This document shows, one piece after another, positions 1-64,000 of a stretch of 64,000 nucleotides of DNA. The notes under the pieces are model-generated. The model saw nothing but the letters and a program-made list of their open reading frames with translations, did no database searches and was not told the origin of the DNA. Source of the DNA: a virus; the IMG/VR virus record IMGVR_UViG_3300046535_000869, positions 1 to 64,000 of that record; one strand, 5' to 3'. A program made the translations under genes and the position numbers. How positions within the stretch are numbered: the stretch's first letter is position 1; the number at the start of each line of letters is the position of its first letter.

Positions 1-72
1 GTTGCCCGCGCAGCCGATGGTGGTCCCGGTGACGATGGTGAGCGCGAGTGCGAGCGCGAGTAGCTTCTTCAT
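1..72 (-). CDS. Lipoprotein, N-terminal fragment (spanin candidate); runs off the window
   Basis: ATG at 72 after GGAGGAG; MKKLLALALALTIVTGTTIGCAGN has a basic N-region, hydrophobic core and lipobox-like IG-C; lies downstream of lysis genes. Confidence 0.65.
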   Translation of the reverse strand, partial: MKKLLALALALTIVTGTTIGCAGN

Positions 73-78
73 GGTGTC

Positions 79-294
79 TTATCTCCTCCCGGTTCCCGCC
101 GGGTCGGCGTTGGCGATCTCGTCGTGGACGGCCCGACAGACGTCCTCGTTGCACTTCGGCCAGTCAGCCGGGTGCTTTAGCGCTGAGTGCAGGAGCTGAC
201 TGGTCCGCCGGAGGCGGATCACCAGCGCCGCGCACCGCGTCAGTGCCTTGTCGCAGAATCCGCATTCGGACGGTCCTCTGTGGAGGTCATGCAT
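79..294 (-). CDS. Hypothetical small Cys/His-containing protein
   Basis: 71-aa ORF filling the gap between the DUF5675 gene and the lipoprotein; CGFC...H...C...C. Confidence 0.45.
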   Translation of the reverse strand: MHDLHRGPSECGFCDKALTRCAALVIRLRRTSQLLHSALKHPADWPKCNEDVCRAVHDEIANADPAGTGRR

Positions 295-736
295 TCAGCG
301 GCCTCGGCTGTGCCGCGCGAATCGCAATCCACTTCGGCGCGTCGCCGAGCAGGGCCAGCCTCGTCGTGAACTCCGCGAGCGCCGCCCGCGAGAGTCCGAT
401 GGTCTCCTTCGCATGCACCTTCCCGATCCCGATGCAGCCGTCCGACTCGCCGGGATCGTTCATGGCATGAATACGGATGCCTGTACGGCCCGGTACGCCG
501 AGGATCTCCGGCAACCGATGGTCCGACCGAGGCGACCACAGCTCGCCGCGTAGTGAGCGCTGGCTGACCGAGTTGACGATCCGGTAAAGGCCCGGCGGAA
601 TCTCGACGCCGAGGCGCTCCAGCGTGAAGTACGTCGCCAGCCCCTCGATGAGCAACTCGCCGAGGATGGCGTCGTCGGCGGCTGGTCGTCGCTGCACCGC
701 GAAGACGGTCGACTTCAGGACCGACGGAGGCGTCAT
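287..736 (-). CDS. DUF5675-family protein (L,D-transpeptidase-like fold), candidate endolysin
   Basis: FTLE...IPPGLYRI...GVPGRTGIRIHAMN...DGCIGIG matches the DUF5675 His/Cys pattern; lysis position. Confidence 0.75.
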   Translation of the reverse strand: MTPPSVLKSTVFAVQRRPAADDAILGELLIEGLATYFTLERLGVEIPPGLYRIVNSVSQRSLRGELWSPRSDHRLPEILGVPGRTGIRIHAMNDPGESDGCIGIGKVHAKETIGLSRAALAEFTTRLALLGDAPKWIAIRAAQPRPLNA

Positions 737-1161
737 ACCGCTGGCGTCTCCGCGCGAGGCCCGTCGGCCGGATGGTCTGGGGTCGGCTGCGGCCCTGCCG
801 GTTGGACGATGTCGTTCCCGGCTTCGTCCTGCTTGCCGCGTAGGAACTTCGTCAGGTAGCGCCGGTCGTACCAGTCTCCGGCCGCGTCGGCCGTCAGGAG
901 CATCGACAGCGCGCCCATCAGGAGCGCGATCTCTGAGCTGGCGACAATCAGCGTGGAGATGCCGATAATGTTCAAGATGACAAGTCGGACCACCTTCCGG
1001 CGGACGTTGGCATACGCGATACGACTGCGCGCGCCGTTCAGGCCGCGATCTTTCAGCACCGCGCAGTCAGCGATGGCCATCGACAGGACGCCAGCAGTCG
1101 TCGCGACGCCGACGATGGTGAGCGCGAGGACGATAGCTTCAAGTGTGACGTGGTCGACCAT
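733..1161 (-). CDS. Membrane protein with about 3 TM segments (holin candidate)
   Basis: Three hydrophobic stretches; next to the putative endolysin. Confidence 0.6.
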   Translation of the reverse strand: MVDHVTLEAIVLALTIVGVATTAGVLSMAIADCAVLKDRGLNGARSRIAYANVRRKVVRLVILNIIGISTLIVASSEIALLMGALSMLLTADAAGDWYDRRYLTKFLRGKQDEAGNDIVQPAGPQPTPDHPADGPRAETPAV

Positions 1162-1351
1162 TGGCCCGGACTCCATACACTTCGCTTTCGAGGCGAAGCA
1201 TTTCTGTCTCGACGGATTCGAGACGGCGTTTCGTTTGACTGCGGAGCACCAGATCCTCGTGAATCCGGGTCTCGGTGGTCTCGGTGACGGCCGGGCGCTT
1301 CTCGCGCCGACGGTCAGGGAACAAGCGACGGACCAACATTAGCCAGTCCAT
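1139..1351 (-). CDS. Hypothetical coiled-coil protein in lysis cassette
   Basis: 70-aa ORF between membrane-protein genes. Confidence 0.55.
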   Translation of the reverse strand: MDWLMLVRRLFPDRRREKRPAVTETTETRIHEDLVLRSQTKRRLESVETEMLRLESEVYGVRANGRPRHT

Positions 1352-1354
1352 ACC

Positions 1355-1597
1355 TCACGCTCCCTGCTTGGTCGCCGGGTTGCCGGTGTGCATCGTCGCC
1401 AGTACTTCAGCCGCCAGCGTGCCGCGCAGCGCGATAGTCTTCCACTCGTCCCGCTCGCATTTGAGCGCCGCGATTTGGGTCTGATAGTCCTTGCCCCAGA
1501 CCCAGTAGCCGCGATAGCTGCCGTAGAGGAGCGCGACGAGCAGGCCCGGAAAGCCGATGTGTGACAGCTTCTCGTAGAGGCTGTATAGCTCCTCCAT
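1355..1597 (-). CDS. Single-TM membrane protein (holin-like)
   Basis: MEELYSLYEKLSHIGFPGLLVALLYGSYRGYWVWGK plus coiled coil; TAATG overlap with upstream gene. Confidence 0.65.
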   Translation of the reverse strand: MEELYSLYEKLSHIGFPGLLVALLYGSYRGYWVWGKDYQTQIAALKCERDEWKTIALRGTLAAEVLATMHTGNPATKQGA

Positions 1598-2217
1598 TAC
1601 GGGGCCTCCACGGTCGCGACCTCGGTGACGACCAGCCATTGGTTCGACGGCGAGCCGCCGGTCAGGTTGCCGTTCGAGTTCACCATCGTGAGCATCAGCG
1701 GCTGGCTGATGTGGTCGCTGTAGTCCCAGACGTCGCCGATGAGGCCCCAGCCGCCGCCGAAGGGTGCCGTCCGGTCGTCGAGGTACTCGCCGGGAATGAC
1801 GTACCTCCGACGACCAGCCGTCGCGAGCAGCGTGCTGAGCTGCGTCAGGACGGTTGAGTAGCCGGAGACGGTCGTTCGGCCAAGATAGCCGGTGACCTCG
1901 TGACCGTTCACCGTGCCGACCACGTACGAGTCGCCGGTCCCGACGTTGCTGTAGCCGGAGACCAGATTCCCGAACAGCATGATCCGCCGTGGCATGTTGA
2001 CGGCTCCGACGTCGGCAGGCGCGATCTCGAATGGCGTCGACGGGAGCGCCTTGAACTGCGCGTCGGTCATCGGCGTCGCGACGATCCCATTGCCGCCAGC
2101 GAGCGCGAGGATGCGTGTCTCGTGGTCGGCGAGGTCGGCGGCGATGTCGTTCGCGTCTTGGTAGCCGAGGGGTTCGTCGACGACAAACGGGATGCCGCCG
2201 TTGAGTGGTGTGTACAT
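1597..2217 (-). CDS. Hypothetical tail-associated protein
   Basis: 206 aa, beta-rich, coupled to the tail-tip gene. Confidence 0.6.
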   Translation of the reverse strand: MYTPLNGGIPFVVDEPLGYQDANDIAADLADHETRILALAGGNGIVATPMTDAQFKALPSTPFEIAPADVGAVNMPRRIMLFGNLVSGYSNVGTGDSYVVGTVNGHEVTGYLGRTTVSGYSTVLTQLSTLLATAGRRRYVIPGEYLDDRTAPFGGGWGLIGDVWDYSDHISQPLMLTMVNSNGNLTGGSPSNQWLVVTEVATVEAP

Positions 2218-5200
2218 TATCGGAGTCCTTTGCCGGGAGCGCCGTCCGAGAACGCGCCAGTCGTCCGGTCACTGAGGAAGAAATACTTCGCCTTGTTCGC
2301 TGCCGACTCTGTCGTCCACGGCCCGAGTACGTCCCGGTCGCCGAGGACGCCAGCCGTCGAGAAGAACCGGTCGACGTCGACACAGGTCAGCTTTACGATG
2401 GGAGCCGTCGTCATGTCGTTCAGGAGATCCTGAATCCCCAGCACCCACAGCGGCCGATTGATCCAGCCAGCCGCGCCGACGCCGTCGTAGTCGTCGACCT
2501 GCACGATGGAGCCGAGGTTGATCTTAATGTTCGGCAGCGTAGCCGTGAGCGTCACGTACCGAGGCGGGTACTTGCCGAACGTCAGGTCGCGCCCGACGAC
2601 GTCCTTTGCCGTGACCGGGTCGTCGGTGTAAGGCATCTGTCGGAGGTCTTGCCGGGCGACGTGGCCTCTGTTATCGAAGATGGCCTTCGCGTCCTTCTGC
2701 ATCTCGCTCGCGACGAGGAACTGTCGCTGGAGCGCCGGGCGGTAGCCGTAGCTGTAGACGATCTGGTTCTCCATTTCCTCCAGCGCCCGGTCGATGTCGG
2801 TGTCGGCGGTGAGGTCGTGGATGTCCGTCAGGTGGATGACGTTCGACAGATCCTCGAAGTCGTTCAGGTGACAGGCGAACACTTGGCCGTGTTGGTTCTG
2901 CCCAAAGCGCACGCCGAACGAGTTGAAGAACTTGCCGAGGACGTCCCGGACGGAGGTCGGCTGATCGAGGTAGATCTGGCCACGATAGTACCGGCCGATC
3001 CGGTTCGTCTCGATGTCTTCCATGAGCGACAGGCAGGCTGTGTTGACGACCGGCGTGCCGTCGTCGAACAGCCTCGGGTCCAGCCAGCCGCCGCTCGTCC
3101 ACGCCTCGTCGGCAGGCGGGAGGATGAAGTTCTGGAGCATGTGGAACAGTTGCCGAACCGCGCCGTCGATGGTGCTTCCGGTCGAGTCGCCGACGTCCTC
3201 GATGGCACAGCACCTGAGCAAGATCTTCTCTGGCAGCGGGTCGAGCTTTGTGAAGATGACGGTGTACCAGTGGCCGTTGTAGACCTGATAGTTCGTCGAG
3301 AAGTGGTCCTCCCAGTGCGGCTTCGTCGGTGCGAGCCAGATGTCGCCGTACTGCGCCTCTGGGACTTGGTCGTAGATGCCGTCGACGGGTTGCGGCTGCG
3401 CGGTCGGGACGGTCGTGTCAACCGCCCGCTTCGTGAAGATAGACTCGATGTGCCTGATAGCGTGGCCGAAGACCACCAACCGGTTGTAGCTCGCCCCGTT
3501 AATGAGCTGCTTGCCAGCCGGAATCGCCGGGACAACTCCATCCTCCGGCTTCGACGACGTACCTCCCGGGATCTGAACAATCGGGTTGTCCGAGTAGGAG
3601 TCCCAATAGACGACGCCATGCCCAAGGTCAAGGGTCGACGTAACGCCCGGCCCGACCTCAACCTGCCAGTCGTACAACGGCCCCCAGTCCGAGTAGAAGG
3701 ACCGATGCCTGATGACCCGGTAGCCGGTGAGCGTGAAGCCAGTCGGCGGACTGAAGGCGTCCCATGAAATCTCGGCGTTGTGGATGCGCCCGGCCGTCGC
3801 GCTGCACCAGACCGGCGCGATGTAGCCCTCACCAGACTGCGCTCGGCCGCTGAAGTACGTCGGCCCGGTCGGGTCGGCGTCGGCTTTCATCATCGCGTAG
3901 ACCAGATAGAACTGGTTGATCCGAAGCGCGATCCAGTAGGCGCTTCCGTCTGGATTCTCCTGATGGTCCGTGCCTTCGTAATCTGTAAAGGATGTCGTCC
4001 CTGTGCCGACGAACGAGTACTTCTCAATCGTCCCATCCGGCAGGCCGTTTGTCTTTAGTTGGGAGTGTTGCCGGAAGTCGTCCCTGAAGGAGGCGTAGAC
4101 GCGATAGCCCTTGATCGCCCCAGCGTACGCATCCCATGACACGTCGACCTGTCCGCCAAGCCCGACGACGACCGTCGTATAAGCAGGCTCTGACTCCAGT
4201 CCTTCGTCTGAGCCATCGTCGATGACGGCCGTGACCGCATAGTGAAGCGGAGACGGATACGACTCCGTAAAGCCAAAGTTGGGGTTGTTCGGGAAGTGGA
4301 TATTCCCGGCGTCCGAGTACACAGCCGAGAGGCCAGTCGGCGCGGCTGCGCGCGGGAGCATCGTGTACCGCACGTTCGCGACGACGCCCGACGGCGGCTC
4401 GGTGAGGTTGTGCGCGAGGTCCGGGAAGATCCCGTAGCCGATTGGGACGTACGTCTGGAGCTGCTCCGTCGGCGCGTCCGGGAAGTCCTCGCCGATGACG
4501 CGCGACGGGATCGTCTTCTCTAGGTTGAAGTCGCTAAACTCCGAGCCGAGCACGTCGTTGAACGTGAGCGACCGCCGGAGGCCGCTGGATTTATGCCCGC
4601 GCCAGATGCCACGGAACCGGGTCCATGGCGTTTCGTTCGCCTCGATGGACGCCTGACTCGACAGGCTGATGCGGCCTTCCCGGTTCTGCCAATTCTGCGT
4701 GGCCTGTGCGGCTTCGAGCGCCGACAGCAGCCGGTCAGAGTCGTCGATTTCGACCTGACACTGGGCCATCTGGTACGGGCTTTGCCGAGTGGACAAGGCA
4801 CGCGTTATGCTGCCGAAGCTGATGACCTTGCCCAGCTTCCGTCCGCCTTGGTACGTCGGCGGGTGGTTCAGTGTGTCGAGCGAGAAGGATCTATCCATGT
4901 CGTCGTACCCAATCGTCATCCACACGCGGAAGACTTGGTTCCGGCCGGTCAGTAACCGGCCGTCGGTAGGGTCCGGTTGGACATCGATCTCCCCGCCTCC
5001 TACGCATGTGCCTTCCGGTGGAGGAGGCGACGGCGAGGCCGACGCGCTGGGCGAGACACTGGCCGATGGACTGACTGAGGCCGACGGTACCGCCGGGTCC
5101 GACATCGCGAAGAACAAGCCGTCGGCGGGCCAGTTCCCGGCCGCGTTGCCGGAGCTGTGCGACAGCGTGCGGACGACCGCCATCGTCGCGTAGTCGATCT

Positions 5201-6029
5201 TGAGCGCCGACATCGTCGCGAGGCTGTCGTCCGGTGCGATCCATGCCCAGATGGCCGAGTGGTCATCAAGGTCGAGCGCGAGGCTGATGTCGTTGAAGCT
5301 GTTCCCGACGGTATAGCTGCCCAGCGTCGACCCGCTCGACCCGTCGATGCGCCGGATGGTCTGCGCGTAGGTGTCAGGATACGACGCGCTTTTGTCGGTG
5401 AAGTGCGGGATGAACAGCTCCCCGGTGTCGGGATGGCACAGCCACTGCACGCCCCAGTTTTCGTTGTTCCCGCCCTCGGCCGTCAGGTCCGACAGCGCGA
5501 CGTCGTTGACCAAGTCCCACCGATGAATCGGCGACAGGTGTCCGGCCGTCCCGGTGTACTCGGCGCTCGCGCAGTCCTCCGCGTAGTAGAGGATGGTTCC
5601 GGCCGCGTTGACCGCGAAGCCGTTGATAGTGTGATACGGCAGGGTCCAGACCGTGCCAACGACGCCAGCATCAGAGACCGCCGTGATCTTGCAGTCGCGC
5701 TTCGGCGTGAACGTGCGCCCGTCCCGGCCTTGGTAGAACGTGTTGTTCCAGTCACAGGAGACAGGCCAACTGTTCCCGGTGTCGCCAGACAGGTACGTCG
5801 ACGGGTTCGCGATGACGTTGAAGCTGGCGTCGAGGATGCGAAGGCTGATCGCGCCGCCGCTCTGAAAATACTTGTGCGCCCAGACGAGCGACGGCAGGAT
5901 GGCACAGTACTGATGCCCCTGAAGCGAGATGCTGTCGGTCGTGATGGAGCCGTCGATGGCCGAGACGAGGCACGTCCGAAGACCAGCCTGTCGGCCGAAC
6001 AGCAGTTGATTCGGTCCAAACGTCGGCAT
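2217..6029 (-). CDS. Tail tip / central fibre (host-specificity J-like) protein with N-terminal propeller-like region, SPSAS linker and FN3-like domains
   Basis: 1270 aa at the end of the tail module; AAPTGLSA...VSWDAYAGAIKGYRVY is FN3-like; hub-like C-terminus. Confidence 0.7.
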   Translation of the reverse strand: MPTFGPNQLLFGRQAGLRTCLVSAIDGSITTDSISLQGHQYCAILPSLVWAHKYFQSGGAISLRILDASFNVIANPSTYLSGDTGNSWPVSCDWNNTFYQGRDGRTFTPKRDCKITAVSDAGVVGTVWTLPYHTINGFAVNAAGTILYYAEDCASAEYTGTAGHLSPIHRWDLVNDVALSDLTAEGGNNENWGVQWLCHPDTGELFIPHFTDKSASYPDTYAQTIRRIDGSSGSTLGSYTVGNSFNDISLALDLDDHSAIWAWIAPDDSLATMSALKIDYATMAVVRTLSHSSGNAAGNWPADGLFFAMSDPAVPSASVSPSASVSPSASASPSPPPPEGTCVGGGEIDVQPDPTDGRLLTGRNQVFRVWMTIGYDDMDRSFSLDTLNHPPTYQGGRKLGKVISFGSITRALSTRQSPYQMAQCQVEIDDSDRLLSALEAAQATQNWQNREGRISLSSQASIEANETPWTRFRGIWRGHKSSGLRRSLTFNDVLGSEFSDFNLEKTIPSRVIGEDFPDAPTEQLQTYVPIGYGIFPDLAHNLTEPPSGVVANVRYTMLPRAAAPTGLSAVYSDAGNIHFPNNPNFGFTESYPSPLHYAVTAVIDDGSDEGLESEPAYTTVVVGLGGQVDVSWDAYAGAIKGYRVYASFRDDFRQHSQLKTNGLPDGTIEKYSFVGTGTTSFTDYEGTDHQENPDGSAYWIALRINQFYLVYAMMKADADPTGPTYFSGRAQSGEGYIAPVWCSATAGRIHNAEISWDAFSPPTGFTLTGYRVIRHRSFYSDWGPLYDWQVEVGPGVTSTLDLGHGVVYWDSYSDNPIVQIPGGTSSKPEDGVVPAIPAGKQLINGASYNRLVVFGHAIRHIESIFTKRAVDTTVPTAQPQPVDGIYDQVPEAQYGDIWLAPTKPHWEDHFSTNYQVYNGHWYTVIFTKLDPLPEKILLRCCAIEDVGDSTGSTIDGAVRQLFHMLQNFILPPADEAWTSGGWLDPRLFDDGTPVVNTACLSLMEDIETNRIGRYYRGQIYLDQPTSVRDVLGKFFNSFGVRFGQNQHGQVFACHLNDFEDLSNVIHLTDIHDLTADTDIDRALEEMENQIVYSYGYRPALQRQFLVASEMQKDAKAIFDNRGHVARQDLRQMPYTDDPVTAKDVVGRDLTFGKYPPRYVTLTATLPNIKINLGSIVQVDDYDGVGAAGWINRPLWVLGIQDLLNDMTTAPIVKLTCVDVDRFFSTAGVLGDRDVLGPWTTESAANKAKYFFLSDRTTGAFSDGAPGKGLR

Positions 6030-6707
6030 CTATTCGTCCAATCCTGCGAGGGTGAGCCATGCCGAGATGGCGTACGGCTGGGTGTCCAGCGGCGCGCCGT
6101 CCTCCGGGTCCGGCTGAATCTGAATCGCTCCGCCGTTCGTGCAGCTCGGAACGACCGGAGCCGGGTAGGCCAGCACCTCGATGCACAGTTGTGACAGCTC
6201 GACGAACGGGTCAGGGTCCGGCCGACTCAGGATCTCGATGGCAAGCTGTGACAGCTCGATGACCGGGTCGGCGTCCAGCAGCGCCAGCGCCTCAATCGGG
6301 AGCTGCGAGAGGTCGGCGAAGCTGGTCTCCGGGCTGACCGACGGACTGACCGAGGACGATGGCGACCGGCTGGCGCTCGGCGAGCGCGATGGTGAGGCCG
6401 AGGCAGACGGGCTGGCCGAATGCGACGGAGATGTCGAGAATGATTGCGAGGTCGACGACGACGGTGAGGTCGAGGCCGAGGCACTCAGCGACGAAGACGA
6501 CGACGGCGAGACGGAGGCTGACGGGCTGACCGAAGCCGAGGCTGATGCGCTCGGAGAGACAGAGGCCGACGGTGACTGCGAGGCACTCGGCGAATGCGAG
6601 GACGAGATCGGTTCGAGAATCGGGTCCGGCTTGCCGTCGACCCAGTTATCCCCGCTGTTCGGGCCGACGCCCGGTACCGGTTTGCCGTCGATGAAATTGT
6701 CGCCCAT
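6030..6707 (-). CDS. Ser/Pro-repeat tail-associated protein
   Basis: ATG at 6707 (TAATG overlap); ~90 aa of SPSAS repeats, then three (D/E)LSQLxIE repeats. Confidence 0.7.
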   Translation of the reverse strand: MGDNFIDGKPVPGVGPNSGDNWVDGKPDPILEPISSSHSPSASQSPSASVSPSASASASVSPSASVSPSSSSSLSASASTSPSSSTSQSFSTSPSHSASPSASASPSRSPSASRSPSSSVSPSVSPETSFADLSQLPIEALALLDADPVIELSQLAIEILSRPDPDPFVELSQLCIEVLAYPAPVVPSCTNGGAIQIQPDPEDGAPLDTQPYAISAWLTLAGLDE

Positions 6708-9340
6708 TAGTTGATCGACGCGACCCAGTCGCTGACGAAGATGTTCCCGGCCGTGCCATCGACATCGACGAATGTCGTCGCGACGCCGTTGTCCGAGAAC
6801 GTGGCCGTCGTGCCGCAGACCTGATACCACGTCGAGGCCGACGTCAGCGTCGCCGTCGCGAGGACCGCATCAGCCGAGATGCCGACCGCCGGGTTCGCCT
6901 TCTGCATCAGCCTCGGCGCGTTCCCGTTGTAGCTCCCGTCCTTCTGGACCCACGCGCAGACATTTGCGCTGTGCGTGTTATTGACGGACGTGTACCGGAC
7001 GCCAGTTGTTAGCTTCCGCAGAGCGCTCGTCGGCGTCAGCTTCTCGGACGTGGTCGCCGGGCTGTGGACCGTTGTGCTCTCTTGCGCGACCGTGCCGTGC
7101 GCGTAGTCGGTGCGGTTCAGGCCAGCAGTCCGCTGGTAGTTCTGATAGGCGATCTCGTCCAGCGCGTAGAGCGTGCCGCTGACCTTCGTCGTTGAGGCGA
7201 ACAGGCAGTTGTTGAAGACGATCTTCGTATGCGCGAACGCCCACGCGACGTCGGCCCCGCTGTGCGTCGTATAGAGCGAGCCGTTCGACGTGCCGAAGTC
7301 ACAGCCGTCGAACCGGAGGCCCTCGGCGTAGACAGAGTTGGTACCGTTCCCGTCCATGCGAAGACCGTACGGTTGCGGGTAGGACGTGTCTCCGTACGCC
7401 TTGAAGTTCGTGAAGAATACGTCGGCGAGGTTCGCGCCGAAGGCGACGCCAGCCTGCGCGTTGCCAAAAAGCAGCGCGTCATGGATGACCAAGTTCCGCT
7501 GCTGTGTTTGGTTGACGTAGCCGTACTCGTTCCGCCACGCTGTTAGGCCGTTGATCGTGATGTTGTTCCCGCCAGCGATATATAGGCCGACGCCGACGCT
7601 CGTCTGGCTGTGAACCACGAACGGCCCAAGATTGATCCCGGTGTAGTCAGTTGTGTCAGCACCATTCCCGATGTAGACCCCACCGTTTCGAGTCCCACAG
7701 CACGAGCGAATATTAGTGAGCGTGAGGCCGGGATGGTTCCCTACGCCGACCATGTACCAAATGCCGTCGCTGAATTGCCCGTTGCCGCCATGCACCAGCA
7801 CGATGTCGTTCATCGTGAAGGTGCCGCTCAGCGTCCCGTTCAGCATCACGGTTTCGCACTGGTTGCCTTTGATGTCGGCATTGAACATGACCAGATGCTG
7901 GACGTTCCAGACGCCAGTGCCTAGCACGTTCGCCCCGTCGTCCCGGTAGAGAATGCTGCACGCGGCGTCGTAGACCGAGTCGTACTCGGCCGTGAACGTC
8001 CCGCCGGTTGTGGTCTTGGTTCCCCAGCACGATTGAGTGTTGTTCCGGTCGTAGCCGCAATACCTGAACGCCGTCCATGACAGGTCGACGATGGACAGCT
8101 CGCCGAACCTGCTGATCATCATGTTGGTCGAGCTGGACGACCGGACGATGACGTTCCGCGTGAGCAGGACGACCTCGGCCTGCACCTTGTCCGTCGTCGA
8201 CCCTTCGTGGAGGTAGGTCACGCCGCCGGTCCATGCGAGGCTCGACGCCCCGGCGTTCGTGTTCAGCGTGACCCGCTCGATGTGCGTGTTCGTCCGGTCA
8301 GTTGTCGCGATGCCGACTACGTCTCCGCTCAGCCAACCGGTGTCGTCAGCAACCGTGGCCGACGTCCCAGAGGCGGCGAGGTTCGCCGTCAGCAGCGTCC
8401 AGACGACGTCCTTGCCACTGGTGCGCGAGAGTCCGCCGGTCTTGAAGGTCGCTGTGTTCAGGACGTGAATCCCATGCGCGGCGTCAGAGGCTTCGACCAG
8501 CTCCAAGACCGCCGTCGAGGTCCGAGGAATCTCCGCGACGCCCGCCTCGCCGATGGTCATCTTGCCGCCGGGCCAGATGTCGAGCCAGCCGTCCAGCTTC
8601 AGGTAGTAGTTCGTCGACCCGGCCGTCCCGTACGCGAAGATGCCGTTGTAGCTGATGGCGAGCGCCGGGATGTTGGTGTTCGTCGAGCCGTTCCCGAAGG
8701 TGGTGGTCGCGGTGTTGTCGTTCGTGACCGTGACCGTCGAGGCCGTCGCCGGGTTGGTCGCCCCGTCGAGGAGGCCCTGCACGTACATATCGTCGCCAGC
8801 TCCGGGCGTGCCGGTCGCCGTTCGGACGACGAGCCTGATGGTGTTGTTCCCGACGCCGTCGCCGAACACGGTGATCTCGTTCGTCACGCTGGACGTGAAC
8901 CGGAGGATGTAGCTGTCGGTGCCGTTAGGCGTGAAGGCCGTCGGGCATTTCATGTGATGCCAGCCGCCGTTGTGCTCGGCTGTGGTATTCGACCCGCCGC
9001 CGACGAAGTCGCTGATGTTGGCCGTGACCGTGCATTGGTCGGTGCTGGTCGTGCTATTCCGAAGGATGCCGGTTAGGGTTCCAGTCGGCGACGTAACACG
9101 CGAGGCGATCCAGATTGCGAATCCCTCGACCTGCGAGTTGCCGAGGACGAACGTCGAGGAGTCGATGTTGCCGGTACCAACGCCGATCTGGCCGACCGGC
9201 GAGACGACGTTGTTCCCGGCCGCATCAGTCGTCAGCCAGTTGCCGGACAGGTTGATGTTCCCACCAGCGACGAAGATCGCCGCCTCCGCGCGCACGCTCG
9301 CGCACGCGAGGAACGCCAGAATCATGAGCAGCTTCTTCAC
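6707..9340 (-). CDS. Signal-peptide-bearing G8-like/right-handed beta-helix protein
   Basis: GTG start overlapping the upstream TGA; MKKLLMILAFLACASVRAEA signal; GWLSGDVVGIATT...LLTRNVIVRS; PbH1-like repeats. Confidence 0.65.
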   Translation of the reverse strand: MKKLLMILAFLACASVRAEAAIFVAGGNINLSGNWLTTDAAGNNVVSPVGQIGVGTGNIDSSTFVLGNSQVEGFAIWIASRVTSPTGTLTGILRNSTTSTDQCTVTANISDFVGGGSNTTAEHNGGWHHMKCPTAFTPNGTDSYILRFTSSVTNEITVFGDGVGNNTIRLVVRTATGTPGAGDDMYVQGLLDGATNPATASTVTVTNDNTATTTFGNGSTNTNIPALAISYNGIFAYGTAGSTNYYLKLDGWLDIWPGGKMTIGEAGVAEIPRTSTAVLELVEASDAAHGIHVLNTATFKTGGLSRTSGKDVVWTLLTANLAASGTSATVADDTGWLSGDVVGIATTDRTNTHIERVTLNTNAGASSLAWTGGVTYLHEGSTTDKVQAEVVLLTRNVIVRSSSSTNMMISRFGELSIVDLSWTAFRYCGYDRNNTQSCWGTKTTTGGTFTAEYDSVYDAACSILYRDDGANVLGTGVWNVQHLVMFNADIKGNQCETVMLNGTLSGTFTMNDIVLVHGGNGQFSDGIWYMVGVGNHPGLTLTNIRSCCGTRNGGVYIGNGADTTDYTGINLGPFVVHSQTSVGVGLYIAGGNNITINGLTAWRNEYGYVNQTQQRNLVIHDALLFGNAQAGVAFGANLADVFFTNFKAYGDTSYPQPYGLRMDGNGTNSVYAEGLRFDGCDFGTSNGSLYTTHSGADVAWAFAHTKIVFNNCLFASTTKVSGTLYALDEIAYQNYQRTAGLNRTDYAHGTVAQESTTVHSPATTSEKLTPTSALRKLTTGVRYTSVNNTHSANVCAWVQKDGSYNGNAPRLMQKANPAVGISADAVLATATLTSASTWYQVCGTTATFSDNGVATTFVDVDGTAGNIFVSDWVASIN

Positions 9341-10398
9341 GATGCAACCTCCAGCCCAATCTCTGCCGCCACGTTGTTGACTTCCGGCTCGGTCCATGCC
9401 GCCGACGTGGCCGGGTTCGTCTCGTACATCTGCGTCCGATACTCAAACGTCGTCGGCAGCTCGAAGTCGTCCGCGTGCGGGTAGTCGACGCCGCCCTGCC
9501 GGACGAGCGTCTTCGCGGTTCTCACGCCCGCGTGCGTCTGGCGAAGGAACGGCGTGAGCTGCACGGCCAGCACGTCGCCTGAGATCGGGAGCGCCTCATA
9601 CTTGTAGCTGTCCTTGTCGCCCGGCGTGTCGCTGGAGTTGTACGTCGTCGTGTCCGGCGGGTTCTCATCGACCAGCGCGCCGTGGTCCGTGCCAGTGCTC
9701 GGCACGAAGTCGGCATTCGAGCCAGCCGCGACCGCGTCCGTCTTCGGGAGTCCAGTAAAGACGAACGGCAGCTTCGTCGACGTGCCGAGGAAGCCGTTCC
9801 CCGGAGCAGGCCCGAAGCCGTCGCGCACGTAGAGGTCATCGAATAGAACCACCGATGATCCGTTGATGTAGCCGTTCAGGCTGAACCGGTCCCATGCGTT
9901 CGCGCCGCCGTTGTTCGTGTTCAGGCCGGTCAGCGTCAGCTTCGTGACGGAGTCGACCTTCACGATGAACGTCCCGGCGGACCCATCGATGAGCGCCTCG
10001 ACCTCGATATAGAACCAGCGATAAGGGAACAGCGCGTAGCTAGACGTACCGTAGATTGTGCCGTCTCCCTTGCGCGCGACCAGATGGCCAGCATGGTCGA
10101 GGCCGAGGTAGACGTGTGTATAGCCGTTCAGGCCGTTCCCGATGGCACACATCACGGTCCCATCAGCCAGATGGTCCGAGTCGGTGAACCGCGTGCGGAA
10201 GCCGAGACCGGCGACCGCGTCGCTCGTCGGAAGGCCGCGCGAGACGACGGACCCAAGGGTCGCCAGAGCCAGCGACCCACCGATGCCGCGCTCGGTCGTG
10301 GTCGAGATGCCGATGATGCCGCCCGTCTGGTACTTCGTCAGGTGCGCGGCCGGGTCGCCGATAGCGTGGTCGAAGCCGTCGACCATCAGGATGGCCAT
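9337..10398 (-). CDS. Minor tail protein with LamG/ConA-like beta-sandwich
   Basis: WFYIEV...FIVKVD...FDDLYV pattern; tail module position. Confidence 0.6.
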   Translation of the reverse strand: MAILMVDGFDHAIGDPAAHLTKYQTGGIIGISTTTERGIGGSLALATLGSVVSRGLPTSDAVAGLGFRTRFTDSDHLADGTVMCAIGNGLNGYTHVYLGLDHAGHLVARKGDGTIYGTSSYALFPYRWFYIEVEALIDGSAGTFIVKVDSVTKLTLTGLNTNNGGANAWDRFSLNGYINGSSVVLFDDLYVRDGFGPAPGNGFLGTSTKLPFVFTGLPKTDAVAAGSNADFVPSTGTDHGALVDENPPDTTTYNSSDTPGDKDSYKYEALPISGDVLAVQLTPFLRQTHAGVRTAKTLVRQGGVDYPHADDFELPTTFEYRTQMYETNPATSAAWTEPEVNNVAAEIGLEVAS

Positions 10399-11240
10399 CA
10401 GGCGACCACCGGAGGCCCGCTGCCCAGCTCGTCGAAGTTGAGCGCGATGTCGTAGACCTCGCCGTGCATCGTCGAGGACGCCGGGAGGACTGCGTCCTGG
10501 AACCTGACGTAGAACGGCTCAGACAGCCGACGGCTCGATGACTCGATGTCGAGGTCGATGACCATCGGGTTCACGATGCCGTGCTGCTCATCGATCCAGT
10601 CGAGGATGTTGTCGAACCCGGACAGGTTCGTCCGGCACGCCGCCTGGATGGCCCGATGCCGCGACTCGACGTCGTAGACCATCTGGACGCCGCGCTTGCT
10701 CGCGTTCCGAGAGGCCAGGTGCTCGACCGCGAAGACGTAGTTGTGCTGAATGTCGAACGGCTCCAGCGGGAGCCAGTCGCTCGCCAGGACGACCTCGCCG
10801 ATGGCGACGGTCACGTCGTTGGCGTCGGTCATGTTGTCGATTGACCAATACCGGAACGTCCGCGCGCCAGCCGACGGATAGGCCGTCCGCAGGTCCACCA
10901 GGGCCGCGCAGGAGAAGCCGTCCCGGTACCACTCCTTGATCGGGATGTTCACTGACAGGCTTGGCGCGGTCCAGACGTTCGTCGCGTTGGCTTGGACCCG
11001 GACGACCGTCCCTTCCTGGAACGTGTGCGCGAACAGGGCGACCATCGCGATCTCGCGCGCCGTCCCGAAGTCGCCGACCAGCCGGATCTGGTTCTCCAGA
11101 ATCCAGACCGGATTCGACGGGTCGCCGTTGCTGGCGAACTCCGGCGCGTAGTCCGCGCTGCGCTCGGTACCGGATTCCAGCGTCCAGGTGCCAGGCCGCT
11201 CGATGCTGTCCGACGGCGTGTAGTGGAGAGGCGCGCTCAT
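10398..11240 (-). CDS. Distal tail (Dit-like) protein
   Basis: Directly follows the tape measure gene; 280 aa. Confidence 0.55.
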   Translation of the reverse strand: MSAPLHYTPSDSIERPGTWTLESGTERSADYAPEFASNGDPSNPVWILENQIRLVGDFGTAREIAMVALFAHTFQEGTVVRVQANATNVWTAPSLSVNIPIKEWYRDGFSCAALVDLRTAYPSAGARTFRYWSIDNMTDANDVTVAIGEVVLASDWLPLEPFDIQHNYVFAVEHLASRNASKRGVQMVYDVESRHRAIQAACRTNLSGFDNILDWIDEQHGIVNPMVIDLDIESSSRRLSEPFYVRFQDAVLPASSTMHGEVYDIALNFDELGSGPPVVA

Positions 11241-14200
11241 CCTTTGGCCACCTTCTTCACGGCCTTCCGTGTGCCAGCCACGTCGCGCAGCATCATGTCG
11301 GGAACCCAGGGGCCGACGTGCTCGTCGAGGAACCGCGTGAACGATGGGCCGTCCAGAATGACCGAGCCGCTGAAGTTTGGCGCGAAGGTGTTGCCCTCGT
11401 TCTTGTCGCCCAGCGCCCGGACCAGCTTGTCCTGCTGCACATTGGTCAGGATGGCTTCGCCGTCCCGGACCATCGCGACGCCACGGTCCGCGCCGTAGTT
11501 GCCCTTATAGATCCCTCCCAGGTCGAAGTGCTTCATCTGGGTCGGGTCGGTGTTGTAGATGCCGCCCCAGGCGTAGCCGTTCTGCGCGCCGGAGTTGTCA
11601 GGGCCTCCGCCGCCGTTATTCGAGTTATCTGGCGACGTCGGCGATCCGGGTCCGGGCTGGCTTTGGTCAGGACCGGGACTGCTCGTATCGCCGCCGGTCG
11701 GTGTGCCGTCGCGCGGCTTGAGCGTGTAGCCGCCGTGGTCGTCGTACACGATGTCGACCTTGACCTCTGGGTGCAGCTTCTCGAACTCCGCCTTGGCTTT
11801 CTGTGCGCCGGTCTTCGCGTCCTCCGGGAAGGTGACGCCCATGAACTTCCCGATGGCCTGAAGGATGTCGTTGGTCTTGTCGAGCGCCTGAACCATCTGG
11901 TCCTGCGCCGACATAAACTTCTCGCCGACCGTGCCGTTCGCCTCGGCCTGGTCGAGCAGCGCCTGCGTCCCGTCGTCGACCGCGTACCCGAACTTCTTCT
12001 GCAGCTCCCAGACCGTCTGAAGGTCCGGCTGCATCAGCTTCATCACGGCATCGCCGTCTTTGCCCTGCTTGATGAGGCTCTGATACGTCTGGGTGATCTG
12101 GCCTGACAGCCCTGCGAACATGTCCTGCGTGAGGAAGCCGCTGTTGCTCAAGCCGACCAGCGCCTGCCGCCAGCCGTCCGCCGCTTCGAGTGCCGGTCCA
12201 GCGATCTCGTCGTTCGCGACACCGACCGCTGCTGCCAGCTTGTCGAACGCGACGCCGCCCGCGAAGCCGGTCGCCTGGAGGATCTTCTGAAGGTTCTGAA
12301 CAGCCGGGCCGATGGTCTTGATGACCTCCGAGAAGGACGCCCCGCCCTTGATCATGGCCCCGAACGCGCCGAGGACCGCCGCCGCTTCGCCGCCCGCCTG
12401 CTGTTGGGACTTCGGCCCGGTCGCGTCGATGAGCGCGTTCGCCTTGTCGACACCAGCCTGGTCGCCGGACTTCGCCGCTGCGTCTCGCGCGTCGTACGCG
12501 CCAGCCGTGATGCCGACCGCCTTCGTGATACCAGCCGCCGCAGACTGTCCCTGCGCGCTGATGAAGTCGCTGACCGCCTTCGAGGCCGTCCCGAACTCGC
12601 CGTCCAGCTTGATGATGTCCTTCAGCTTCTGGCTGACGAGGCCGAGGCTGTCCGTCGAGGCGTCCGCGATCTGCTTGAAGGACTTGTCCAGCGCCTGCGT
12701 CGCTTCGGCCGTCGTTAGAACGCCCTGCTGAACCGCCGAGAAAATGTCGTGTTCCTTCTCTAGGTACGTGTCGAGGTTCTTCGTGTCGATGGGATGCTCA
12801 GCGATGATGTCGCCGAGGCTCATCAGCGCGCCGCCAGCGTTCGAGTAGCCTCCCTTGAGCGACCCAGCCGCCGCGTCGATCTTCTTCACCAGCGCGTCCG
12901 ACAGCGTCATCCCAAACGACTTCCCGATGTCCTCCGAGATCCGCTGCTCCGCCGACCGGCCCATGCTGCGAATCAGCCCGGTCACTGCGCCCGCGATGGC
13001 TCCAACCGCCGCGCCGACCGCCGTCCCGATCCCAGGGATGACCGACCCGATGGTCGCGCCGAGTTTCATCCCGGACAGCGCGCCGCCGATGGTGCGCTGG
13101 GCGGTGCTCCCTTCGCCGGTTGCGGAGATGACGCCGCTGACGCCGCCGACCACGTCGCCCGCGAGTGATCCGACGTTCGAGACGGTGTTCATCAGCCCGC
13201 CGAGACCGGACAGACCGCCGCTCAAGCCGCCAGCGCCTGGCTTGTGGATGTCCTTCCAGGTCTGGCTGAACTGATCCATCGCCTTCGACGTGAGGGACAG
13301 CGCGCCGACGATCTCGCCGATGCCTCCGAGGATGCCTCCCAGCGCGCCGCCGGAAATCTGGGCGAGCTGCGCGAACGCGCCAGCCAGCCCGGCGATAGAA
13401 TCCATCCAGCGTTTATTCGCGCCGACGATGGCGTTGACTTGGTTCAGCGGGAGCTTCAGCTTCTCGGCGATCTCCTGGGCCGTGAAGCCCTGCTCCTTCA
13501 TGCGCTGAACGCTTTCCTTCTCAGCGTCCGACAAGCCCAGCGCTGCACGTTCCGCCTCGATGAAGGCGTCACGGCTAATCTGGCCGACGTTTGTGGAGAA
13601 GGTGGTCCCGATCTGCATGCCCAGCTCGTTGACGCCGTGCAGCTCTCCGCTGAACGCCGCCATCGAGGCCGCGAGTTGTTTAAGGAAGTCAGGCTGACCC
13701 TCGAAGCCCTTATTGACCGCTGCCTGCGCGGCCGTCGTCTCGTCCCGATAGGTGTGAATGTCCTTCATCACCTCGTCGTAGAACGTGTCGACGACGACGC
13801 GCATCTTGCCGTAGAGCGCTGCGTTCAGCGCCTCGACGGCGTTGTCCTTGTCCTGTTCGAGCGCCTTGGTCTTCTGGATGTCGTCGTACTGCTTGTCGTA
13901 CCAGGTCTTCAGTCCCAGTAAGCGGCTGCTCAGTTCCATGCCGCTGTCCTTCGAGACGTCAGCCGTGTACTCGTCCCAGAAGCCCGTCGTCTTCGACAGC
14001 ATCTCCTGCGTCGCCGACTCCAGCTCCTTCGTGCTGCTCTTGGCTTCTTCGAGCGCCTTCTTATAGATCTCGATGGCCATCGGGCTGACCGCGCCCTGGA
14101 GCTGCTTCGAGATGTCGCCTGGAGACATGCCTGCGTCGAGCAGGTTCTTCAGCTCGATCTTCTTCGAGGACGACAGCGCGTTCAGTTGGTCGTGGGCTTC

Positions 14201-15817
14201 CTTGACCTGCGCCGCCAGCTTTTTCCAGGCCGCGTCCGCGTCCGGCGGAGGCCCGACCTTGTCCTGGCCTGGAAGGTTGCCCTCCTTGCGCCGCTTATTG
14301 ACCTCGGCGACCGCCTCGGCGAGCGTCTTAAACGACGTGCCGAGCGCCTCGTTGATGCGTTTCAAGTTGGCCGAGTCGACCTCGTCCTGCTTCGCTTGCG
14401 ACTGCGCGCGCGCCTTGCTCTCCGCGTAAAGCTGCCAGGCTTGGTAGCCGATAGTGACAGCCGCCGTGATACCTGCCAGCGCGACGATGATCGGACCAGA
14501 CGCGAGAATGAACCCGCCGAGCGCCGTCGCCGACGCCGCCTCGGCTGCTTCGAGCGCCCAGATCCGAACCGTCAGGACGCCGACCGTGTTGCCCAGCGTT
14601 GTCAGGAGGCCGCTGATGACGCCCCAGGATGTCGCAATCTTTGAGAACGCGAACATAACCGGGCCGACCGCCGCGAGTAGTCCGACGAAGGCGAACGTCG
14701 CGGTCTGGACCGGTCCAGGCAGTTGGCCGAAGGCGAAGCCGAGGCCCTGAACCAGCTTGATCGCTGCCTCCATCTTCGGCATCCAGCCCTCGATGGCGTT
14801 GAGGATGCCAGTCCCTAGTGGCTCGATGGCGATCTCGACCTGGTGCGTCAGGACCTTCCATTTGTCGGCATAGGACAGCGTGTCAAACGCCGCCTTCTCG
14901 ATGGTGTCGGTGCTGCCCTTAATCGACGCCATCAGCGCGTCGACGTTGAACTGGCCGCGCGCCATCGCGTCGGCCATCTGGATGCCAGCCCGCCCGAACG
15001 TCTGCACGGCGATAGTCGTCGCCGCCGAACTCGGACCGAGCTGTTGCATCCTCGCGATGACGTCCTTGAGGCCCTGTTCGAGTGGGATGTTCTCCTTGGC
15101 GAAGGTGCGCGCCGCAATCGTCAGGCCGGACATCGCCTGGCCGACGTTGACGCCGTTCTTCTCGAACTGGCCCAACATGACCGCGCTCTGCTCGACGCCG
15201 ATGCCGAGCTGACGGAAGGTCCCGCCGTACTCGACCAGGTCCTGCTGCAGCGTCCCAAACGCGATCCCGGTCTTCTGGGTCACAGCCAGGAGGAAGTCGA
15301 GCGTGCCGACCTGCTTGTCGGCGGTGATGCCCCAGGCCGCGAACAGCCGGGTCGCGTCCTGGATGGCGACATTGATCTCGGTCTTCGTGATACGCGAGAG
15401 GTTCAACATCGTCGTCGCCATCTTGTCGAGCTGTGGCCCGGTCAAGCCGAGGCGCTGGTTCAGGTCGTCGATGGCGGTCGTGACGTCCTTCGTGCTGTTC
15501 GGCACGCTGCCGAAGACCGTCTTGAACGAATCCTCCAGGCCGCTGAGCGCGTCGCCTGTTGCACCAGTCGAGGCGCGAATCGTGTCGAACGCCTCGTCGA
15601 AGTCGCTGGCGACCTTCATCGCGAACCCGCCGAAGGCCAGGATGGGTGCCGTGAGGCCGACGGACATGGCCTTCCCTGCGGTCGCGGCAGACGCCGTCAT
15701 GTCATCCGTCGCCTGCTTGAAGACCGACTTCGACTGGTCGAGGTCCTTCTTCAGCGAGGCGATGTCCGCCCGGATGGCGATGAGCGCTTGTCCGAGAACG
15801 CCGAGGTCTTCAGCCAA
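11237..15817 (-). CDS. Tail tape measure protein
   Basis: 1526 aa, Ala/Gly-rich helical; GKAMSVGLTAPIL...ASDFD and TP901-like core; follows tail chaperones; TTG start. Confidence 0.95.
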   Translation of the reverse strand: MAEDLGVLGQALIAIRADIASLKKDLDQSKSVFKQATDDMTASAATAGKAMSVGLTAPILAFGGFAMKVASDFDEAFDTIRASTGATGDALSGLEDSFKTVFGSVPNSTKDVTTAIDDLNQRLGLTGPQLDKMATTMLNLSRITKTEINVAIQDATRLFAAWGITADKQVGTLDFLLAVTQKTGIAFGTLQQDLVEYGGTFRQLGIGVEQSAVMLGQFEKNGVNVGQAMSGLTIAARTFAKENIPLEQGLKDVIARMQQLGPSSAATTIAVQTFGRAGIQMADAMARGQFNVDALMASIKGSTDTIEKAAFDTLSYADKWKVLTHQVEIAIEPLGTGILNAIEGWMPKMEAAIKLVQGLGFAFGQLPGPVQTATFAFVGLLAAVGPVMFAFSKIATSWGVISGLLTTLGNTVGVLTVRIWALEAAEAASATALGGFILASGPIIVALAGITAAVTIGYQAWQLYAESKARAQSQAKQDEVDSANLKRINEALGTSFKTLAEAVAEVNKRRKEGNLPGQDKVGPPPDADAAWKKLAAQVKEAHDQLNALSSSKKIELKNLLDAGMSPGDISKQLQGAVSPMAIEIYKKALEEAKSSTKELESATQEMLSKTTGFWDEYTADVSKDSGMELSSRLLGLKTWYDKQYDDIQKTKALEQDKDNAVEALNAALYGKMRVVVDTFYDEVMKDIHTYRDETTAAQAAVNKGFEGQPDFLKQLAASMAAFSGELHGVNELGMQIGTTFSTNVGQISRDAFIEAERAALGLSDAEKESVQRMKEQGFTAQEIAEKLKLPLNQVNAIVGANKRWMDSIAGLAGAFAQLAQISGGALGGILGGIGEIVGALSLTSKAMDQFSQTWKDIHKPGAGGLSGGLSGLGGLMNTVSNVGSLAGDVVGGVSGVISATGEGSTAQRTIGGALSGMKLGATIGSVIPGIGTAVGAAVGAIAGAVTGLIRSMGRSAEQRISEDIGKSFGMTLSDALVKKIDAAAGSLKGGYSNAGGALMSLGDIIAEHPIDTKNLDTYLEKEHDIFSAVQQGVLTTAEATQALDKSFKQIADASTDSLGLVSQKLKDIIKLDGEFGTASKAVSDFISAQGQSAAAGITKAVGITAGAYDARDAAAKSGDQAGVDKANALIDATGPKSQQQAGGEAAAVLGAFGAMIKGGASFSEVIKTIGPAVQNLQKILQATGFAGGVAFDKLAAAVGVANDEIAGPALEAADGWRQALVGLSNSGFLTQDMFAGLSGQITQTYQSLIKQGKDGDAVMKLMQPDLQTVWELQKKFGYAVDDGTQALLDQAEANGTVGEKFMSAQDQMVQALDKTNDILQAIGKFMGVTFPEDAKTGAQKAKAEFEKLHPEVKVDIVYDDHGGYTLKPRDGTPTGGDTSSPGPDQSQPGPGSPTSPDNSNNGGGGPDNSGAQNGYAWGGIYNTDPTQMKHFDLGGIYKGNYGADRGVAMVRDGEAILTNVQQDKLVRALGDKNEGNTFAPNFSGSVILDGPSFTRFLDEHVGPWVPDMMLRDVAGTRKAVKKVAKG

Positions 15818-15821
15818 TGCG

Positions 15822-16154
15822 TTATTTCCCCTTCTTTGCTTTCCAGCGTTTCACGCGATCCGACAGCTCCTCGACCATCTTGCGCTGTCGTTCGACTTCT
15901 TCCGGCGTCAGCTCGACGACCTCAACGGGAGGCGCGAGGAGCGACTCCAGAGTCGGGAGTCCCTTCGTGCCGACGAACTTCGCGTTCAACCAGGCCGAGA
16001 CCAGCCCTTGCTTGGCCTCTTCCTCATGCTGCCAGTCCGACGCTGCGATGGCCCGGTTCCACTGGACCGGCGTCATCGTCCAGAAGTCAATCTCCGAGAT
16101 GCCGTATCGCGCGGCTGTGACCAGGAAGGCGTCCCAGTCCCAGCCTACTGAGGG
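15822..16154 (-). CDS. Tail assembly chaperone, frameshift-extended (GT-like) segment
   Basis: Frame -1 relative to the upstream chaperone, open from 16154: WDWDAFLVTAARYGISEIDFWTMTPVQW, typical of gpT-like segments. Confidence 0.7.
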   Translation of the reverse strand, partial: PSVGWDWDAFLVTAARYGISEIDFWTMTPVQWNRAIAASDWQHEEEAKQGLVSAWLNAKFVGTKGLPTLESLLAPPVEVVELTPEEVERQRKMVEELSDRVKRWKAKKGK

Positions 16155-16522
16155 TCAACGGTGTCCTTTGCGCCCGCCTTCTCTTTCTTCTCGGAGCCAG
16201 GGAAGGCTTCGATGAAGGCATCCAGCACTTGCGGGTAGACGACCTCGAAGAACACGTCGGACCCGATCTCGTCAATCAGATCGCCGACCTCGTCGACCGT
16301 CCAGGGTTGCGGACGGTTGCGTGTCTTGAGCCGCGCGGTTTCCAGCGCCGCCCAGAACACGATGCCCAGCTCGCGCACGCCCGCCTGGTTGTTCGTCATC
16401 CGAGCGCCGACCGCCTGGATGGGAATCCCTAGGTACTCCTCGATGCGCCGGATAGCGTTCCAGCCGAACTGAATCTCGTACGCGCGGCCGTTGAGTTCAA
16501 TCTGCTTCGGTCCTTTTGCCAT
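16145..16522 (-). CDS. Tail assembly chaperone (gpG-like)
   Basis: IELNGRAYEIQFGWNAIRRIEE; between major tail and tape measure genes. Confidence 0.8.
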   Translation of the reverse strand: MAKGPKQIELNGRAYEIQFGWNAIRRIEEYLGIPIQAVGARMTNNQAGVRELGIVFWAALETARLKTRNRPQPWTVDEVGDLIDEIGSDVFFEVVYPQVLDAFIEAFPGSEKKEKAGAKDTVDPQ

Positions 16523-16536
16523 GATCTGCCCCGTTC

Positions 16537-16580
16537 AAAAAAAGGTTGAGAGACCAGGCTGGCCTGGTGTGCCAGCCTGG
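16537..16580 (-). terminator. Hairpin/terminator after the major tail gene
   Basis: CCAGGCTGGC-7nt-GCCAGCCTGG followed by TCTCTCAACC and T7 on the minus strand. Confidence 0.65.
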
Positions 16581-16583
16581 GAA

Positions 16584-16976
16584 TTACGGAACGCTCGACC
16601 AGGTGTCGTCGACTTCCAGGTTGAGCGTGATGACCGACGCCGCCGAGTCCGGGAACTGAGGCGACATCTCGGAGATGATGGCCGAGGCCGTCTCGATCTC
16701 GCTGCCCAGCTCCTTGCGGATTACGTCGATGTAGTCCCGGTTGCGGAACGCCGCCTGAATGGCGTCGTAGCCGCTCGCGCCAGGCACGTACAGAGCCGTC
16801 AGCGACAGCTTCGACGTGTAGCGGCCAGGCGCGACACGCATGGCGGGAGAGTCCTTCGACGACATGTCGATGACCGCCACGGTCTCGCTCTGGGTTGCGC
16901 CGCGCTGTGCCGGGATCTGAATCCCGTTAATCAGCAGGACGACGTCGGTACCGTTAATTCCAATCGGATTACTCAT
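16584..16976 (-). CDS. Major tail tube protein (TP901-1/Phage_tail_2-like)
   Basis: GTDVVL...QRGATQSET...IDMSSKDS pattern; position. Confidence 0.85.
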   Translation of the reverse strand: MSNPIGINGTDVVLLINGIQIPAQRGATQSETVAVIDMSSKDSPAMRVAPGRYTSKLSLTALYVPGASGYDAIQAAFRNRDYIDVIRKELGSEIETASAIISEMSPQFPDSAASVITLNLEVDDTWSSVP

Positions 16977-17018
16977 GCAGCCTCCTCCTCGTTTGACACT
17001 GGCGCGTCCTGCGCCCGT

Positions 17019-17450
17019 TCACGCTTGCATCGCCGTCAGGGTCAGCGTGACCATGCGGCCGTACATCGTCTTGTCCGTCGGTGCCTGGATAACGCTCCCG
17101 CACTCGGAGACGATGGTCGAAAACCCGCTGATCGCCAGCCGGTGTCGATGGAAGCCGTACGCTCCATCGCCCAGCCCGCGAATCCGTTGCGCGATCTGGT
17201 CGACCAGGCCAGACCCGTCGGCCGCTGTGTAGCAGGCGATGTCCTGTGTCCACGTCCGGCCGAGTGTGTTCTTCGTGTCGAACGGCACGTCGCCTATCGC
17301 CGGAAGGATGACGATGTAGGGCGGAACCATCCCGTCCGGTAAAGGCGAGACCGCTGCGATGGCCGGACCGCCCGCGTAGTCGGCGAGCATCGCCGTCAGC
17401 ACGGTGTCGCCAGCCATCCGGTCGAATAGCGCCTCGTCGACTTCGATCAT
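17019..17450 (-). CDS. Tail terminator (DUF3168-like)
   Basis: EALFDRMAGDTVL...PYIVI...QDIACY; position upstream of tail tube gene. Confidence 0.75.
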   Translation of the reverse strand: MIEVDEALFDRMAGDTVLTAMLADYAGGPAIAAVSPLPDGMVPPYIVILPAIGDVPFDTKNTLGRTWTQDIACYTAADGSGLVDQIAQRIRGLGDGAYGFHRHRLAISGFSTIVSECGSVIQAPTDKTMYGRMVTLTLTAMQA

Positions 17451-17857
17451 CCTGTGACTCCAAGGATCTGCCTGATGCGCGACTTCTGCATCTCCAGCGC
17501 GGGCCGAAACGCGGGCCTCGGTAGCTGGTGATACGTGCGCCCCAGACTGTCCGTCCCGCTGAAGCCCAGCTCCAGGCGCGGTTCGTACGGCACGTTGGAG
17601 CCGACCAGGCCGACGACGTTGCCGTCCTTGTCCTTCGTCACGCGAGACGTCACGGTCCGCTGCAGTTGTCCGGTGACCTTCTTCGGCGGTTCGCCAGGAG
17701 CTGACGGGTTCGTCCCATCCTTGTTTCCTCGGTTGATGAGGACCTTGACCTGGTCGCGAACCAAGATCACCGCGCGCGCCATGCGCTCCTCGACCGCGCC
17801 GGTCGACAGCTTCAGGACCTGCTCGACGTTCCACTGGATGATGGGCGAGGTCGCCAT
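17447..17857 (-). CDS. HK97 gp10-like neck protein
   Basis: SAPGEPP..TGQLQR...LELG...PRPAFRPAL. Confidence 0.8.
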   Translation of the reverse strand: MATSPIIQWNVEQVLKLSTGAVEERMARAVILVRDQVKVLINRGNKDGTNPSAPGEPPKKVTGQLQRTVTSRVTKDKDGNVVGLVGSNVPYEPRLELGFSGTDSLGRTYHQLPRPAFRPALEMQKSRIRQILGVTG

Positions 17858-18192
17858 CAGACCGCCGCCTGTCCGTACTGCTGTTCCTGGAGCAGCCATT
17901 CCTGGTGATGGTCCGGCCGCGACGTCGGCTTCTCCGCGATGACCAGGAAGTCCCGCCCGTCCACCTGAACCCGGTCGTCCCGCTTGATGGCGTAGCCTGG
18001 GTCGGTGTAGCCGACGTGGCTGACCTGACTGCCCAGCCGGTAGCCGATCTCGCGCTCGGCCGCTCCCGCCGCATGGAACCTGAACGGGAGCGCGGCATCC
18101 TGGACGACCGGCATCGAGACGAACCGACCGTGGTCGGACGTGCTCGTCGGCCGGGTCCAGACCGCGACCATGTTCAGGAGATGCGTGATCAC
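17857..18192 (-). CDS. Head closure / head-tail joining protein
   Basis: GTG start overlapping upstream TGA; IKRDDRVQVDGRDFLV...HHQE. Confidence 0.7.
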   Translation of the reverse strand: MITHLLNMVAVWTRPTSTSDHGRFVSMPVVQDAALPFRFHAAGAAEREIGYRLGSQVSHVGYTDPGYAIKRDDRVQVDGRDFLVIAEKPTSRPDHHQEWLLQEQQYGQAAV

Positions 18193-19148
18193 ATCATCCT
18201 CACGTACGGCTCGATGGCCCTGAGCACGTCCGGCGGGAGCATCGTCGTGATGTCCGCCCCAGCCAGCCGCCCGGACGCGAACTGCGCCGACCAGTCGCCG
18301 ATGTGCTCGGAGACCACCTCCGGGTCGTGCGGGTTGACCTTCCGCAGATACCAGTTCTTGACCGCCTCGACGACGCAGCGTTCGAGCGTCGACGGAAGCG
18401 TCGCGACCTCCACGGACGACCCGCCAGGCGCGGTCTCGTCGGTCAGTAGCCCGTTCAGGACGATGGTCTCGTCGGTGCGCTCGCGCACAATGAACCGGCC
18501 GTTGTTCTTGCGGTTCGCGAACCCGCGCAGCCGGACGATCTCGCCAGGAACCACCAGTGGCATGACCGGCGCGTCGTCGATGGCCGTCAGCACGCTCGTC
18601 CCGCTGGCCGTGATGGCTGCGACCGAATAGCCGGAGGCGACGATGTCGTCGTTGTGCGTGAGGTAGCCGCCGACGTAGGTCGCCTGCCAGGGAGCGCGCC
18701 CGTCCTGCTCCAGGCGGTCGACCGCCAGCCAGACGTGAATCGGCGCGTTGTCCGGCCAGCCAGACTCCCTGAAGACGATCCCAGCCTCGGCGTTGTGGAT
18801 GAAGATCCGGTCCAGGTTCAGGTTCGAGTTGTCGGCGTTGTTCTTGTCGTAGACGACGCCCGCGTCGCTGTGCTCGACCAGCTCGATGGACATGATCGGC
18901 GTCGTCTCTAGCAGCACGTTCGTCCGGCCGGTCCCGCTGAACCGCTCCTTGACTCGCTGCCGCAGGATGTATGGCCGGTCGATGTACTCCGTGATGGCCG
19001 CGCTCGCATCGGCGATCCGGTCTTCGAGCCAGGCGTCGCGCGCCGCGTCTGTGTCCGTCAGGTTCAGGTTCGCCTTCACGGTGTCCAGCGTCGCGAACGC
19101 CTCCGACTGAGGCGGGTAGAGGACCGTCACCAGGCCAGTGATACTCAT
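18189..19148 (-). CDS. Head-tail adaptor (gp6-like) with inserted domain
   Basis: ATLDTVKANL...ASAAITEYIDR...TYVGGY...SEHIGDWS...LPPDVLRAIEPY. Confidence 0.8.
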   Translation of the reverse strand: MSITGLVTVLYPPQSEAFATLDTVKANLNLTDTDAARDAWLEDRIADASAAITEYIDRPYILRQRVKERFSGTGRTNVLLETTPIMSIELVEHSDAGVVYDKNNADNSNLNLDRIFIHNAEAGIVFRESGWPDNAPIHVWLAVDRLEQDGRAPWQATYVGGYLTHNDDIVASGYSVAAITASGTSVLTAIDDAPVMPLVVPGEIVRLRGFANRKNNGRFIVRERTDETIVLNGLLTDETAPGGSSVEVATLPSTLERCVVEAVKNWYLRKVNPHDPEVVSEHIGDWSAQFASGRLAGADITTMLPPDVLRAIEPYVRMM

Positions 19149-20353
19149 GCGATGGCGACCTCCGTTGGGACATCCAGGTGCAGCTCGTCGCCGCCCGTCT
19201 CCAGCGCCAGCTCAAACTTCTTCGCCACGTTCTCCCAGGTGAACTCCGGCCGGTGGACCCGGTCGTAGCCTGCCTGGCCGAGCGCGACCCGCGTCGCCTT
19301 ATCTCCGTAGAGCTTGTCCAGCGCCTGGAGCATCAGCTCCTTGTCCGCCAGCCCGCCGATGACGTTCACGTCGTTCACGGTCGCCGCCGTCGACGTGCAG
19401 GGAACCTTCAGCACCGCGTCGCCTGGCCACTCGCCGAGCGCCGCCCAGTCCGGCACGATCTGCGGAATGCCGCAGGCCATCGCCTCCATCGTCGGGAGGC
19501 CCCAACCCTCGCCCTGGGTCGTGGTCATCATCGCGTCGAAGCAGTTGTAGATGCCCGCCAGGTACTGCTCCGAGACGCCGACGCCGGGAACCATCTTTGA
19601 GCTGGTGATAATCAGCTTGTTCCCGATGCCGTAGTAGTCGCAGAGCTGACGCACGTCCCAGCCCTTGTCGCCGGTCGGAGCCAGGTGCAGGTAGAGGTAG
19701 GCGTTGTCGATGCGCCTGGTCTTCACCCACTCGGCGAAGTACGCGATGGTCAGGTCCAGCCGCTTCCGAGGCTGGTTCCGGTTGATGTTGCCGACGATAA
19801 ATAGGTCCTCGCCGAGCCGCTTCGTGATACCCATCCGCTCGCGGGTCGCCGCCCGGTCCATCGGGCGGTAGATGCTGGTGTCGACGCCGTGCGGGATGAT
19901 GGTCGCCTTCCCGGAGTAGCCGCCCTTGCGGGCCTCGTCCAGGCCGAACTGCGTGTAGAAGATCGCCAGGCTCAGCCCGTTCAGCTCTCGGCCCTGGCAG
20001 TTCTTCCCGTCAACCGGCATGTAGGCGACGACCGGGAGCGCCGACGCGAACCGCTGAACGTAGTGCTTGACGTTCCAAGGGTCGTTCATCACCACCAGGA
20101 GGTCCGGCCGGATCTCCTTCAGGAGCGCCGGAACGCGCTGGATGCCGAAGGCGTCTCCGCCTCCTGCCGCCGGGTAGACCGCGTACGGGTGTGGCCCCTT
20201 ACAGGTCGGCCCATGCGGGTCGCCGAAGTAGTTGATGCCCAGAACGCTCACGTCCGCGACCGCGCCGAGAGGCGTGCAGACGTTCCGCGTCACGCGCGCG
20301 AACCCGGTCTCGATGCAGGCGTCGCCGTTCCAGAGATACTTCCGCTTGCTCAC
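19145..20353 (-). CDS. GT4-family (GT-B) glycosyltransferase
   Basis: TGFARV, IPHGVD, NRNQPRKRLD, GEGWGLPTMEAMACG. Confidence 0.9.
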   Translation of the reverse strand: MSKRKYLWNGDACIETGFARVTRNVCTPLGAVADVSVLGINYFGDPHGPTCKGPHPYAVYPAAGGGDAFGIQRVPALLKEIRPDLLVVMNDPWNVKHYVQRFASALPVVAYMPVDGKNCQGRELNGLSLAIFYTQFGLDEARKGGYSGKATIIPHGVDTSIYRPMDRAATRERMGITKRLGEDLFIVGNINRNQPRKRLDLTIAYFAEWVKTRRIDNAYLYLHLAPTGDKGWDVRQLCDYYGIGNKLIITSSKMVPGVGVSEQYLAGIYNCFDAMMTTTQGEGWGLPTMEAMACGIPQIVPDWAALGEWPGDAVLKVPCTSTAATVNDVNVIGGLADKELMLQALDKLYGDKATRVALGQAGYDRVHRPEFTWENVAKKFELALETGGDELHLDVPTEVAIA

Positions 20354-21246
20354 CGGCAAACCTCCCAGAATCCGTCCGCGATATCCTTCCAATCGAACCG
20401 CCGCAGGACCGCCTTCCGCTCCGCCTCGGTCACGGCCCGCCGTGGCTTCCGCAGAATCTCCTCGACGGACTCACGAACCGCCGCCGGTTCGGCCTCCGTC
20501 ACGTACTCCGCGTGCTCGCCATACCAGCCCCGGTAGTGCGGCTGGTCGAACGTAATCGGCCGCGCCCCGCAGGCCAGGCCCTCCAGCATGGGCAGCTCGA
20601 ACCCCTCGCCGCGCCGGAGACCAGAGACGTAGGCGCTCTGCGAGTAGGCGTCGACCAGGGCCTTGTCCGAGATGCCGACCCGGCACTCGACGTGCTCGCC
20701 CAGCTTCAGGTCCGGCCCCAGGTGGAACATTTTGCCGCCGACGTTCTTGACCGCCTGCGCGCATTCGCCAACACATTCGCTCTCCGAGACGTAACCGGAG
20801 GTCGCCATCAGGAACCGGCCATCGAGACCAGGCGTCTGCTGGAAGACCGAGCCATCGACGCCCAGAGGCGCGTGGTAGAACCGGAACGGGAGGTCCTGCC
20901 CAGGAGCCAGGTAGCCGTCCTGCCGCGCGTAGGACTCCAGGTCGTAGTAGCTCCAGACCGCCCGCGCGCCCGACCAGAGAGGGACCCAGACGTTCGGGTC
21001 GGCCGTCTCCGTCGACCGGAGGCAGTACTGGAGGACGACGTACGGCTTGCCCTGCTCCTTGACCAGCTCCGGCAGGTCCGTCGTCGGGTGTAGGTTCCGC
21101 AGGCCGATGACATGGTGAACCACCACGTCCGCCGCCTGGATGGTCGAGACCAGCCGGACGTCCTTCGGCGCGTGCGCCGCCAGCGCCATCGTGATGCGCG
21201 TCATCGCCCGGCCGAGCGCCTGGTGAGGCCAGAGGTAGACGTTCAC
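20350..21246 (-). CDS. GT-B glycosyltransferase (paralog of 46585..47442)
   Basis: EGFELPMLEGLACGARPI (E-x7-E motif); GTG start overlap. Confidence 0.8.
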   Translation of the reverse strand: MNVYLWPHQALGRAMTRITMALAAHAPKDVRLVSTIQAADVVVHHVIGLRNLHPTTDLPELVKEQGKPYVVLQYCLRSTETADPNVWVPLWSGARAVWSYYDLESYARQDGYLAPGQDLPFRFYHAPLGVDGSVFQQTPGLDGRFLMATSGYVSESECVGECAQAVKNVGGKMFHLGPDLKLGEHVECRVGISDKALVDAYSQSAYVSGLRRGEGFELPMLEGLACGARPITFDQPHYRGWYGEHAEYVTEAEPAAVRESVEEILRKPRRAVTEAERKAVLRRFDWKDIADGFWEVCR

Positions 21247-22031
21247 GCCTGCCCTCCGCTGGCCGTGAGCCAAGCCTTCGCGTCCCGAATCTCCGACCAG
21301 GGAATCGCGACCGCCTCGGCCGTGTTCCGGCCCGCGCAGACCGTGCAGCTTTCTGGCGTCTCCGTCTGCGTCAGGAACGCCCGGACCTTGGCCTCCGTCA
21401 CGCCCTCCACCTTCAGTCCATCCGTCCCATCCGGCCGGTCGAGCAGGAGCCGAGGGATGTACGGCGACGTGCAGCAGCGGTAGAAGTAGCCACGGTCGAC
21501 GACCCGGCTGAACGTCTTGAACCAGCAGGCGTCGAACCGCTTCGCCGCCGCCGCAGGAGCCGTCTTGGTCGTCAGGAGCTGGCTGAAGTTGGGGTACTTG
21601 CGCTCATCCTTCAGCTCGAACTGGACGCCCTCATCCGCCGCCTTGGCCCGAATCCAGGCGATGTCCGCGTCGGTCAGCTTGCCAGGGTAGGCGCTGACCA
21701 CCAGCACGTCGAACGCCTGCCAGAACTCCGGCTTCATCAACTTGAGCGTCTGGCCGTTCGTCCAGACCTCCACCTTGTCCGCGATGTCCGAATCGGTCGC
21801 GATGTGTAGGAGGTCGACCAGGCCCTTGTGCAGCGTCGGCTCACCGCCGAGCATCCCGTAGGCGTCCGCGTGCAGGACCGCGCCCAGGTGCTCCAGGTCC
21901 CGCTCCATCTGCTTCGGGTCGACTTCCTCGACCGGCTTGCCACGGAACATCGGGACGAAGTGGTTACAAGATACACAGTCGTTCTGACAGAGCGACGTGA
22001 CGTTCGTCTCCAGGTGCGGGATGTGGATCAT
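21243..22031 (-). CDS. Radical SAM enzyme
   Basis: CQNDCVSC (CxxxCxxC), GGEPTLH, TNG; extra C-terminal Cys residues. Confidence 0.9.
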   Translation of the reverse strand: MIHIPHLETNVTSLCQNDCVSCNHFVPMFRGKPVEEVDPKQMERDLEHLGAVLHADAYGMLGGEPTLHKGLVDLLHIATDSDIADKVEVWTNGQTLKLMKPEFWQAFDVLVVSAYPGKLTDADIAWIRAKAADEGVQFELKDERKYPNFSQLLTTKTAPAAAAKRFDACWFKTFSRVVDRGYFYRCCTSPYIPRLLLDRPDGTDGLKVEGVTEAKVRAFLTQTETPESCTVCAGRNTAEAVAIPWSEIRDAKAWLTASGGQA

Positions 22032-22714
22032 GGCGTGACTCCCACCAGCTCGATCTGCTCGAACACGTCCAGCCCGGAATTAGGTGTCGCGTTGAAGACC
22101 TTCACGCCCATCGCCGCGCAGCCCTCGCGCGCCGCGACGAACGCTCGACGCATTACCGCCGGGTTGGGCGGGAAGCTCTGGAAGCCCTTCGGCCAGTAAT
22201 CCGCCGAGAAGTGGTTCGCGTCCGGGCCGTCCGTCGTCCATGTCCGACCGCCCTCGACGACGCCGTCCAGGTTCCAGCGGAAGTCGTTGCCGAGCAGGAC
22301 GATCTCCGCGCAGCCCATGAACACGGCGAGCTGCAGCATCAGGTGCATCACCGTCCCGCCCCACTCGAAGGGAGGCGCGACCGCGAAGCCGGGATGCTCG
22401 ACCGGGCCTCGATTGAACGGCACGCCGACGCAGTCCTCGAACCCAGCGTGTCGCCGTAAGTCGTTCGGGATGAACTTCACTGAATCCACGGATTTGAGGT
22501 CATTCGAGTACTGTTTCGCGTCCAAAGCGTCCTCTAACGCCCAAAATGTGGTCTGATAACCGATCCGCGCGAAGTCGATGTAGATGCGGTTACAGCCGAA
22601 CGTCAGCTCGTTCTTCAGACTCGTCAAGTCCATCTGGCCGAGGCTCGGTCCGTTGCCGAACAGGTAGATGGTCCGGCCCGCATGCGCGCCCTGGAAGTCG
22701 GCAAGGTTCTTCAT
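22028..22714 (-). CDS. DUF115/Maf-like (GT42-like) CMP-sugar transferase
   Basis: IYLFGNGPSL...FGCNRIY...LQLAVFMGCAEIVLLGNDF...VFNAT. Confidence 0.75.
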   Translation of the reverse strand: MKNLADFQGAHAGRTIYLFGNGPSLGQMDLTSLKNELTFGCNRIYIDFARIGYQTTFWALEDALDAKQYSNDLKSVDSVKFIPNDLRRHAGFEDCVGVPFNRGPVEHPGFAVAPPFEWGGTVMHLMLQLAVFMGCAEIVLLGNDFRWNLDGVVEGGRTWTTDGPDANHFSADYWPKGFQSFPPNPAVMRRAFVAAREGCAAMGVKVFNATPNSGLDVFEQIELVGVTP

Positions 22715-23154
22715 GCCGCCGCCTTCTGCCGGTTCAGGACCGCGATGGCCTGGTCGACGTGCTCATCCTGGAGACCCTCCGCCCAGGTCGTTCTGACCAG
22801 GTGGTCGGAGACGTAGCCCATGTCGGCGTCGTCGTCCAGGACCACGTACCCGTCGACCGGCTCGGCCGTGTTGTTCAGCCAGTCGTAGATCTCGGTCCCG
22901 CGATCTTCGCCAGCCAGGTCCGCCGTCACGTCGATGACCTCCGCCAGCACGCCCGCCGAACCGAGTAGCCGGACGACGTCGCAGCTCGGCGACAGCCGCC
23001 AGGTCGACGTGACCACGATGACGGCCCCTGTCGCCTCCGTGATGACGTTCAGCCGCGCGATGGCGTCCAGGTCCAGCCAGCGCCGCCCGGCCCAGTCCGG
23101 CCAGCGCTCGAAGCCGTTGAGCACGCCGTCGAAGTCGAGGAAGACCACCTTCAC
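22711..23154 (-). CDS. HAD-superfamily hydrolase (HAD_SAK_2-like)
   Basis: FLDFDGVLN, IVVTSTWR, RGTEI, YVVLDDD. Confidence 0.85.
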   Translation of the reverse strand: MKVVFLDFDGVLNGFERWPDWAGRRWLDLDAIARLNVITEATGAVIVVTSTWRLSPSCDVVRLLGSAGVLAEVIDVTADLAGEDRGTEIYDWLNNTAEPVDGYVVLDDDADMGYVSDHLVRTTWAEGLQDEHVDQAIAVLNRQKAAA

Positions 23155-24278
23155 GCGCCGACTCCCGCGCGCGCCCGCGCGAACCGCTCCACCACGTCCG
23201 AACACTCCTCGTCCGAGATGGCCAGGTTCGGCCGGAGCCTGACCGTCCGATCTCCTGTCGGGAGCATGATGGTCGACTCCTCGTGCCACATGGCCAGGAC
23301 GAAGGCGTCCCGGACGACCTTGGACTCGAAGTCCATCGCCAGGAGGAGGCCGACGTTCCGCGCCCCGATGGCCGTCGCCAGCTCCTTGCCCTTACGCTTG
23401 ACGTTCGCCAGGATGTCGTACCGGTCGTACGCGCCGAGGATGGCCCGGCAGCGGATCATGTCCAGAAGGTCGCCGTCCCAGGTCGCCTCCAGGTGGTCCG
23501 GCGTCTCGAAGATGGCCCCGAACTTATCCGCGACCATCACGCCAGAGACCTGAGCCTTCTTCCCGAAGCAGACGATGTCCGGCGCGAAGCCGAGCTGCTC
23601 GAAGTACCACATGGTCCCGGTCCCGCCGAACCCGGTCTGAATCTCGTCGAATATCAGCGGAATCCCGGTCCGCGTGCAGAACCGCCGCGCGTCCGCCAGG
23701 AAGGCCCGGTCGACGACCCGGTCGCCAGCCGTGCATTGGATAGGCTCGATGATGACCGCCGCCAGGTCCATCGGCCAGTCGGCCGTCTGCCGCCCGCCTT
23801 GGCAGTAGAAGTCCGCCTGCGGGTAGTCCTTCGTCCGGCTCCAGGCAGGCCCGCCGGGAGCCGCCAGCATCCCAGCGACGCCGCTGATGCCGTGATAACT
23901 GTCGGCGAGTACGAGTATGCGCCGACGTTTAGTCGCCGCCTGCGCGACCTTGATGGCCGCGTCGACCGCGCTTGCCCCGGTCGTCGTGTAGTGGAAGAAC
24001 GTGAACGCCGACATGGCCGGGTGCAGCTCGAACGCCCGCGCGAAGCGTTCCGCCGAGTCCGTCGCCATCTCGCAGTTGGTAATCTTCACGCCCGCGTGAC
24101 GAAGGACCTCCGCGTGGAAGGTGTCGTTGTCGAAGGCCGGATGGTTGTAGCCCAGCGGGAGTGACGAGTACAGGCCGAACAGGTCCAGGACCTCCCGACC
24201 GGTATTCAGGTCGTAGAGGTAGGAACCGTGGCTCCGCGCCACGTCAATCTTGATGCCAAACTTGGAGGTCCTGTGCAT
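23151..24278 (-). CDS. Class III PLP aminotransferase (lysine epsilon-aminotransferase-like)
   Basis: LPLGYNHP, EPIQ, LIFDEIQTGFG, FGKKAQV. Confidence 0.9.
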   Translation of the reverse strand: MHRTSKFGIKIDVARSHGSYLYDLNTGREVLDLFGLYSSLPLGYNHPAFDNDTFHAEVLRHAGVKITNCEMATDSAERFARAFELHPAMSAFTFFHYTTTGASAVDAAIKVAQAATKRRRILVLADSYHGISGVAGMLAAPGGPAWSRTKDYPQADFYCQGGRQTADWPMDLAAVIIEPIQCTAGDRVVDRAFLADARRFCTRTGIPLIFDEIQTGFGGTGTMWYFEQLGFAPDIVCFGKKAQVSGVMVADKFGAIFETPDHLEATWDGDLLDMIRCRAILGAYDRYDILANVKRKGKELATAIGARNVGLLLAMDFESKVVRDAFVLAMWHEESTIMLPTGDRTVRLRPNLAISDEECSDVVERFARARAGVGA

Positions 24279-24279
24279 C

Positions 24280-25371
24280 TCAGTCCCGGTAAATGTGCTC
24301 GACGCCGTCCCGGCTCACGGCCAGCCGTGAGGCCCGGCCCTTCCCGGCCGCTGTGATCTGATGCCACTTGCCGCGCTCGATGAAGACCAGGTCGCCCTTC
24401 TTGACCGTCCGGGTCTGGTCCTCGATGGCGAACTTGTACTCGCCCTCCAGGATGAACCACCACTCGTCCCAGTCGGCGTGGTAGTGCCGCCGGTTCCCCT
24501 CGCCAGGGAGCTGACTGATGATGGTCGCGCTGTTCGACGGCGACTGGACGACCCGCCAGCCGAAGGACTGCCCCGCCGGGAACCGCTTCAGCAGCTCCGG
24601 GATGTTGACCAGCGGAACCGAGCCAGCCAGGTCGTTGGCCGACACGCCGTCGTCGTCCAGGACCTTCCCGGCATCGCACTGTGAGAACGCTGTGGACGTC
24701 CAGTACCGAGGCTTGACCGCGCCCGCGCGCCGCCGCGCGAGGACCAGCTCTGCGTCCTGAAAGTCCTGCTCGGTGTCGATGTCGATGGCCGCGTCGCCAG
24801 ACAGCCGGAGCCGCCGGACCCGCGACCCGAACCCATAGCTCCCGCATTTCTCGAAGGCCCCTCGCCGCCAGCCGAAGATGCCGTTGCAGAAGATCTCGAC
24901 CGGCTCCAGCTTCTGGCTGGGCAGCATCGGGAGCGCCGGGTCGAAGTTGATAGCCGTCTCGCCGAGCATCGTCTCTGCCTGGACCGCCCTCACCGAGACC
25001 ACCACGTCCGCGTCGTCCAGCGCCAGGACGGCTGCGCGCATGTCCTGCGCCGACAGGAACGGCGAGGTCGGCGTGATCTGGAACAGCCGGTTGACCTCCG
25101 GCATCGCCGCCAGGAAGTCCGCGACAAAGTGGTCGGTTGTGGCCTTGTCTCCAGCCAGCTCCGCCGACCGCCGGTAGCTGCTCGCGCCCAGCTCCTCGCC
25201 GAGGTTGAGAATCTCGTCGCTCTCGGAGTTGACGTAGACCTTATCGAACAGCCCGGACTCCCGCGCCGTCTCGACGACCCAGGCCAGGAGAGGCTTGCCG
25301 CCGAGGAAGCGGAGGTTCTTCCGAGGCACGCGCGTGCTGTGCAGGCGGGCCGGAATCATCGCGACCTTCAT
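24280..25371 (-). CDS. Acylneuraminate cytidylyltransferase (NeuA/KdsB-like) fused to a cupin domain
   Basis: IPARLHSTRVPRKNL...GKPLL...TSPF...DIDTEQDF; C-terminal HYHADWDEWW...GKWH cupin. Confidence 0.9.
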   Translation of the reverse strand: MKVAMIPARLHSTRVPRKNLRFLGGKPLLAWVVETARESGLFDKVYVNSESDEILNLGEELGASSYRRSAELAGDKATTDHFVADFLAAMPEVNRLFQITPTSPFLSAQDMRAAVLALDDADVVVSVRAVQAETMLGETAINFDPALPMLPSQKLEPVEIFCNGIFGWRRGAFEKCGSYGFGSRVRRLRLSGDAAIDIDTEQDFQDAELVLARRRAGAVKPRYWTSTAFSQCDAGKVLDDDGVSANDLAGSVPLVNIPELLKRFPAGQSFGWRVVQSPSNSATIISQLPGEGNRRHYHADWDEWWFILEGEYKFAIEDQTRTVKKGDLVFIERGKWHQITAAGKGRASRLAVSRDGVEHIYRD

Positions 25372-25877
25372 CGCGGTCTCCAGAGGACCATCGTGTCCTG
25401 CCGGAACATGACCGGAATCGGCTCAGGCTGCTCGCTCAGGAAGGTGAGCATCGCCAGCGTGACCTTGTCGAAGCTGGTCATCATGTCGTGGCAGACGAGC
25501 GCGTACTTGGTCAGCCGCCAGGCGTTGCGGAGGTCGACGAGCGCCTCGTCGTAGCCGTGATGGCCGTCGACATAGGACAGGTCGACCGGCGCGGTCTCGG
25601 CGGGTATCAGCGACTGCGACGGCCCGTCGAGGAACCGGACCTTCCCGCGATGCCCAGCTTTCTCCAGCAGCTCGACGATGTGTCTGTGGCTCCCGCGCCC
25701 CAGCCCGCCGTGGATGGTTCCCCAGGTGTCACAAAGTGTCAGGTCGATCTCCGGGTTCGCCGCGACGACCGTCCGCACGCAACCGCCCTCGTTGACGCCG
25801 ATGCCAAGGTACGTCTTGGCGCGCGGAGCCAGCTCGTTGAGGATCTCCCAGGAGCAGTGAGAGGCGGGCCAGTTCAC
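25368..25877 (-). CDS. Class I SAM methyltransferase (Methyltransf_24-like)
   Basis: YLGIGVNEG, YVDGHH, LVCHD. Confidence 0.75.
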   Translation of the reverse strand: MNWPASHCSWEILNELAPRAKTYLGIGVNEGGCVRTVVAANPEIDLTLCDTWGTIHGGLGRGSHRHIVELLEKAGHRGKVRFLDGPSQSLIPAETAPVDLSYVDGHHGYDEALVDLRNAWRLTKYALVCHDMMTSFDKVTLAMLTFLSEQPEPIPVMFRQDTMVLWRPR

Positions 25878-26557
25878 GCCGCCCTCCACTTCTGGAGCGC
25901 GACCCAGCCGCCGAACTGCGCGCGCGCCAGGGACTCGTCGTCGAACAGGAAGCCCGCCGCCTCAAGGGCCGAGACTGTCTTGGCACGGTCCTCGCCAGGC
26001 GGGACTTGATGGAATTCGATGAACAGGTGCGTCGCCGAGGCCAGCGCGCCAGGCATCCCGCGTACGGCCGCGTCCTCCGCGCCCTCGATGTCCATCTTGA
26101 TGACATCCGCCCGCCGACCAGACAGCGCCAGGATGGTGTCGAGGCTCTCGCACTCGACCAGGACAGCGTGACCCGCACTGCCGTGTACGGCCCCAGCGAT
26201 GGACATGGACAGCCCAGGCTCCGGTTTGATGAGCCGCATCAGCCCGTCACCAGCGCCGACCGCGACGCAATGCAGGTCGACCCGCTTGTCGTTGAGGTAC
26301 AGCTCGGCCAGCATGTCAGCCCGCTCCCGCTCCGCCTCGATGGCGACGACTACTAGGGTCGGCTTCCCGAACTTCAGCGCCAGGGCCGTGTAGAACCCGT
26401 ACTCCGCGCCCGCGTCAACCACCACGTCGGCCGACCGGACCGCGTCAACGAACGCCTGTGAGTAGGGTTCCCACCGAACGTTGGCCTGCTCCGTCCCGAC
26501 CATTAGGTCATGGCAGATGTCCAGGGTCGCCTTCTGGCCGTAGGTCTTCTCGGTCAC
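25874..26557 (-). CDS. FkbM-family methyltransferase
   Basis: VVDAGAEYGFY, SLD, VIKMDIEGAE, IEFH. Confidence 0.9.
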   Translation of the reverse strand: MTEKTYGQKATLDICHDLMVGTEQANVRWEPYSQAFVDAVRSADVVVDAGAEYGFYTALALKFGKPTLVVVAIEAERERADMLAELYLNDKRVDLHCVAVGAGDGLMRLIKPEPGLSMSIAGAVHGSAGHAVLVECESLDTILALSGRRADVIKMDIEGAEDAAVRGMPGALASATHLFIEFHQVPPGEDRAKTVSALEAAGFLFDDESLARAQFGGWVALQKWRAA

Positions 26558-27108
26558 TTGACCATCTCCGGCATGAAGGAACAGTAGAGCCAGTGGAACA
26601 TCATCATCGCCACGTCCTCGGCGACCGCGTTGCTGTCGGTCTCCAGGTCGATGGTGATGTCCGCCTTCTCCGAGACCGGCCCGCGCTTGCCGACAACCGC
26701 CGCGACGTGCATATTCAGGAACTTCGCGCGCGCGACCGCCTTGGTCAGGTTGGCTGACTTCCCGGACCCGCTGAAGACCACCAGGAGGTCGCCCGGCTCG
26801 CCGAGGGTGTCGAGCTGGGCCGCGAACATATTGTCCGCGCCGAAGTCGTTGACCGCTGAGGACAGCATGAACCCGCTGTTCAAGGAGACCGCCCGCATGC
26901 CAGCGCCAGCCTCGCGCAGCACGTTCAGCGACAGGCCGAGCGCCAGGTGGTCAGTGACCGTGCCGCCGCCGCCGTTGGCCGCTGTGTAGATGGTCCCGCC
27001 ATTGTCGTTGACCCGCTGCACCAGGAGCCGGAGCGCTTCGGCCCGCTCGAACGGGAGCTTCGCCGCCTTCTGGGCAACCGCGTCGACGTACGACCAGCAC
27101 GTCTTCAC
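26554..27108 (-). CDS. SIS-domain sugar-phosphate isomerase (GmhA-like)
   Basis: IYTAANGGG, VNDFG, GDLLVVFSGSGKSANL, AED. Confidence 0.85.
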   Translation of the reverse strand: MKTCWSYVDAVAQKAAKLPFERAEALRLLVQRVNDNGGTIYTAANGGGGTVTDHLALGLSLNVLREAGAGMRAVSLNSGFMLSSAVNDFGADNMFAAQLDTLGEPGDLLVVFSGSGKSANLTKAVARAKFLNMHVAAVVGKRGPVSEKADITIDLETDSNAVAEDVAMMMFHWLYCSFMPEMVK

Positions 27109-27662
27109 GGCTTCCTCCAGGCCCCGATGCCGCCCCAGTCGCCCCTGACGGTCCACTCCAGCTTCTCGCCAGCCAGGCCCGCCCAGTACGCCGGGACGCC
27201 GCCCTTCTCCCAGACCTCGAACGCGCTCGCCGCCGCGTTGATGTCGTGGAAGACGATCCAGCCGCCGGACCGTACCAGCTTCCCGTAGTCGTCCACGTCC
27301 GCCGTGACGCCGTCGAGGCTGTGGTCGCCGTCGATGAACAGCATGTCAACCGGGTCGCCATCGAGCTGCTCGACCACCTTGAGCCAGGTCGCCTTGTGAT
27401 GGCTGTCGCCGGAGATACAGATGACGCCGACCAGGGCCGCGTTCCGCTTGGCGGTCTGGGCCTGGTTCATCCCGGTCGTCGAGCCTTCGATCTTGTCGAC
27501 CGTCACGGTCTTCCCGGACGCGATATTCGACAGGAGCTGCGTGACGCCGCCAGGCCCGGTCCCAATCTCCAGGATGGTCTTCGGCTTGACCTCCTCGGCC
27601 AGCCAGCGCGAGAACGGCTGGATCTCGTCCGGCCATTGGAGCATCGGCAGGGTGACCTTCAT
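27105..27662 (-). CDS. Class I SAM methyltransferase (Methyltransf_24-like)
   Basis: ILEIGT, LFIDGDHS, GGWIVFHDI. Confidence 0.9.
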   Translation of the reverse strand: MKVTLPMLQWPDEIQPFSRWLAEEVKPKTILEIGTGPGGVTQLLSNIASGKTVTVDKIEGSTTGMNQAQTAKRNAALVGVICISGDSHHKATWLKVVEQLDGDPVDMLFIDGDHSLDGVTADVDDYGKLVRSGGWIVFHDINAAASAFEVWEKGGVPAYWAGLAGEKLEWTVRGDWGGIGAWRKP

Positions 27663-28357
27663 GGCTTCACCGTCCGACGCTCAGCGTCCGACCAGGGAGC
27701 CAGCCGCCCGTCGCGAATCGGAGCCAGGGTCAGCTCAGGGTAGACCGCCTCCGGGAGGTTGAACGCCAGCATCCCGCCGGTCCCTGTGCCTGGATGGATA
27801 CTGTCGTACCTGGCCGCGACCGCCGCCCGCTCGGCCCGCGACTTGACGAGGAACTTGTGGTGCTCGATGAGGACCGGCGCTTCAGAGCCGCCGCCGAACG
27901 GCGATCCACAATGGATGCTCGTCCGCCCGCCCGCCATCGCCTTCACGCTCAGGCGCGTCTGGTGGTCCGGGAATAGCTGCGGCGACAGGATGACCCAGCC
28001 AGGCGTCTGCCAGAGGCTCGCGCGGGCGAACTTCCAGTGGTCTGCCGCGAAGTAGCGCTCCTCCGCCAGCCAGTCCGCCATCGCAGGCGAGGCTTTCTCG
28101 TCGTCGTCTAGCCGCAGGATGTACTTGCCGGAGCACTCCGCGACCGCGTAGTCGTGGACCGACTCCAGGTAGCCGTGTGACTGAACCGGGACGATCTTGC
28201 AGGGAAGCTGCCTGGCGAGGTCCTCGGCGTCTTGGCCGTCAGCCGCGATGACGAACTCAGCCCGGCAGCGCTCAGCCAGCGCCGACATGGCGCTGAGGAA
28301 CGGCCAGGCGTGTCGCTCGCCCTTGCTGACGCAGAGGATAGTGAGGTTCGGTTGCAT
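27659..28357 (-). CDS. GT2-like (GT-A) glycosyltransferase
   Basis: CSGKYILRLDDDE (DxD), PDHQTRL. Confidence 0.8.
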   Translation of the reverse strand: MQPNLTILCVSKGERHAWPFLSAMSALAERCRAEFVIAADGQDAEDLARQLPCKIVPVQSHGYLESVHDYAVAECSGKYILRLDDDEKASPAMADWLAEERYFAADHWKFARASLWQTPGWVILSPQLFPDHQTRLSVKAMAGGRTSIHCGSPFGGGSEAPVLIEHHKFLVKSRAERAAVAARYDSIHPGTGTGGMLAFNLPEAVYPELTLAPIRDGRLAPWSDAERRTVKP

Positions 28358-28390
28358 CTGCCCCTGACGAACCGATGTGGTCCCGATGAT

Positions 28391-28428
28391 AGAGAGAAGG
28401 CCCGACGACCTGGTTGCCGCCGGGCCTT
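28391..28428 (-). terminator. Hairpin/terminator after the decoration-like gene
   Basis: AAGGCCCG...CGGGCCTT followed by CTCTCT on the minus strand. Confidence 0.55.
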
Positions 28429-28455
28429 GTGATTACGTGCTCAAGCCGTCAGCCG

Positions 28456-28974
28456 TTAGGCTGGCGGGTTGTGGTCGAACCCGCCGAGGACTGCGACGCA
28501 GCCGCCGATGGTCACCACGTCGACGCCGGAGGCCGACAGCGTGGGCGTCAAGGACAGCTTGACGTACCGCTTCGCGCCGCTCAGGTCGATGTTCACGAGT
28601 CCGCCCGCGTCCAGGTCGATGGCCGCGCCGCTGTTCAGGGCGGTCACGGTCAGCGTGTCCGGCGCGTCGCCGTAATCGGCGTACGCATCGGCGACGCCGT
28701 CGTCGTCCGAGTCCTGGATGCCGATGGCGAAGATCGCCGTGTGGCCCGACGCCAGGACGGCGTGTACCGGGATGGCCGGGATGAGGCTCAGCGCCACGTC
28801 CGGGTCGCAGCGGTCAATCGCGATGCCCGCGATGGCCGTCCCGCTCCCGCCGTGGCCCGCGCCGACAATCGATCCGGCCGCGATGCCAACCACTCGCTTC
28901 GTGTAGGCTCCAGCGTTCTCCTGTCCCGCGAGCGCGGCTCCAGGCGTGACGCCAGGGCTGTCTGTCAAGTTCAT
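28456..28974 (-). CDS. Capsid decoration/cement-like protein
   Basis: Directly after MCP; AIDR...IQDSDD...AKRYVKL pattern common in HK97-like post-capsid genes. Confidence 0.6.
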   Translation of the reverse strand: MNLTDSPGVTPGAALAGQENAGAYTKRVVGIAAGSIVGAGHGGSGTAIAGIAIDRCDPDVALSLIPAIPVHAVLASGHTAIFAIGIQDSDDDGVADAYADYGDAPDTLTVTALNSGAAIDLDAGGLVNIDLSGAKRYVKLSLTPTLSASGVDVVTIGGCVAVLGGFDHNPPA

Positions 28975-29004
28975 GTTCGAGTCCTCCCTAAGAAAGCCTT
29001 GTTG

Positions 29005-29032
29005 AGAGAAGGCCGACCACCAGGTCAGCCTT
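29005..29032 (-). terminator. Hairpin after the major capsid gene
   Basis: AAGGCTGACC-TGGT-GGTCGGCCTT followed by CTCTCAAC. Confidence 0.5.
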
Positions 29033-29049
29033 CCCTTGGTGTCACGCTC

Positions 29050-30270
29050 TTACTGCGCCCACTTCACGCCGGTCAGGTGCGCGATGGCCTCACGGTGCTG
29101 CGGAACCAGGTCGACCTCGTTGATCACGCGAAGCGCCGAGGCGTTCCGCTGATAAAGCGAGAAGACCGAGCCGTCCGACTGGACGATGGTTCCCTGGTCC
29201 GTCATGTCCACCTGAATCTGTGCGCCCTGGCCGAGCATCAGCTCGTCGCCGTCGTACAGGAAGATCAGGGACTCGTCCGCCCCGGTGCCGAGCGTGCTCG
29301 GAATCTGGGTTGACGAATCGAACGGGAAGCCCCACAGGGTTCCCTTGGACATCTCCGGTGCGAACACCTGGTTGCCGTTGCCGTCGCGCGCGGTGAACAG
29401 ATAGATCTTCGTGCGCGGTGACATCGCCCAGGCCCCGCCCGTCATCGGGACGTTGCCGTTCTCCATCGCGAGGAGCAGCCGACCCAGGTCGCCGGTCACT
29501 TCGGCCAGCTTCTGTGCGTCGGTCCCGGTGAAGGTCGTCGAGGCCAGGCGGTTCGCCGATGGCGTCCAGTACTGGAGGCCCTTCGGACGGTGCGCCGAAC
29601 CCGGCGACGTCAGGAACACGGAGTCCTCGCCGATGGCCAGCGCGCGCAGCGTGCTGTTGCGAACGATCTGCGCGACGCGCGGCCCGCCCCGACGGAGGAA
29701 CGTGTTGGAGAACGGCACGAGCGCCTTCTCCTGGTGCGCGCGCATGATGATCTGGTCGGTGCTGGGCTGAGAATCGCGAATCTCCTCAACCTCTCCGCCC
29801 CAGCTCACCGCCGCGTCAGCCGTGACGCGCGGCATGTCGACCTGTCCGGCCGAGATGTCGATGGTCGCCTTCACGCGCCGACGGACAACCGTCATGGGTG
29901 CGAGAAGGTCAATCACCTGTTGGCTCTGCTCCGGCGCGAAGAACACGCCGCCAGCGTCCGCGACGCCCGACTCCAGGGCCTTCGTCACGAAGTCCTTCTG
30001 GTTGTCGGGAATCATCGACCCGGCCTTCTTCACGTTGTCGATGGCGATGTCCTTGCTGCCCTTCGCGCCCTGGAGCGCGATGGCGATGTAGCCGAGCATC
30101 AGCCCGCGCTGTTCGGCTTCGTAGGCGCGGTCGACTTCGTTCCCGGCGAGCTGTGCGGCCTTCTCGGACACGCCCAGGTCCGCCCGGCGCTCGTGCATCG
30201 TCTTGAGCGCTTCGGCGACGACCTCGCCTGCGGTGTTGCGTACGAGATCTGTCAATTCCTTCGTGTTCAT
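29050..30270 (-). CDS. Major capsid protein (HK97 fold)
   Basis: AGGVFFAPE...WAMSPRT...ARDGNG...TLWGFP; follows the prohead protease. Confidence 0.93.
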   Translation of the reverse strand: MNTKELTDLVRNTAGEVVAEALKTMHERRADLGVSEKAAQLAGNEVDRAYEAEQRGLMLGYIAIALQGAKGSKDIAIDNVKKAGSMIPDNQKDFVTKALESGVADAGGVFFAPEQSQQVIDLLAPMTVVRRRVKATIDISAGQVDMPRVTADAAVSWGGEVEEIRDSQPSTDQIIMRAHQEKALVPFSNTFLRRGGPRVAQIVRNSTLRALAIGEDSVFLTSPGSAHRPKGLQYWTPSANRLASTTFTGTDAQKLAEVTGDLGRLLLAMENGNVPMTGGAWAMSPRTKIYLFTARDGNGNQVFAPEMSKGTLWGFPFDSSTQIPSTLGTGADESLIFLYDGDELMLGQGAQIQVDMTDQGTIVQSDGSVFSLYQRNASALRVINEVDLVPQHREAIAHLTGVKWAQ

Positions 30271-30400
30271 GGCTCCTGCCTCCCTCGTGGCTGCTGCCGC
30301 GCCGTCTCCCGGCGATCTCCGGTTAACGGCTTCTCCTCGTGGCCAGACGGAGTGTCTGGTTCGGCGCGGTCGAGCGCCTCAGCCACGAAGTAGTTCCTGC

Positions 30401-33400
30401 CTAGTCGACTCGTCCGGTGACGAGCATGAGCTGTTCGCTGATCGCCGCCTTCAGCGCCGACCGAATCAGGTCGGGCGAGATGGCTAGATCAATGTCCTTC
30501 TCTTCGTCGAGCACTAGAACCTGCTCGTTGTCGTCCAGCGCGCGCCCCATCGTGATGGGTAGCGGGTCGGCCGGGCCGTCCGTGGCTGGCGGAATCACTT
30601 CCGCTGGCGCTTCGGTTGCGGTTTGTAGTGTCGCCAGCACTTCGTCGAGGAGCGCCGTCGCATTGCGAATGCGCTGCTCGTTGGCAGACGACAAGACCCG
30701 GCCAGCCTTCAGCACTTGGACCGCCTCGTCCAGGTCGGCGAGCGCGACCGAAATGGCCGCTTTCGTCTCCGTGGTCGCCCGACGGTCGCCAGCGCAGAGT
30801 GACAACGTCCGGTGCTTCAACATCAGCGAAGCCTCGGTATGAGATTTGCCTTGCGGTCCGAACCGCTTGGAGACCCAGCTCGCCGCGCGATAGCGGGAAC
30901 CGGTCGCCTGGACCGACGTGATGAGGTCCCGCTGGTCGGCCAGCTTCGTCAGGGCCGCGTCGAGCGCCGCCGTCAGCGCCAGGCCGTCCTGCTCCTGGAT
31001 GATGCTCGCGAAGCGGCACAGCTCCCGGACATGCGCGCCGGAGTAGCCAGCCGTGGCGTCGACCGCCTTGATGGTGTCGACCGCGTCGAGGCCCGGTAGC
31101 CAGCGCGCCAGCATCTGCTTGCGTGCGACGTCATCCGGGAGGTCGAACTTCAGGACATCGTGGAACCGGCCCGGCCGGTCAATCAGCGCCTTCGGGAGCA
31201 GCTCCGGGTAGTTCGTGGTCAGGATGGTGACGACGCCCTTGGTCTGGCGAATGCCGTCCATCTCGGACTTGAGCATGTCGACCGTGTAGCCATCCAGCCA
31301 GTTGTCCACGTCCTCGACGAAGATGATGCTTGGAGCCAGCTCCCGCGCCATCTCGAAGGCGTGTACCATCCCGCCGAACGCGCCCATCCGGGCGAAGTCC
31401 CTGGCCGCGACCCAGATGAACGTCGACTTGGAGTTGTTCAGGAGCAGCCGACCGGTCAGGGTCTTCCCGGTTCCGGGAGGCCCGACCACCATTAGCCCGC
31501 GATTGTCGAAGTCCGCGCCCTTCTCTTCGATGAGCGTCGCGACACGCTTGATGGCCTTGGCGTTCTCCGGCGCGAGGAAGACCTCGTCGAAGCCCTCCGA
31601 GCCGCGCTCCAGGAACTCGCCAGAGATGTTGAACGCCTCGCCCTTGAGGTACTTGAGGCCAGCCGCGCGCTCCTGTACGTCCGAAACGAACCGTTCCATC
31701 GCGCCCTTCTTGTCGCGCTCGATGTAGGTCGTCACGTCCAGGCCGTACCAGGCAGGCGTCACGCGGAGGCACATCTTGATGCCGTGGAACTCCTCGTGCT
31801 CCCAGGTCAGGAAGCGCATCCCGTCGACCAGGAAGTCCTGCTCGATCTTGGAGTTGAGGCGAATCATCTCCCACGTCGGCGGAACTTCCTTGCCGTCCCA
31901 GTCGGTGTTGCGAATGTCCTCGACGTCGCAATCGACGAGCTGCTCGTCCAGCGACTTCAGGAAGCTGCCCATGCGGGCCGAGGCAACCTGGAAGCGGGAC
32001 TCGCTCAGAGCCTTCACGTCGCAGTCGATGAACCGCGCCGCCAGGGCCTGCTCGATGTCGCCCGCCGGAATCTGCTCGCGGGTCACGTCGAACGCTTTAC
32101 TCAGGCTCTTGTTCCAGCGGACCGGGTCCACGTCCTCGACACGCGCGAAGACCTTGGCTACCCGATCTTCGGCAGACTCTATTGAGGCTGCGCCAGGACC
32201 GGCGTTGATGGCGTCGGAGTCGTCCAGGATGCTCTGCGCGCTGGACGCGATGACCGCGACCTGCTCGGCGATGGTCTGGCAGACGCTCAGGACGCCGTTC
32301 ATCACGCGGTTCTCGTTGGCTTCCTCGGCGTCCTCGGCCGGGTTCGGCGTCGGCTCAACCTGCTCGACCGCCAGGAGGCCAGCGACATCAGACGCCGCCT
32401 GCTCCAGCACGTCCGAGGCGTCGCTGAGCATGGAGGCCATCGTCTGGAAGGCCGCGCGCTCCTCGGCGTCGTCGGCGTCGTCCGGGACCGGCGTCGGCCC
32501 GACCGGCGACATTGGCACGACACCAGCCGCCGCGCTGACGTCCAGCGGGCTGTCCTTGGCCTCGACGACGACCGGCTCGATGACCGGCTCGGCAGACGCC
32601 TCGATGGCGATGGGCTGGCCGTCCAGGAGGATCTGCTCGTCCAGCTCGTCCGTCACGCGCGCGTGAGTTTCCGGGAGCGCCTCGGCCGTTGCCTTGGCCT
32701 CCGGGATTGTTTCACGTGGAACACTGGTCTTGGCGACCTTCAGCTCGGACAGGACCGAGAAGACCTTCCGGCCGGTCGGGTCCGCCTGCGCGCGAAGGGT
32801 CTCGACCTGCTTCCGGGTCAGAATCGACTCGCCGCGCTTCATCAGGTCCAGGGTCTTCTCGGCCCAGGCTTTCAATGGCGCGACGTCGATGCCCTTGGAC
32901 CGGGCGATGACCAGCGCCTCTGGATGGGCTGGAACCGGGCAGATCGAATGTTCGAGCAGGCCCTGCTTCAGGAAGTTGACGCCCGTCTCGGACATCTCCC
33001 ACTCGGTCGGGAGGAACCCGACGGAGCAGGCGTTCAGGAAGCCGCCCTGGATCATGCGGTACACGGTGTCCGCGAACGGGTACACATCCGGCCCGATGAA
33101 CTGGTCGGTCGCCCGGAGCATGGAGCCGTCGTTGATCGTCTCCAGCGCGCGGCCGACTGGCAGCGCGCCGTGGTCGTGCGCCCAGAGGACGACCGGGTTG
33201 GTCTTGTAGTCCTTGAGGTCCCAGCCCTTCACGGCCAGGCTGTCGCCCTCCCGGTCCAGGTTGGCGTTCGACAGGACGAACGGAATCGTCCGGCTCTCCG
33301 GGTCCGCCTTCATGGCCGACAGGTCGACCAGGCCAGACTTGAAGACCACGTACGGTGCGAGGTCGTCGCCCGATGCGCCCTTCTTGACCAGGGCCTTCCA

Positions 33401-33430
33401 GTCAGCAGCCGTGATGAGCGTGCGGTCCAT
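30401..33430 (-). CDS. HK97-type prohead protease fused to an AAA+ ATPase and scaffold-like tail
   Basis: DREGD, NPVVLWAHDH, ACSVGF, LLEHSICPVPAHPEA; GPPGTGKT, IIFVEDVD, TTNYPE, DRPGRF; C-terminal KAGRVLSSANE. Confidence 0.9.
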   Translation of the reverse strand: MDRTLITAADWKALVKKGASGDDLAPYVVFKSGLVDLSAMKADPESRTIPFVLSNANLDREGDSLAVKGWDLKDYKTNPVVLWAHDHGALPVGRALETINDGSMLRATDQFIGPDVYPFADTVYRMIQGGFLNACSVGFLPTEWEMSETGVNFLKQGLLEHSICPVPAHPEALVIARSKGIDVAPLKAWAEKTLDLMKRGESILTRKQVETLRAQADPTGRKVFSVLSELKVAKTSVPRETIPEAKATAEALPETHARVTDELDEQILLDGQPIAIEASAEPVIEPVVVEAKDSPLDVSAAAGVVPMSPVGPTPVPDDADDAEERAAFQTMASMLSDASDVLEQAASDVAGLLAVEQVEPTPNPAEDAEEANENRVMNGVLSVCQTIAEQVAVIASSAQSILDDSDAINAGPGAASIESAEDRVAKVFARVEDVDPVRWNKSLSKAFDVTREQIPAGDIEQALAARFIDCDVKALSESRFQVASARMGSFLKSLDEQLVDCDVEDIRNTDWDGKEVPPTWEMIRLNSKIEQDFLVDGMRFLTWEHEEFHGIKMCLRVTPAWYGLDVTTYIERDKKGAMERFVSDVQERAAGLKYLKGEAFNISGEFLERGSEGFDEVFLAPENAKAIKRVATLIEEKGADFDNRGLMVVGPPGTGKTLTGRLLLNNSKSTFIWVAARDFARMGAFGGMVHAFEMARELAPSIIFVEDVDNWLDGYTVDMLKSEMDGIRQTKGVVTILTTNYPELLPKALIDRPGRFHDVLKFDLPDDVARKQMLARWLPGLDAVDTIKAVDATAGYSGAHVRELCRFASIIQEQDGLALTAALDAALTKLADQRDLITSVQATGSRYRAASWVSKRFGPQGKSHTEASLMLKHRTLSLCAGDRRATTETKAAISVALADLDEAVQVLKAGRVLSSANEQRIRNATALLDEVLATLQTATEAPAEVIPPATDGPADPLPITMGRALDDNEQVLVLDEEKDIDLAISPDLIRSALKAAISEQLMLVTGRVD

Positions 33431-33496
33431 ATTTGGCAGATGCTCCTGGGTGTCCAGACGGAGACACGTTGAGTCTGCCAAGAGTTTTACGGACGC

Positions 33497-33540
33497 GCTA
33501 GGGGGTAAGGTCTGGAGGACGCGAACTTCCCGAACTTCGC
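33497..33540 (-). promoter_or_regulatory. Conserved 44-bp element upstream of the protease gene (copy A)
   Basis: 37/44 identical to 52206..52249; contains GAAGTTCG direct repeats 10 bp apart. Confidence 0.65.
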
Positions 33541-33586
33541 GGAGGGACGGCCAGATCCTTGCTAGGGACCTGGCACGGCAGGCGGA

Positions 33587-33697
33587 TTAGCGGTCGGCTT
33601 CCAGGCTGGCCTCGTCCAGGGAGTCGGTGGTCAGGACGACCTCGAACTTGTGACCGGCCCGCTTCCAGGCGGTCGAGTTACTGGTTGCTGTCGCCAC
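33587..33697 (-). CDS. Possible 36-aa peptide
   Basis: GTG-start ORF overlapping the upstream gene end; no motif. Confidence 0.3.
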   Translation of the reverse strand: MATATSNSTAWKRAGHKFEVVLTTDSLDEASLEADR

Positions 33698-33821
33698 GCT
33701 TCAGTAGTTCCGGGCAATCCTTGATCGTGTGTAGCTCTGACCCGCAGTAGGAGCACCGCCGGACGCGTCGCCCCTGTTTCCGCTCGATTGACTCCCAGTC
33801 AGCCTTCGTGGTCTCAGCCAT
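33678..33821 (-). CDS. 47-aa CCHC zinc-knuckle protein
   Basis: GGAGG RBS; CSYCGSELHTIKDC = C-x2-C-x4-H-x4-C; absent from the ORF track. Confidence 0.7.
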   Translation of the reverse strand: MAETTKADWESIERKQGRRVRRCSYCGSELHTIKDCPELLKRGDSNQ

Positions 33822-33915
33822 GTCGACCTCCTACCTGGCCGTCATCCCGCGTGAGGCGAATCGGCTCGCCCGCGTCGGTGACGAAGCCGTGCTTGCCTTC
33901 GTAGACCAGGGTCAT
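33814..33915 (-). CDS. Hypothetical 33-aa protein
   Basis: ATGA-coupled to the upstream gene. Confidence 0.4.
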   Translation of the reverse strand: MTLVYEGKHGFVTDAGEPIRLTRDDGQVGGRHG

Positions 33916-34214
33916 TGGCATGGGTGACACCATTCGCAGTGCTCGCTGCACTTGATAACTTCCTCCTCGGCGAGCGTGTCGGCCGCGCACTTCCAGAGGC
34001 CGTCGCTGACAGTCCCAGCGTTCGCGATGACGTGCTCGTGGAGGTCTGACTTCGCGAAGATGTAGCCGGTCGGAGCCTGGAGCAGCAGCTCGAACCATGA
34101 GCCGTCCTCGCGGACCTCGATGGTGACGTTCAGCTCGGCCGCGCGCCGCCGAGCGATCTTCCGAGCCGCCTGACCGGCCTGGCGTTCTGAGACTGAGGAG
34201 TAGAAGGCGCTCAT
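33912..34214 (-). CDS. Hypothetical protein with C-terminal Cys cluster
   Basis: ATGA coupling; ends CSEHCEWCHPCQ. Confidence 0.65.
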   Translation of the reverse strand: MSAFYSSVSERQAGQAARKIARRRAAELNVTIEVREDGSWFELLLQAPTGYIFAKSDLHEHVIANAGTVSDGLWKCAADTLAEEEVIKCSEHCEWCHPCQ

Positions 34215-34606
34215 CGGCAGAACTCCATGCCGAGGAAGCGCTGGCTGGCGTCGTTCCGGTTGTCCTGGTACTGCGTGCCGACCGCGACCACCTTGCCCTC
34301 GGAGATGACCACGTAGAGGTTCCGGTCCAGCTCGCGGTTGTTGCCGGAGCCGACGTAGACGTAGACGTCCAGGGTCGCGATGCCGGGCATCCCAGGAACC
34401 TCGCCGATGACCTTGGTGTCGGCCAGCCGGTTGAGGTCGCCCAGGTCCGCGCCGGGAACCCAGAGTAGGGCGTTGGCCGACCAGGAGCCGGTCGCCGTTT
34501 CGCGCACGCCGATCTCGCAGACCGCCGAGCCGCCGACCGCTTCCCGCGCCGCCGCGTTGATTGCCTTCCGCATCGCGCTCGTCATCTTCATCATCACCGC
34601 CTCCAT
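34211..34606 (-). CDS. Hypothetical protein
   Basis: 131-aa ORF downstream of promoter repeat copy 1. Confidence 0.7.
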   Translation of the reverse strand: MEAVMMKMTSAMRKAINAAAREAVGGSAVCEIGVRETATGSWSANALLWVPGADLGDLNRLADTKVIGEVPGMPGIATLDVYVYVGSGNNRELDRNLYVVISEGKVVAVGTQYQDNRNDASQRFLGMEFCR

Positions 34607-34616
34607 ATCCCTTAGA

Positions 34617-34675
34617 TTAGCATATCAATAGGCCAGGCCGTCAAGTCTATTCGACGGCCCAGGCCAGATTTATTT
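34617..34675 (-). promoter_or_regulatory. Repeated hairpin-promoter element, copy 1
   Basis: TTGACG...TGC-TAATCT with ATG 7 nt downstream; inverted repeat GGCCGTC/GACGGCC around AAGTCTATTC. Confidence 0.7.
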
Positions 34676-34954
34676 GAGGCCCGCCAGGGCCTCCCGGCCA
34701 GCCTCGGTGATGGCTAGGTCCGGCGTCGTGTGGCCGCTGAGCCAGATATGCTCGGCGGAGATGAGGCCAGCCTGGAGCAGGTTGCCCAAGGTCTGGGTGT
34801 TCAGGCCGGTCTCGATGATGGCCGGGACCACGAAGGTCCGGCGCGTCTGGCGCGACCGGCCGGTCCGGCTTGGCGTCACCTGGAAGGGTTCCATCGAGGC
34901 CAGGGTCCGAAGGGCGTTGGCTTGCTGCGCGGTCAATGTCGTCGTCGTCATCAT
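34670..34954 (-). CDS. Small winged-helix-like protein
   Basis: LTAQQANALRTL...TLGNLLQAGLI...AITEAGREAL. Confidence 0.65.
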   Translation of the reverse strand: MMTTTTLTAQQANALRTLASMEPFQVTPSRTGRSRQTRRTFVVPAIIETGLNTQTLGNLLQAGLISAEHIWLSGHTTPDLAITEAGREALAGLK

Positions 34955-34964
34955 GGGACCTACT

Positions 34965-35022
34965 TTAGCATATCAATGACCGGGCCTGTCAAATCTATTC
35001 GACAGACCCGGTCGATTTATTT
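34965..35022 (-). promoter_or_regulatory. Repeated hairpin-promoter element, copy 2
   Basis: TTGACA...TGC-TAAAGT with ATG 7 nt downstream; inverted repeat GACCGGG.CTGTC/GACAG.CCCGGTC around AAATCTATTC. Confidence 0.7.
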
Positions 35023-35427
35023 TCAGAACAGGATGTCCTGGCTACCGGCCAGGTTCGCCTCCTCCTTCGCCTCGTACTCCTCGACCGCCAGGTGAGCCGC
35101 TTCCTTCGCCGCCCAGTAGGCGTCCTCGTCGAGCTGGGCCTGGAAGACCTCGGCCTCGTAGCGCTCGCGCTCTTGGGCCTCGGTCCAGGTCGACGGGTCG
35201 TCGTGCTCCGGGAGGCACTCGACCGGCTCGATGACCTCGACTACGTTCCAGAGGCCGGAGCGCGAGGTCACCTGGTATTCGAGGCGGACCTCGTCGCCGA
35301 CGACCGCGCCGGACATCTGGCCCTTGACGAGGTTGAGGGTCGCCAGGTGGGCTGGCGCGTTGGGGCAGACCACCACGAAGTAGCGCCCGTCGAAGTTTGT
35401 CACGGTCCCGAACATGGTCTTGGTCAT
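35023..35427 (-). CDS. OB-fold-like protein with acidic tail ending DILF
   Basis: AGGAG RBS; GTVTNFDG...VGDEVRLEY; Glu-rich C-terminus. Confidence 0.7.
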   Translation of the reverse strand: MTKTMFGTVTNFDGRYFVVVCPNAPAHLATLNLVKGQMSGAVVGDEVRLEYQVTSRSGLWNVVEVIEPVECLPEHDDPSTWTEAQERERYEAEVFQAQLDEDAYWAAKEAAHLAVEEYEAKEEANLAGSQDILF

Positions 35428-35449
35428 CGTCGTCTCCTGGAAGCTGCGG

Positions 35450-35674
35450 TTAGTAGCGCGCGTAGCCGTCGGGGTTGCCCTCGTCGAGGTCGCCGCCTTC
35501 GAGCGCGTCCTCGTCATCGTCCTCGTCGGCGACTTCGTAGGAGGACCCGCCGAACCCGTCCGGGTTGCCCTCGTCCAGGTCGCCGCCTTCGAGCACGATG
35601 TCGTTGAGGTCGAGGCCGTCGAGGTCGCTGTCGAGGCTGAAGTCGTTGTTGAGGTCCTGAATCGTCATCGCCAT
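35450..35674 (-). CDS. Highly acidic 74-aa protein with duplicated LEGGDLDEGNPDG motif
   Basis: AAGGAG RBS; 25 D/E, one R, no K; 39-bp direct repeat whose two differences are synonymous. Confidence 0.75.
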   Translation of the reverse strand: MAMTIQDLNNDFSLDSDLDGLDLNDIVLEGGDLDEGNPDGFGGSSYEVADEDDDEDALEGGDLDEGNPDGYARY

Positions 35675-35707
35675 CTCCTTTGTCAGTCACCATCGACTAA
35701 CAAGACG

Positions 35708-35736
35708 ATGATATGCTCAACGAATGAGCATGTCAA
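35708..35736 (-). promoter_or_regulatory. sigma70-type promoter with palindromic operator in the spacer
   Basis: TTGACA-17bp-TATCAT; ATGCTCA-N5-TGAGCAT at 35713..35731. Confidence 0.8.
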
Positions 35737-35766
35737 CAACTATCTTGGGGTCCGCGAAAGATTCTT

Positions 35767-38700
35767 TTAGTCCAGGAGGGACAGGTCGCCGCCCGCCAGG
35801 AGGATCTTGTCCTCCAGCTCCCGCCGCTGCCGGTGAACCAGGAGGATGTCCAGCGTCCTGGCCCGGCCCGCCGCCAGGGAGCCGCCCTTCCCGACCGAGG
35901 CCCAGCTTCGCGACGCCTTCGCCTGCCCGCCCGCGACGATGCCGCCTTTCGTGGTCACGCTGGCGAACGCGCGCGCGCTGACCGCCTTCCCGGTGCTGGT
36001 CGCCCCGCCGCGCCCGATGATCGCGAAGGACCAGGACATCGACGTCGGAGCCGACCCAGCCGAGACGCCGCCGCCCGATCCGACGTAGCCGTAGGTTACC
36101 GGCTTGGGCTTCGGCGGGATGGCAAGGTTGCCGCCTTCCCACTCGACGAACGCGCCGCCGATCCAGCGCCCGCGCTCCGGCATGAGCGCGCCGCCGTCGG
36201 TCAGGACGCCCGCTGTCAGGACTTTGGGCTTGCGCCGCGCGTGCCGCCCGAAGGTCGGGTAGCCGTTCCCGGACCCGTACGCGCCGCCGGTCCCGACGTA
36301 GTCGAACTCCACCGAGGATGACGGGCTGGCGCTGACGGAGGACGACGGAGAGACCGAGGCCGACGGCGAGCGCGACGCCGAGGGGCTGACAGACGGCGAG
36401 GCCGAGGCGCTCGGCGACCTGGAAGCGCTGGGCGAGACCGATGGACTCTGTGAGGCGCTGGGCGACCGGGACGGCGACGCCGACGCGCTGGCGCTACTCG
36501 ACGGGCTGACCGACGGACTGACCGAGGCGGACGGCGACTTCGACGCGGACGGGCTGACCGAGGGACTGGCGCTCGCCGACGGCGACGTGCTGGCCGAGGG
36601 GCTAACGCTGGGACTCGCGCTCGCGGACGGTGACCGGGAGGCGCTCGGCGAGACTGACGGACTCTGGCTGGCCGAGGGAGAGACCGACGCCGAAGGACTG
36701 ACAGACGCGCTCGCGCTCGCGGACGGCGAGACGCTGGCCGACGGCGACACGGACGGCGACTGGCTCGCGGACGGCGATGTGCTCGCCGAGGGAGAGACGC
36801 TCGGACTGGCGCTGGCGCTCGGCGACCTGGAGGCGGACGGGCTGACGCTAGGCGACGCCGACGCCGACGGTGAAATGCTCGGTGAGCCAGCCGACGGCGA
36901 CAGGGAACTCGACGGCGACAGGGAGCTGCTCGGAGAGACCGAGGCCGAAGCACTCGATGACGGGCTGACGCTGGCCGACGGAGAGACGGAGGCTGACGGG
37001 CTGACCGACGGCGATTGGCTCGCGGACGGACTGACCGACGGCGACTGCGAGGCTGAGGGGCTGACCGACGCGCTGGGCGAGACAGAGGCCGACGGCGACA
37101 CGGACGCGCTCGGCGAGACGCTGGCGCTGGGCGAGACGCTGGCTGACGGCGAGACCGAGGGACTGGCCGATGCGGACGGCGAGACCGAGGGACTCTCAGA
37201 CGCCGACGGGCTGACACTGGCGCTCGGACTGACCGAGGCCGATGGACTCACGGAAGCCGACGCGCTCGCGCTGGGACTGACACTCGCAGACGGCGAGATG
37301 CTCGGCGACTGGCTGGCCGACGGGCTAACCGAGGCCGATGGAGAGACGCTTGGCGACTCTGACGCGGACGGAGAAACCGAAGCACTCGGCGAGACCGAGG
37401 GGCTGGCGCTCGCGCTCGGACTGACCGACGCAGACGGCGACACGCTCGGCGACGCCGATGCGGACGGCGACACGGAGGCCGACGGGCTGACACTCGCCGA
37501 CGGACTGATGCTGGGCGACGCGCTCGCACTCGGCGACACGCTGGCCGATGGCGAGACCGACGGTGATTGCGAGGCGCTCGGTGAGACGCTGGCCGAAGGA
37601 CTGACCGACGCGCTCGGACTGACCGACGGAGACGCCGAGGCGCTGGGCGAGACGCTCGCGCTGGGGCTGACCGATGGACTCTGCGATGCGCTCGGCGAAA
37701 CCGACGCCGACGGAGAGACAGACGCAGAAGGCGAGACACTCGCGCTGGCCGAGGCCGACGGCGAGACGCTCGCGCTCGGCGAGACCGACGGCGACTGTGA
37801 CGCCGACGGGCTAACGCTCGCCGAAGGACTGACGCTCGGACTCTGACTGGCCGAGGGTGAGACGCTCGCGCTGGGCGACACGCTCGCGCTCGGACTGACC
37901 GACGGACTCGCTGACGCGCTCGGACTGACGCTCGGCGATTGTGAAGCAGACGGAGAGACCGACGCCGAGGGGCTAATGCTGGCGCTCGGCGAAATCGACG
38001 GAGACTGACTCGCGCTCGGCGAGACGCTTGGACTCTGCGATGCTGACGGGCTAACCGATGCGCTTGGCGAGACGCTCGCTGATGGCGAGACCGATGGCGA
38101 CGCCGACGCCGACGGCGAGACAGACGCGCTGGGGCTAACACTGGGTGACTGTGACGCGGACGGCGAGACGCTCGCGCTCGGAGACTTCGAGGCGCTGGGC
38201 GACACGCTCGGCGATTGCGAGGCAGACGGAGAGACCGACGGCGACTGACTCGCCGAGGGACTAACCGACGCCGACGGCGACACAGAAGCAGACGGACTGA
38301 CCGACGCCGACGGCGAGACCGACGGACTCGATGAGGCTGACGGGCTAACGCTCGGCGACTGCGAGGCTGAGGGGCTGACCGACGCGCTGGGCGAGACGCT
38401 GGCGCTGGGGCTGACAGACGGCGACGCCGACGCCGAGGGACTGACGCTCGCCGACGGCGAGATGCTGGGCGACTGTGAGGCCGATGGCGACACGCTGGCG
38501 GACGGCGACTTCGACGCCGACGGCGAGACAGACGGACTCTGTGACGCTGATGGACTAACGCTGGCCGACGGGCTGACGCTCGGCGACTGACTCGCGCTGG
38601 GGCTGACACTCGCGCTGGGCGACACGCTCGGAGAGGCCGACGCCGACGGCGAGACCGACGCAGACGGGCTAACCGATGGAGAGGCGCTCGCGCTTGGCGA

Positions 38701-39996
38701 GACGCTCGCCGACGGACTGATGCTCGGAGAAGCGCTGGCGCTTGGCGACTTCGACGCTGAAGGCGAGACCGACGGCGACGCGCTCGCTGAGGGAGAGACC
38801 GACGCGGACGGGCTGACAGAGGCACTCGCTGACGCCGACGGAGAGACGCTCGGCGACTCGGCCTTGTTGAACGCCGTGACCTCGGTCGTGTTCAGGATCG
38901 CGACAGCCGCCTGCACGTCCACCGTCTCGATGGCGTGGCTGAGCGACGCCGACGGACTCACGCTCGCCGACGGTGACTTCGAGGCGCTCGGACTGACGCT
39001 CGCGCTGGGCGACTTCGACGGCGACGATGACGCCGACGGCGAGACGCTTGGACTCTGCGAGGCGGACGGTGAGACGGACGCGCTCGGCGAAACGCTGGCG
39101 CTTGGAGACTTCGAGGCCGACGGGCTGACGCTCGCACTCGGAGAGACACTCGGACTTTGTGAGGCCGATGGGCTGACAGATGGCGACTGGCTGGCGCTGG
39201 GGCTGACCGACGCGCTTGGACTGACGCTCGCCGAAGGGCTGACCGACGCTGAAGGCGAGACCGACGCCGACGGCGATAGCGACGATGACCCGGTACTGCT
39301 CTCGACCAGCGCGACGAAGATGTGGTTCGAGTCGCCAGTGATCGCCGTGACCGACGGGTTGCTCGTTTCCCCGGTCGACGTGTTGATCCTGAACTCCGAC
39401 CAGCAGCTCACCGCGTTCGCGTTGTTCCTCGACCGCGTCGTCGCGCCAGTCGTGAAGTTGGTCGAGACCGTCAGCGCGGTGCCGCTGCCGTTGGCTTCCT
39501 TGCCCAGCGCCGAGAAGTACAGGCGTGAGAGACTCGCCAAGCTGCTGAAGGCCGTCGAGCCGAAGCCCGCGTTCGCCGCGATGTTGTTGAACTGACTGGT
39601 CGCGCCATGCACCAGCGAGCTGCCCGCCGCGACCGTGAACTTCCAGCCGACCATGACCTTGTCGGAGCTGGACGGAGCAACCGTCGCCGTGAAGACCGTG
39701 CCGATGGCGTTCGTGCCAGACGAGACGAACCGCCAGAGCGACGTGCAGACGCCGTCCGAGGCCGCGCCGGTCGGGCTGTAGGTGTACTCCTCCAGCTTCG
39801 TCCATGTCCCGGTGCCGCCAGTGATGGACGTGTGGTCGTTCGTCGTGCCGGTCGTGGTCGAGTTGTTGTCGGTGGTGATGACGACGAGCGCGATGTCGCC
39901 TGACGCCGACAGGGCGTTCGTCGTCGTGGTCAGCGTGATCGCCGTCGCGCCGCTGACGCCGTTGACGCCGAGTGTGCCGACGGAGGTGATCGCCAT
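35767..39996 (-). CDS. Mucin/SRRP-like Ser-Pro repeat protein (putative glycosylated virion fibre)
   Basis: 1409 aa: ~230-aa beta-rich N-domain, ~1000 aa SPSAS(V/Q/A/K/R)/SPSV repeats, Gly-rich C-domain; no signal peptide. Confidence 0.85.
36311..39290 (-). repeat. Coding tandem repeat ([10 protein letters not shown] units)
   Basis: 12/18/30-nt periodicity with heavy synonymous variation. Confidence 0.95.
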
Positions 39997-39999
39997 CGG

Positions 40000-41787
40000 C
40001 TAGAACTGCTTGATGGCGATGCCTGACGGGAAGTCGACCTCAACGTCCGCGCCGGTCGTGACCAGCGTGAACGGGAAGAACGCGACCGGGACCGACTGCG
40101 TGTCGTCAGCGCTCACGTCCCGGTAGAGCACCATGCCGCCCAGCGTCTGCGCCGTCGTGACCGCCGGGAAGACCGGCGACGTGGCCGACAGCGTCGCGAG
40201 ATCGTTCGTGTCGTCCTCCGCGACGGAACGCCCGGCCATCGTCTGCCGCGTCACGCCTGCCGCCTCCTTGCTCGTCACGTCGCCCGCGCTGCCGTCGTCG
40301 AGCGTCTGAAGATCCGGGTCGAAGACGTACGTCGACAGGACCAGCGTCATCTTGAGTGTCGACGTGTCGAGGTCGAGCGTGCCGATGAGTAGCTCCTTCT
40401 TCGCCCGGTTGTAGAGGTACTGCGCGCTCGCGCCTGCCGGTTGGATCGGCCCAATCCATGCGTAGTTCGTGGCCGCGCCAAGCGTCGGCGGATTTGCCGC
40501 GCCCTTGAGGAGCGTGTTCGTCGGCGTGTAGTCTCCTGTCTCTCCAGTCGCACTCACGTACTGCGGGTCAACGGCGAGATCGTGTGCTCCGGCGCTGATC
40601 GCGCTATATCCGCCAGCCGTGTTGTTGTAGACGTTGTTGAAGTCCATCAAGTGTCCGCCATAGCGGTCATTCGTCGCTGTCGTTCCACCTGAAAGCAGGA
40701 GTCCGTACCCACCATTGTTCGTCAAATTGTTGTTGTTGACGATTGTTCCAGCAGCGGTTTGGACAGACAAAGCTGTATCAGCACAACTGTCGATGACGTT
40801 CCCTGTGATTATCGAGTTAAGCGCAATATCAGAACCTGACCCGGAGTGATCGTGGATAGCTGGCGAGGCTGCGCGACAACGGGTGATGACGTTACTGATG
40901 AACGCGCACCCTTTTGATGTGTCAAAGACAGGCCCACGATAGTTGTCGATGATGTTGCCGACTAACCGAGTAAAATAGAGACCTCCATACAGCGCGTAGT
41001 AGGTTCCGGCTGAAGTGCTTCCAGAATTACGGATGATGTTGTCTGTGAAGGAGACGATTCCAGCTACAAACGTCCCATCGAACCCGTTCTGGTCATAGAT
41101 GCAGCTATCAACGGAAGCGCCGCCGTTCCCTTGGATGAAGCCGTTGTCGGTAAGAAAATTCGTCCCGGTCGGGACCATCTTGAGTTCGCGGAAGATCCAG
41201 CCATTGGCCTGATAGAACATCAACCCATTACAGGTCAGGTAAGGACGCCCGTTGTAGCCGAGTACGGTAATCGGTGCCTCTAATGTTGACCCCAGTAGTT
41301 GGTTGTACCCCGTCTGTGCGACATCAGGCGTACTACCGAGGGCAGGATCGGTACTGCCTCCTGCCGCTCGGACGTTGACGATGTTACCAGCGATGAGAGG
41401 AGAGGCGAGCAGGGGAGCCGTGATCGTTCCGCCGATGGACACATTTCTGAAGTCGGCCCACGCGCCGCCGATGCGCGCCGACTGGCCGGTTCCGGTCCCG
41501 GTGTTTCGGTCGACGCCGATGGTGTTCGTGTTCGTGCGGCTGGTGATGACGTAGTAGCCGTCGCCAGCGATCCGAATCACGTTCCCGATCATCTGCGACG
41601 TGAAGCCGCCAGTGACGGACGTGACCGCGCCGGTCCCGACCGTGACGACGTCCGTCAGGCTGAGTTGTGGACTCGCCTGATCGGAGTAGTTCGTCCCGGC
41701 CCCGCTGATCGTGGAGTCGAAGCCTCCACCGTTCAGCTCGTCACCGTCGACGCGAATCCACCACTGTTGTGAGGCGAGGATCGACAT
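40000..41787 (-). CDS. Beta-helix-containing structural protein
   Basis: PbH1-like Asn-rich repeats (ITGNVID, IVNNNNLTNNGGYG, DFNNVYNN, VDPQY); C-terminal phage structural domain (LYNRAKKELL...LKMTLV). Confidence 0.7.
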   Translation of the reverse strand: MSILASQQWWIRVDGDELNGGGFDSTISGAGTNYSDQASPQLSLTDVVTVGTGAVTSVTGGFTSQMIGNVIRIAGDGYYVITSRTNTNTIGVDRNTGTGTGQSARIGGAWADFRNVSIGGTITAPLLASPLIAGNIVNVRAAGGSTDPALGSTPDVAQTGYNQLLGSTLEAPITVLGYNGRPYLTCNGLMFYQANGWIFRELKMVPTGTNFLTDNGFIQGNGGASVDSCIYDQNGFDGTFVAGIVSFTDNIIRNSGSTSAGTYYALYGGLYFTRLVGNIIDNYRGPVFDTSKGCAFISNVITRCRAASPAIHDHSGSGSDIALNSIITGNVIDSCADTALSVQTAAGTIVNNNNLTNNGGYGLLLSGGTTATNDRYGGHLMDFNNVYNNTAGGYSAISAGAHDLAVDPQYVSATGETGDYTPTNTLLKGAANPPTLGAATNYAWIGPIQPAGASAQYLYNRAKKELLIGTLDLDTSTLKMTLVLSTYVFDPDLQTLDDGSAGDVTSKEAAGVTRQTMAGRSVAEDDTNDLATLSATSPVFPAVTTAQTLGGMVLYRDVSADDTQSVPVAFFPFTLVTTGADVEVDFPSGIAIKQF

Positions 41788-41796
41788 GCCCTTCCC

Positions 41797-43902
41797 TTAC
41801 TGCTTGACGAACGCCTGACAGTTGACGCCGGTCGTGTCTGGGCAGAGTCGGAACAGGTTCTGCGGAACGCCGTCAATCGCCTCCTGCTGAAACAGGCCCG
41901 GCAGCGTCGTGAAGGTGATGACCGGCGGAGGCGGAGGCGGAGGCGCGGTCCCGCCGTTCAGTGGAGACGTCCCGGTCCCATCCCAGAGCACGTCATCGTA
42001 GAGCTTCATCACGAACCGGCGAGGATGCGACCCGTACGGCAGAAACGTCACGCGAGCGAAAGCGGTGTTCGGAGGGAGCGTGATGGTCGGCGTCTCGACG
42101 TAGATATCGAAGAACACGCCGACGGCCCCTTGGACGATAGAATCGGAGACGAGATAGTCGCTATTCGGCACGCCCCAGAGCGCCGTCGTGCAGCCGGACA
42201 GGTACGCGCCTGTGATCTTAATCGGATGCACGTAGCCAGTCGTGATGTCGACACAGCGGCTTCCGTAGTACCGGTCGATGTAGCCCAGCGGCGCGCCATT
42301 ACCGAGGCTGCTCTGCTGGATCACTACAGGGTTACGGAACCAGCCTTCGTTGACGTCTTCCGCCTGACGTGCGCCGATGCCGATGAAGTCGTTGATGCTC
42401 CGCACGTTGTCGAGGACCGGGAGGTGGGCCTCGTCGAAGAAGCGGCCCGGATCTTCAATGCCCCACGTCTCGAAGCCGACGAATCCGTTGCCGACGCTGA
42501 GCGCATGGTCGACCAGTATCGGCGGGTTGTTGTTGGTGTAGGGAGGCGCGAACAGCACGTCCGGCATCGCCCCAGCGACCGACGGATACAGCCCGGACTT
42601 TCCATGAAAGCCGAACAGGTTCCAGCCGACCGTGTTGTTCCAGCATTCGTTCCCGTCGAAGGTGTTCTGGATGCCGTGAAACCAGCCGCACGCGCCCTCG
42701 ACGCCGGGTTTATTGTTCAGGAAGTTGACGCCCGCCTGAATCTCCGACACGTCGGAGAAGTTCGTGAGGTTGGCGAAGCCGATGTTTCTCAGGAAGCTGT
42801 TCCTGACTTCGTAGCCGTCCTCTGTGATGAAGCCCGCGCCTTGGAAGCCGGTCGCGATGTTCTCGACGACGAGCGTGTCCGAGGTGCCGTGCGTGACGTG
42901 GCCCCACTTCCCGCGCCCCTGCCCGATGAGGACCATGTCGACCGTCCGACGCTCGACCGCGCAGCCACCGCCGTGAACATGGTGCGCGTGAAAGGCGTAC
43001 TTCCCGATCTGGTTCGTCCCGATGTGCGATTGGTCCGCCGATGTCGAGTTGAGGTCGTCGACCGTTGTTCGACCGAGGCCGACGAGCGCGCCGCCTTGGA
43101 TGTCCCAGCAGGCCGTATCGCCGATATTGGCGACGTGACCGGCGGTCCCGTTCGCGTTCTCTGACCGGATGACGACGTTGCGCGTGACGTTGAGGATCTT
43201 CGGCCGGATGGCGAGCCGCCCATCGTGCGCGAAGACCGCCGCGTGCGCGAACGACAAACCGCGCGACAGGCCGATGCTCGTCCCGTTGACCGACGTGATG
43301 AACGTGGCAGGCTCGACGATGGGCGAGTCCGGGAAGACCGCCGGGTTCGTGCTGAGCAGCTTGACCTCGTCGCCGACGCGCCATCCGCTCGGCACGCCGC
43401 AGAGGGTGATGAACGAGCTGCCGGGCTGCGCGTCGAAGCACAAGTCCGCGCCCGGCGTCCGGTACGGTTCGTTGATCTTGATGGTGCCGAAGCTGGCGAT
43501 GCCGTTGCCCCACTGGAACGGATCTTGCCCAAGGTCAATCGGCACGTTGCGAATCTGGAGGTCGACGCGCACGCCAGCCGGAATCGGGTCGGCTGGTGTG
43601 CCGAGGTCGAGCGTCCCGCCCGGCAGGATGAGCAGCGTCGTGACCTTCGCTGAGGTATTCGCCGACCGGCTGACCTTCAGCGTCCCGCCGACCTCGATGT
43701 AGTCGAAGACACTGCCGTCCGGGAGCGTGACCGTCTGTCCGGCCGCGACGATGAGCTGCGCCGGGAGGTCGGTGCGCCGCTTGACGAACTCCGACGCGCC
43801 GATGGTGACGCGGTCCGGCTGGACTGTCGCCATGATCATCTGGGCTGAGGCCGTCGAGGCGATGAACAGCGACGCAAGCAGGAAGCGGAATGTCTTACGC
43901 AT
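41797..43902 (-). CDS. Signal-peptide-bearing G8-domain/beta-helix protein (TMEM2/CEMIP/fibrocystin-like architecture)
   Basis: MRKTFRFLLASLFIASTASA; GGTLDLGTPADPI, GWRVGDEV, NVTRNVVIRS, GKYAFHAH, HGTS, FITEDGYE. Confidence 0.8.
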   Translation of the reverse strand: MRKTFRFLLASLFIASTASAQMIMATVQPDRVTIGASEFVKRRTDLPAQLIVAAGQTVTLPDGSVFDYIEVGGTLKVSRSANTSAKVTTLLILPGGTLDLGTPADPIPAGVRVDLQIRNVPIDLGQDPFQWGNGIASFGTIKINEPYRTPGADLCFDAQPGSSFITLCGVPSGWRVGDEVKLLSTNPAVFPDSPIVEPATFITSVNGTSIGLSRGLSFAHAAVFAHDGRLAIRPKILNVTRNVVIRSENANGTAGHVANIGDTACWDIQGGALVGLGRTTVDDLNSTSADQSHIGTNQIGKYAFHAHHVHGGGCAVERRTVDMVLIGQGRGKWGHVTHGTSDTLVVENIATGFQGAGFITEDGYEVRNSFLRNIGFANLTNFSDVSEIQAGVNFLNNKPGVEGACGWFHGIQNTFDGNECWNNTVGWNLFGFHGKSGLYPSVAGAMPDVLFAPPYTNNNPPILVDHALSVGNGFVGFETWGIEDPGRFFDEAHLPVLDNVRSINDFIGIGARQAEDVNEGWFRNPVVIQQSSLGNGAPLGYIDRYYGSRCVDITTGYVHPIKITGAYLSGCTTALWGVPNSDYLVSDSIVQGAVGVFFDIYVETPTITLPPNTAFARVTFLPYGSHPRRFVMKLYDDVLWDGTGTSPLNGGTAPPPPPPPVITFTTLPGLFQQEAIDGVPQNLFRLCPDTTGVNCQAFVKQ

Positions 43903-44611
43903 AAGTGTTCTCCTTGAGGAACTCGTCAAACCGTCCGGCGGTCTGGCCCCAGCCCGGCACGCTGTCGGACTCGGTCCAGCCGTCGGTGTACTTCTGGTTG
44001 CGAAACTCGTCCTTCGACCAGCGCGAAGGCGTCAGGTTCTTGTCGTGTCGGATGTCGATGTTCGGGAGCGCCGACATGCACGCGATGACGTCCAGGTCGT
44101 CGATGCCGCCGTGTCGGATCTTCCGCGTGCCAGGCTCGTAGCCCATACGCTGGGTGAAGCCCTCGCGCTCGACGCGCAGGCAGCGCTGGCGGTAGTGCTC
44201 AGCCAGGAGCAGCCGGTTCGCAAAGAGGCCGCTGGTCTGGTTGCAGAAGTAGAACAGGGCCTTCCCGGAGGCCGCGTCGACCTTCCAGACGTTCTGGTTG
44301 TAGTAGTAGGCGTCGTGACGCCGGACGGACAGGTCGAAGTGGCTGTCGTGATACAGCACGTCGTGCTCGACGAGGAACGCCACGTCGGTGGATATCATCA
44401 GCAGCCCGGCCATGATCTGCTGGAACATCGTGAGCTGGCCAGGCCGCGCGTTCAGGACGACGTTCTTCCAGCCGGTCGGCAGATCGGTCCGCTCCAGCGT
44501 GACCGCGACGATGGGCCGATGGCCGCGCGCCTCGTCGAGCCGACGACGAACCGCCTCCAGGATGGCCGGGTTGCCGCGACCGTGCGAGTAGTACACCAGG
44601 CCGGACGTCAC
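43895..44611 (-). CDS. GT-A-like glycosyltransferase
   Basis: TMFQQIMAGL...VAFLVEHDVLYH (DxD-like), NIDIRH. Confidence 0.65.
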   Translation of the reverse strand: MTSGLVYYSHGRGNPAILEAVRRRLDEARGHRPIVAVTLERTDLPTGWKNVVLNARPGQLTMFQQIMAGLLMISTDVAFLVEHDVLYHDSHFDLSVRRHDAYYYNQNVWKVDAASGKALFYFCNQTSGLFANRLLLAEHYRQRCLRVEREGFTQRMGYEPGTRKIRHGGIDDLDVIACMSALPNIDIRHDKNLTPSRWSKDEFRNQKYTDGWTESDSVPGWGQTAGRFDEFLKENTYA

Positions 44612-45597
44612 GCGACACGCTCCTCGGCTGGGTAGATGAACTCACGGCCCGCCGTGAGCACGGTGTCGAGCGCCGCCTGGCCGACCGGCTCGTGCCAGCC
44701 AGGGATGGGTGCGAACTTCGCAATCAGCCAGGCCAGCGGGAGCCGCTGACCGGCCCAGGCGTTCGTCATCCACAGATGGCGCGAGTAGGCCCGCGCCACG
44801 TCCGGCTGGTTGCCTAGCGGGTATGGGAAGCTGAAGCCGTGCTGGGTCCTGAACAGGTGCGAGTACCAGGTCGACCGGTTGACGACGTGCCGCCCGCCAG
44901 ACAGCCAGCTCTTGCAGGCGATCTCGACGCCGTACTGGCCCCAGCTCCCATGCCGGTTGTCCAGACCGCCGAGCGCGTTGAACCGCGCGCGCTCCATGAA
45001 GAAACACGCCCCTATCGAGGACATCACATCCTGGATCTGGTTGTTATCGCAGCGGGTCTTGTACGCGCCCCAGTACTGGAAGTGGAGGTCGTGGTCGAAC
45101 CGCCAGAAGTCCGTCCGCCGGTTGCCCCGCTTCTGCCAGACCATCACCTTGTCGAAGCCGAGCGTCGACAGGCAGCTCGCGCACTTGTCCAGCGCCGGAC
45201 CCTGGTAGGTCCTGGCCTGGCACGACCGGCACTGCCAGTCGAAGACGTGCAGGTTGAACATCCGAGGAATCTGGGTGACATCCGGGCCGAGCGCCTCCGC
45301 CGCCTCGATGAGCTTCACGTCGAAGCCCTCATCGACGCCGCAATGTGCGTCCAGCTTCATCACATACTTGGCCCGCGACAGCCGAGCGCCCAGGTTGGTC
45401 GCCTCCCGCTGGCCGACCGCCGCGCCAGGCTGCACCACGGTCACGCGAGGATGCGTGTCCAGGGCCTCGACCGGCCAGCCGCCATCGCAGACCGCGATGA
45501 CCTCCGTGGCCGCGCGCGCGTGCGCGAGGATGTCCTCGACCGTGTTCTTGAGGAACGGCTCGTTCCGCGCCGGGATGATGACGCTCAGGTCTAGCAC
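44608..45597 (-). CDS. Polypeptide GalNAc-transferase-like (GT2/GT27-like) glycosyltransferase
   Basis: LSVIIPARNE, MKLDAHC (DxH), GACFFM.R.RF..LGGLD..HGSWGQYGVEIACKSWLSGG...SHLFR; GTG start. Confidence 0.85.
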   Translation of the reverse strand: MLDLSVIIPARNEPFLKNTVEDILAHARAATEVIAVCDGGWPVEALDTHPRVTVVQPGAAVGQREATNLGARLSRAKYVMKLDAHCGVDEGFDVKLIEAAEALGPDVTQIPRMFNLHVFDWQCRSCQARTYQGPALDKCASCLSTLGFDKVMVWQKRGNRRTDFWRFDHDLHFQYWGAYKTRCDNNQIQDVMSSIGACFFMERARFNALGGLDNRHGSWGQYGVEIACKSWLSGGRHVVNRSTWYSHLFRTQHGFSFPYPLGNQPDVARAYSRHLWMTNAWAGQRLPLAWLIAKFAPIPGWHEPVGQAALDTVLTAGREFIYPAEERVA

Positions 45598-45863
45598 GGC
45601 CCGGCCCCCCGCCAGCTCGCCGAGCACTTCCAGCCGGTGCTGTGCATCCTGAACGCCTCGACGACCAGCGGGCCGATCTTCATCCAGACGAACGTGCGGT
45701 CCCGGTAGTACTCGAACCAGCCCCAGTCTTCCGGCCGAATGTAGATCGGGCCGACCCGAACGTCGACGCATAGCCCGCAGGAGTAGCCCTCGCCGTGGCC
45801 TTGTGGGCAGGTTGATGCCTTCGATGGCATCGTATCGCCGGTTTTTGATGCGTCTCGTAGCAT
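45591..45863 (-). CDS. Hypothetical protein
   Basis: TGATG-coupled ORF, Trp/Cys-rich. Confidence 0.45.
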   Translation of the reverse strand: MLRDASKTGDTMPSKASTCPQGHGEGYSCGLCVDVRVGPIYIRPEDWGWFEYYRDRTFVWMKIGPLVVEAFRMHSTGWKCSASWRGAGPC

Positions 45864-46588
45864 CAGCGTCCCACGTCCAGCGGTCCCGGAGCGTTGACCC
45901 AGAGGAAGGACCGATGCTCGTCCCGCTCGACGCCGACCGCCCCGTCCTTCGCTCCGAGGATGAACCACGGTTTGATGTCGTACGCCCGCGTGAAGGCGTC
46001 GACGACGAGCTGCACATGCAGCCCCGCGCCAGGCTTGCTGCCGTAGTAGTCGTGGCCCGCGATGATGCCGCCGAACCGGACCTTCCGCGACCACTCGACG
46101 ATGTCGTTCGTGACGTTCTGGAAGTTGTGATGCCCGTCGATGTAGACGAAGTCCAGCGACCGGTCCGGCACGCCGCGCACCGCCTCCATGCTCCGGGAGA
46201 CCGCCAGCGCCGCGTACTTGTAGGGAGCCAGCCGCTTGGAGGCCAGCCGGTGATAGTTGTCGAAGACCGTCTGGTTCCGCTTCTGGTCCCGGTAGTCGTC
46301 CCGGAGGTTGTACGGATCGACGCCTGTGTAGTGGAGCTGTGGGTTTGCCGCCAGGAGCACCTCGGCGAACTCGCCCTCCATGACGCCGATCTCGACGCCC
46401 CGGTTGAAGTTGTATCGCCAGAAGAACCTCGCCAGCTCCTTCCGGGTCGATGGGATGACGACCGGGTGCCTGGCGTCCGGCGGACCGTCGCCGTCTCGGC
46501 CCAGCGCCGGGAGGCGGAAGAACTCGGCGAGCTGGTCGAGCGTCTCCGCCTGGGCCGTCGCAGGTCTATTGTCCACTGCTGAGGTCAT
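45863..46588 (-). CDS. Class I SAM methyltransferase (Methyltransf_24-like)
   Basis: GVEIGVMEG, LDFVYIDGHH, GGIIAGHDY. Confidence 0.9.
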   Translation of the reverse strand: MTSAVDNRPATAQAETLDQLAEFFRLPALGRDGDGPPDARHPVVIPSTRKELARFFWRYNFNRGVEIGVMEGEFAEVLLAANPQLHYTGVDPYNLRDDYRDQKRNQTVFDNYHRLASKRLAPYKYAALAVSRSMEAVRGVPDRSLDFVYIDGHHNFQNVTNDIVEWSRKVRFGGIIAGHDYYGSKPGAGLHVQLVVDAFTRAYDIKPWFILGAKDGAVGVERDEHRSFLWVNAPGPLDVGR

Positions 46589-47442
46589 AGCACCCTTTCC
46601 CAGAAGCCTCGGCAGATGCGAGGCCAGTTGAACCGCGCCGCCCCTTCGTCAATCTCTGCCTGGCTGACCGGAACCGGCTTCCGGCTCAGGGTGTCCTGGA
46701 GCCAGTCGGTCACCTCTGGCCGGGACAGCTCCGGGACGAAGATGGCCAGCCCGTCGTACCAGGTGCGGTAGTGTGGCCGGTTGAACACAATCGGCCTGGC
46801 CCCGCAGAGCAGGCCCTCCGCCGCCGGTAGCTCGAAGCCCTCGACCCGACGCAGCCCCGACACGTACTCGGCCGAGCTGTACAGCCCAGCTACTACCTCG
46901 TCGGAGACATCAGTATGGCAGACTACGCCGCTCCGGCGAAGGTTCGGACCGAGATGTGCTACGGTTTTCCCATTTGCCCAGGCTGCGCGCGCGCACTCCT
47001 TGACACTTTCTGTCAGCCAGGACTGGCCGGTCGTGACGATGCCGAAGGTCCGGTCCGTGCCTCGTGGGTAGAAGACCGCCGGGTCGACGCCCAGGGCCGA
47101 GTGATAGAACGGGAACTCGACCTGGAGCGCGTCTTCGAGGAGCAGCTCCTTGAGGTTGTAGTAGGACCAGACCAGCTTCGCCCCGGCCCAGAGGCGCAGC
47201 CAGGCGTCCGTCCTCGGCTTCTGGGTCGACCTCACGGCATACTGGATGACGGCGTACTTGCCGGTCTTCTTGATGAGGCCCGCCTGCTCGGTGAACTGCT
47301 CGACCCGCCCGTTGACGTGGAGGATGGTCAGCCGGGCCTGCTCAGGCCCGACCCAGGTGACGCAGCTCGGCGCGGAGCGCTTGAGCGCCTCGCTGACCCG
47401 TTTCATCGCCCGGTCGTCTGGTGTGACCATGTGGACCCGCAC
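46585..47442 (-). CDS. GT-B glycosyltransferase (paralog of 20350..21246)
   Basis: EGFELPAAEGLLCGARPI. Confidence 0.8.
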   Translation of the reverse strand: MRVHMVTPDDRAMKRVSEALKRSAPSCVTWVGPEQARLTILHVNGRVEQFTEQAGLIKKTGKYAVIQYAVRSTQKPRTDAWLRLWAGAKLVWSYYNLKELLLEDALQVEFPFYHSALGVDPAVFYPRGTDRTFGIVTTGQSWLTESVKECARAAWANGKTVAHLGPNLRRSGVVCHTDVSDEVVAGLYSSAEYVSGLRRVEGFELPAAEGLLCGARPIVFNRPHYRTWYDGLAIFVPELSRPEVTDWLQDTLSRKPVPVSQAEIDEGAARFNWPRICRGFWERVL

Positions 47443-48017
47443 TACCCGATCTCCGCGATAATGGCCGGGTTCCAGACCACGTTGCGCCGAGGCCAGGTCC
47501 AGGAATTCATAAAGTCGAAGTCGCCCTCGAACCGATGGCCGAACGTGCTCAGCCGATCCGGGATGTTCGGGACCAGCATCATCGGCGTCCCGACGTTGCC
47601 GTTCCGTAGGTCCTGGTCGGCCCAGAGGACCCGCCCATCCGCCCGGTAGCGCATGCGGAACAGGACCGGGAACAGCCGCCGCCGCCCGATGAGGCCCGCG
47701 ATGGCGTCCGCCTGGTGCGACCGATGGCCCTTGACGTAGGTGTCGTCGTCGTCCATGAACGCCAGCCAGCCGCCCCTCGCCTGCGGGAGCGCCGCGTTGC
47801 GCTCGGTGTGGCCCCAGTCGCCCGCCGGAGGCTTCCCGCGCGCGAGGAGGATCTCATCGCCAGGCCAGAGGTCGATGGACGCCAGGGTCGCCGCCAGGCT
47901 CTCCCGGCCGGTCGTCGCGACGATGAAGCTGATGCTGGTCGACCGGAGCGCCCGGTCGTCGGCCGTGATGCGCTCGACCACCACCTCGACGTCCTTGCCC
48001 TTCCGTGGCCCCTTCAT
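47442..48017 (-). CDS. Short GT2-like (GT-A) glycosyltransferase
   Basis: ISFIVATTGR, RNAAL..ARGGWLAFMDDDD, EGDFDF. Confidence 0.8.
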   Translation of the reverse strand: MKGPRKGKDVEVVVERITADDRALRSTSISFIVATTGRESLAATLASIDLWPGDEILLARGKPPAGDWGHTERNAALPQARGGWLAFMDDDDTYVKGHRSHQADAIAGLIGRRRLFPVLFRMRYRADGRVLWADQDLRNGNVGTPMMLVPNIPDRLSTFGHRFEGDFDFMNSWTWPRRNVVWNPAIIAEIG

Positions 48018-48127
48018 CGCGGCCCTCGGTAGACGACAAGGAGCAGGATGGCCGTCGTGACCGCCACGGCAATCGCGCCAGCCGCCAGCACGTACTTGAG
48101 GACGACCAGCCCTGTTGCCAGCGTCAC
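48014..48127 (-). CDS. 37-aa single-TM membrane peptide
   Basis: GTGA/ATGA coupling on both sides; MTLATGLVVLKYVLAAGAIAVAVTTAILLLVVYRGPR. Confidence 0.6.
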   Translation of the reverse strand: MTLATGLVVLKYVLAAGAIAVAVTTAILLLVVYRGPR

Positions 48128-49341
48128 AGGTAGCCCAACCTCAATGACTTGCGCTCCAGCGTGACCGCGACGCCCGGCTTGCCGTCGTGGTACGTGACCC
48201 AGAGCCGCTTCCGCTGGCCCGGATAGACAGGCCCGACGCCCAGGGCCTCGTTCGTGACCGTCAGGTCCAACCGAGCGCCATCTTTGACCGCCGCCCGGAC
48301 CACGTCCGCGACGTCGACCGTCTCCGCCTCCGACACGCCGTACCGCGCCGACAGGATGGTGAGGCCAGTAGGTTCTGGTGCTGCGCCGCCGGTAGGTTTT
48401 GCCGCCGACATCGCCGCCGCCGGAGTGTCGCCCAGGTAGCCGCGCGCGGCCCGGAACGCCTCGTCGAGGTCGGTCGGCCAGGATGGCACGCTTCCTGATT
48501 GCGCCGAGAACTTCTCAATCAGCCAGCGAAGGTCGTGAACCCGCCCGGCCCACTGGTCGAGCATCCAGTGCCGAACACACCACGCCGAGCCGAGCTTCAG
48601 CTCCCGCTTGTCGATGAAGTAGCCGCGCCCATGTTGCGGCCCCTTATGGAGATGCGCGTACCAGGTGCGCTTCGTGACCGCGACGTGTCCGCCGCCGAGC
48701 CACGTCTTGAGGCCCAGCTCCTGGAACTCCTGGATGAACGTCCCGTAGGTCGCCGGGTTGTCGTCCAGCCCGCCCAGCCAGTCGAAATGCCGCCGGTCCA
48801 TCACCCAGCACGAACCCTGGCTCGACATCTCGTCGTCGACCTCGTACGCCGGGTTGCCCAGCCGCGCCTTGATGCGCTCGTTCCAGATGGTGCCGTGCAG
48901 CCCGCACTTCGGGTCGTTCGGCCGCGCAAACGGGTAGCTCAGGTAGTGGTAGTCGACGTCCAGCTTGCCGACATCCTGGATGGCCCAGGCGTCCGCATCG
49001 AGCCGCTTGCGCCGAGGAACCAGGATGCTGTGGTCGTCCGGGAGGTCCCGCTGAACCTGCTCGTCGAAGCCAGGCGCGACCATACAATGGGCGTCCAGCT
49101 TCATCAGCACGTCCGCCGAGGCCATCGCCACGCCGTCGTTAATCCCGGCCCGCATGCCGCCCGCTGTGCCTTTATGGAGGACCTTGACGCGCGGGTCGGC
49201 CGGGAGGGGCGTCTCCGGCCAGTAGCCGTCGAGGACGGCGATGACCTCGATGTCACCAGTAGCCTTCTCCAGCAGATCCTGGACGGTACGGCCGAGGAAC
49301 TTCTCGCCGCGTGACGGGAGGATAATACTCAGCTTCGCCAT
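48124..49341 (-). CDS. Polypeptide GalNAc-transferase-like enzyme with C-terminal SUEL/DUF3395-like lectin domain
   Basis: LSIILPSRGE, MKLDAHC, GSCWVM, LGGLDD, ELGLKTWLGGG, WYAHLHK; C-terminal ILSARYG...DV...VTNEALG..VYPGQRKRLWVTY. Confidence 0.85.
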   Translation of the reverse strand: MAKLSIILPSRGEKFLGRTVQDLLEKATGDIEVIAVLDGYWPETPLPADPRVKVLHKGTAGGMRAGINDGVAMASADVLMKLDAHCMVAPGFDEQVQRDLPDDHSILVPRRKRLDADAWAIQDVGKLDVDYHYLSYPFARPNDPKCGLHGTIWNERIKARLGNPAYEVDDEMSSQGSCWVMDRRHFDWLGGLDDNPATYGTFIQEFQELGLKTWLGGGHVAVTKRTWYAHLHKGPQHGRGYFIDKRELKLGSAWCVRHWMLDQWAGRVHDLRWLIEKFSAQSGSVPSWPTDLDEAFRAARGYLGDTPAAAMSAAKPTGGAAPEPTGLTILSARYGVSEAETVDVADVVRAAVKDGARLDLTVTNEALGVGPVYPGQRKRLWVTYHDGKPGVAVTLERKSLRLGYL

Positions 49342-49368
49342 TGGCCCCGCTGGCGCGCTCCTGACCGG

Positions 49369-49773
49369 TTAGGGTTTGTTCTCGAAGCTGAAGGTCGGTG
49401 TGACCTTGACCTCGTCGTCTGTGTGCGCGATGTTGTACGGCCCATCGTCGAACCGCTCGACCCAGACCAGGTCGCCCGCCGCCGACGTGACGTAGTAGCC
49501 GTAGGCCGGTCCAGCCGCCCCGGTGAACAGGAAGCTCTGCCGCGCGTAGGTCGCCAGGCTCGGCTCGCCGACCGCGACGCCCCACGCGCCAGCCGGGAGC
49601 GTCTTCGCCGCGTAGCCGCCGCCCGCCATCTCGACCAGGTTATCCAGCCGCGTCGCGACCGACGGTGTGTAGTCGTTGGCGTACAGGTGCAGCGTGAACG
49701 GCGAGAGGCTCGACGTGTTCAAGATGGCGTTGAGGATGTCGGCCGATGCCGCCGACGGAATAACCAGCGTCAT
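49369..49773 (-). CDS. Putative virion structural protein
   Basis: LHLYAND.TP...E..GGGYAAKTL...YGYYV...VERF pattern seen in phage structural genes; coupled to portal. Confidence 0.6.
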   Translation of the reverse strand: MTLVIPSAASADILNAILNTSSLSPFTLHLYANDYTPSVATRLDNLVEMAGGGYAAKTLPAGAWGVAVGEPSLATYARQSFLFTGAAGPAYGYYVTSAAGDLVWVERFDDGPYNIAHTDDEVKVTPTFSFENKP

Positions 49774-52166
49774 ACGGCCTCGTCCTTATCTGTGTGAATC
49801 TTCGCAATCAGCCCGCGCTCGTCCCGCTCGACGGTCTGGGTTACCCGACCTGCCGTGAGCTGCTTGGGTGCCTTCGGCGCTTCGACGGTGATGTGAATCT
49901 CCGGCAGGCCCTTCGACATCTGCCGCCTCAGCTCCGCCTTGACGGCCCGCTCTTGGGTACGGAAGGCCGATCCCAGCTTGGTCTTCAGAAGCCGGACGTA
50001 CGCCATCCGCTCGGCGTCCAGGGCCTTCCAGCGCGACTTCCGAAGCATCCCCGCCAGCTCGCCGCCCGCCTCGTCGCCGCCGCCGCGCGCGAGAGGCGTG
50101 ATGACCGTGCAGCGACAGTTACAGTCGTCCTCTGGCCCGCCCATCTCGCCAGGGTACGGCCCGCTGTTCCCGGAGGTCTCAGACTCGAAGTCATCGTCGA
50201 CCGCCTGGACCTGGCCGTCCATCTCGACATGGCTGGCCGACTCGGTATTCCGAACCCTGTCATCTTGAGTGGACAACCACTCTTTTTCCTCGAATCCTGC
50301 TTGCGACATGCCCTCCAGCGCCCCGAAGTTGGAGGACCGGGTGATCTCGGTCGTCGCAATCAGGTCGGCCCGGAACTCGTCCGCCAGGTCGAAGACCTCG
50401 GTGATCCGGTCCGAGATGTCGTCGAAGGTCTCGCCCTCCTCCAGGCCGTCAGCGATAGCGTTGGCGATGTCTTCCTTGGTCGACTCGTTGATCATGCCGG
50501 TGACGCGGTCCGCGCCCCAGCTCCGCATGTGGTTGATGACGTTCGGGTCGGACAGGTCGAACGGGTTCTCAATGGCCGCGTCGGTCAGGACTTGCTGCCC
50601 GAAGTGGCCGATGACCGACCGGATGACCGGACGCCCGGCCCGGATGATGACCTGCGCGTCGGCCGCGTTGGCGATCTCGTGCGGGTCCGGCCCATCCGCT
50701 TTCTCACGCGCGCGTGAGACTTTCGCGACCCGACCCTTGAGCCGCTTCGGCGGAACTGCGTCGCCACTGGTCGTCGCCGCAGGCGGGAGCGCGGAGTCCG
50801 GCTCAGGCTGAGGCGTGCCAGGGTCCGGCTTCGGGTTGAACGCCTCGGCCGTGAACGACGTGACCGGCGTCAGGTTGAACGGGACCATGTGAACCTTGCC
50901 CCGGTTGTTCGGGAGAGGCTCACGCCCAGCGAAGCCGCGCCACTCGTCCAGGTCGAACGCTTCCGGCTTGGCCTGCCAGACCTTGAGGATGAACTCGCGG
51001 TCCTCCTGGACCGGGTTCACGTAGTCGATGACCAGGCGCTCGTCGAACAACGGCATCAGGGTCTCCTGCATCTGCGCCCGGAGGAACTCCGCGCGAGGCA
51101 CAATGACCCTGGACTGGTAGATGAAGTCGGCCGACTCGATGGTCGACCGGTTGCTGTTCTCGATGACGCCCGCGATCTCTGGCGGGATGCCCAGCGTTTG
51201 CAGGATGTTATCCCGCTGTTGCTTGCGAATCTCGCCGAACTGTTGCTGCTCGAAGCTGGGACTGAGCTGGTGGACGTCGACCTTCGCGCCGAGGAAGGCA
51301 GGCATCCAGCCCGCGCCGACCCGCTGGAACTTCGACAGCCACTTCTCCTCGACCCGCTGCAGCTCCGACAAGCCGAGGCCCAGGCCCGCGATAAGGACCG
51401 GCGGAACCGCCCGATTACGGAAGAAATCCTTGATGTACTTGGCCGCGTATTCGTCCGTCTCCAGCTCGTCGGCGAGGACCTGGGCGATGCCAGTGCCACG
51501 GCTGAACGGGTTGGCGGGCGACGGATGGTACGCCCAGAACATGTTCGGTTTCGGCACGTCCCATGTGCCGCCAGGCCCGACGATGCGGTAGAAGCCGCCG
51601 GTCGAGGCCGGGAGCGCCGTAATCCAGGTCGGCGGAATCGGGAGCGCCTTGACCGGCATCCGGTACTGGTTCAGCTCCAGCAGCCAGGAGGTCTCGCCAA
51701 CCAGGTCCAGATGGGTCTGGGCGAGCTGCATCGAGACCAGGCCAGGGAAGTACTCGTTCCCGGCCGTCAGGAGGTCGATGACCGGATGGTTGGGTAACTC
51801 GCGCAGCTTGCCAGCTTTGATGTACTGGCTCATCAGCTCGGCGCGAACCTTGCTTGATGCGCGCTGCAGCCGCTTGTCGCGGAACGCCTTGCCAGGCTGG
51901 AGCGAGGTACCCGGATCTAGGGTAGGCACGTAAACGTGCCAGGTGAGGCCCGCGACATCCTCAGAGATTTTCTGGAGGAAGGACCGGAGCCAGGGCATCG
52001 TGTCGTACGCCCGGAGCATGCCGTCCGTGCCGAGGCGCGGAGCCGTCGACCAGGACGGCCAGACGGAGCCGCCGATGCCGCCTGTCCCAGCGAAGATCTT
52101 GGACGCCGCGCTGCTCACCAGCGACGCAGCTCGACCGAGGATGGACGGAGTGTTTCGCCTGGACAA
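49770..52166 (-). CDS. Portal protein fused to a MuF/SPP1 gp7-like head morphogenesis domain
   Basis: HK97-like portal (FFRNRAVP, LGIPPEIAG...NRSTIE); then RADLIATTE, KEWLSTQDDRVR, H, PG...CNCRCT; TTG start. Confidence 0.9.
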   Translation of the reverse strand: MSRRNTPSILGRAASLVSSAASKIFAGTGGIGGSVWPSWSTAPRLGTDGMLRAYDTMPWLRSFLQKISEDVAGLTWHVYVPTLDPGTSLQPGKAFRDKRLQRASSKVRAELMSQYIKAGKLRELPNHPVIDLLTAGNEYFPGLVSMQLAQTHLDLVGETSWLLELNQYRMPVKALPIPPTWITALPASTGGFYRIVGPGGTWDVPKPNMFWAYHPSPANPFSRGTGIAQVLADELETDEYAAKYIKDFFRNRAVPPVLIAGLGLGLSELQRVEEKWLSKFQRVGAGWMPAFLGAKVDVHQLSPSFEQQQFGEIRKQQRDNILQTLGIPPEIAGVIENSNRSTIESADFIYQSRVIVPRAEFLRAQMQETLMPLFDERLVIDYVNPVQEDREFILKVWQAKPEAFDLDEWRGFAGREPLPNNRGKVHMVPFNLTPVTSFTAEAFNPKPDPGTPQPEPDSALPPAATTSGDAVPPKRLKGRVAKVSRAREKADGPDPHEIANAADAQVIIRAGRPVIRSVIGHFGQQVLTDAAIENPFDLSDPNVINHMRSWGADRVTGMINESTKEDIANAIADGLEEGETFDDISDRITEVFDLADEFRADLIATTEITRSSNFGALEGMSQAGFEEKEWLSTQDDRVRNTESASHVEMDGQVQAVDDDFESETSGNSGPYPGEMGGPEDDCNCRCTVITPLARGGGDEAGGELAGMLRKSRWKALDAERMAYVRLLKTKLGSAFRTQERAVKAELRRQMSKGLPEIHITVEAPKAPKQLTAGRVTQTVERDERGLIAKIHTDKDEAV

Positions 52167-52193
52167 TTGGGCCTTGTCCAGTTTTATGACGAG

Positions 52194-52409
52194 CTACTCT
52201 GAATTGCTAGAGGGTCGGGTCCGAGGGACGCGAACTTCCCGAACGTCGCCGCGATACGGGTCGGACGACCACTCCTCAATCGGCGGACAGGGACACTCGA
52301 AGACGTGCATGCGGTGGACGGTACAGAGGAACTCGCCACAGCCTTGAGGACACCGAACCCATGCAGGCATGGTTCTTGCCTTGGGAACAGTTCTTGCCTG
52401 GCGCGTCAC
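52194..52409 (-). CDS. Small Cys/His-rich protein
   Basis: CPQGCGEFLCTVHRMHVFECPCP; GTGA coupling. Confidence 0.6.
   Translation of the reverse strand: MTRQARTVPKARTMPAWVRCPQGCGEFLCTVHRMHVFECPCPPIEEWSSDPYRGDVREVRVPRTRPSSNSE
52206..52249 (-). promoter_or_regulatory. Conserved 44-bp element upstream of the portal gene (copy B)
   Basis: 37/44 identical to 33497..33540. Confidence 0.65.
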
Positions 52410-52540
52410 AGACGCCGGTCCTTCAGGTAGGCCAGGCCGGTCCAGACCGCCAGGCCGAGGAAGATCGCCCGGCCTGGCGTGCCAGGGATGAAGACAAACG
52501 ACAGCGCCACGAACGCACCACTCATCAGCCCGCCGAGCAT
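52406..52540 (-). CDS. Small two-TM membrane protein
   Basis: MLGGLMSGAFVALSFVFIPGTPGRAIFLGLAVWTGLAYLKDRRL. Confidence 0.55.
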   Translation of the reverse strand: MLGGLMSGAFVALSFVFIPGTPGRAIFLGLAVWTGLAYLKDRRL

Positions 52541-52541
52541 G

Positions 52542-52793
52542 TTAGGCTCCATTCCAAACGACATCGAACTCCTGGCCCTCGACGACGACCGGGATGGCTG
52601 GCCGAGGCTGGAGGCGCTCGTCTGGGATTTTGTTCCTGGCGATCTGCTCCTCGGCCCGGCGGACCTGGTCGCGCTCACGCTCGAAGACCGACTGCTCGAA
52701 CAGGCCCAGCCGCGTCGCGCAGCGCCGACAGTGACCGCGCGTCTGAACCCATCGAACCTGGCATGCCTTACACATCTGCGTCTTGAAGCTCAT
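52542..52793 (-). CDS. Hypothetical Zn-finger protein
   Basis: CKAC...CRRC; ATGA coupling. Confidence 0.6.
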   Translation of the reverse strand: MSFKTQMCKACQVRWVQTRGHCRRCATRLGLFEQSVFERERDQVRRAEEQIARNKIPDERLQPRPAIPVVVEGQEFDVVWNGA

Positions 52794-53158
52794 CGCGACC
52801 TCCGCTCGATCTCGCGCTGGCAGTACCAGAGCGCCTTCTTCAGGTCCTCCAGCTCGTGGCCCTTCTCGTCCGCACGCCACAGGTACTTGATCGCGTTGCC
52901 GACGTTGAAGTTGAAATGCTCGACGATGGTGATGCACTCGACGCCGGACGGGTGCGCGTTGTAGTGCTTCGGATGGTTGACCGTCTCCTTCGGCGGAAGG
53001 ACGCCAGCTATCGACTTGTCAATCGCGCGCGACTGCCGCCGACGCATGGCCATCAGCACCGACGCCGGGTCGCCCGCGCAGTTCCCGCAGATGTCGCCGA
53101 CCATGATCGGCAGCTCGCAGACGATACACACGTTCGGACTCACTGAGGTCTCCGCCAT
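52790..53158 (-). CDS. DUF3310-domain protein (T7 gp1.7-like nucleotide kinase family)
   Basis: VNHPKHY...ECI...GNAIKYLWRA..K...EDLKKALWY. Confidence 0.9.
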   Translation of the reverse strand: MAETSVSPNVCIVCELPIMVGDICGNCAGDPASVLMAMRRRQSRAIDKSIAGVLPPKETVNHPKHYNAHPSGVECITIVEHFNFNVGNAIKYLWRADEKGHELEDLKKALWYCQREIERRSR

Positions 53159-53167
53159 CGTCGTCTC

Positions 53168-53329
53168 CTAGTGTTTGTAGAGGAATGTCACCGTGGCCGT
53201 GATGCAGAGCGCCGAGGCCCAGTAGCAGGCGTCGGCCAGGGAGCGCGCCCAGGTCCATCGGATGATGTTCGCCGCGTACAGGACCATAATTATAAAATTA
53301 AACATGCGAGGGTCAGACAGCCAGCGCAT
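53168..53329 (-). CDS. Small membrane protein
   Basis: Two hydrophobic segments. Confidence 0.55.
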   Translation of the reverse strand: MRWLSDPRMFNFIIMVLYAANIIRWTWARSLADACYWASALCITATVTFLYKH

Positions 53330-53756
53330 CTCCGGTCCCCCACGTCCTGACCGCGTGACAATTCGCACAGACTAAATCGCACTTGGCGATCTCGGTCATC
53401 ATCAATCTCACGCTCATAGTGCCGGTCACGGCACGGCCGATCTGAAACTTCTTCTTCGCTGGCTCGCGGTGGTCGAAGTGCATGGCTGCTGGAGCAAACG
53501 ACCCGCCGCAATCGCTACATGCCTCGGCCTTCAGTTGGCGCACGATACGCTTCTTAATCGTGGAGACTCGTAATCGCGCCCTGCGAACGGAAGCGCGGTA
53601 TCGTTCTGGATCTTTCCGCCGCCGCTCCTTCATGTCTTCTGCAAGGCACGGCTTACACCATCGGTGGAGGCCGTCTTTCGATTTGGCCGATTTGCAGTAG
53701 TCGCTGAGAGGTCTATCCGTGCGACACCTGATGCAGTTCTTCGTTCCGGCTCTCAA
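53313..53756 (-). CDS. HNH endonuclease
   Basis: CIRC..CKPC Zn ribbon; CSDCG...HFDH...KCDLVCANCHAVRT; locally lower GC; TTG start assumed. Confidence 0.85.
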   Translation of the reverse strand: MRAGTKNCIRCRTDRPLSDYCKSAKSKDGLHRWCKPCLAEDMKERRRKDPERYRASVRRARLRVSTIKKRIVRQLKAEACSDCGGSFAPAAMHFDHREPAKKKFQIGRAVTGTMSVRLMMTEIAKCDLVCANCHAVRTWGTGDALAV

Positions 53757-54034
53757 TGGTCGCCTCGCAGCCCAGCCAAGATCGTCGGTGACGCCGCCTC
53801 GATGGAGTACTGGCCGACGGCCCGCTGGACGATGATGCCCTTCCCGGCGAACCACGCGCGCGGTTGCGCCGCGCCCGGCCGGTAGACGCTGGTGACCGGC
53901 ACGTTCAGCACAACTTCCGTCGCCGCGATACAGGCGTCCGACAGGTGAATCGTCCAGACCTCGCGCAGCCCGCGCCGCATGTTGTTCTGGTTGAAGTGGA
54001 GCCGGAACTTCCGCGCCTTCATCGACAGCGCCAT
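53753..54034 (-). CDS. Hypothetical protein
   Basis: TGATG-coupled; FRLHFN...WTIH...QPRAWFAGKG. Confidence 0.65.
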   Translation of the reverse strand: MALSMKARKFRLHFNQNNMRRGLREVWTIHLSDACIAATEVVLNVPVTSVYRPGAAQPRAWFAGKGIIVQRAVGQYSIEAASPTILAGLRGDH

Positions 54035-54216
54035 CAGTCGCCCTTCCGCGCGACGATGGTCTGCGTGTGCTCCAGACCGCAGCCTGAGCAGACCAGGTAC
54101 AGGTACGAATGTACGTGAGGCGGAGCCGGGCTGATGATCTTGACGATGAACAGCTCGCTGCACTTCGGACACACGATGTCCATCACGAGATGCGTATCTG
54201 GCATCGGACGCCGCAT
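54034..54216 (-). CDS. Zn-ribbon protein
   Basis: CPKC...CSGC. Confidence 0.6.
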   Translation of the reverse strand: MRRPMPDTHLVMDIVCPKCSELFIVKIISPAPPHVHSYLYLVCSGCGLEHTQTIVARKGD

Positions 54217-54689
54217 GCCTTCCCGGATTCCTTGTCCATCACGATGGCCGACTGCTGCGACATCGCGATGTCCGCCAGGCGAACCTCAATCTCGCTCGGC
54301 CTCCAGCCCTTCGTCGCGTCATCAGGCTTGACGCCGTACATCAGCTCCTGGGCCGACTCGCCAGGCTTCAGCGTCTTGTCGAGGCTCTCCCGCATCTGCG
54401 CCAGGACGATGTCGAGCCTAGCCGTGATGTCGCCCAGCGTATCAGAGCCGAGGTTGATCGGGACAGGCGTGTAGCCCGCGTCCTCGACGGCCTGTGCCAG
54501 CTCCGCGTCAGCGTCCGCCTCGGCCAGCTTCGTCGCCGCCAGCGCGGTCCGCGCGTCCGAGTAGCCCTCGTCGAATCGCTTCCTGAACGCCCGCCGGAAC
54601 GCGCCGACGAAGATCCTGACCCAGAGGACGCCCGCGACCAGCAGCCCGCCGACCACCATCCCGCCGATGAGGAACAGCAGCGGAATCAT
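54183..54689 (-). CDS. N-terminally anchored membrane protein
   Basis: Hydrophobic first 25 aa; TGATG coupling. Confidence 0.65.
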   Translation of the reverse strand: MIPLLFLIGGMVVGGLLVAGVLWVRIFVGAFRRAFRKRFDEGYSDARTALAATKLAEADADAELAQAVEDAGYTPVPINLGSDTLGDITARLDIVLAQMRESLDKTLKPGESAQELMYGVKPDDATKGWRPSEIEVRLADIAMSQQSAIVMDKESGKACGVRCQIRIS

Positions 54690-54904
54690 CAGTTGACCAG
54701 AGGAAGAACGCCGCTCTTGAACAGGTACGACCGGAGGTTGCGCCAGGGAATCTTGTAGCAGCGCCCCACATAGACGCCGCGAATGTCGCCAGCCTTGATG
54801 AGTTCTCGGACGGTCTTCCCGGAGATGCCAATCAGCTCGACCGCGTGCCGCGTGCCGAGCGTTGGACCGTCTTCTTTGTGCTGCATGTCGTGGAGCGTCG
54901 GCAT
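54689..54904 (-). CDS. Excisionase/HTH_17-like DNA-binding protein
   Basis: AVELIGISGKTVRELIKAGDIRGVYVGRCYKIP. Confidence 0.8.
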   Translation of the reverse strand: MPTLHDMQHKEDGPTLGTRHAVELIGISGKTVRELIKAGDIRGVYVGRCYKIPWRNLRSYLFKSGVLPLVN

Positions 54905-54978
54905 CAGGTCTTTGTCCCTTTGCCCCGGATCTTGGTTTTCCAGTCCTTCGCCTTGGGAAGCGGAGGGTTCTTGCTCAT
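54904..54978 (-). CDS. 24-aa basic peptide
   Basis: MSKNPPLPKAKDWKTKIRGKGTKT; coupled by ATGA and TGATG to both neighbours. Confidence 0.5.
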   Translation of the reverse strand: MSKNPPLPKAKDWKTKIRGKGTKT

Positions 54979-55082
54979 CGGTAGCCTCGCGCGAGGTACT
55001 CGATGTAGACGAGCGCCCCGAAGATGATGATCGCTTCGACGGTGAAGTAGACGACGTCACGCCGCGAACCGGGCCAGCTCAT
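54975..55082 (-). CDS. 35-aa single-TM peptide
   Basis: ATGA coupling; hydrophobic core. Confidence 0.55.
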   Translation of the reverse strand: MSWPGSRRDVVYFTVEAIIIFGALVYIEYLARGYR

Positions 55083-55540
55083 CGACGCCCTTTCCACTCG
55101 TTCCGCGTCAGTGCCAGCACGTCCCAGTAGTCGCCGTAGATGTACTCGCCGTCGACCTTCGCCATCGGGTATTTGCCGCCCTCGATGACGCGGCAGCAAT
55201 CGTACGTTCCGTAGATGTGGCTCAACTTCTCGGTGACAAGGTTCCGCACCGTGACGCGAATATCAGGCGCGTTGTTGTAGCGCATGTAACCGAGACCGGA
55301 GGCGTGCCAGCCCTCCGGCGCGATCTCCATACTGACGACCCGGCCCTGACAGAGTATTTCGCCGGGCGCGTCGGTTGCCCACTCGAAGATGTAGTGCTTG
55401 CCGACCTCGCAATCGAGCAGCGTCAACTGGCGCGCGTAGACAGGCTCGACGCGGAAGCTATACACGTCAGGCTTCGCCTCGGCCAACTTCGGCACGAACG
55501 GCAGGCAGGACAGGAGACCGAGGAACCAGCGCCGGGTCAT
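55079..55540 (-). CDS. Hypothetical protein with twin-arginine-like N-terminus
   Basis: MTRRWFLGLLSCLPFVPKLAEA. Confidence 0.65.
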   Translation of the reverse strand: MTRRWFLGLLSCLPFVPKLAEAKPDVYSFRVEPVYARQLTLLDCEVGKHYIFEWATDAPGEILCQGRVVSMEIAPEGWHASGLGYMRYNNAPDIRVTVRNLVTEKLSHIYGTYDCCRVIEGGKYPMAKVDGEYIYGDYWDVLALTRNEWKGRR

Positions 55541-55761
55541 AGCGCGACTCCTGGGATGGCGTTCGGAGCCAGGACCTTCAGCGTGAACTCCTCGCCGGTC
55601 TGCGTGACCTCCAGGATGCTCACATAGTCAGAGCCGTTGCGGACAGCCTGCAGCATCGACTGGATGGCAACCATGTTCAGCATCAGCTTCATCCCAGGCC
55701 GAATCAGCGCCCGGCCGATGTGCGTGTCCGGTGGAGCATCCACGGTGCCGTCGGCGTTCAT
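55537..55761 (-). CDS. Hypothetical protein
   Basis: ATGA coupled. Confidence 0.55.
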   Translation of the reverse strand: MNADGTVDAPPDTHIGRALIRPGMKLMLNMVAIQSMLQAVRNGSDYVSILEVTQTGEEFTLKVLAPNAIPGVAL

Positions 55762-56000
55762 GCCTTCTTCGCCTCAACCGGGACGACCGGCTTCTTCTTC
55801 GGAGGAACCAGCGCGACCGTCTTCACCAGCGTCGACCGCCCAGGAGGCACGCCATCCGCGATGGGCTTCGCCTCGTAGCCGCCTTCGACGATGTAGACGC
55901 CGACCGGAGCGCCGCCGTTCTCGCGCGAGTACTTCGCCGCCCAGTCGTCAGCCCGCCACTGGAGCGCGGCCCGACAACGGTTCCGAGGAGGAGCTGGCAT
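55758..56000 (-). CDS. Hypothetical protein
   Basis: Abuts neighbours. Confidence 0.55.
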   Translation of the reverse strand: MPAPPRNRCRAALQWRADDWAAKYSRENGGAPVGVYIVEGGYEAKPIADGVPPGRSTLVKTVALVPPKKKPVVPVEAKKA

Positions 56001-56354
56001 CTAGTGTGCGACTTCCTTCCGACTTGTCCGCTGGGTGAACCGGGAGACTTGCTGGTCCGGGAGCCAGGGATTGCCCTGGTCCGGCCGGGCCATGCGCTTC
56101 AGCGCCGCCTGGCGCTTCTCCGCCTCGGCGACCTCAAGCCGCCGCTTCTCGCCAGCCGCCTCCAGGAGGAGGTCGTCACGCCTGGCGTGAATGACCCTGA
56201 CCGGCTTGATGAGGGTGTCGATGGCCTTGTCCTGTGCTGAACTGAACAGCCCGACCAGGAGGCGCTGCGCTAGGCTAAGCGCCGGAGAGTACGCGAACGC
56301 CAGCAGACAGAGGCCAGCCAGCGCGGACCATAGCTCGAAGGGTGTGACCCTCAC
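56001..56354 (-). CDS. Membrane-anchored coiled-coil protein
   Basis: Hydrophobic N-terminus; GTGA coupling. Confidence 0.55.
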   Translation of the reverse strand: MRVTPFELWSALAGLCLLAFAYSPALSLAQRLLVGLFSSAQDKAIDTLIKPVRVIHARRDDLLLEAAGEKRRLEVAEAEKRQAALKRMARPDQGNPWLPDQQVSRFTQRTSRKEVAH

Positions 56355-56602
56355 GATGGAACCTGGTCATGGTTGAGCGCCTCAACCTCAGCGTCCGACA
56401 GCCGAACGCCCTTATGGTCCGGGTGCGAACCCAGCCGCTGGAGCCAGCTTCCCTTGGACGGTGCGCGGAGGAGCGCCGCGTGCATCTCCGCCGTCACGCC
56501 GTCGAACTTGTAGAACCGTCCGTCTTTATACTTCACGACCAGGCCAGCGGGCCGTAGCCCGACCGCCTCAACGTGCGAACTCGTCACCGTCGTCATCAGC
56601 AT
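56351..56602 (-). CDS. KTSC-domain protein
   Basis: VTSSHVEAVG...LVVKYKDGRFYKFDGV...LLRAPSKGSW. Confidence 0.85.
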   Translation of the reverse strand: MLMTTVTSSHVEAVGLRPAGLVVKYKDGRFYKFDGVTAEMHAALLRAPSKGSWLQRLGSHPDHKGVRLSDAEVEALNHDQVPS

Positions 56603-56675
56603 ACCAGTCCTTGTGGGTTGGGCCAGGATGAGGCACAGGATAGCACCCTACCGGCCCAGCCGTAAAGATCTTCTG

Positions 56676-56924
56676 TTAACTTGCCGCCTCGCCCAGCCCG
56701 CCGGTCTTCCGCTCCAGGTGGGTCAAGGTCTCCAGGCAGAGCGCCTGCCAGCGGGTCGTGATGGCCGTCTGCCGCTTCGCCAGCTCGACCAGGTCGAGGA
56801 CCGTCCCGGTCAGCCGAGCCATGTGTAGCTCGGCCCGCATCTGGGTAATCGCTTCCTGCATCTGCCTGTCCGGGTCCGGCAGGACGCCCTCCCGGCTTTC
56901 GATCCGTACGCTGACAGGTATCAT
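56676..56924 (-). CDS. Hypothetical helical protein
   Basis: AGGAGACGAGG RBS region. Confidence 0.6.
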   Translation of the reverse strand: MIPVSVRIESREGVLPDPDRQMQEAITQMRAELHMARLTGTVLDLVELAKRQTAITTRWQALCLETLTHLERKTGGLGEAAS

Positions 56925-56933
56925 CCTCGTCTC

Positions 56934-57185
56934 CTATTCGTAAACCACCGTGATGCCGTCCATCCCGGCTGCGTTGAGCTGCTTCGTCATCGCCTCCGCC
57001 GTGGCTTGCCCGGTCGCCTGAATGTACTGGTAGTACGCGTCGGCCTCGGCCTTCATCAGACGACGCCGCCAGCGGAGGTAGCGGTTGATCCGCCGCCGCG
57101 TCGGCGACCTGACCTTGACGAGGAACAGCGCCAGCCCGATGTTCGACAGATCCTTCTTCGTCTTCCGAGGAAGCCGGGTCTTCAT
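56934..57185 (-). CDS. Basic protein with RLPRKxKK motif
   Basis: ATGA coupling; motif shared with the upstream gene. Confidence 0.6.
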   Translation of the reverse strand: MKTRLPRKTKKDLSNIGLALFLVKVRSPTRRRINRYLRWRRRLMKAEADAYYQYIQATGQATAEAMTKQLNAAGMDGITVVYE

Positions 57186-57511
57186 GCTGGCCGACTTGTC
57201 CCGGCGATGATGCCGATGTCAGGGCCAGCCCAGACGAGGCCGGTCTTCCGCTCCCAGCGGAGCAACCGGCTGACCAGCTTGTAGTCGCCTCTCCGCATGC
57301 GGAGCGCGAACGCACGCTTCGCCAGCGCCTTCTTCATCTTCCGAGGAAGCCGAGGCCCATGTTGACCGAGCACGGCAAGCTGTCCCAGCGGCTTACGCAG
57401 CCCGACGATGGCGTCCGTCGCCAGCCTGCCGTGCTCGGCCAAGTCCTTCATCGACGCCGTCATCTGGTCGACAGCCGCGATGATGAGCGCGGTGGCCTCG
57501 TCTCCGATCAT
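57182..57511 (-). CDS. Basic protein with RLPRKxKK motif
   Basis: ATG at 57511 overlapping upstream TGA. Confidence 0.6.
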   Translation of the reverse strand: MIGDEATALIIAAVDQMTASMKDLAEHGRLATDAIVGLRKPLGQLAVLGQHGPRLPRKMKKALAKRAFALRMRRGDYKLVSRLLRWERKTGLVWAGPDIGIIAGTSRPA

Positions 57512-57630
57512 CGAATAACTAGCCAGCGCGCGATGCTCGCACCGATGAGCAGCGCCAGTGTGACGACCCAGATCGGCGCGTCCAGCTCGACGTTCAGTCG
57601 GCCGTGCCTGACGCTCACGTCGAACGTCAC
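57508..57630 (-). CDS. 40-aa single-TM peptide
   Basis: GTGA/ATGA coupled; ...APIWVVTLALLIGASIARWLVIR. Confidence 0.55.
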   Translation of the reverse strand: MTFDVSVRHGRLNVELDAPIWVVTLALLIGASIARWLVIR

Positions 57631-57878
57631 AGGATGACCCAGTCGTCCGCCGCGAGGTCGCCTTCGCTGACGAGTAGCTTGTGACCGCCAGCGATCCTGT
57701 CGCCGATGCTGTCCGCGATGTAGATGTGCAGGAAGCCGCCCTGCATGAAGATCTGGTCACCGTCCGGCCAGCTCAGTCGACGGGCGGACTGCCCGGCGAG
57801 GAGCGCGGTGATGAGGACGTCGCCGAATCGGCGCTGTGTCTTGGAAGCTGTCGGTGTAGCTGTCGGTGAACCTGCCAT
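57627..57878 (-). CDS. DUF2829 (Tad2/AcrIIA7-like) protein
   Basis: FGDVLITALLAGQSARRLSW...SEGDLAADDWVIL matches the family FG.A..AL..G...R..W ... S..D.LA.DW pattern. Confidence 0.7.
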   Translation of the reverse strand: MAGSPTATPTASKTQRRFGDVLITALLAGQSARRLSWPDGDQIFMQGGFLHIYIADSIGDRIAGGHKLLVSEGDLAADDWVIL

Positions 57879-57890
57879 CGTCGTCTCCTG

Positions 57891-57922
57891 AAGAAAAGCA
57901 GGCCAGCGCGGTGCTGGCCTGC
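57891..57922 (-). terminator. Intrinsic terminator
   Basis: GCAGGCCAGC-5nt-GCTGGCCTGC followed by TTTTCTT. Confidence 0.75.
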
Positions 57923-57932
57923 CGGTGAACGC

Positions 57933-58244
57933 TTACTGTTTGAACGGCGTGCCTGCCGCGAACGCGAACGCCGCCTCGTCGCCGACCTTGATCTCGACCG
58001 CGATGTTGTCGGTCAGGACGCCGTCGGTGACGCTCACGATGGCCGCGCTCGACAGCGGGCCGACCGCGCTCAGGAGCTTCGAGTTCGGGTCGCCCGCCGG
58101 GTCATCCAGCACCTTGACGATGGACTCGTCAGCCGACGTGAAGACGAGCGTGCCGCCCAGGGGCTGCGGGTTGCCCTTGCTGTCGACTGCACCGCCGATG
58201 GTGACGAGAACATTCTCGTCGGCTTCGATTGAGACATTGAACAT
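57933..58244 (-). CDS. Ig-like (Big_2-like) single-domain protein
   Basis: DSKGNP...VFTSADESIVKV...SAVG...IVSVT; AAGGAG RBS. Confidence 0.65.
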   Translation of the reverse strand: MFNVSIEADENVLVTIGGAVDSKGNPQPLGGTLVFTSADESIVKVLDDPAGDPNSKLLSAVGPLSSAAIVSVTDGVLTDNIAVEIKVGDEAAFAFAAGTPFKQ

Positions 58245-58265
58245 GGTGACTCTCCTTGGTGGTTG

Positions 58266-58514
58266 TTAGATAGCCTGCTTGAATGGTTTACCGAACGTGA
58301 CCTTGAACCCGACCGCGACACCAGCCGACACGGCGTCGAAGACGTCCTGATACGGCGCGCGAACATCGAACGATACGCCGCTTCGGAGCGTGACCTCTGT
58401 GCCATCCCGGCCCTCGTCGCCCAGTGCGTCTACTTCGGCTGCGAGGAACATCGCCCTGTTCTGTCCGTGATGGTCGACCATGACGACGTACGGCCCGACG
58501 CGCTTCGCTGTCAT
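58266..58514 (-). CDS. Hypothetical protein
   Basis: AAGGAG RBS; ATGA coupling. Confidence 0.6.
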   Translation of the reverse strand: MTAKRVGPYVVMVDHHGQNRAMFLAAEVDALGDEGRDGTEVTLRSGVSFDVRAPYQDVFDAVSAGVAVGFKVTFGKPFKQAI

Positions 58515-58630
58515 TGGCTGCTCCTTACTGCTCTGGCCCGAACCTTGAGACGCTGCACAGATCGGGCCAGCGATGCGACACGCCGCTTCAGGCCGAGAAT
58601 AGACGGGTCGCGTCCCTTCGTCTTCGTCAT
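58511..58630 (-). CDS. Small basic coiled-coil peptide
   Basis: MTKTKGRDPSILGLKRRVASLARSVQRLKVRARAVRSSQ. Confidence 0.45.
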   Translation of the reverse strand: MTKTKGRDPSILGLKRRVASLARSVQRLKVRARAVRSSQ

Positions 58631-58718
58631 CGTACCGCCTTCGTGTAACTTCGATTGCGAGGTTGTCGTCGACCGGGTTGTCACGCCGGTCACATCATCG
58701 CCGTCTTCACGCGGGAGG

Positions 58719-58748
58719 ATGATAAGACCAAGCCGCCGCCGTTGTCAA
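58719..58748 (-). promoter_or_regulatory. sigma70-type promoter just after terL
   Basis: TTGACA-18bp-TATCAT. Confidence 0.7.
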
Positions 58749-58752
58749 GTGA

Positions 58753-59967
58753 TTAGTAGAAGATCGGGAATGGCGCGCCGAACTCCAGGCTCGCCCGCGA
58801 CCCAGACGTGAACGCCGAGCGCGCCAGCGCCAGCGCGCAGACCGCGTCATCGTGCAGCCCGGACGGAGCCGAGTATCGCACGCCGGTCCGCGTCGACTCG
58901 AACTCGAATGCCTCCAGCTCGTCGACGATGACGCCCTCCGGGAATCGAATGGCCCGCTGCTGAATCGCGAGCGCCAGGCCCTCCATGATCTGCTGCTTCG
59001 ACGATGCGCTGAACTTGAAGCCCTCGTATTTGCCAGACGGGTTGCGCCGCTGGATGGCCTCGACTACCGGGTCGCCGACGCCGGTCGAATCAATCAGCGC
59101 GCGCGCGGTCCCAGTCGCCTCCAAGATCGCCGCGACGGTTTCTCCCCACGGCTTCTGGAACCGCACGAACCGACACGCGCGCCCGTCCTCGTCGAGCGCG
59201 ATGCCGACCGTCCAGTCGAAGGACTTCGCCAAGTCCCAGCCCCAGACAACCGGAGGCTCGTCCGTCAGATTCCCGACGCAGGCGCGAATGGCCGAGAGGC
59301 CGAACGGGTTGCCCGCGTCGTCCGACGGCTCCGCCAGGTACAGCTCCCGGAAGACTGCCTCTGGAAGCTGCTGCCGCGCGTCCTCCACTTCCTCGGCCGA
59401 CAGGAAGCCCGCCAGGACCGCGTCGTGGCAGACGATCTTCGCGTATGACATGTTCGGCGCGTGACTCTGCGCCTTGCGCGCGATGTGGTACGCCCAGTTC
59501 CGCCGCCCCTTCACGTTGCCGATGATCCGAACGGGACCTTCCGTCGCCGTCAGCGTCGACCGGACCGCGTGCCAGGCTTCCTCCTTGACGCGCGTCGCCT
59601 CGTCGATGACCGCCGCGTAGACGTCGTCGCCGTACAGGGAGTCGGGATGGTCCGCGCCCTTGCACCAGATGATCGCGCCGTTCTTGAGGGTCAGCGTCAG
59701 CTCGGTCTCGTTGGCATGGTAGACGCGCCGAGGGAGCGCATGCTTCAGCCGCCGGAAGACCATCTTGGCCTGGTCGCGAATCGGCGAGACCCACCAGAAG
59801 TTCTGGTGCGCCTGCCCCATCATCGCTTGCTCGGTCAGCCAGACCATGCAGCCGGTCGTCTTCCCGACCTTGGTCGAGGCTTCGACGATGCCGTAGCGGG
59901 CATCGCCGAACAGGGCCGTCAGTTGGTAGTCGGCGAGTTTAGGACGTGTGTACGTCCACGCCGTCAT
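58753..59967 (-). CDS. terL: Terminase large subunit
   Basis: ASTKVGKT (Walker A), VIDEA, GWDLAKSFDWTV, HDDAVCALALA. Confidence 0.93.
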   Translation of the reverse strand: MTAWTYTRPKLADYQLTALFGDARYGIVEASTKVGKTTGCMVWLTEQAMMGQAHQNFWWVSPIRDQAKMVFRRLKHALPRRVYHANETELTLTLKNGAIIWCKGADHPDSLYGDDVYAAVIDEATRVKEEAWHAVRSTLTATEGPVRIIGNVKGRRNWAYHIARKAQSHAPNMSYAKIVCHDAVLAGFLSAEEVEDARQQLPEAVFRELYLAEPSDDAGNPFGLSAIRACVGNLTDEPPVVWGWDLAKSFDWTVGIALDEDGRACRFVRFQKPWGETVAAILEATGTARALIDSTGVGDPVVEAIQRRNPSGKYEGFKFSASSKQQIMEGLALAIQQRAIRFPEGVIVDELEAFEFESTRTGVRYSAPSGLHDDAVCALALARSAFTSGSRASLEFGAPFPIFY

Positions 59968-60362
59968 TGTGGAGAGGACAGATTGAGCGTGAAGGCCAGC
60001 GGTTCGCCGTCAGCTCCCGCGTGCTCCAGCTTCGTCGGCGCGTCCAGGCCCAGGAGCTTCGCCCGCCGGTCCATCACCGCGACGACCGCGCGAACGGCCT
60101 TCTCGTCGCCAGCCTTGACCTTGGGCCAGAGCGCCAGCACCAGCTTGTCGCACCGCTCCAGCTCCAGCTCGCGTAGCTTCTCGGCCTTCTTCGCCGACAG
60201 CGCCGCCAGCTCGCCGAGCGCGGCCTGGACATCCCGATACGCCGTCTGATGGTTGACGCCGAGCTGCGCGCCGATCTGCCGGTAGCGTACGCCCGCGATC
60301 CTTAGCTCCAGGGCCTTCCCGCGCCGCTCTATCGCCGCTTCCGATTGGCCAGTCTTAGGCAT
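59964..60362 (-). CDS. terS: Terminase small subunit (HTH)
   Basis: ALELRIAG..YRQIG.QLG...RRAKLLGLDAP...EHAGADGEPL; upstream of terL. Confidence 0.8.
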   Translation of the reverse strand: MPKTGQSEAAIERRGKALELRIAGVRYRQIGAQLGVNHQTAYRDVQAALGELAALSAKKAEKLRELELERCDKLVLALWPKVKAGDEKAVRAVVAVMDRRAKLLGLDAPTKLEHAGADGEPLAFTLNLSSPQ

Positions 60363-61761
60363 CGATCTTCTTCGCCTTCTTCCCCGTGAACGCTTCCCAG
60401 CGGTCGATGGCAACCTGCACGTACGTCGGGTCCAGCTCGATGGCGAAGACCTTCCGGGAGGTCATCTCGCCCGCGATGATCGTCGACCCGGAGCCTGAGA
60501 ACGGCTCGAAGACCTCCAGGATGGCATGGTTCCGCATCGGCCGGGCCATGCACTCGACCGGCTTCTGGGTACTGTGAATCGTGTCGCCCGTCTTATCGCG
60601 CGTCTCGATATCCCAGACCGTCGAGTCCATCCCTTCAGGGAGCGCGTCGACCTCGGTGGAGCCGCACGTCTGACAGGTGTGGACGGTCGGAACAATCGGC
60701 CAGACCGTCGACTGGTTCCGCTTCCCGCCCCAGTGACCGGTCCGGTTGTCCTTGACCGCGTAGAAGCAGGTTTCGTGCTGCCAGTGGTAGTGACCGCGCG
60801 AGAGGACGATCCGTGGCTTACGCCAGATGATCTGGCTCCTGACGCCGAACGCCGCCTTCGTCAACGAGTCCTGGACCTCCGAGCAGGCGACCGAGGCGTG
60901 CCAGACGTACGCGACATCGCCAGGGAACAGCTTCCAGACCTCGGTCCAGTCCGCCCGGTCGTCGTTCATCACCTTGCCCATGCGGTCGGACTTGTTCACG
61001 CCCGCGCGCGTCCGCCACTCCGGGTCGTACTCGACGCCGTACGGCGGGTCCGTGACCATCAGGAGAGGCTTGGCCCCAGCCAGCAGCCGGTCGACCGCCT
61101 CAGCCGACGTGGAGTCGCCGCAGAGCAGCCGGTGCGGCCCCAGCTCGAACAGGTCGCCAAGCTGGATCTCGGTGTGCTGCTTGGCCGGGACGGAGTCCGG
61201 GTCGGTTAACCCACCGTTAGGTTTCGCGTCCGCTTCGTACAGCGCCGCCAGCTCGTCCTCGTTCCAGAAGGTGCTCAGGTCGACGCCGTCCGCCGCCAGG
61301 GCCTTCAGGACCTCGGTGTCCCAGCCGTCCGCCAGCTCAGCCGCCCGGTTGTCGAAGATGGCCAGGCGCGCCTTCTGCTCAGGCGTCAGCCCGCGCCGCC
61401 GGACCGCGATGATCGTGTTGCCGTCCGCCTCGACCACCTGGACCTTCGTCAGCCCGGCTTCGCCAGCCGCCTCGATGGTCGCGTTCCCGGCCAGGACGAC
61501 GTTGTCCTCGTCGATGACGATGCTCCTGGCTGCGCCGACCTCGTTCAGGGCATCCACGATGGTGCCGACGTTGCGAGGCGTGTGCTTCCGGGCGTTCTTC
61601 GGGTCGGGAACCAGGTCGGAGATGTGGGTCGTCGGGCCGTCGCCAGCCGAGGGAGCGACCGGAGGAGGCTGCTCGGTGACGAGCTGTGTCGCGCGCGGCT
61701 TGGTCTTCTTTGGCGGAACTTCAGCCTGCAGAGCGAGATGCGCGCCGTCTGACTCGGCCAT
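60355..61761 (-). CDS. ParB-like domain fused to an N6/N4 DNA methyltransferase
   Basis: PDPKNARKH...LAGNATIEA...DNR; HRLLCGDST, TDPPY, HSTQKP, EPFSGSGST. Confidence 0.92.
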   Translation of the reverse strand: MAESDGAHLALQAEVPPKKTKPRATQLVTEQPPPVAPSAGDGPTTHISDLVPDPKNARKHTPRNVGTIVDALNEVGAARSIVIDEDNVVLAGNATIEAAGEAGLTKVQVVEADGNTIIAVRRRGLTPEQKARLAIFDNRAAELADGWDTEVLKALAADGVDLSTFWNEDELAALYEADAKPNGGLTDPDSVPAKQHTEIQLGDLFELGPHRLLCGDSTSAEAVDRLLAGAKPLLMVTDPPYGVEYDPEWRTRAGVNKSDRMGKVMNDDRADWTEVWKLFPGDVAYVWHASVACSEVQDSLTKAAFGVRSQIIWRKPRIVLSRGHYHWQHETCFYAVKDNRTGHWGGKRNQSTVWPIVPTVHTCQTCGSTEVDALPEGMDSTVWDIETRDKTGDTIHSTQKPVECMARPMRNHAILEVFEPFSGSGSTIIAGEMTSRKVFAIELDPTYVQVAIDRWEAFTGKKAKKIDA

Positions 61762-61794
61762 TCTCGCCTAGAGTAGCACAGACCAGCCAGGTCG

Positions 61795-61923
61795 TCAGAA
61801 TCTCCGCCTCCAGGCGTACGCCCAGAGCATCAGCGGGAGAGGCCAGGGCGACCCGGCCATCCAGAGGACCGAGCCGGTCAGGAGCGTCAGGACGAACCGG
61901 TCGCGCGGACCGAGCCGCCTCAT
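61795..61923 (-). CDS. 42-aa membrane peptide
   Basis: ATGA coupled to helicase; hydrophobic. Confidence 0.5.
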   Translation of the reverse strand: MRRLGPRDRFVLTLLTGSVLWMAGSPWPLPLMLWAYAWRRRF

Positions 61924-63125
61924 CTCCGCCTCCGTGATGTCCTCGGCGCGCCGAGGTAGGTGTTCGTCAACTGCGTGTCGCCTGACCAGACGGCCCACTG
62001 CTCGCCGCCCTTGCCGCCCGCCACCAGCTTCAGGTCCTCGATCTTCCCGAACTGGTCGACGTTGCCGACCATGTCGACAATCATACCGTGAGACTTGCCA
62101 GGCGACGGCCGAACCGCCCGGCCGACCTGTTGGTAGTACTTGGTCAGGCTGAGCGTCGGGTGCGCCAGGACGACCGTGTCCAGCTCCGGGAAGTCGAAGC
62201 CGAGGCCCAGGACGCCGACGTTGGCGATGACCTTCAGCTTCCCGGCCTTGAAGTCGGTAATAAGAGCCGCGCGTTCCCATCGGCCGGTTTCCCCGGTGAC
62301 GACCTCGGCCTGTCCAGAGAACGCCGTCGCCAGCTCCTCGGCCTCGTCAACGTAGCGCGTGAAGACCAGAACGTGCTGCCGCCCGATGGTCAGCAGCCGC
62401 CGGACGACCCGCTCCAGCCGAGCACTAAAGGCCGTCGCTTTCAGGTGCGCCTTGAGGGACTCGTCGTCGAAGTCCGAGCCGGTCGTGTTCCGCTTGACCG
62501 CGCCCGCGTAGAAGCCCGGAACCCGGTGGTACTCCAGCGGAGCCAGGAAGCCCTGCCGGAACAGGTCGCCGGTCTGGGTCACATGCAGGACATCAGTGAA
62601 GACGCGCGGACGGGTCCGGGTCAGAAACTTCAGGATGGCCCCGCCGTAGCCGTCGACCGTCAGCCGGTACGGCGTCGCCGTCAAGCCGAGGATCTTCGCG
62701 CCCTGTAGCTTCTCGAAGAATTGCCGGTACATGGTCCCGGCGACCGCGCCGACCAGATGGGCCTCGTCGACGATGACGTACTTGGTCCCGGCGAACGGCG
62801 CGACATCGTTGACGACGCTGCCGATGGTCGCGAGGGTGATCTGCCCGGTCGTCTTCTCGCCCATTGATGCCGACCATACGCTCGGAGCGTAGCCGTAGCT
62901 CAGGAGCTTCTCGGCGTTCTGTTCGAGGATCTCCTTGGTCGGCTGGAAGACGATGGTCCGCCCGCCGAGCTGCGTCGCCAGGTTCGCGATGATGAGCGCC
63001 TTCCCAGACCCGGTCGGTGCGACGATGAGGCCGTGCCTTGGCTTCGTCGGCGACTGCGGCTGGGACAGGAACGTCACGCCCGCGTGAACGGCCGCTGCCT
63101 GGTAGCCCCGGAGCGCGTAGCTCAC
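61920..63125 (-). CDS. Superfamily 2 DEAH helicase (RadD/UvsW-like)
   Basis: LRGYQ, APTGSGK, VDEAH, GLTATPYR, GFDFP, QQVGRAVR. Confidence 0.93.
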   Translation of the reverse strand: MSYALRGYQAAAVHAGVTFLSQPQSPTKPRHGLIVAPTGSGKALIIANLATQLGGRTIVFQPTKEILEQNAEKLLSYGYAPSVWSASMGEKTTGQITLATIGSVVNDVAPFAGTKYVIVDEAHLVGAVAGTMYRQFFEKLQGAKILGLTATPYRLTVDGYGGAILKFLTRTRPRVFTDVLHVTQTGDLFRQGFLAPLEYHRVPGFYAGAVKRNTTGSDFDDESLKAHLKATAFSARLERVVRRLLTIGRQHVLVFTRYVDEAEELATAFSGQAEVVTGETGRWERAALITDFKAGKLKVIANVGVLGLGFDFPELDTVVLAHPTLSLTKYYQQVGRAVRPSPGKSHGMIVDMVGNVDQFGKIEDLKLVAGGKGGEQWAVWSGDTQLTNTYLGAPRTSRRRR

Positions 63126-63319
63126 GCCGAGAACTCCTCGATGAAGCAGCCCGCCGGAAGGCCGCGACTGAGCGTGACGCCGATGCCGCCGGTATCAACT
63201 CGACACAGCCGACAGTCCGCCGGGACAGGTTCGAGGAAGGCCCGCGACTCCCGCTTGCCGTCGTCGACCGATGCGCCGACGACAACGTCGTTTTTGTTCA
63301 GGAGCACCCAGACCTTCAT
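63122..63319 (-). CDS. Hypothetical protein
   Basis: ATGA/GTGA coupling on both sides. Confidence 0.55.
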   Translation of the reverse strand: MKVWVLLNKNDVVVGASVDDGKRESRAFLEPVPADCRLCRVDTGGIGVTLSRGLPAGCFIEEFSA

Positions 63320-63768
63320 GCCTTGCTCCAGTAGCCGTAGACGCAGCGCGTCCCGCCGCGCGACGGGTTGTAGATGTCGTGGATGACGCCGTCGATGACC
63401 GCGACGATGTGCTTGGAGCAGTTGACGACCAGCCGCCCCTTCGGCAGCTCGCTCGCCTTGAGATGTACCGTGCAGCCGGTCCCGATGCCCATCGTTGGCG
63501 TCCACTTCCAGCCGATCCGGGCCATGTACTTCCGCGTCGTCGGCTTATAGACGCCGGACTGCGAGGTCGACCGGCCCGCGCTTTTGCGTCCGCGCGTCAC
63601 ACGCTCGACCCGGCCGAGCGCGTCGATCCCATCCGCGACGACCTGATACGGGAGGCTGGTCGCGATGGCGATGGCCCGCGTGACGCAGTCGTTTTGCCGC
63701 TTGACCGACGGGTAGCCCGCCGCCTTCCGCCCGCCGTCGTTGTAGGTCCAGGTGATCATCGTCATCAT
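63316..63768 (-). CDS. Conserved phage protein with papain-like Cys-His-Asp pattern
   Basis: NDCVTRAIAIAT...KHIVAVIDGVIHDIYN; AAGGAG RBS. Confidence 0.7.
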   Translation of the reverse strand: MMTMITWTYNDGGRKAAGYPSVKRQNDCVTRAIAIATSLPYQVVADGIDALGRVERVTRGRKSAGRSTSQSGVYKPTTRKYMARIGWKWTPTMGIGTGCTVHLKASELPKGRLVVNCSKHIVAVIDGVIHDIYNPSRGGTRCVYGYWSKA

Positions 63769-63785
63769 CTCCTTAGCTGCAGGGT

Positions 63786-63986
63786 TTAGGCTCGTTCCGC
63801 CCAGTACTGATAGAAGGCCGTTCGGTAGATATCGCTCGGCTTCGGAGCCATCAATTCCTCGGCGACCGCCTTGGCCTCGGTCTCGGTCTCGAAGTATTGA
63901 ACCGCGCCGTCGCGCTTCAATGGAGCCTGGCGCGTCCCAGCCGCTCCGCCAGAGACGCGACACATTACGATAAAGTCGCCCGCCAC
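63786..63986 (-). CDS. Hypothetical protein (start may lie outside the window)
   Basis: Frame remains open to the window end. Confidence 0.5.
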   Translation of the reverse strand: MAGDFIVMCRVSGGAAGTRQAPLKRDGAVQYFETETEAKAVAEELMAPKPSDIYRTAFYQYWAERA

Positions 63987-64000
63987 CGTCGCCGTCCGCG

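Follow-up and report, generated by a model that had tools for sequence, protein, structure and literature searches.

The genome analysed here is a 102,082-bp IMG/VR virus record rated 100% complete, and the window, i.e., the whole stretch of DNA that was analysed, comprises its first 64 kb. The window has a GC content of 65% and carries nearly every gene on the minus strand, including all those described below. The source is an uncultivated phage from soil. Its head-morphogenesis module, marked by a portal protein with a fused Mu-F-like domain (49770-52166; Pfam), contains two islands of enzyme genes, referred to as island 1 (43895-49341) and island 2 (19145-28357). Immediately upstream of island 2 is an HK97-type major capsid protein gene (29050-30270; Pfam Phage_capsid, E=1.4e-29), whose product shares 31-37% identity with capsid proteins of Burkholderia, Rhodobacter, and Marinobacter phages. 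The analysis confirmed both islands as given in a preliminary description of this DNA, together with their four SAM methyltransferases (A4 in island 1 and three in island 2); of the nine glycosyltransferase (GT)-like genes counted there, seven are reasonably supported and two (A2 and C1) are weak.

Island 1 encodes two soluble GTs, A1 (48124-49341, 405 aa; Pfam Glycos_transf_2, E=1.5e-11) and A5 (44608-45597, 329 aa; Glycos_transf_2, E=3.7e-12), whose nearest solved relatives by both sequence profile and predicted fold are the ppGalNAc-Ts of family GT27, as had been proposed for these two "DAHC" enzymes. With a profile of the A1 family, the best six matches in the PDB were ppGalNAc-Ts (E about 1e-12), aligned over positions 3-259 of 289, whereas GT2 enzymes aligned to just the first ~100 residues. 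Residues 1-300 of A1 form the catalytic domain, outside which lie the C-terminal ~100 aa, and are modelled by AF2 with pLDDT >90; among the matches listed (best 50) in a fold search with this model, all were GT27, and comparison with the catalytic domain alone gave a TM of 0.67 and an rmsd of 3.2 over 243 columns. When A5 alone was searched against the PDB by phmmer, the 15 best matches were all ppGalNAc-Ts (top match GalNAc-T2, E=1.7e-7), and the alignment spans the Gal/GalNAc-T motif (WGxxxxE) and the distal His (H-x-F-R). D83 and H230 are invariant in the A1 family (41 sequences), and conservation of H85 and C86 there is 90% or higher; in the A5 family (30 sequences), conservation is 93% or higher for D83-A-H85-C86, W219-G220, E225, and H247-x-F-R. 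The metal triad is thus kept in both families, consisting of D83 and H85 plus H230 (A1) or H247 (A5). Identity to GT27 enzymes is only 17-22%, and donor and acceptor specificity are not readable from sequence. Neither A1 nor A5 has a tblastn match among 50,697 GenBank phage records, and no transmembrane (TM) segment or signal peptide was predicted in the island 1 enzymes.

Four further genes complete the island. A6 (43895-44611) had no match in the HMM search, and its AF2 model (pLDDT 96.3) has a GT-A fold typical of nucleotide-diphospho-sugar transferases: by Foldseek and VIA-align its top matches are GT-A enzymes (Z about 13), among them B4GALNT1, alpha-1,3-GalT, TarS, and chondroitin and heparosan synthases, and E82 and D84 are invariant in its family. 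In most other phages, an A6-type domain is fused to an A5-type GT in a single ORF of 526-603 aa (maximum 715 aa). A4 (45863-46588) is a SAM methyltransferase (Methyltransf_24, Pfam E=3.4e-14) with homologs in most loci that carry the conserved cassette described below, of which it is a core member. A3 (46585-47442) is a GT-B-like protein with weak matches to a PHROG glycosyltransferase and is a paralogue of C11 in island 2 (41% identity, E=7e-65); its homologs sit within the cassettes of loci L012, L013, L024, L030, and L032. A2 (47442-48017) is a small protein tentatively assigned a GT2-like motif (Pfam GT2, E=1.7e-3 over 27 residues; PHROG glycosyltransferase, E=1.8e-3). Downstream are two beta-helix genes. 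B1 (41797-43929; Pfam) encodes a G8 and CEMIP-type beta-helix protein with a predicted N-terminal Sec-type signal peptide, a hydrophobic stretch ending in A-S-A, and lies between the GTs and a repeat gene, R, in reading frames that overlap or almost abut. B2 (40000-41787) encodes a right-handed beta-helix protein with weak Pfam Beta_helix and NosD matches and a C-terminus matching phrog_644 (E=9e-14); its stop codon is 3 nt ahead of the start of R. A5, A6, B1, B2, and R share one orientation, with reading frames that overlap or are 3-9 nt apart.

R (35767-39996) encodes a 1,409-aa protein in which a 993-aa Ser-x-Ser array (36313-39291) is flanked by an N-terminal domain of 235 aa and a C-terminal domain of ~180 aa. 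The array is built of SPSAS[VQAK] and SPSV units with a single 30-aa interruption, and contains 492 Ser, 172 Pro, and 6 Thr, such that about every second residue is serine. The ORF is genuine, as first described, with an overall GC3 of 0.84 that reaches 0.93 in each of the flanking domains. The array uses all six Ser codons and its DNA-level repeats are only 63-90% matching, which indicates that the pattern is maintained at the protein level. Neither a signal peptide nor a TM segment or sortase motif is evident in the sequence of R. Its N-terminal domain is similar to unannotated viral protein clusters and to one fibre from another phage in which the repeat is different. The same repeat recurs, as reported earlier, in two genes that are termed tail genes solely on account of their position downstream of the tape-measure gene and that matched no family: one encoding a 1,270-aa tail-tip-module protein (2217-6029) with a short SPSAS linker (DNA about 5019-5072), and one encoding a 225-aa protein (6030-6707) with a Ser-x-Ser stretch of ~90 aa (DNA about 6335-6605).

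The pairing of these enzymes with serine repeats recurs across many unrelated uncultivated phages. The A1-A4-A5-A6 set is present in 33 IMG/VR loci with GC contents of 33-67%. A repeat ORF, defined by at least 40 residues in Ser-x runs, occurs in 21 of the 29 non-redundant cassette loci and in none of 29 control viral loci (0.53 Mb, matched in total length; Fisher p=2.6e-9, for loci that are not phylogenetically independent). In a set of 40 loci, including 11 chosen by the SPSAS pattern, the repeat ORF is no more than two genes from a GT27-like gene in 29 and directly adjacent in 17. Searching in the opposite direction, with the DNA pattern (SPSASx)x3 as the sole selector, found GTs in 23/80 stretches and in 17/49 whole records (16/26 of those at least 30% complete and 5/7 of those at least 90% complete), so that the co-occurrence test suggested at the outset was positive from cassette to repeat and from repeat to cassette. 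In one capsid lineage (38 loci), 36 have both a Ser-x-Ser protein directly after the capsid gene and a GT, two have neither, and none has just one. In MAG contigs, many from candidate-phyla bacteria and some possibly binned phage, Ser-x-Ser ORFs accompany the A1/A5-type GT family in only 17 of 77 loci, and the family is therefore not bound to a serine-array acceptor everywhere. Across loci, the arrays are attached to many unrelated globular domains and their pattern persists through synonymous change, which is how a portable modification tag would be expected to look.

The recurrent pairing suggests that these phages probably sugar-coat their own fibres, and the reading that we favor, with moderate confidence, is that the island 1 cassette O-glycosylates serine arrays on virion fibres in the cytoplasm. 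In the scheme that we infer for enzyme and substrate, order of steps, donor sugars, and virion location, island 1 is one copy of a conserved four-part cassette, consisting of two soluble GT27-like GTs (A1 and A5), the GT-A enzyme A6, and the methyltransferase A4, which would act in the cytoplasm of the infected cell and attach O-linked sugars to serines of Ser-x-Ser/SPSAS arrays. Initiation on Ser would fall to A1, A5, or both, the next sugar would come from A6, and A4 would methylate the glycan. The main acceptor would be the 993-residue array of R, along with the shorter arrays of the two tail-module proteins, and the particle, where R is placed because of its gene position, would thereby carry stalks or linkers coated with glycans in the manner of mucins. 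Several observations weigh against this reading: about one viral cassette locus in four lacks an array within 10 kb, no relative of R was detected among known virion proteins, the GTs and R are kept apart by B1, with its signal peptide, and B2, GT27 identity is low, and the GT27 lectin domain and membrane anchor are missing. We found no description of a phage system combining these parts in the literature searched, consistent with the view taken in the preliminary description, whose overall interpretation held for GT27 likeness and co-occurrence and was not supported where it joined both islands into a single pathway.

That pathway, in which chains on the serine arrays are begun by the GT27-like enzymes, lengthened by the other GTs, and capped with a CMP-sugar from island 2, is in our estimation unlikely. 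Both islands are within the head-morphogenesis module on the same strand, A3 and C11 are paralogous, and parts of island 2 would fit a terminal acidic sugar. Its C6 (24280-25371) is a NeuA/PseF-like cytidylyltransferase fused to a cupin (Pfam CTP_transf_3, E=6e-27, and Cupin_2; NCBIfam PseF, E=5e-28), with CMP-Neu5Ac synthetases as top PDB matches (E=4e-20) and 26 full-length relatives among viral contigs. C9 (22028-22714) is tentatively an MptE/Maf-like protein (PF01973, E=4.6e-7, under the gathering score) with a weak N-terminal match to the sialyltransferase CstII (E=0.035), and is possibly a CMP-sugar transferase. Beside these are C7 (23151-24278), a class III, lysine-epsilon-aminotransferase-like enzyme always found with C6 in other phages; C8 (22711-23289), a HAD-family protein (HAD_SAK_2, E=3e-25, residues 48-178) whose true start is probably downstream of its overlap with C7; C10 (21243-22031), a radical SAM enzyme (CxxxCxxC); C11 (20350-21273), GT-B-like; and C12 (19145-20392), a GT4. 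The block C1-C5 (25368-28357) encodes a weak GT-A-like protein with a DDD motif (C1), Methyltransf_24/CmcI (C2), a GmhA-like SIS isomerase (C3), an FkbM methyltransferase (C4), and Methyltransf_24 (C5). However, at least 25 other viral contigs carry island 2 as a free-standing module, including a 161-kb phage with nine of its genes in almost identical order; no Ser-x-Ser ORF occurs at these loci, no GT27-like GT occurs in the 23 whole island 2-bearing records searched, and CTP_transf_3 is present in 0/46 other cassette-bearing records. With this distribution a single two-island pathway is unsupported, and because the phage genome lacks a NeuB- or KdsA-type synthase, the route to a capping sugar is incomplete. 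We instead suggest that island 2 constitutes a further glycan module, mobile in its own right, that would make and transfer a CMP-activated, aminated, methylated sugar, with a carbon backbone that would have to be host-supplied, onto the same glycans or another head component.

Somewhat less likely still is that the GTs act on a non-protein target, be it phage DNA, lipid-linked sugars, or polysaccharide of the host envelope, with the arrays being unmodified flexible linkers that travel with fibre genes. The phage GTs characterized to date mostly modify DNA or host O-antigen (review, PMC12619734), Ser/Pro-rich linkers could serve as plain spacers, the GT family is found in many cellular MAG loci lacking Ser-x-Ser ORFs, and the same operon includes the secreted beta-helix enzyme. 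However, the enzymes are soluble and have no TM segments, unlike GtrB-type seroconversion GTs, their closest relatives are protein O-glycosyltransferases, and no gene resembling thymidylate synthase or dCMP hydroxymethylase, as needed for modifying DNA with hydroxymethyl bases, is present in the genome; array adjacency and two-way co-occurrence over 33-67% GC would also be hard to explain without a functional link. It is very improbable that the substrates of the cassette are virion proteins other than the array-bearing ones, for example subunits of the capsid or tail tube. Che8, Corndog, and Myrna, with glycosylated virion proteins identified (PMC12363180), offer a precedent for this, and the cassette is located among head genes. 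Against it, the capsid and tube proteins here lack a Ser/Thr-rich extension, no GT in the phage collection, those mycobacteriophages included, is related in sequence to A1 or A5, and the joint presence and absence of arrays and cassette would be left unexplained.

The proposed cytoplasmic glycosylation of serine arrays by island 1 shares features with several known systems. In mycobacteriophages (Che8 gp110, Corndog gp38, and Myrna), phage-encoded GTs, some with methyltransferases, reportedly glycosylate proteins of their own particle (PMC12363180, citing Freeman 2023), with the reported sites at capsid and tail-tube C-termini (PMC12619734); the present system instead has dedicated kilodalton-scale serine arrays on separate proteins, and its GTs are unrelated in sequence to theirs (no tblastn match). 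Island 2 alone tentatively resembles flagellin O-glycosylation with CMP-nonulosonic acids, in which Maf proteins occur with PseF/LegF/NeuA, in placing a NeuA/PseF-like cytidylyltransferase near a candidate Maf-type (PF01973) transferase whose match is under the Pfam threshold. It has neither a NeuB/PseI synthase nor PseB/C/H/G enzymes; what it encodes instead are methyltransferases together with an aminotransferase of class III, a radical SAM enzyme, and a GmhA-like isomerase.

The residues to which GT27 enzymes add GalNAc are Ser/Thr within Pro-rich tandem repeats, and the acceptor proposed here is of that kind, although its array is nearly pure Ser (492 Ser vs. 6 Thr). Compared with GalNAc-T1, T2, T4, T10, and T12, Drosophila PGANT9, and Toxoplasma GalNAc-T3, A1 and A5 share the GT-A catalytic domain, DxH, the WGxxxxE motif, and the distal His. 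Unlike these Golgi enzymes of eukaryotes, the A1/A5 family is encoded by phages and uncultivated prokaryotes, A1 and A5 are cytoplasmic with neither membrane anchor nor ricin-B lectin domain, and A5 has a CxxC...CxxC insertion and is paired or fused with a second GT-A domain.

The serine-rich repeat glycoproteins of Gram-positive bacteria (GspB, Fap1, and SraP) differ from this viral system in their initiator, a GT-B GtfA/GtfB pair rather than a GT27-like GT-A enzyme, and in having a signal peptide, an LPxTG anchor, and the accessory Sec system (SecA2/SecY2). They nevertheless have very long arrays with Ser at alternate positions, as in R, and receive their sugars in the cytoplasm, prior to export, from soluble GTs encoded alongside them; we propose a parallel for the phage fibre, which would likewise be a glycosylated fibre bearing a globular tip.

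The window covers the first 64 kb of the 102,082-bp IMG/VR record, which is rated 100% complete. The window has a GC content of 65% and carries nearly all of its genes on the minus strand; no tRNA genes were found in it. In the direction of transcription on the minus strand, the virion module starts with a single 798-aa ORF (49770-52166) that combines a portal protein with a minor head protein domain (Phage_Mu_F), followed by a first enzyme island (island 1, 49341-43895), two beta-helix proteins (B1 and B2), a 1,409-aa Ser-x-Ser repeat protein (referred to as R, 39996-35767), and small genes. Further along are a 1,026-aa ORF (30401-33481) with domain matches to a Peptidase_S78 prohead protease (residues 97-197) and a classical AAA ATPase (residues 664-780), and the gene encoding an HK97-type capsid protein (30270-29050), which directly precedes a second enzyme island (island 2, 28357-19145). 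The head-tail connector, tail tube, tape measure (15817-11237), and five tail-tip-module genes follow, and two of the latter (2217-6029 and 6030-6707) contain the same repeat as R. The islands, their enzymes, the repeat protein, and the repeat in two tail-module genes are all present as in the preliminary description, and both islands are situated among portal, capsid, and connector genes.

The capsid protein shares 31-37% identity with capsids of Burkholderia, Rhodobacter, and Marinobacter phages. A search for near-identical DNA among 50,697 GenBank phage records gave no match to the window, and no close relatives of the portal and capsid proteins were confirmed in an IMG/VR search. Metagenome runs from rhizosphere and soil contain DNA of island 1, and the record may derive from one of them; no RNA run is among the sequencing runs listed.

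Island 1 comprises the genes A1-A6. A1 and A5 both match Pfam Glycos_transf_2 (1e-11 to 1e-12), A4 belongs to Methyltransf_24, and A2 has a 27-residue GT2 motif only. A3 has no HMM match and is 41% identical (E=7e-65) to C11, a GT-B-like protein of island 2. A6, also lacking an HMM match, gave one weak and irrelevant match when its sequence was compared with the PDB, and is placed by fold search only: its model (pLDDT 96) has a predicted GT-A (nucleotide-diphospho-sugar transferase) fold, which Foldseek relates to B4GALNT1 and alpha-1,3-GalT (E about 1e-5) and VIA-align to TarS and the synthases of chondroitin and heparosan (Z about 13). The E-x-D motif of A6 is invariant. Both islands together contain nine GT-like genes, of which seven have reasonable support and two are weak, along with four methyltransferases, the same count as first given.

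A5, A6, B1, B2, and R share one orientation, and their reading frames either overlap or are separated by 3-9 nt. Between the A4 stop and the homolog-supported GTG start of A5 are 265 nt (45598-45862) that are open in the A5 frame (ORF up to 46017), and may be an N-terminal extension of A5 or non-coding. B1 (41797-43929, minus strand), a G8 and CEMIP-type beta-helix protein, has an N-terminal Sec signal peptide consisting of a basic stretch, a hydrophobic stretch, and A-S-A, and an 896-aa tail-module protein (6707-9397, minus strand) has a signal-like hydrophobic N-terminus ending in A-E-A. Exported proteins are unusual within the virion module of a tailed phage, and instead of belonging to the particle, B1 could be a depolymerase that is secreted.

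GT27 enzymes, the polypeptide GalNAc-transferases (ppGalNAc-Ts), carry out retaining transfer of GalNAc from UDP-GalNAc to Ser/Thr of peptides, and are type II membrane proteins of the secretory pathway with a C-terminal ricin-B-type lectin domain. The proposed likeness of the two "DAHC" enzymes, A1 and A5, to this family is borne out by PDB profile searches, fold searches, and conserved metal ligands. A PDB search with a profile built from 41 A1-type sequences places six GT27 entries at the top (about 1e-12), aligned over positions 3-259 of 289, compared to only the first ~100 positions for GT2 enzymes. The best 15 PDB matches of A5 alone are all polypeptide GalNAc-transferases (best E=1.7e-7), in an alignment that spans the Gal/GalNAc-T motif and the distal His. 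For A1 (48124-49341), the model is predicted with pLDDT above 90 over residues 1-300, and the Foldseek matches listed for it, to rank 50, are all GT27. The DAHC motif aligns with DSHC of GalNAc-T2. In A1, D83 of this DxH motif is invariant and H85 and C86 are at least 90% conserved (41 sequences), while in A5, D83, A84, H85, and C86 are at least 93% conserved (30 sequences). Further, W219-G220...E225 and H247-x-F249-R250 of A5 align with WGGENxE and HVFR of GalNAc-T2, and A1 has an invariant H230 and conserved E208 and W227.

Unlike GT27 enzymes, neither A1 nor A5 has a membrane anchor (maximum 19-residue Kyte-Doolittle means of 1.18 and 0.91, respectively) or a ricin-type lectin domain (no Pfam match to a ricin or lectin domain). 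Residues 314-405 of A1 are modeled with pLDDT below 50 and are not conserved in homologs; they may or may not form a lectin-like domain. A5-type enzymes also contain a conserved CxxC...CxxC insertion (A5 residues 123-142; C123, C139, and C142 at least 93% conserved), probably a zinc ribbon, that is absent from GalNAc-transferases. In place of a lectin domain, A5 is followed by the GT-A enzyme A6, and most other phages encode the A5-type enzyme and the A6 GT-A domain as a single fused ORF of 526-603 aa, and up to 715 aa. The fusion is an argument for a shared product of A5 and A6. Because of these differences in anchor, lectin domain, insertion, and fusion, A1 and A5 are here called GT27-like, and not members of GT27. 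Among 1.84 billion cluster representatives in a sequence library, 496 belong to the GT27-like family at E up to 1e-30. The profile matches the 970-1,350-aa representatives P0010-P0016 in two or three separate stretches, and by sequence these are multi-domain enzymes with tandem GT27-like units.

The array of R consists of 993 residues, including 492 Ser, 172 Pro, and 6 Thr, with 480 S-x-S pairs arranged in SPSAS[VQAK] and SPSV units; such an almost Thr-free array of this length is new in this window. That R is a genuine gene is shown by a GC3 of 0.93 in each of its flanking domains; both are in frame with the array, ruling out a wrong-frame artefact. All six Ser codons are in use and the repeat units match by only 63-90% at the DNA level. 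This rules out a recent DNA-level repeat expansion and points to selection on the protein pattern. If extended, at about 0.3 nm per residue, the array would span ~300 nm. The gene position of R and the other array proteins suggests that they are located on the particle. The terminal domains of R match no Pfam or PHROG family and are unlike the globular domains of other array proteins; in the ESM Atlas, the N-terminal domain leads to unannotated viral clusters only and the C-terminal domain to nothing usable. The only relative of the N-terminal domain (30% identity over 126 aa) is a fibre in L035, a contig with 71% GC (L035:7064-10045, plus strand), which continues in ~1,000 aa of Ala/Thr/Gly-rich repeats and not serine repeats. 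Head domain and stalk type are thus exchangeable. Overall, arrays are joined to many unrelated globular domains, as expected for a portable tag.

Searching with A1, we found 33 IMG/VR loci (31-51% identity, 33-67% GC), and in nearly all of them A1, A4, A5, and A6 occur together, while the surrounding genes vary. We refer to this conserved core as the cassette. Relatives of the 1,026-aa protease/AAA ORF (30401-33481) adjoin cassettes in two of the compared contigs, L007 and L026. The preliminary description had proposed a test for co-occurrence of SPSAS-repeat proteins with DAHC-type GTs, and the association is positive in both directions, with the reservation that the counts are not phylogenetically independent. 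Starting from the enzymes, an array ORF (at least 40 residues in Ser-x runs) is present in 21 of 29 non-redundant cassette loci, compared to none of 29 control viral loci, which were retrieved with C6, an unrelated protein of island 2, and add up to an equal length (Fisher p=2.6e-9). In a set of 40 loci, including 11 picked by the SPSAS pattern, a repeat ORF is located no more than two genes from the GT27-like gene in 29, and is directly adjacent in 17. Starting from the repeats, 23 of the 80 stretches picked only by a DNA pattern for three SPSASx units contain the GTs, as do 17/49 whole records with the pattern (16/26 if at least 30% complete, and 5/7 if at least 90% complete); this degenerate pattern undercounts arrays of other unit types.

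The association was also followed within one capsid lineage (phrog_267-type capsid, 60-100% identity) with the gene order terminase, a 579-aa protein (portal by position), a small protein, a 266-aa protein (scaffold by position), and capsid. Among the 38 loci of this lineage with enough downstream DNA, the capsid gene is followed by a repeat protein, which combines a 120-aa head domain with a Ser-x-Ser tail of 200-370 aa, and then by the GT cassette in 36; the other two lack both, and none has only one of them. These two are L206 and L207 (IMG/VR contigs 3300031509_000005 and 3300026509_000101), whose capsid is 62% identical and which offer a natural double-minus comparison.

The A1 family is also present in 187 stretches of GTDB species-representative genomes. 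The 77 loci kept (L233-L309) all come from uncultured genomes, nearly all of them MAGs, mostly of Patescibacteria but also of Anaerolineae, Planctomycetota, "Gammaproteobacteria" bins, and some archaea; some may be binned phage. Ser-x-Ser ORFs are near the GT in only 17 of the 77, and cellular versions may therefore use other acceptors.

Taken from sequence comparison, it seems to us rather probable that the GT27-like enzymes act on the serine arrays. Glycosylation of capsid or tube proteins, of the kind found in mycobacteriophages, would suit the placement of the GTs among structural genes, but it leaves the cassette-array association unaccounted for, and the capsid and tube proteins here do not have Ser-rich tails. 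A non-protein target, either the host envelope or DNA, on which other phage GTs in the literature act (DNA or O-antigen), is unlikely given that the enzymes are soluble, have affinities to protein O-glycosyltransferases, and are tightly associated with arrays in both directions, and that there is no thymidylate-synthase-type gene. If the arrays are the substrate, soluble enzymes would modify array proteins in the cytoplasm, as their solubility implies, before or during assembly. One or both GT27-like enzymes would start the glycan on Ser, A6 would extend it, and A4, as part of the conserved core, would methylate it. Cassettes in other phages contain extra enzymes (TOD1/MUCI70-like GTs, UDP-glucose dehydrogenase, NAD-dependent epimerase/dehydratase, RmlD-like enzymes, and further methyltransferases), which suggests that the glycans differ between phages.

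Island 2, with all of its genes on the minus strand, encodes a GT4 enzyme by domain match (C12), the GT-B-like C11, a radical SAM enzyme with CxxxCxxC (C10), an MptE/Maf-like protein (C9), a HAD protein (C8), a class III, lysine-epsilon-aminotransferase-like aminotransferase (C7), a NeuA/PseF-like cytidylyltransferase fused to a cupin (C6), Methyltransf_24 (C5 and C2) and FkbM (C4) methyltransferases, a GmhA-like SIS isomerase (C3), and a weak GT-A-like protein with a DDD motif (C1). C6 matches CTP_transf_3 (E=6e-27), NeuA structures (E=4e-20), and the PseF model (E=5e-28, short of the equivalog cut-off). The score of C9 for the Maf-type PF01973 is 30.2 bits (gathering score 34.6), and it weakly matches CstII over 38 residues only. 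Neither a NeuB/PseI-type synthase (PF03102) nor KdsA (PF00793) was found in the 102-kb genome, while both families were found in control genomes, so the pathway is incomplete and the CMP-sugar backbone must come from the host. We found 26 full-length relatives of C6 in viral contigs of 30-42% GC, with C7 adjoining in nearly all and C3, C9, and C12 also present in many. L310, a 161-kb phage rated 93% complete, contains C1, C3, C4, C6, C7, C9, C2, C10, and C11 in nearly the same order (38-53% identity), likewise within the head module. There, the module lies directly after the gene encoding a 1,521-aa protein (L310:2605-7170, plus strand) and before head protease, decoration, and capsid genes. 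The about 24-residue repeats of this protein (consensus around DPEQTS-x-TESLKVVDTV) are unlike those of R, and it may be the acceptor of that module.

The preliminary description had joined both islands in a single initiation-extension-capping pathway. The comparative data do not support this scheme, as the two modules occur independently, although it may hold for this one phage: none of 29 loci with C6 relatives has a Ser-x-Ser ORF, none of 23 whole records of C6-type phages searched has a GT27-like enzyme, and a CTP_transf_3 gene is missing from all 46 other records with the cassette. Evidence for this independence is new in this window, and the present phage is the only sampled case with both modules and has the largest enzyme set so far. 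The probable role of island 2 is to synthesize a CMP-sugar that is aminated and methylated and to transfer it to a head-associated target, which in this phage may or may not be the serine-array glycan.

A broader proposal, which we put forward as doubtful, is that the large, soluble GT27-like family of uncultivated phages and candidate-phyla microbes is a prokaryotic and viral counterpart of eukaryotic mucin-initiating enzymes, with which phages would build glycan brushes on capsid decorations, fibres, and tail proteins via portable Ser-x-Ser tags; here, along with the CMP-sugar module, the ~300-nm serine stalk could carry methylated and acidic sugars. If the arrays are glycosylated, tailed phages have a widespread sugar-coating of the particle that cultured phages do not show, using relatives of animal mucin-initiating enzymes and a sequence tag graftable onto any virion protein. 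This would bear on adsorption of environmental phages, avoidance of aggregation or non-productive binding, and survival in soil and water, as well as on the origin of the GT27 fold family, and would give a concrete reason for the many Ser-Pro-Ser low-complexity tracts in phage structural genes. For bacterial glycoengineering, the system could also be a source of O-glycosyltransferases that are small, soluble, and cytoplasmic and use a simple repeat as acceptor.

The initial statement that no phage system of this kind has been described agrees with our literature search, in which nothing relevant was found on GT27/GalNAc-T in phages, or on serine repeats with phage glycosylation. In the literature covered, phage virion glycosylation is described only for mycobacteriophages (PMC12363180; PMC12619734). 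Viral O-glycosylation in the literature is carried out by host enzymes, and a 2024 review of it does not mention phages.

Compared to the mycobacteriophage GTs (Che8/Corndog type), which are reported to act on the phage's own particle proteins, the GTs here are similarly placed among structural genes, but A1 and A5 have no tblastn match among the 50,697 GenBank phage records. Compared to Maf/CMP-nonulosonate glycosylation, a CMP-ulosonic-acid synthetase (C6) is present but the NeuB/PseI synthase is absent. Serine-rich repeat glycoprotein (SRRP) systems differ in that the GtfA/GtfB pair and SecA2/SecY2 are absent among the island proteins (Pfam, NCBIfam), and R has no signal peptide or LPxTG. 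They share with the present system a long array with Ser at alternate positions and modification in the cytoplasm, as proposed here. The system is best filed with virus-encoded glycosylation of the virus's own particle proteins, in the manner of mucin or SRRP glycosylation.

Follow-up and report, generated by a model that had tools for sequence, protein, structure and literature searches.

PMC11600133, citing Freeman et al. 2023, refers to the modification of phage capsid and tail proteins by phage-encoded glycosyltransferases and an O-methyltransferase. Phage gene clusters that attach Kdo or heptose to hydroxymethylcytosine and contain a cytidylyltransferase have also been reported (bioRxiv 10.1101/2023.12.21.572611).

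The locus described here lies in an uncultured soil phage (IMG/VR record IMGVR_UViG_3300046535_000869; 102,082 bp), of which positions 1 to 64,000 constitute the window, i.e., the whole stretch of DNA analyzed (64,000 nucleotides). The original prediction held that nine genes in this window form one pathway, by which the phage remodels a host precursor into an unusual CMP-activated, aminated, and methylated cap resembling sialic acid. That view holds only in part, as the run combines two nested modules. One is a backbone module, probably for virion glycosylation, and the other is an inserted sub-cassette encoding a NeuA-cupin fusion, a class III aminotransferase, and an SIS-domain protein together with an FkbM methyltransferase, a small HAD protein, and a Maf/CstII-fold transferase.

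Organization of the operon

Open reading frame calls and Pfam, NCBIfam, and PHROGs profile matches placed all nine named domain genes, among them the three methyltransferases, at the predicted coordinates on the minus strand (Table 1). The run is translationally coupled as predicted and exceeds the nine genes, reaching from the GT2 gene via two GT4 genes into the connector gene. Its junctions are all ATGA or GTGA overlaps (GTGA at the rSAM stop codon and GT1b, ATGA between GT1a and the connector gene), the sole exception being a 2-nt gap before the aminotransferase gene. Based on these overlaps, three starts were shifted downstream, namely those of SIS (to 27108), MT24a (to 25877), and HAD (to 23154), the first two being GTGA coupled. 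The interval is part of one long translationally coupled late operon situated between the major capsid gene and the head-tail connector gene. The major capsid protein is 31-37% identical to annotated counterparts in Burkholderia, Marinobacter, and Rhodobacter phages, and the connector flank is likewise present in the backbone-only loci L121-L124.

Table 1. Genes of the late operon and its flanks, in the order of the minus strand
Feature	Position	Strand	Module	Profile matches
HK97-type major capsid protein (MCP)	29050..30270	-	Upstream flank	PF05065 E 1.4e-29
GT2 (GT-A fold) glycosyltransferase, first gene of run	27659..28357	-	Backbone	
MT24b, Methyltransf_24/CmcI-rhamnosyl-O-methyltransferase-like SAM methyltransferase	27105..27662	-	Backbone	PF13578 E 1.2e-12; PF04989 E 4.5e-9
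SIS, GmhA-related SIS-domain protein	26554..27108	-	Sub-cassette	PF13580 (SIS_2) E 2.8e-9
FkbM-family methyltransferase	25874..26557	-	Sub-cassette	PF05050 E 4.3e-12; TIGR01444 66.8 bits, above cut-off
MT24a, second Methyltransf_24 methyltransferase	25368..25877	-		PF13578 E 1.3e-8
NeuA-type CMP-sugar synthetase + metal-binding cupin	24280..25371	-	Sub-cassette core	PF02348 95.3 bits; PF07883 54.5 bits
Class III (omega-type) aminotransferase, L-lysine 6-transaminase-like	23151..24278	-	Sub-cassette core	PF00202 E 1.3e-52 (179 bits)
HAD, small stand-alone phosphatase-like protein (HAD_SAK_2 family)	22711..23154	-	Sub-cassette	PF18143 89.5 bits
Maf/GT42 (CstII)-fold transferase, DUF115/MptE-like; presumed CMP-sugar transferase	22028..22714	-	Sub-cassette	PF01973 30.2 bits, below cut-off 34.6
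rSAM, twitch radical-SAM enzyme, SpeY/BtrN sugar-dehydrogenase type (fold, cysteine motif)	21243..22031	-	Backbone	PF04055 20.9 bits, below cut-off 29.5
GT1b, GT4-like glycosyltransferase	20350..21246	-	Backbone	PF13524 E 7.4e-7
GT1a, GT4 glycosyltransferase	19145..20353	-	Backbone	PF13692; PF13524; PF00534
Head-tail connector-like protein	18189..19148	-	Downstream flank	PF05135 E 9.4e-5

The proposal that the nine genes act as one pathway did not survive comparison with other phages. Among 40 viral loci with the rSAM family, the partners were GT2 (28-31 of 40), GT1a (27-29), and GT1b (16), and backbone-only loci lacking NeuA carried MT24b (12 of 40) and MT24a (n = 4; adjoining the rSAM gene in L121, L122, L126, and L128). 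Only one of the 40, the L060 phage, had NeuA, aminotransferase, or SIS. GT2, rSAM, and GT4 genes recur jointly in about 30 other viral contigs, of which L060 alone has NeuA as well. The same sub-cassette and the same backbone occur in L060 and the sister contig L061, in three different gene orders.

The backbone module

The window GT2 protein had no Pfam match, and its homologue in L060 had a weak match to PF00535. An ESM Atlas feature score of 0.97 and a structural TM of 0.80 against GT2 clusters place it in this family. In L060, the MT24b-like stretch sits within a crude 408-aa MptE-like ORF.

The radical SAM assignment was upheld despite its weak profile score. The protein has the CxxxCxxC motif (C15-x3-C19-x2-C22) and further invariant cysteines (C169, C186, C187, C229, and C232). 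Its AF2 model (pLDDT 96.3) closely resembles the structure of SpeY, a twitch sugar dehydrogenase (Foldseek, 7x0b, E 4e-21, TM 0.84, 29-30% identity), followed by BtrN (4m7t).

The NeuA-cupin fusion and its partners

The fusion of a NeuA-like cytidylyltransferase to a cupin was also correctly recognized. The cytidylyltransferase belongs to the NeuA clade, and its catalytic motifs are intact. Its NeuA part has the invariant residues R9, S12, R14, K18, N19, and D197-I-D199...D203, and its cupin part has H296-x-H298...E303...H337. The search returned 1183 relatives at E <= 1e-5, and both domains were present in 120 of the 120 matches listed. The NeuA domain scored closest to PseF and NeuA, not KdsB.

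A class III aminotransferase accompanies the NeuA-cupin gene in 81-87 of 120 independent loci, and in the 61 viral loci both it and SIS were found in 52, with a GT29-like or MptE-like gene in 40. SIS, aminotransferase, and NeuA-cupin are a conserved uncharacterized module, and no paper describing the NeuA-cupin module was found in the literature. The window aminotransferase scored 237.9 bits against TIGR03251 (cut-off 520.8), and its best PDB match was M. tuberculosis LAT (E 6e-48). Both its PLP-lysine motif (FGKKxQVxGVM) and an R-x-R-P motif at the C terminus are conserved. There is no obvious oxidant for it within the sub-cassette.

The SIS protein proved to be GmhA related, with phosphoheptose isomerases as its best PDB matches (E 1e-15) and 78 bits against TIGR00441 gmhA (cut-off 209). 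As a canonical GmhA it was rejected, as the H-E-Q-H tetrad is missing and reads H-G-E-H. At position 74, 90 of 94 module homologues keep an acidic residue, which the phage SIS lacks. The protein may have changed its function or lost activity.

A HAD gene is present as predicted, with a DFDGVL motif I visible in the sequence. It belongs to HAD_SAK_2 and not to the KdsC/NANP type, which was rejected on this basis. No PDB relative was found by sequence search, and all Atlas clusters were HAD_SAK_2, which are common in phages; we know of no sugar role for this family. The gene has the same position in L060 and is missing from L061, where it is therefore dispensable. The FkbM methyltransferase was common only to the window and L060 among the comparison loci.

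The Maf-like transferase was recovered in the same operon. It matched the PHROG "alpha-2,3-sialyltransferase" (E 3.6e-6) and has a conserved N-terminal G-N-G-P-S motif, and the top Foldseek matches of its AF2 model (pLDDT 93.3) were Maf 5mu5 (E 4e-7), CstII, CstI, ST8SiaIII, and PmST. MptE-like genes of this kind are present in 8-9 backbone loci without a phage NeuA, and so the transferase need not use a phage-made donor.

Distribution of the module and missing enzymes

The NeuA-cupin module is not particular to this phage and is common across bacteria, archaea, and viruses. In cells, the trio of SIS, aminotransferase, and NeuA-cupin lies in or near legionaminic acid loci. The nearest cellular relatives of the window NeuA-cupin are a sister clade of Acidobacteriota and Nitrospirota copies, which together with the aminotransferase gene are placed between a PglD-type acetyltransferase and PtmE-LegB-LegC genes. 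NeuB and NeuC are also in the locus in L002, L003, and L006. A separate LegF is often present in cellular loci, and NeuA-cupin is therefore not simply a legionaminic acid activator. Most viral and many marine cellular loci have DHQS-like and SDR genes with the trio instead of Leg genes; in the phage, HAD occupies their place. Full reading of six cellular loci (L008, L016, L019, L023, L053, and L054) showed 2-hydroxyacid dehydrogenase, GFO, SIS, SDR, DHQS-like, and NeuA-cupin genes in each and the aminotransferase gene in five. About 20 "minimal" viral loci have SIS, aminotransferase, and NeuA-cupin with no oxidoreductase within 10 kb.

The reported lack of NeuB and KdsA in the window extends to the rest of the genome, as no NeuB or KdsA/DAHP synthase family gene, and no condensing synthase of another usual type, was found in the 102,082-bp record. 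Genes for NanA, DHQS, SDR, GFO, 2-hydroxyacid dehydrogenase, DegT, NeuC, and PtmE were likewise absent from the whole phage genome. NeuB was present in four of five cellular genomes tested, and in three of them it lay on the contig of the module, no more than about 10 kb away from the fetched locus. No NeuB was found in five viral records, of which two are at least 93% complete. The missing condensing synthase and cellular-type enzymes make dependence on a host precursor plausible, and the viral copies of the module, consistently reduced relative to cellular ones, also fit the use of one.

Proposed function and alternatives

On balance, we favor the view that the sub-cassette makes a CMP-activated amino sugar acid from a host precursor for virion glycans. 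The host would supply a sugar acid precursor or sugar phosphate, and a carbonyl would arise from SIS or a cupin isomerase or else from the radical-SAM dehydrogenase. The omega-type aminotransferase would put a primary amine on this carbonyl, HAD would remove phosphate, and the NeuA domain would couple the product to CMP. The Maf-like enzyme would then move the sugar, perhaps as a cap, onto virion protein glycans built by the backbone glycosyltransferases, with the FkbM and Methyltransf_24 enzymes O-methylating the glycan.

A specific version of the host precursor idea, which we consider unlikely, is diversion of a legionaminic/pseudaminic-type nonulosonic acid from the host. Here, a presumed host NeuB-type synthase makes the nine-carbon acid, the aminotransferase and cupin alter it, and NeuA reactivates it for the Maf-like transferase. 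The legionaminic surroundings of the sister clade and the PseF/NeuA-like scores agree with this. Maf proteins are the known pseudaminic and legionaminic acid transferases, and the presumed transferase has its best fold match in Maf. However, C5 and C7 of both acids are fully substituted and C9 is deoxy, leaving an omega-type transaminase few positions unless oxidation comes first, and in most viral and many marine cellular loci the trio keeps company with DHQS-like and SDR genes instead of Leg genes. More doubtful is an aldolase-free route from sedoheptulose 7-phosphate to a seven-carbon sugar acid. In cells, it would use SIS, GFO, 2-hydroxyacid dehydrogenase, DHQS-like protein with SDR or phosphatase, aminotransferase, and NeuA-cupin, and in the phage the middle oxidations would fall to host enzymes or the radical-SAM dehydrogenase. 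The gene set of the six fully read cellular loci gives each enzyme a plausible step, the five viral records have no NeuB, HAD stands where DHQS-like and SDR genes are found elsewhere, and a SpeY-like alcohol dehydrogenase is in the same operon. On the other hand, GFO, 2-hydroxyacid dehydrogenase, DHQS-like, and SDR genes are missing from the phage, its SIS lacks the nearly invariant acidic residue, and in 39 of 40 loci the rSAM family is not accompanied by the trio. As NeuB is near the module in three of five cellular genomes, "aldolase-free" is unproven even in cells.

That the target is not the virion is improbable, although the hydroxymethylcytosine clusters offer a precedent for glycosylated phage DNA, and the host cell surface could be remodeled during infection instead. 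The genes follow the capsid gene and are coupled to the connector gene, with the same placement in L121-L124, and the genome has no Tet/JBP dioxygenase, thymidylate synthase/dCMP-hydroxymethylase family gene, or tyrosine integrase. Highly improbable is a product that is no ulosonic acid at all, such as a teichoic acid-like CDP-linked amino-alditol phosphate. In this scheme, SIS would yield an aldose phosphate whose aldehyde the omega-transaminase would aminate, giving a 1-amino-1-deoxy-alditol phosphate that the NeuA-fold enzyme would turn into the CDP derivative. This would explain the minimal viral loci and suit lysine aminotransferase-like enzymes, whose substrates are terminal aldehyde/amine pairs. 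Yet all characterized PF02348 relatives that were matched are CMP-ulosonic acid synthetases, the recurrent partner transferases (GT29-like, Maf/CstII-like) have sialyltransferase-type folds or Pfam matches, and in cells the module is set in a context of nonulosonic acid biosynthesis.

Comparison with related loci

Virion glycosylation with a host-derived amino sugar acid is the reading we favor for an operon whose module differs from its cellular counterparts, which carry the DHQS, SDR, GFO, and 2-hydroxyacid dehydrogenase genes that the phage lacks. Its framework is that of other phages: the order in L122 is MCP, GT2, MT24b, MT24a, rSAM, GT4, GT4, and connector, from which L123 and L124 differ in lacking MT24a. 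This is the gene order of the window without the sub-cassette.

Genome setting and operon layout

The window covers the initial 64 kb of a 102,082-bp IMG/VR record, which CheckV rates as complete. The G+C content is about 65% across the window, and the interval 21243-27662 shows no compositional break. A DNA similarity search found no relative of the window among 50,697 phage records, and the HK97-type capsid protein is just 31-37% identical to its counterparts in Burkholderia, Marinobacter, and Rhodobacter phages. The genome yielded no tyrosine integrase, and the window no tRNA genes.

The original prediction had described a coupled run of sugar-modifying genes, and ORF calls and domain searches confirmed this run with its named domains, as part of a unit that is larger than first reported. 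On the minus strand, the gene series is uninterrupted from a GT2 glycosyltransferase gene to a head-tail connector gene (Table). Neighboring genes in the run meet at ATGA or GTGA overlaps, with a 2-nt gap preceding the aminotransferase gene as the sole exception, and three start codons were re-set on the basis of these overlaps. A consensus scan of 18000-30500 detected no sigma-70-like promoter and terminators only at chance level.

A small gene for a Gly/Ala/Asp-rich protein of 172 aa, without family match, separates the capsid gene from the glycosylation operon, and its product may serve as a decoration protein or as a glycan acceptor. The gaps following the capsid gene and following this small gene each hold a G+C-rich hairpin (9-bp stem, loop of ~10 nt) and then a T/C-rich tract on the coding strand. 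Both hairpins were spotted by eye, as the consensus scan was limited to loops of ≤8 nt and omitted them. A possible role is to attenuate read-through into the glycosylation operon from the capsid gene.

Table. Positions of the features in the window and in the comparison loci (L-numbers)
Sequence	Position	Strand	Feature
Window	28975-29049		Intergenic gap with hairpin
Window	28456-28974		Gene for 172-aa protein
Window	28358-28455		Intergenic gap with hairpin
Window	28357 to 18189	-	Uninterrupted gene series
Window	27659-28357	-	GT2 glycosyltransferase, 5' extension of the coupled run
Window	21243-27662	-	In transcription order: Methyltransf_24/CmcI-like, SIS, FkbM, Methyltransf_24, CTP_transf_3 + Cupin_2 (NeuA-cupin), class III aminotransferase, HAD, MptE/DUF115-like, radical-SAM
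Window	27108	-	SIS, re-set start
Window	25877	-	MT24a methyltransferase, re-set start
Window	23154	-	HAD, re-set start
Window		-	Two GT4 genes, then connector gene, 3' extension of the coupled run
Window	19145-22031, 27659-28357	-	GT2/radical-SAM/GT4 genes
L060	12652-13878		MptE/Maf-like ORF, 408 aa
L060	14050-14412		DUF6527 gene
L001	537-1805		BNR/sialidase-like beta-propeller gene (PF13088)
L003	8652-9935		Homologue of the L001 gene
L006	5668-7434		CTP_transf_3 cytidylyltransferase-GFO/IDH/MocA fusion, 588 aa

A putative CMP-sugar sub-cassette within a probable glycosylation operon

Gene co-occurrence speaks against the idea that the run forms a single pathway. Among 40 viral loci bearing the radical-SAM gene, its partners were GT2 (n = 31), the GT4 genes GT1a (n = 29) and GT1b (n = 16), and the methyltransferase MT24b (n = 12), whereas NeuA-cupin, aminotransferase, and SIS occurred in just one, the contig of L060. 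The viral locus L122 reads capsid, GT2, MT24b, MT24a, radical-SAM, GT4, GT4, connector, and L123 and L124 have the same order minus MT24a. This layout is that of the window without SIS, FkbM, NeuA-cupin, aminotransferase, HAD, and the Maf-like gene. The sister contigs L060 (161 kb) and L061 have the sub-cassette genes of the window within the same backbone, in differing gene orders and, in L061, without HAD. Most simply, these layouts can be read as the insertion of a CMP-sugar sub-cassette into a pre-existing capsid-side glycosylation operon; on co-occurrence, the radical-SAM enzyme and one or more of the methyltransferases then fall outside the CMP-sugar route.

GT2, a SpeY-like twitch radical-SAM dehydrogenase, and GT4 form a conserved set of their own in ~30 uncultured viral contigs (L121-L154), adjoining capsid and/or connector gene homologues in L121-L124. 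The set suggests that virion glycans contain a keto-sugar, or one modified further, independently of the CMP-sugar cassette.

The predicted radical-SAM protein scores 20.9 bits in Pfam, under the threshold of 29.5, and its structure model is of high confidence (pLDDT 96.3). In 30 homologues, the cysteines of the CxxxCxxC motif (C15, C19, and C22) are invariant, as are five more (C169, C186, C187, C229, and C232), which are candidate ligands for an auxiliary [4Fe-4S] cluster. The model matches SpeY (7x0b/7wzv) with a query-normalised TM of 0.84, an rmsd of 2.5 Å over ~266 columns, 29-30% identity, and an E value of 4e-21; this match extends over the whole chain, with the C-terminal twitch domain, and BtrN comes next (TM 0.55). 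Its ~160 relatives are all metagenomic. A role as dedicated oxidant for the aminotransferase would fit the fold, yet given the co-occurrence in 1 of 40 loci it was kept as a possibility for the clade of the window alone.

Enzymes of the sub-cassette

The NeuA domain of the NeuA-cupin scores 95.3 bits against PF02348 (cut-off 22.6) and does not reach the equivalog scores of PseF (TIGR03584, 98.1 vs 205.7 bits) or KdsB (TIGR00466, 33.2 vs 155.2 bits). Across 18 aligned homologues, the window protein among them, R9, S12, R14, K18, N19, D197, I198, D199, and D203 are invariant. Both NeuA motifs are intact, namely the N-terminal nucleotide-binding P-A-R-x-G-S-x-R...K-N and the acidic D-I-D...D, and the cupin metal site H-x-H...E...H is complete and invariant in the same 18 sequences.

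The assignment of a GmhA-like SIS isomerase was borne out in part. The protein belongs to PF13580 and its nearest PDB relatives are phosphoheptose isomerases (E 8e-16 to 1e-12), in line with the SIS fold, whereas the score against the GmhA equivalog TIGR00441 is 78.4 bits, below the cut-off of 209.45. The active-site/metal tetrad of GmhA, as in the E. coli and B. pseudomallei enzymes, is His-Glu-Gln-His; the window protein has H70, G74, E180, and H188 at these positions. Three loci show the canonical H, E, Q, H, the majority of SIS proteins in related modules carry H, D, E, and Y/H, and G74 is common only to the window, L060, and L061.

The aminotransferase (PF00202, 179 bits) is of class III fold and retains the PLP lysine and a C-terminal arginine. 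It aligns with the lysine epsilon-aminotransferase (LAT) of M. tuberculosis at FGKKxQVxGVM and R-x-R-P, with a near-identical PLP-lysine segment, and is shorter (375 vs 449 aa). Its score against L-lysine 6-transaminase (TIGR03251) is 237.9 bits in two stretches, under half of the cut-off of 520.8. In the HAD protein, motif I (DxDx[T/V]) can be read as D-F-D-G-V. HAD_SAK_2 (PF18143), a small family frequent in phages, was its sole Pfam match; no NCBIfam match and no PDB relative were found, and the protein does not fall within the KdsC/NANP subfamily. HAD_SAK_2 is not known to have a sugar role.

The MptE/DUF115-like protein scores 30.2 bits against PF01973, below the gathering score of 34.6, and its homologue in L023 scores 62. 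Its structure model (pLDDT 93.3) ranks Maf 5mu5 first in the PDB (E 4e-7), followed by CstII/CstI (E 4e-5 to 3e-4), ST8SiaIII, and a Pasteurella sialyltransferase, with a TM of ~0.5-0.58 to Maf/CstII-type structures. In the N-terminal G-x-G-P-S motif, conservation is complete at G22 and S24 and at least 90% at P23. The model points to a Maf/GT42-fold transferase that is predicted to use a CMP donor. In L060, the 3' part of the crude Maf-like ORF resembles the MT24b methyltransferase of the window, and the ORF may be either a fusion of transferase and methyltransferase or an artefact of crude ORF calling that joined two genes. A DUF6527 gene with no counterpart in the window lies between the Maf-like and radical-SAM genes of L060.

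The trio of SIS, aminotransferase, and NeuA-cupin is widespread

The trio itself is widespread beyond this phage. The NeuA-cupin has 1183 metagenomic relatives at E ≤ 1e-5, and both domains are present in 120 of the 120 matches listed. It was absent from the 50,697 phage records in a protein search, where the sole match was a partial NeuA in a Moritella record. Loci were fetched from bacterial and archaeal genomes (n = 59) and viral contigs (n = 61), and their ORFs clustered. Across these 120 loci, a class III aminotransferase was found in 81-87 and a SIS protein of the same subfamily in ~91, along with SDR (n = 75), DHQS-like (n = 67), GFO/IDH/MocA (n = 43), and D-2-hydroxyacid dehydrogenase (n = 37) genes; GT29-like genes occurred in 38 and MptE-like genes in 33.

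Viral loci are reduced. Aminotransferase and SIS accompany the NeuA-cupin in 52 of 61, both plus a DHQS-like gene in 30, and a sialyltransferase-like gene is present in 40, while GFO or 2-hydroxyacid dehydrogenase occurs in only four and NeuB in two. About 20 viral loci have the trio without any oxidoreductase within 10 kb. Full searches of five viral records, of which two are at least 93% complete, found no NeuB. Three marine viral loci (L063, L110, and L118) share the order GT29-like, NeuA-cupin, an unknown 133-aa protein, aminotransferase, SIS, sulfotransferase (PF03567), and GT10-like, which suggests a sulfated form of the glycan. The NeuA-cupin of L011, from a MAG labelled Thaumarchaeota, is almost identical to that of the viral locus L069 (branch lengths ~0.04-0.05), and the gene order of L011 is that of the viral locus L085; this 13.9-kb "archaeal" contig is probably of phage origin and was placed in the MAG by binning.

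Several cellular operons combine 2-hydroxyacid dehydrogenase, GFO, SIS, SDR, DHQS-like, and NeuA-cupin genes, most with the aminotransferase too. NeuB was present in four of five cellular genomes tested, and in three it lay on the same contig, ~10 kb or less from the fetched locus. In a quick maximum-likelihood tree, the well-supported clade that contains the NeuA-cupin of the window has 16 members, all soil viral or metagenomic sequences, and its sister group comprises the copies of one Acidobacteriota and one Nitrospiraceae MAG. These phyla (Acidobacteriota/Nitrospirota), as the nearest cellular sources, give a hint of the host and not a host call.

In the nearest cellular loci, the NeuA-cupin/aminotransferase pair sits amid PglD-type acetyltransferase, PtmE, LegB-, and LegC-type genes (gene roles after PMC4481668, in which PtmF (326 aa) is an oxidoreductase and PtmA (254 aa) a flagella modification protein). 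L002, L003, and L006 have NeuB and NeuC as well, and each carries a second NeuA/LegF-type gene. In L002 and L003 this is a shorter NeuA-like gene without cupin; in L006 it is a fusion of LegF-PtmF type, so that this locus encodes two different CMP-transferases. The legionaminic acid gene context ties the NeuA-cupin to nonulosonic acid biology, and, given the separate NeuA/LegF-type genes, its role is not just to activate legionaminic acid. Next to the NeuA-cupin gene of L001 (Acidobacteriota) lies a BNR/sialidase-like gene, which has a homologue in the corresponding part of L003 (Acidobacteriota).

Proposed route and alternatives

The window had been noted to lack a NeuB or KdsA synthase, and this was borne out for the rest of the genome: six-frame profile searches of the whole 102,082-bp record gave no match to NeuB (PF03102), KdsA/DAHP synthase (PF00793), or NanA/DHDPS-type lyases (PF00701), while control genomes gave matches. 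By these searches, the record lacks the PEP-condensing synthase, or the NanA-type lyase, that a complete pathway to CMP-nonulosonic acids or CMP-Kdo would have. Members of the accessory gene families from related loci (DHQS-like, SDR, NAD epimerase/dehydratase, DegT, GFO/IDH/MocA, D-2-hydroxyacid dehydrogenase, PtmE, NeuB, NeuC, PglD-type acetyltransferase, and GT29-like) were used as tblastn queries against the record and returned nothing beyond genes already listed.

We regard as most likely, with moderate confidence, a route in which the sub-cassette would turn a sugar acid or sugar phosphate of host origin into an amino sugar acid activated with CMP. This sugar would then be attached by the Maf-like enzyme to glycans built on a virion protein by the GT2/GT4 backbone, with O-methylation by the FkbM and Methyltransf_24 enzymes. 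The main gap is the carbonyl for the aminotransferase, which may come from SIS or the cupin acting as isomerase, from the SpeY-like dehydrogenase, or from a host enzyme. A target other than the virion is an alternative; a virion target is favored by the position between capsid and connector genes, the translational coupling to the connector gene, and the precedent of Cluster O mycobacteriophages as summarized in PMC11600133.

As to the sugar, the phage could modify a legionaminic or pseudaminic-type acid of its host. The gene neighborhoods of cellular NeuA-cupins fit such an acid, whereas the retention of a separate LegF in cellular loci implies that the substrate of the NeuA-cupin differs. 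Another candidate is an aldolase-free route from sedoheptulose 7-phosphate to a seven-carbon acid, but the oxidising enzymes proposed for it are absent from the phage record by tblastn. The product might also be a CDP-amino-alditol, though the sialyltransferase-type fold of the Maf-like protein speaks against it. More ambitious, and in our view rather improbable, is that the trio makes an undescribed class of CMP-activated amino sugar acids or mimics without a NeuB/KdsA-type aldolase, that phages cap virion glycans via a stripped-down set, and that in the soil-phage clade the resident SpeY-type dehydrogenase supplies the carbonyl.

Three further ideas were rejected for this phage. An aminocyclitol or carbasugar would require a DHQS-like gene, which the phage lacks, and may apply to other cassettes; no PEP mutase was found for a phosphonate (CMP-aminoethylphosphonate) route; and for DNA glycosylation, the phage has neither Tet/JBP nor a thymidylate-synthase-like gene.

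Significance

CMP-activated sugar acids (sialic, legionaminic, and pseudaminic acids and Kdo) are the outermost and immunologically foremost sugars of many cell surfaces. If the product of the sub-cassette is a new sugar acid, the very small class of CMP-activated sugars would gain a member, and phages would be shown to coat their particles with this acid. In a literature search, no paper was found on the gene combination of the trio or its product; the SugarBase preprint reports new CMP-ulosonic acids, none of them assigned to trio genes. New here are the soil-phage clade without DHQS-like enzyme, the nested two-module architecture, in which the cassette behaves like a movable unit placed within an older glycosylation operon on the capsid side, and a SpeY-type radical-SAM protein in a conserved phage GT2/GT4 module. 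The phage virion glycosylation systems cited do not list an enzyme of the type of this putative sugar dehydrogenase. Both modules are of a size that permits direct laboratory reconstitution.

Comparison with known systems

Bifunctional nucleotidyltransferase-cupin enzymes are known from the PMI-GMP type (AlgA/ManC class). They share with the NeuA-cupin an N-terminal sugar nucleotidyltransferase and a C-terminal metal cupin, and PF01050 is among the precomputed Pfam domains of several NeuA-cupin homologues. The nucleotidyltransferase families differ (PF00483 vs PF02348), and the PF01050 match of the window protein is below threshold (16.6 vs 23.6 bits).

The CMP-Kdo pathway consists of KdsD, KdsA, KdsC, and KdsB, and its 8-amino branch (Kdo8N) in Shewanella uses the oxidase KdnB and the aminotransferase KdnA. 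The common logic is a SIS isomerase, a HAD phosphatase, a cytidylyltransferase, and terminal amination of a sugar acid. In contrast, the phage has no KdsA, its SIS is GmhA-like without CBS domains, its HAD is HAD_SAK_2 and not KdsC, and its NeuA domain matches KdsB weakly (33-53 bits vs cut-offs of 155-281). The phage aminotransferase is from a different family than KdnA, and there is no KdnB-type alcohol oxidase.

The flagellin Leg/Pse-Maf systems of Campylobacter, Plesiomonas, and Magnetospirillum resemble the phage set in the NeuA/PseF-clade cytidylyltransferase and in a transferase matching Maf 5mu5 best. Cellular relatives of the NeuA-cupin and aminotransferase lie amid PtmE, LegB, and LegC, some with LegH, LegG, and LegI (PMC4481668). 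The phage is without NeuB/LegI, NeuC, LegB, LegC, and PtmE; its cytidylyltransferase is fused to a metal-binding cupin, and its aminotransferase is class III (lysine-aminotransferase-like) and not DegT.

In Cluster O and related mycobacteriophages, an O-methyltransferase and three tandem glycosyltransferases are described as modifying capsid and tail-tube proteins (Freeman et al. 2023, cited in PMC11600133). The passage of PMC11600133 describing this set does not list a radical-SAM enzyme, CMP-sugar synthetase, aminotransferase, or Maf-like transferase. To the extent of that description, the likeness is that glycosyltransferase and O-methyltransferase genes lie among structural genes, the backbone of the window, known here from its genes, being placed between capsid and connector.

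SpeY belongs to spectinomycin and BtrN to butirosin biosynthesis. The phage radical-SAM protein resembles them in its structural match to SpeY, then BtrN, and in the CxxxCxxC motif, and it has a further set of C-terminal cysteines. BtrN is a twitch-domain radical-SAM dehydrogenase with a small-molecule substrate (PMC10114671). SpeY and BtrN reside in aminoglycoside gene clusters, whereas the phage enzyme is encoded in a structural operon with GT2/GT4 partners.

Follow-up and report, generated by a model that had tools for sequence, protein, structure and literature searches.

In the studied tailed phages, to our knowledge, the assembly of the head and its maturation by proteolysis are regarded as processes independent of ATP, with ATP thought to enter only via the terminase or the host GroEL. 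Among AAA proteins, YjoB and Bcs1, the two studied members of their branch, act inside a chamber on proteins in folded or near-native form and do not thread them (PMC9565160, PMC7824862). Both share an exceptional feature, ED in place of DE in Walker B, and the YjoB variants E280Q and D281N are devoid of ATPase activity (PMC9565160). Orthologues of BCS1 have been described in jumbo phages, for which the handling of folded head proteins was proposed (Iyer et al. 2021, PMC7824862); the term "prohead protease" occurs 0 times in that paper, and a fusion to such a protease is absent from it. In addition, GFP is taken up into HK97 virus-like particles when it carries a gp4 protease segment as fusion partner (PMC11626933).

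Here we analyzed a window of 64,000 nucleotides (positions 1 to 64,000 of IMG/VR record IMGVR_UViG_3300046535_000869) from the 102-kb genome of an uncultured soil phage, in which a prohead protease and an AAA ATPase are encoded by one gene. The ORF at 30401-33430 lies on the minus strand, as do all features described below, and encodes 1009 residues without an internal stop, which bears out the single frame of about 1000 residues seen in the first-pass annotation. It starts with ATG 33430 and ends with a stop codon at 30401-30403; a ribosome-binding site AGGAG, read directly in the sequence, is located at 33443-33447, 12 nt upstream of the ATG. A longer form starting from TTG 33481 is possible but less likely. 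From the N- to the C-terminus, the fusion protein consists of an S78 prohead protease, a linker that is acidic and disordered and includes two long helices, an N-domain, a classical AAA module and a protease-type tail.

A sequencing or assembly error that fused two separate genes, which the first-pass annotation had raised against the fusion, can be excluded for practical purposes, and we regard its probability as negligible. The identical 1009-residue protein was recorded from two sources, and an independent 26-kb Logan contig from a rhizosphere run, perhaps the source sample itself, spans the entire ORF with zero differences and zero gaps. No indels in the ORF were found in four runs, among which X2-X4 cover only part of it in short contigs of close relatives. 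Moreover, the homologue P0006 shares 43% identity with the fusion protein over 100% of the length, and the same domain order, with an N-terminal protease, recurs in 194 of the 243 family proteins, from many samples.

The protease domain (residues 1-185; 32876-33430) was defined by Pfam and PHROG matches together with conservation, and is modeled with a pLDDT of about 85-97. Residues 79-180 match Pfam Peptidase_S78 (PF04586) with 25.0 bits, the cut-off being 21, and the head maturation protease family phrog_80 is matched with an E-value of 3.9e-17, in agreement with the HK97-type protease called at first from the sequence. Two residues of this domain, H85 (in WAHD) and S136 (in CSVGF), which we take to be the catalytic pair, are retained in at least 90% of 94 aligned homologues. 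Apart from the fusion gene, the 102-kb genome has no locus for a protease, an N-domain or an AAA module.

The protease domain is followed by a first, degenerate version of the tail motif of the proteases (KRGESILTRKQVETLRAQ...; residues 195-232; 32735-32848), which aligns to the tail region of Phrann gp5. Further downstream are an acidic, Pro-rich linker (residues 233-318; 32477-32734), which is predicted to be disordered (pLDDT <50) and is unalignable across the family, and two long scaffold-like helices (residues 319-408; 32207-32476), modeled by AlphaFold2 at residues 320-353 and 366-408 with a pLDDT of about 80. Except for these two helices, the approximately 250 residues between the protease and the N-domain are mostly disordered in the model. 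The long acidic linker and the globular domain that had been noticed ahead of the ATPase are thus both recovered, as a disordered stretch at about 216-318 and a well-folded region at about 450-610.

This folded region corresponds to a family-specific α/β N-domain (residues 438-612; 31595-32119; pLDDT 92), which always sits immediately before the AAA module. The AAA module with its lid (residues 620-845; 30896-31573) was recognized by Pfam, PDB matches and the AlphaFold2 model, with Pfam AAA (PF00004) matching residues 647-763 at an E-value of 3e-19. All motifs that the first-pass annotation had read in it were found in place: Walker A GPPGTGKT (residues 650-657; 31460-31483), Walker B IIFVEDVD (residues 702-709, with FVEDVD at 704-709; 31304-31327), in which ED replaces DE as the Bcs1/YjoB signature, sensor 1 TTN (residues 738-740, ending in N740) along with the second region of homology (31157-31219), and GYSGAH in the lid (residues 795-800). 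The second region of homology contains the invariant R752 and R755 within DRPGRFHD (DRPGRF at 751-756), and the module also carries an EMDG motif. Across 120 aligned sequences, Walker A, E706-D707, N740, R752 and R755 are invariant or nearly so, and the ED of Walker B is present in 120/120 of them and in 233/233 family members.

Mean pairwise identity in the family reaches 65% in the AAA core, the highest of the chain, compared to 43% in the N-domain, which has invariant residues, and 39% in the protease domain; the capsid proteins encoded beside the fusion genes are only about 20% identical to one another. Judged by its invariant motifs and top conservation, the AAA module would be an intact, active-type ATPase. 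In one relative, Walker A is interrupted by an intein between GPPG and TGKT.

Assignment of the module to the classical AAA clade is supported at the sequence level by the PF00004 match, the EMDG motif, the two arginines in the second region of homology and the PDB matches, the best of which are NSF, AFG2, p97 and Cdc48 (E-values of 1e-30 to 2e-32), with FtsH matched as well. The earlier placement in the FtsH/CDC48/proteasome ATPase clade therefore holds as far as the classical clade is concerned, but a specifically FtsH- or proteasome-like identity does not, given the ED Walker B and the structural comparison, in which YjoB comes first. As judged from motifs and predicted structure, the module belongs to the Bcs1/YjoB branch, with which it shares the ED Walker B and probably also the pairing of a Bcs1/YjoB-like N-domain with the AAA module.

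Foldseek ranked YjoB (E-value of 4e-18) and Bcs1 first, with 390-450 aligned columns. In VIA-align, YjoB (Z 21.8, 350 residues, rmsd 8.8) and Bcs1 (Z 18.4, 337 residues, rmsd 9.4) are the only matches that cover both the N-domain and the AAA module, whereas other AAA proteins reach a Z of about 19 over just about 235 residues. The large rmsd of the two-domain alignments indicates that the domain orientation differs or is poorly predicted. The N-domain alone aligns with Bcs1 at a Z of 5.5 and with YjoB at a Z of 4.9, level with many unrelated α/β domains; its best fold matches are non-distinctive (START/Bet v1-like, KA1 and BamC-like, Z of at most 7.2), and no match to Pfam BCS1_N was found in the fusion protein at E-values up to 0.1.

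The structural and motif kinship with Bcs1, together with the proposal of Iyer et al. for the jumbo-phage BCS1 orthologues (PMC7824862), raises the possibility of a folded-protein translocase at the prohead, in which a Bcs1-like ring would shift folded proteins in or out. We consider such a translocase very improbable. The modeled protein has no transmembrane anchor of the Bcs1 type, its tail would put it on the inner side of the shell, the portal channel is far narrower than the chamber of Bcs1, and no candidate cargo genes were identified.

The first-pass annotation had also read the ATPase as a possible unfoldase, a term that is less apt since the studied Bcs1 and YjoB do not thread their substrates. 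That reading amounts to an ATP-dependent protease complete in itself, in the manner of Lon or FtsH, in which the AAA ring would unfold scaffold or delta domains, and lastly itself, and feed the tethered S78 protease for an energy-dependent emptying of the capsid interior. It would account for the clearing of a folded per-subunit ATPase from the shell, it fits the presence of both activities on one chain, and a conserved loop, G683-x-F685-G-G, is found at the position of pore loop 1. In the alignment with Cdc48 and NSF, however, the phage module lacks 2-3 residues in the region of pore loop 1 and about 10 in that of pore loop 2, and the closest characterised relatives are not threading unfoldases. 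Moreover, in Lon and FtsH the AAA module is N-terminal and stacked on a ring-forming protease, whereas in the window and the 194 relatives of the same order the protease comes first; in the window model about 250 mostly disordered residues separate it from the N-domain, so that it would not be stacked on the ring. A minority of 26 family proteins do share the AAA-then-protease order. No S78 protease that forms a chambered ring is known to us. Overall, a Lon- or FtsH-like machine is quite unlikely.

The C-terminal tail (residues 905-1009; 30404-30718) was defined by homology to Phrann gp5 and by the AlphaFold2 model. It consists, in order, of a helix with GRVLSSAN (30680-30703), an acidic disordered stretch and a terminal amphipathic helix, and closes with the conserved end ...TGRVD. 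The sequence KAGRVLSSANE (residues 908-918) had been taken for a tail usually found on protease or scaffold proteins, and the alignment with Phrann gp5 confirms the protease type: in this ordinary 268-aa capsid maturation protease of Mycobacterium phage Phrann, KAGRVLSAKNESELRDA...VLATL comes directly after the protease domain, and its tail is 39% identical to residues 908-958 of the fusion protein (51 aa, E-value of 3e-6). The motif GRVLSxxN, which on further proteins would be a sign of more capsid-targeted cargo, was found on no other protein of the 102-kb genome and is present as a single copy only.

As to the origin of the gene, the ATPase does sit between the protease domain and the tail, as the first-pass annotation had it, but a simple insertion into a protease-scaffold gene is only half supported. 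A degenerate first tail copy remains at residues 203-232, some relatives carry two strict copies of GRVLSxxN, and stand-alone proteins composed of the N-domain, the AAA module and the tail retain parts of it, namely GRVLSxxN in P0114 and P0139 and the ends ARGRVD in P0114 and ARGRIS in P0174. Taken together, these sequence features point to the joining of two tail-bearing genes.

The family displays three arrangements. Besides the order seen in the window, 26 of the 243 proteins are single chains in which the N-domain and AAA module precede the protease, and those scanned with Pfam run on into the capsid protein, which implies one ATPase per capsid subunit. In the third arrangement, the ATPase stands alone and carries a tail of its own. 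In close relatives (50-58% identity) of the protease-capsid fusions, no ATPase is encoded within up to 20 kb of the locus, so that the ATPase is an accessory module and such capsids can assemble without it. It is thus an optional add-on to HK97-like head modules and not part of their core, comparable to the dedicated phage-encoded chaperone gp31 of T4.

In the window, the gene of the HK97-fold major capsid protein (29050-30270) lies 130 nt downstream of the fusion gene, and a portal-MuF fusion is located at 49770-52166. Of the 406 residues of the capsid protein, about 106 at the N-terminus make up a delta-like region. The order of portal(-MuF), fusion and capsid protein is shared by the window and the loci L004, L005 and L009. 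The portal gene directly precedes the fusion gene in L004, L006, L008 and L009; in the window an accessory island lies between them.

Searches for related loci were of variable yield. A first scan with the family alignment was dominated by the generic GPPGTGKT pattern, with true relatives at 6 of 62 loci, and a degenerate DNA pattern for DRPGRFHD in genome contigs found two real members among the 120 loci listed, L132 and L178. L132 is a 3.4-kb contig of a Candidatus Cloacimonadota MAG. The top ESM Atlas cluster carries the name "ATPase YjoB family", which serves as a lead only. Among the deposited phage genomes of INPHARED, separate matches to the protease or the AAA core alone were obtained, and neither the N-domain nor the fusion was found. 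The first-pass annotation had allowed that the architecture might prove common and already characterised; it is indeed common in metagenomes, but literature searches found no published description of this prohead protease-AAA fusion. The fusion is known from the soil phage of the window and from a few hundred relatives in metagenomes, and it is not characterised.

The sporadic occurrence of the module, absent as it is in close relatives, would also fit a packaged effector, the AAA+ cargo that the first-pass annotation had offered as its second reading, for which the protease and tail are a mere vehicle: the N-domain-AAA fragment would be cleaved, kept in the head and ejected with the DNA, and would then remodel or chaperone a conserved host protein, such as a defence or envelope factor. 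Attachment to capsid-interior proteins in several modes, as is often the case for packaged effectors, points in the same direction, and the loading of a passenger by a segment of the HK97 protease is proven (PMC11626933). Moreover, the N-domain and AAA core are far better conserved than the accompanying capsid proteins, which fits a target outside the capsid; the 43% identity of the N-domain against about 20% for the capsid proteins fits a conserved ring interface or a non-capsid substrate more easily, and so counts against the capsid protein as the substrate. On the other hand, the single-chain forms carry an ATPase of about 50 kDa on each capsid subunit, hundreds of which would hardly fit in a DNA-filled head, and no effector-like extra domain is present. 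Since the single-chain forms put the ATPase on every capsid subunit, we favor a role in assembly over cargo and hold an effector to be rather unlikely.

The fusion suggests that the young capsid hosts a step driven by ATP, with no known counterpart in the studied phages. We give somewhat less than an even chance to the proposal that the ATPase is an ATP-driven chambered chaperone or remodeller, brought into the procapsid along with the protease. By analogy with HK97 gp4, the tail would take the whole chain into the assembling procapsid, beneath the capsid protein; its homology to the Phrann gp5 tail and the tail parts kept by the stand-alone N-domain-AAA proteins speak for such a signal. There, the N-domain-AAA parts may form chambered rings of six or seven members, as YjoB and Bcs1 do, and might spend ATP to hold, release or pull folded domains of head proteins, the likeliest substrate being the capsid protein or its delta (scaffolding) domain. 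Such an action could aid the assembly of capsomers and shell, or empty the interior ahead of DNA packaging, after which the attached protease would cleave the linkers and clear away the ATPase machinery. More tentatively, HK97-like assembly in these phages might include an ATP-dependent step besides DNA packaging, with a Bcs1/YjoB ring placed in the procapsid core, via the protease tail or a per-subunit pro-domain, as a self-destroying chaperone or extractor of the capsid protein or scaffolding domain.

A conserved and apparently intact ring ATPase on the maturation protease or the capsid protein of hundreds of phage lineages would imply either an unrecognised energy-requiring step of capsid assembly or a new route for loading enzymes into virions. 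The poorly understood Bcs1/YjoB branch also gains a third, experimentally tractable setting; two or three genes suffice for procapsids to be assembled in E. coli. In addition, the tail and ATPase modules may serve for protein loading into HK97-type nanoparticles.

Compared to the HK97 gp4-type prohead proteases, such as Phrann gp5 and those of Bacillus phage Flasso and Komagataeibacter phage phiKM1, the fusion has a similar N-terminal protease in which the His and Ser are conserved, a gene upstream of an HK97-fold capsid gene, and a tail with KAGRVLSxxNE. However, the ordinary proteases have about 200-270 residues and are ATP-independent, whereas the fusion adds about 670 residues between the protease domain and the tail. 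The HK97-like protease-capsid fusions of the PHROG 617 and PHROG 10 type are the same as the C-terminal two-thirds of the single-chain relatives; in the window, the capsid protein stays a separate gene, and the ATPase is the novelty. Like Lon and FtsH, the family joins an ATPase covalently to a protease, and the minority architecture (26/243) has the same AAA-then-protease order. The protease folds are nevertheless unrelated (S78 versus S16 and M41), and the main form has the reverse order, a long flexible linker and an ATPase of the non-threading Bcs1/YjoB branch.

The chambered hexameric AAA chaperone YjoB of Bacillus subtilis (PDB 7W42) resembles the phage module in the layout of N-domain and AAA, the ED Walker B and the lack of a membrane anchor. 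Despite this, the two are only 16-18% identical, and their N-domains have no recognisable sequence relation. YjoB, whose substrates are KatA and GapB, occurs free in the cytoplasm of Bacilli, whereas the phage module is part of one chain with a protease and a capsid tail. Mitochondrial Bcs1 (PDB 6UKS, 6SH3 and 9GSN), a heptamer that translocates the folded Rieske protein, likewise shares the ED Walker B and an alignable N-domain and AAA module; it is anchored by a transmembrane helix, in place of which the phage fusion is predicted to have a soluble protease at the N-terminus, followed by the linker and two helices.

The fusion gene is located at 30401-33430 on the minus strand, which carries all large genes, and encodes a protein of 1009 residues from an ATG start preceded by AGGAG. 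The source IMG/VR record is 102,082 bp in length and complete according to CheckV, of which the window covers the first 64 kb. Pfam assigned Peptidase_S78 to residues 79-180 and AAA (PF00004) to residues 647-763, and residues 41-218 match the head-maturation-protease families of PHROGs. The AlphaFold2 model, calculated from an alignment of 94 homologues, has a confident protease domain (residues 1-170), a disordered acidic stretch (residues 216-318), two long helices (residues 320-408), a very confident α/β N-domain (residues ~450-610) that packs in front of the AAA module (residues 620-845; very confident, pLDDT ~97), and a C-terminal part composed of helices of lower confidence, a second disordered segment of acidic character and a helix at the very end (residues 986-1005). 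The motifs cited in the first-pass annotation were all found, each at its assigned position. Altogether, a maturation protease, an ATPase of the type of mitochondrial Bcs1 and Bacillus subtilis YjoB, and a protease tail form one chain adjoining the capsid gene, with intact catalytic motifs.

The neighboring genes, all on the minus strand, start in the order listed here with the large terminase (58753-59967), followed by a portal-MuF fusion (49770-52166; Pfam Phage_portal 100-375 and Phage_Mu_F 566-689), which also precedes the protease-AAA gene in the relatives L004 and L008. An island of glycosyltransferases, β-helix proteins and a Ser-rich repeat protein, and then small genes, separate the portal from the fusion gene. 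The HK97-fold major capsid protein (29050-30270) lies 130 nt past the fusion gene, and its Pfam capsid domain extends from residue 107 on, leaving a delta-like N-terminal region ahead. Beyond a second sugar-modification cluster are the head-tail adaptor, a 1526-residue tape measure and the distal tail genes. As no other locus in the genome encodes an S78 protease, the N-domain or a comparable AAA module, the fusion protein is the maturation protease of the phage.

The Ser-rich repeat protein of 1409 residues (35767-39996) contains ~1000 residues of (SPSASV)-type hexapeptide repeats between globular ends, with a composition of 38% Ser, 15% Ala and 13% Pro and a local GC content of 72%. It is accompanied in the island by GT2 glycosyltransferases (44608-46017, 47442-48017 and 48124-49341) and β-helix proteins (40000-41787 and 41797-43929), and is a candidate mucin-like virion fibre with heavy O-glycosylation. 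The second cluster, between the capsid and adaptor genes (19145-20392, 23151-24278, 26554-27156 and 27105-27662), encodes a glycosyltransferase, an aminotransferase, a SIS-domain protein and a methyltransferase. In addition, a minus-strand ORF of 47 residues (33678-33821), ~250 nt upstream of the fusion gene, possesses a zinc-knuckle motif CX2CX4HX4C (CSYCGSELHTIKDC).

The fusion ORF is not an artefact, an explanation of negligible probability. The same protein was recorded, identically, by both JGI and Logan, and the ORF is intact in a 26-kb Logan contig from a rhizosphere metagenome, possibly the source sample itself, which spans it with zero differences. In three more runs, from rhizosphere or soil, fragments of close relatives show substitutions but zero indels, and these runs give rhizosphere and soil as the habitat. 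A search of 5.8 billion proteins gave at least 179 full-length relatives, one of which aligned across 100% of the length.

A profile of the N-domain only, searched against 1.84 billion cluster representatives, matched 306 clusters, 222 of them with E-values of 1e-30 or lower, and none beyond these, indicating that this domain is specific to the family. Both the N-domain and the fusion are absent from all genomes of the INPHARED collection, and full-text literature searches for the protease-AAA fusion yielded no description of it. Sorting of 243 family proteins by HMMs of the three domains revealed the order protease-N-domain-AAA in 194, N-domain-AAA-protease in 26 and N-domain-AAA without protease in 19, in addition to four fragments. 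Among four AAA-first proteins scanned with Pfam, P0031 and P0066 have AAA, then S78, then Phage_capsid, so that these two at least combine ATPase, protease and capsid protein in a single chain; P0076 has AAA and S78, and P0065 has AAA and Phage_capsid. In the locus L007, a separate ATPase gene overlaps the start of a 603-residue gene, the N-terminus of which is similar to the protease portion of these single chains. Among the loci with readable neighbors, the portal is directly ahead of the fusion gene in L004, L006, L008 and L009, and the capsid protein directly after it in L004, L005 and L009. Two HNH homing-endonuclease genes (L008:13267-14826) are found directly downstream of the protease-AAA gene, at the place expected for the capsid gene. 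Since close relatives (50-58% identity) of the single-chain protease-capsid part have no N-domain or AAA in their loci of up to 20 kb, the ATPase is an accessory module that was gained or lost.

The KAGRVLSSANE tail, previously attributed to protease/scaffold proteins, does match such a protein: KAGRVLSSANEQRIRNA...VLATL aligns to Mycobacterium phage Phrann gp5, an ordinary capsid maturation protease of 268 residues, in the segment that immediately follows its protease domain (E 3e-6). Of 193 members counted with the protease first, 87 contain the strict motif GRxLSxxN, and 68 of them have ...GR(V/I/L) among their nine terminal residues. The window protein carries a further, decayed version of this motif at residues 203-232, right behind the protease domain, and two relatives each carry two strict copies. 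Some stand-alone ATPases also have parts of the tail, with GRVLSxxN in P0114 and P0139, and the C-termini ...ARGRVD in P0114 and ...ARGRIS in P0174. In the simplest history, a protease-tail gene and an ATPase-tail gene became joined. The extreme C-terminus (R/T)GR(V/I/L)D-COOH, conserved in P0002 and most protease-first homologues even without GRVLSxxN, may be a docking tip. Duda and colleagues reportedly mapped an encapsidation signal to the C-terminus of HK97 gp4. Fusion to a gp4 protease segment leads to encapsidation of GFP in HK97 (PMC11626933). By analogy, the tail of the window protein might serve as an encapsidation signal.

By sequence, the ATPase is a classical AAA protein, with best PDB matches to NSF, AFG2, p97 and Cdc48 and weaker ones to FtsH and Yme1. 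Walker A, sensor 1 and the two arginines of the SRH vary little or not at all, and Walker B has E-D instead of D-E in all 233 of 233 members. This swap is an exceptional feature common to YjoB and Bcs1, and YjoB is an active ATPase that is inactivated by E280Q or D281N (PMC9565160). Foldseek ranked YjoB first for the model (E 4e-18), followed by eight Bcs1 entries, over 390-450 aligned columns. VIA-align also placed YjoB first (Z 21.8 over 350 residues; model 429-832), with Bcs1 at Z 18.4 across 337 residues, all other AAA proteins covering just the ~235-residue ATPase at Z ~19. The first-listed ESM Atlas cluster, a lead only, is 'YjoB family'. As the two-domain fits have a large rmsd of ~9 Å and the N-domain by itself gives no distinctive match (Z 5.5 for Bcs1 and Z 4.9 for YjoB, amid many unrelated folds), the kinship is well supported for the ATPase and for its layout, and possible for the N-domain. 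Published work already describes BCS1-like ATPases in phages and suggests a function in head assembly, with a folded-protein translocase role proposed for jumbo-phage orthologues (PMC7824862); such a role is highly improbable for the present protein.

The mean identity across the family is 65% for the AAA core, 45% for the lid, 43% for the N-domain and 39% for the protease, compared to only ~20% for the adjacent capsid proteins; the linkers are not alignable. Strong purifying selection clearly acts on the ATPase, and the homologue P0080 has an intein within the P-loop (GPPG|CLHG...FHHN|TGKT). We tentatively propose, at a likelihood approaching even, an ATP-using ring that is delivered into the procapsid, acts on folded domains of head proteins and is then cut away. 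The chain would enter by way of its tail and its ATPase parts would assemble into rings, which might use ATP to hold, release or pull folded domains (for instance, the capsid protein or its delta domain) before the protease eventually removes the machinery. The single-chain forms, which put an ATPase on every capsid subunit, argue for an assembly-stage job and against retained cargo. An effector ejected from the head, an unlikely alternative, would suit both the sporadic distribution of the module and an N-domain strongly conserved relative to the capsid proteins. Action of the protease-ATPase chain as a Lon-like energy-dependent protease is less probable still. The accessory distribution fits the proposed procapsid ring as a dedicated chaperone, for which T4 gp31 is a precedent, as is HK97 gp5 with its need for host GroEL. 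Compared to Cdc48 and NSF, the phage ATPase is 2-3 residues shorter in the pore-loop-1 region and ~10 residues shorter in the pore-loop-2 region, despite a conserved G-x-F-G-G loop.
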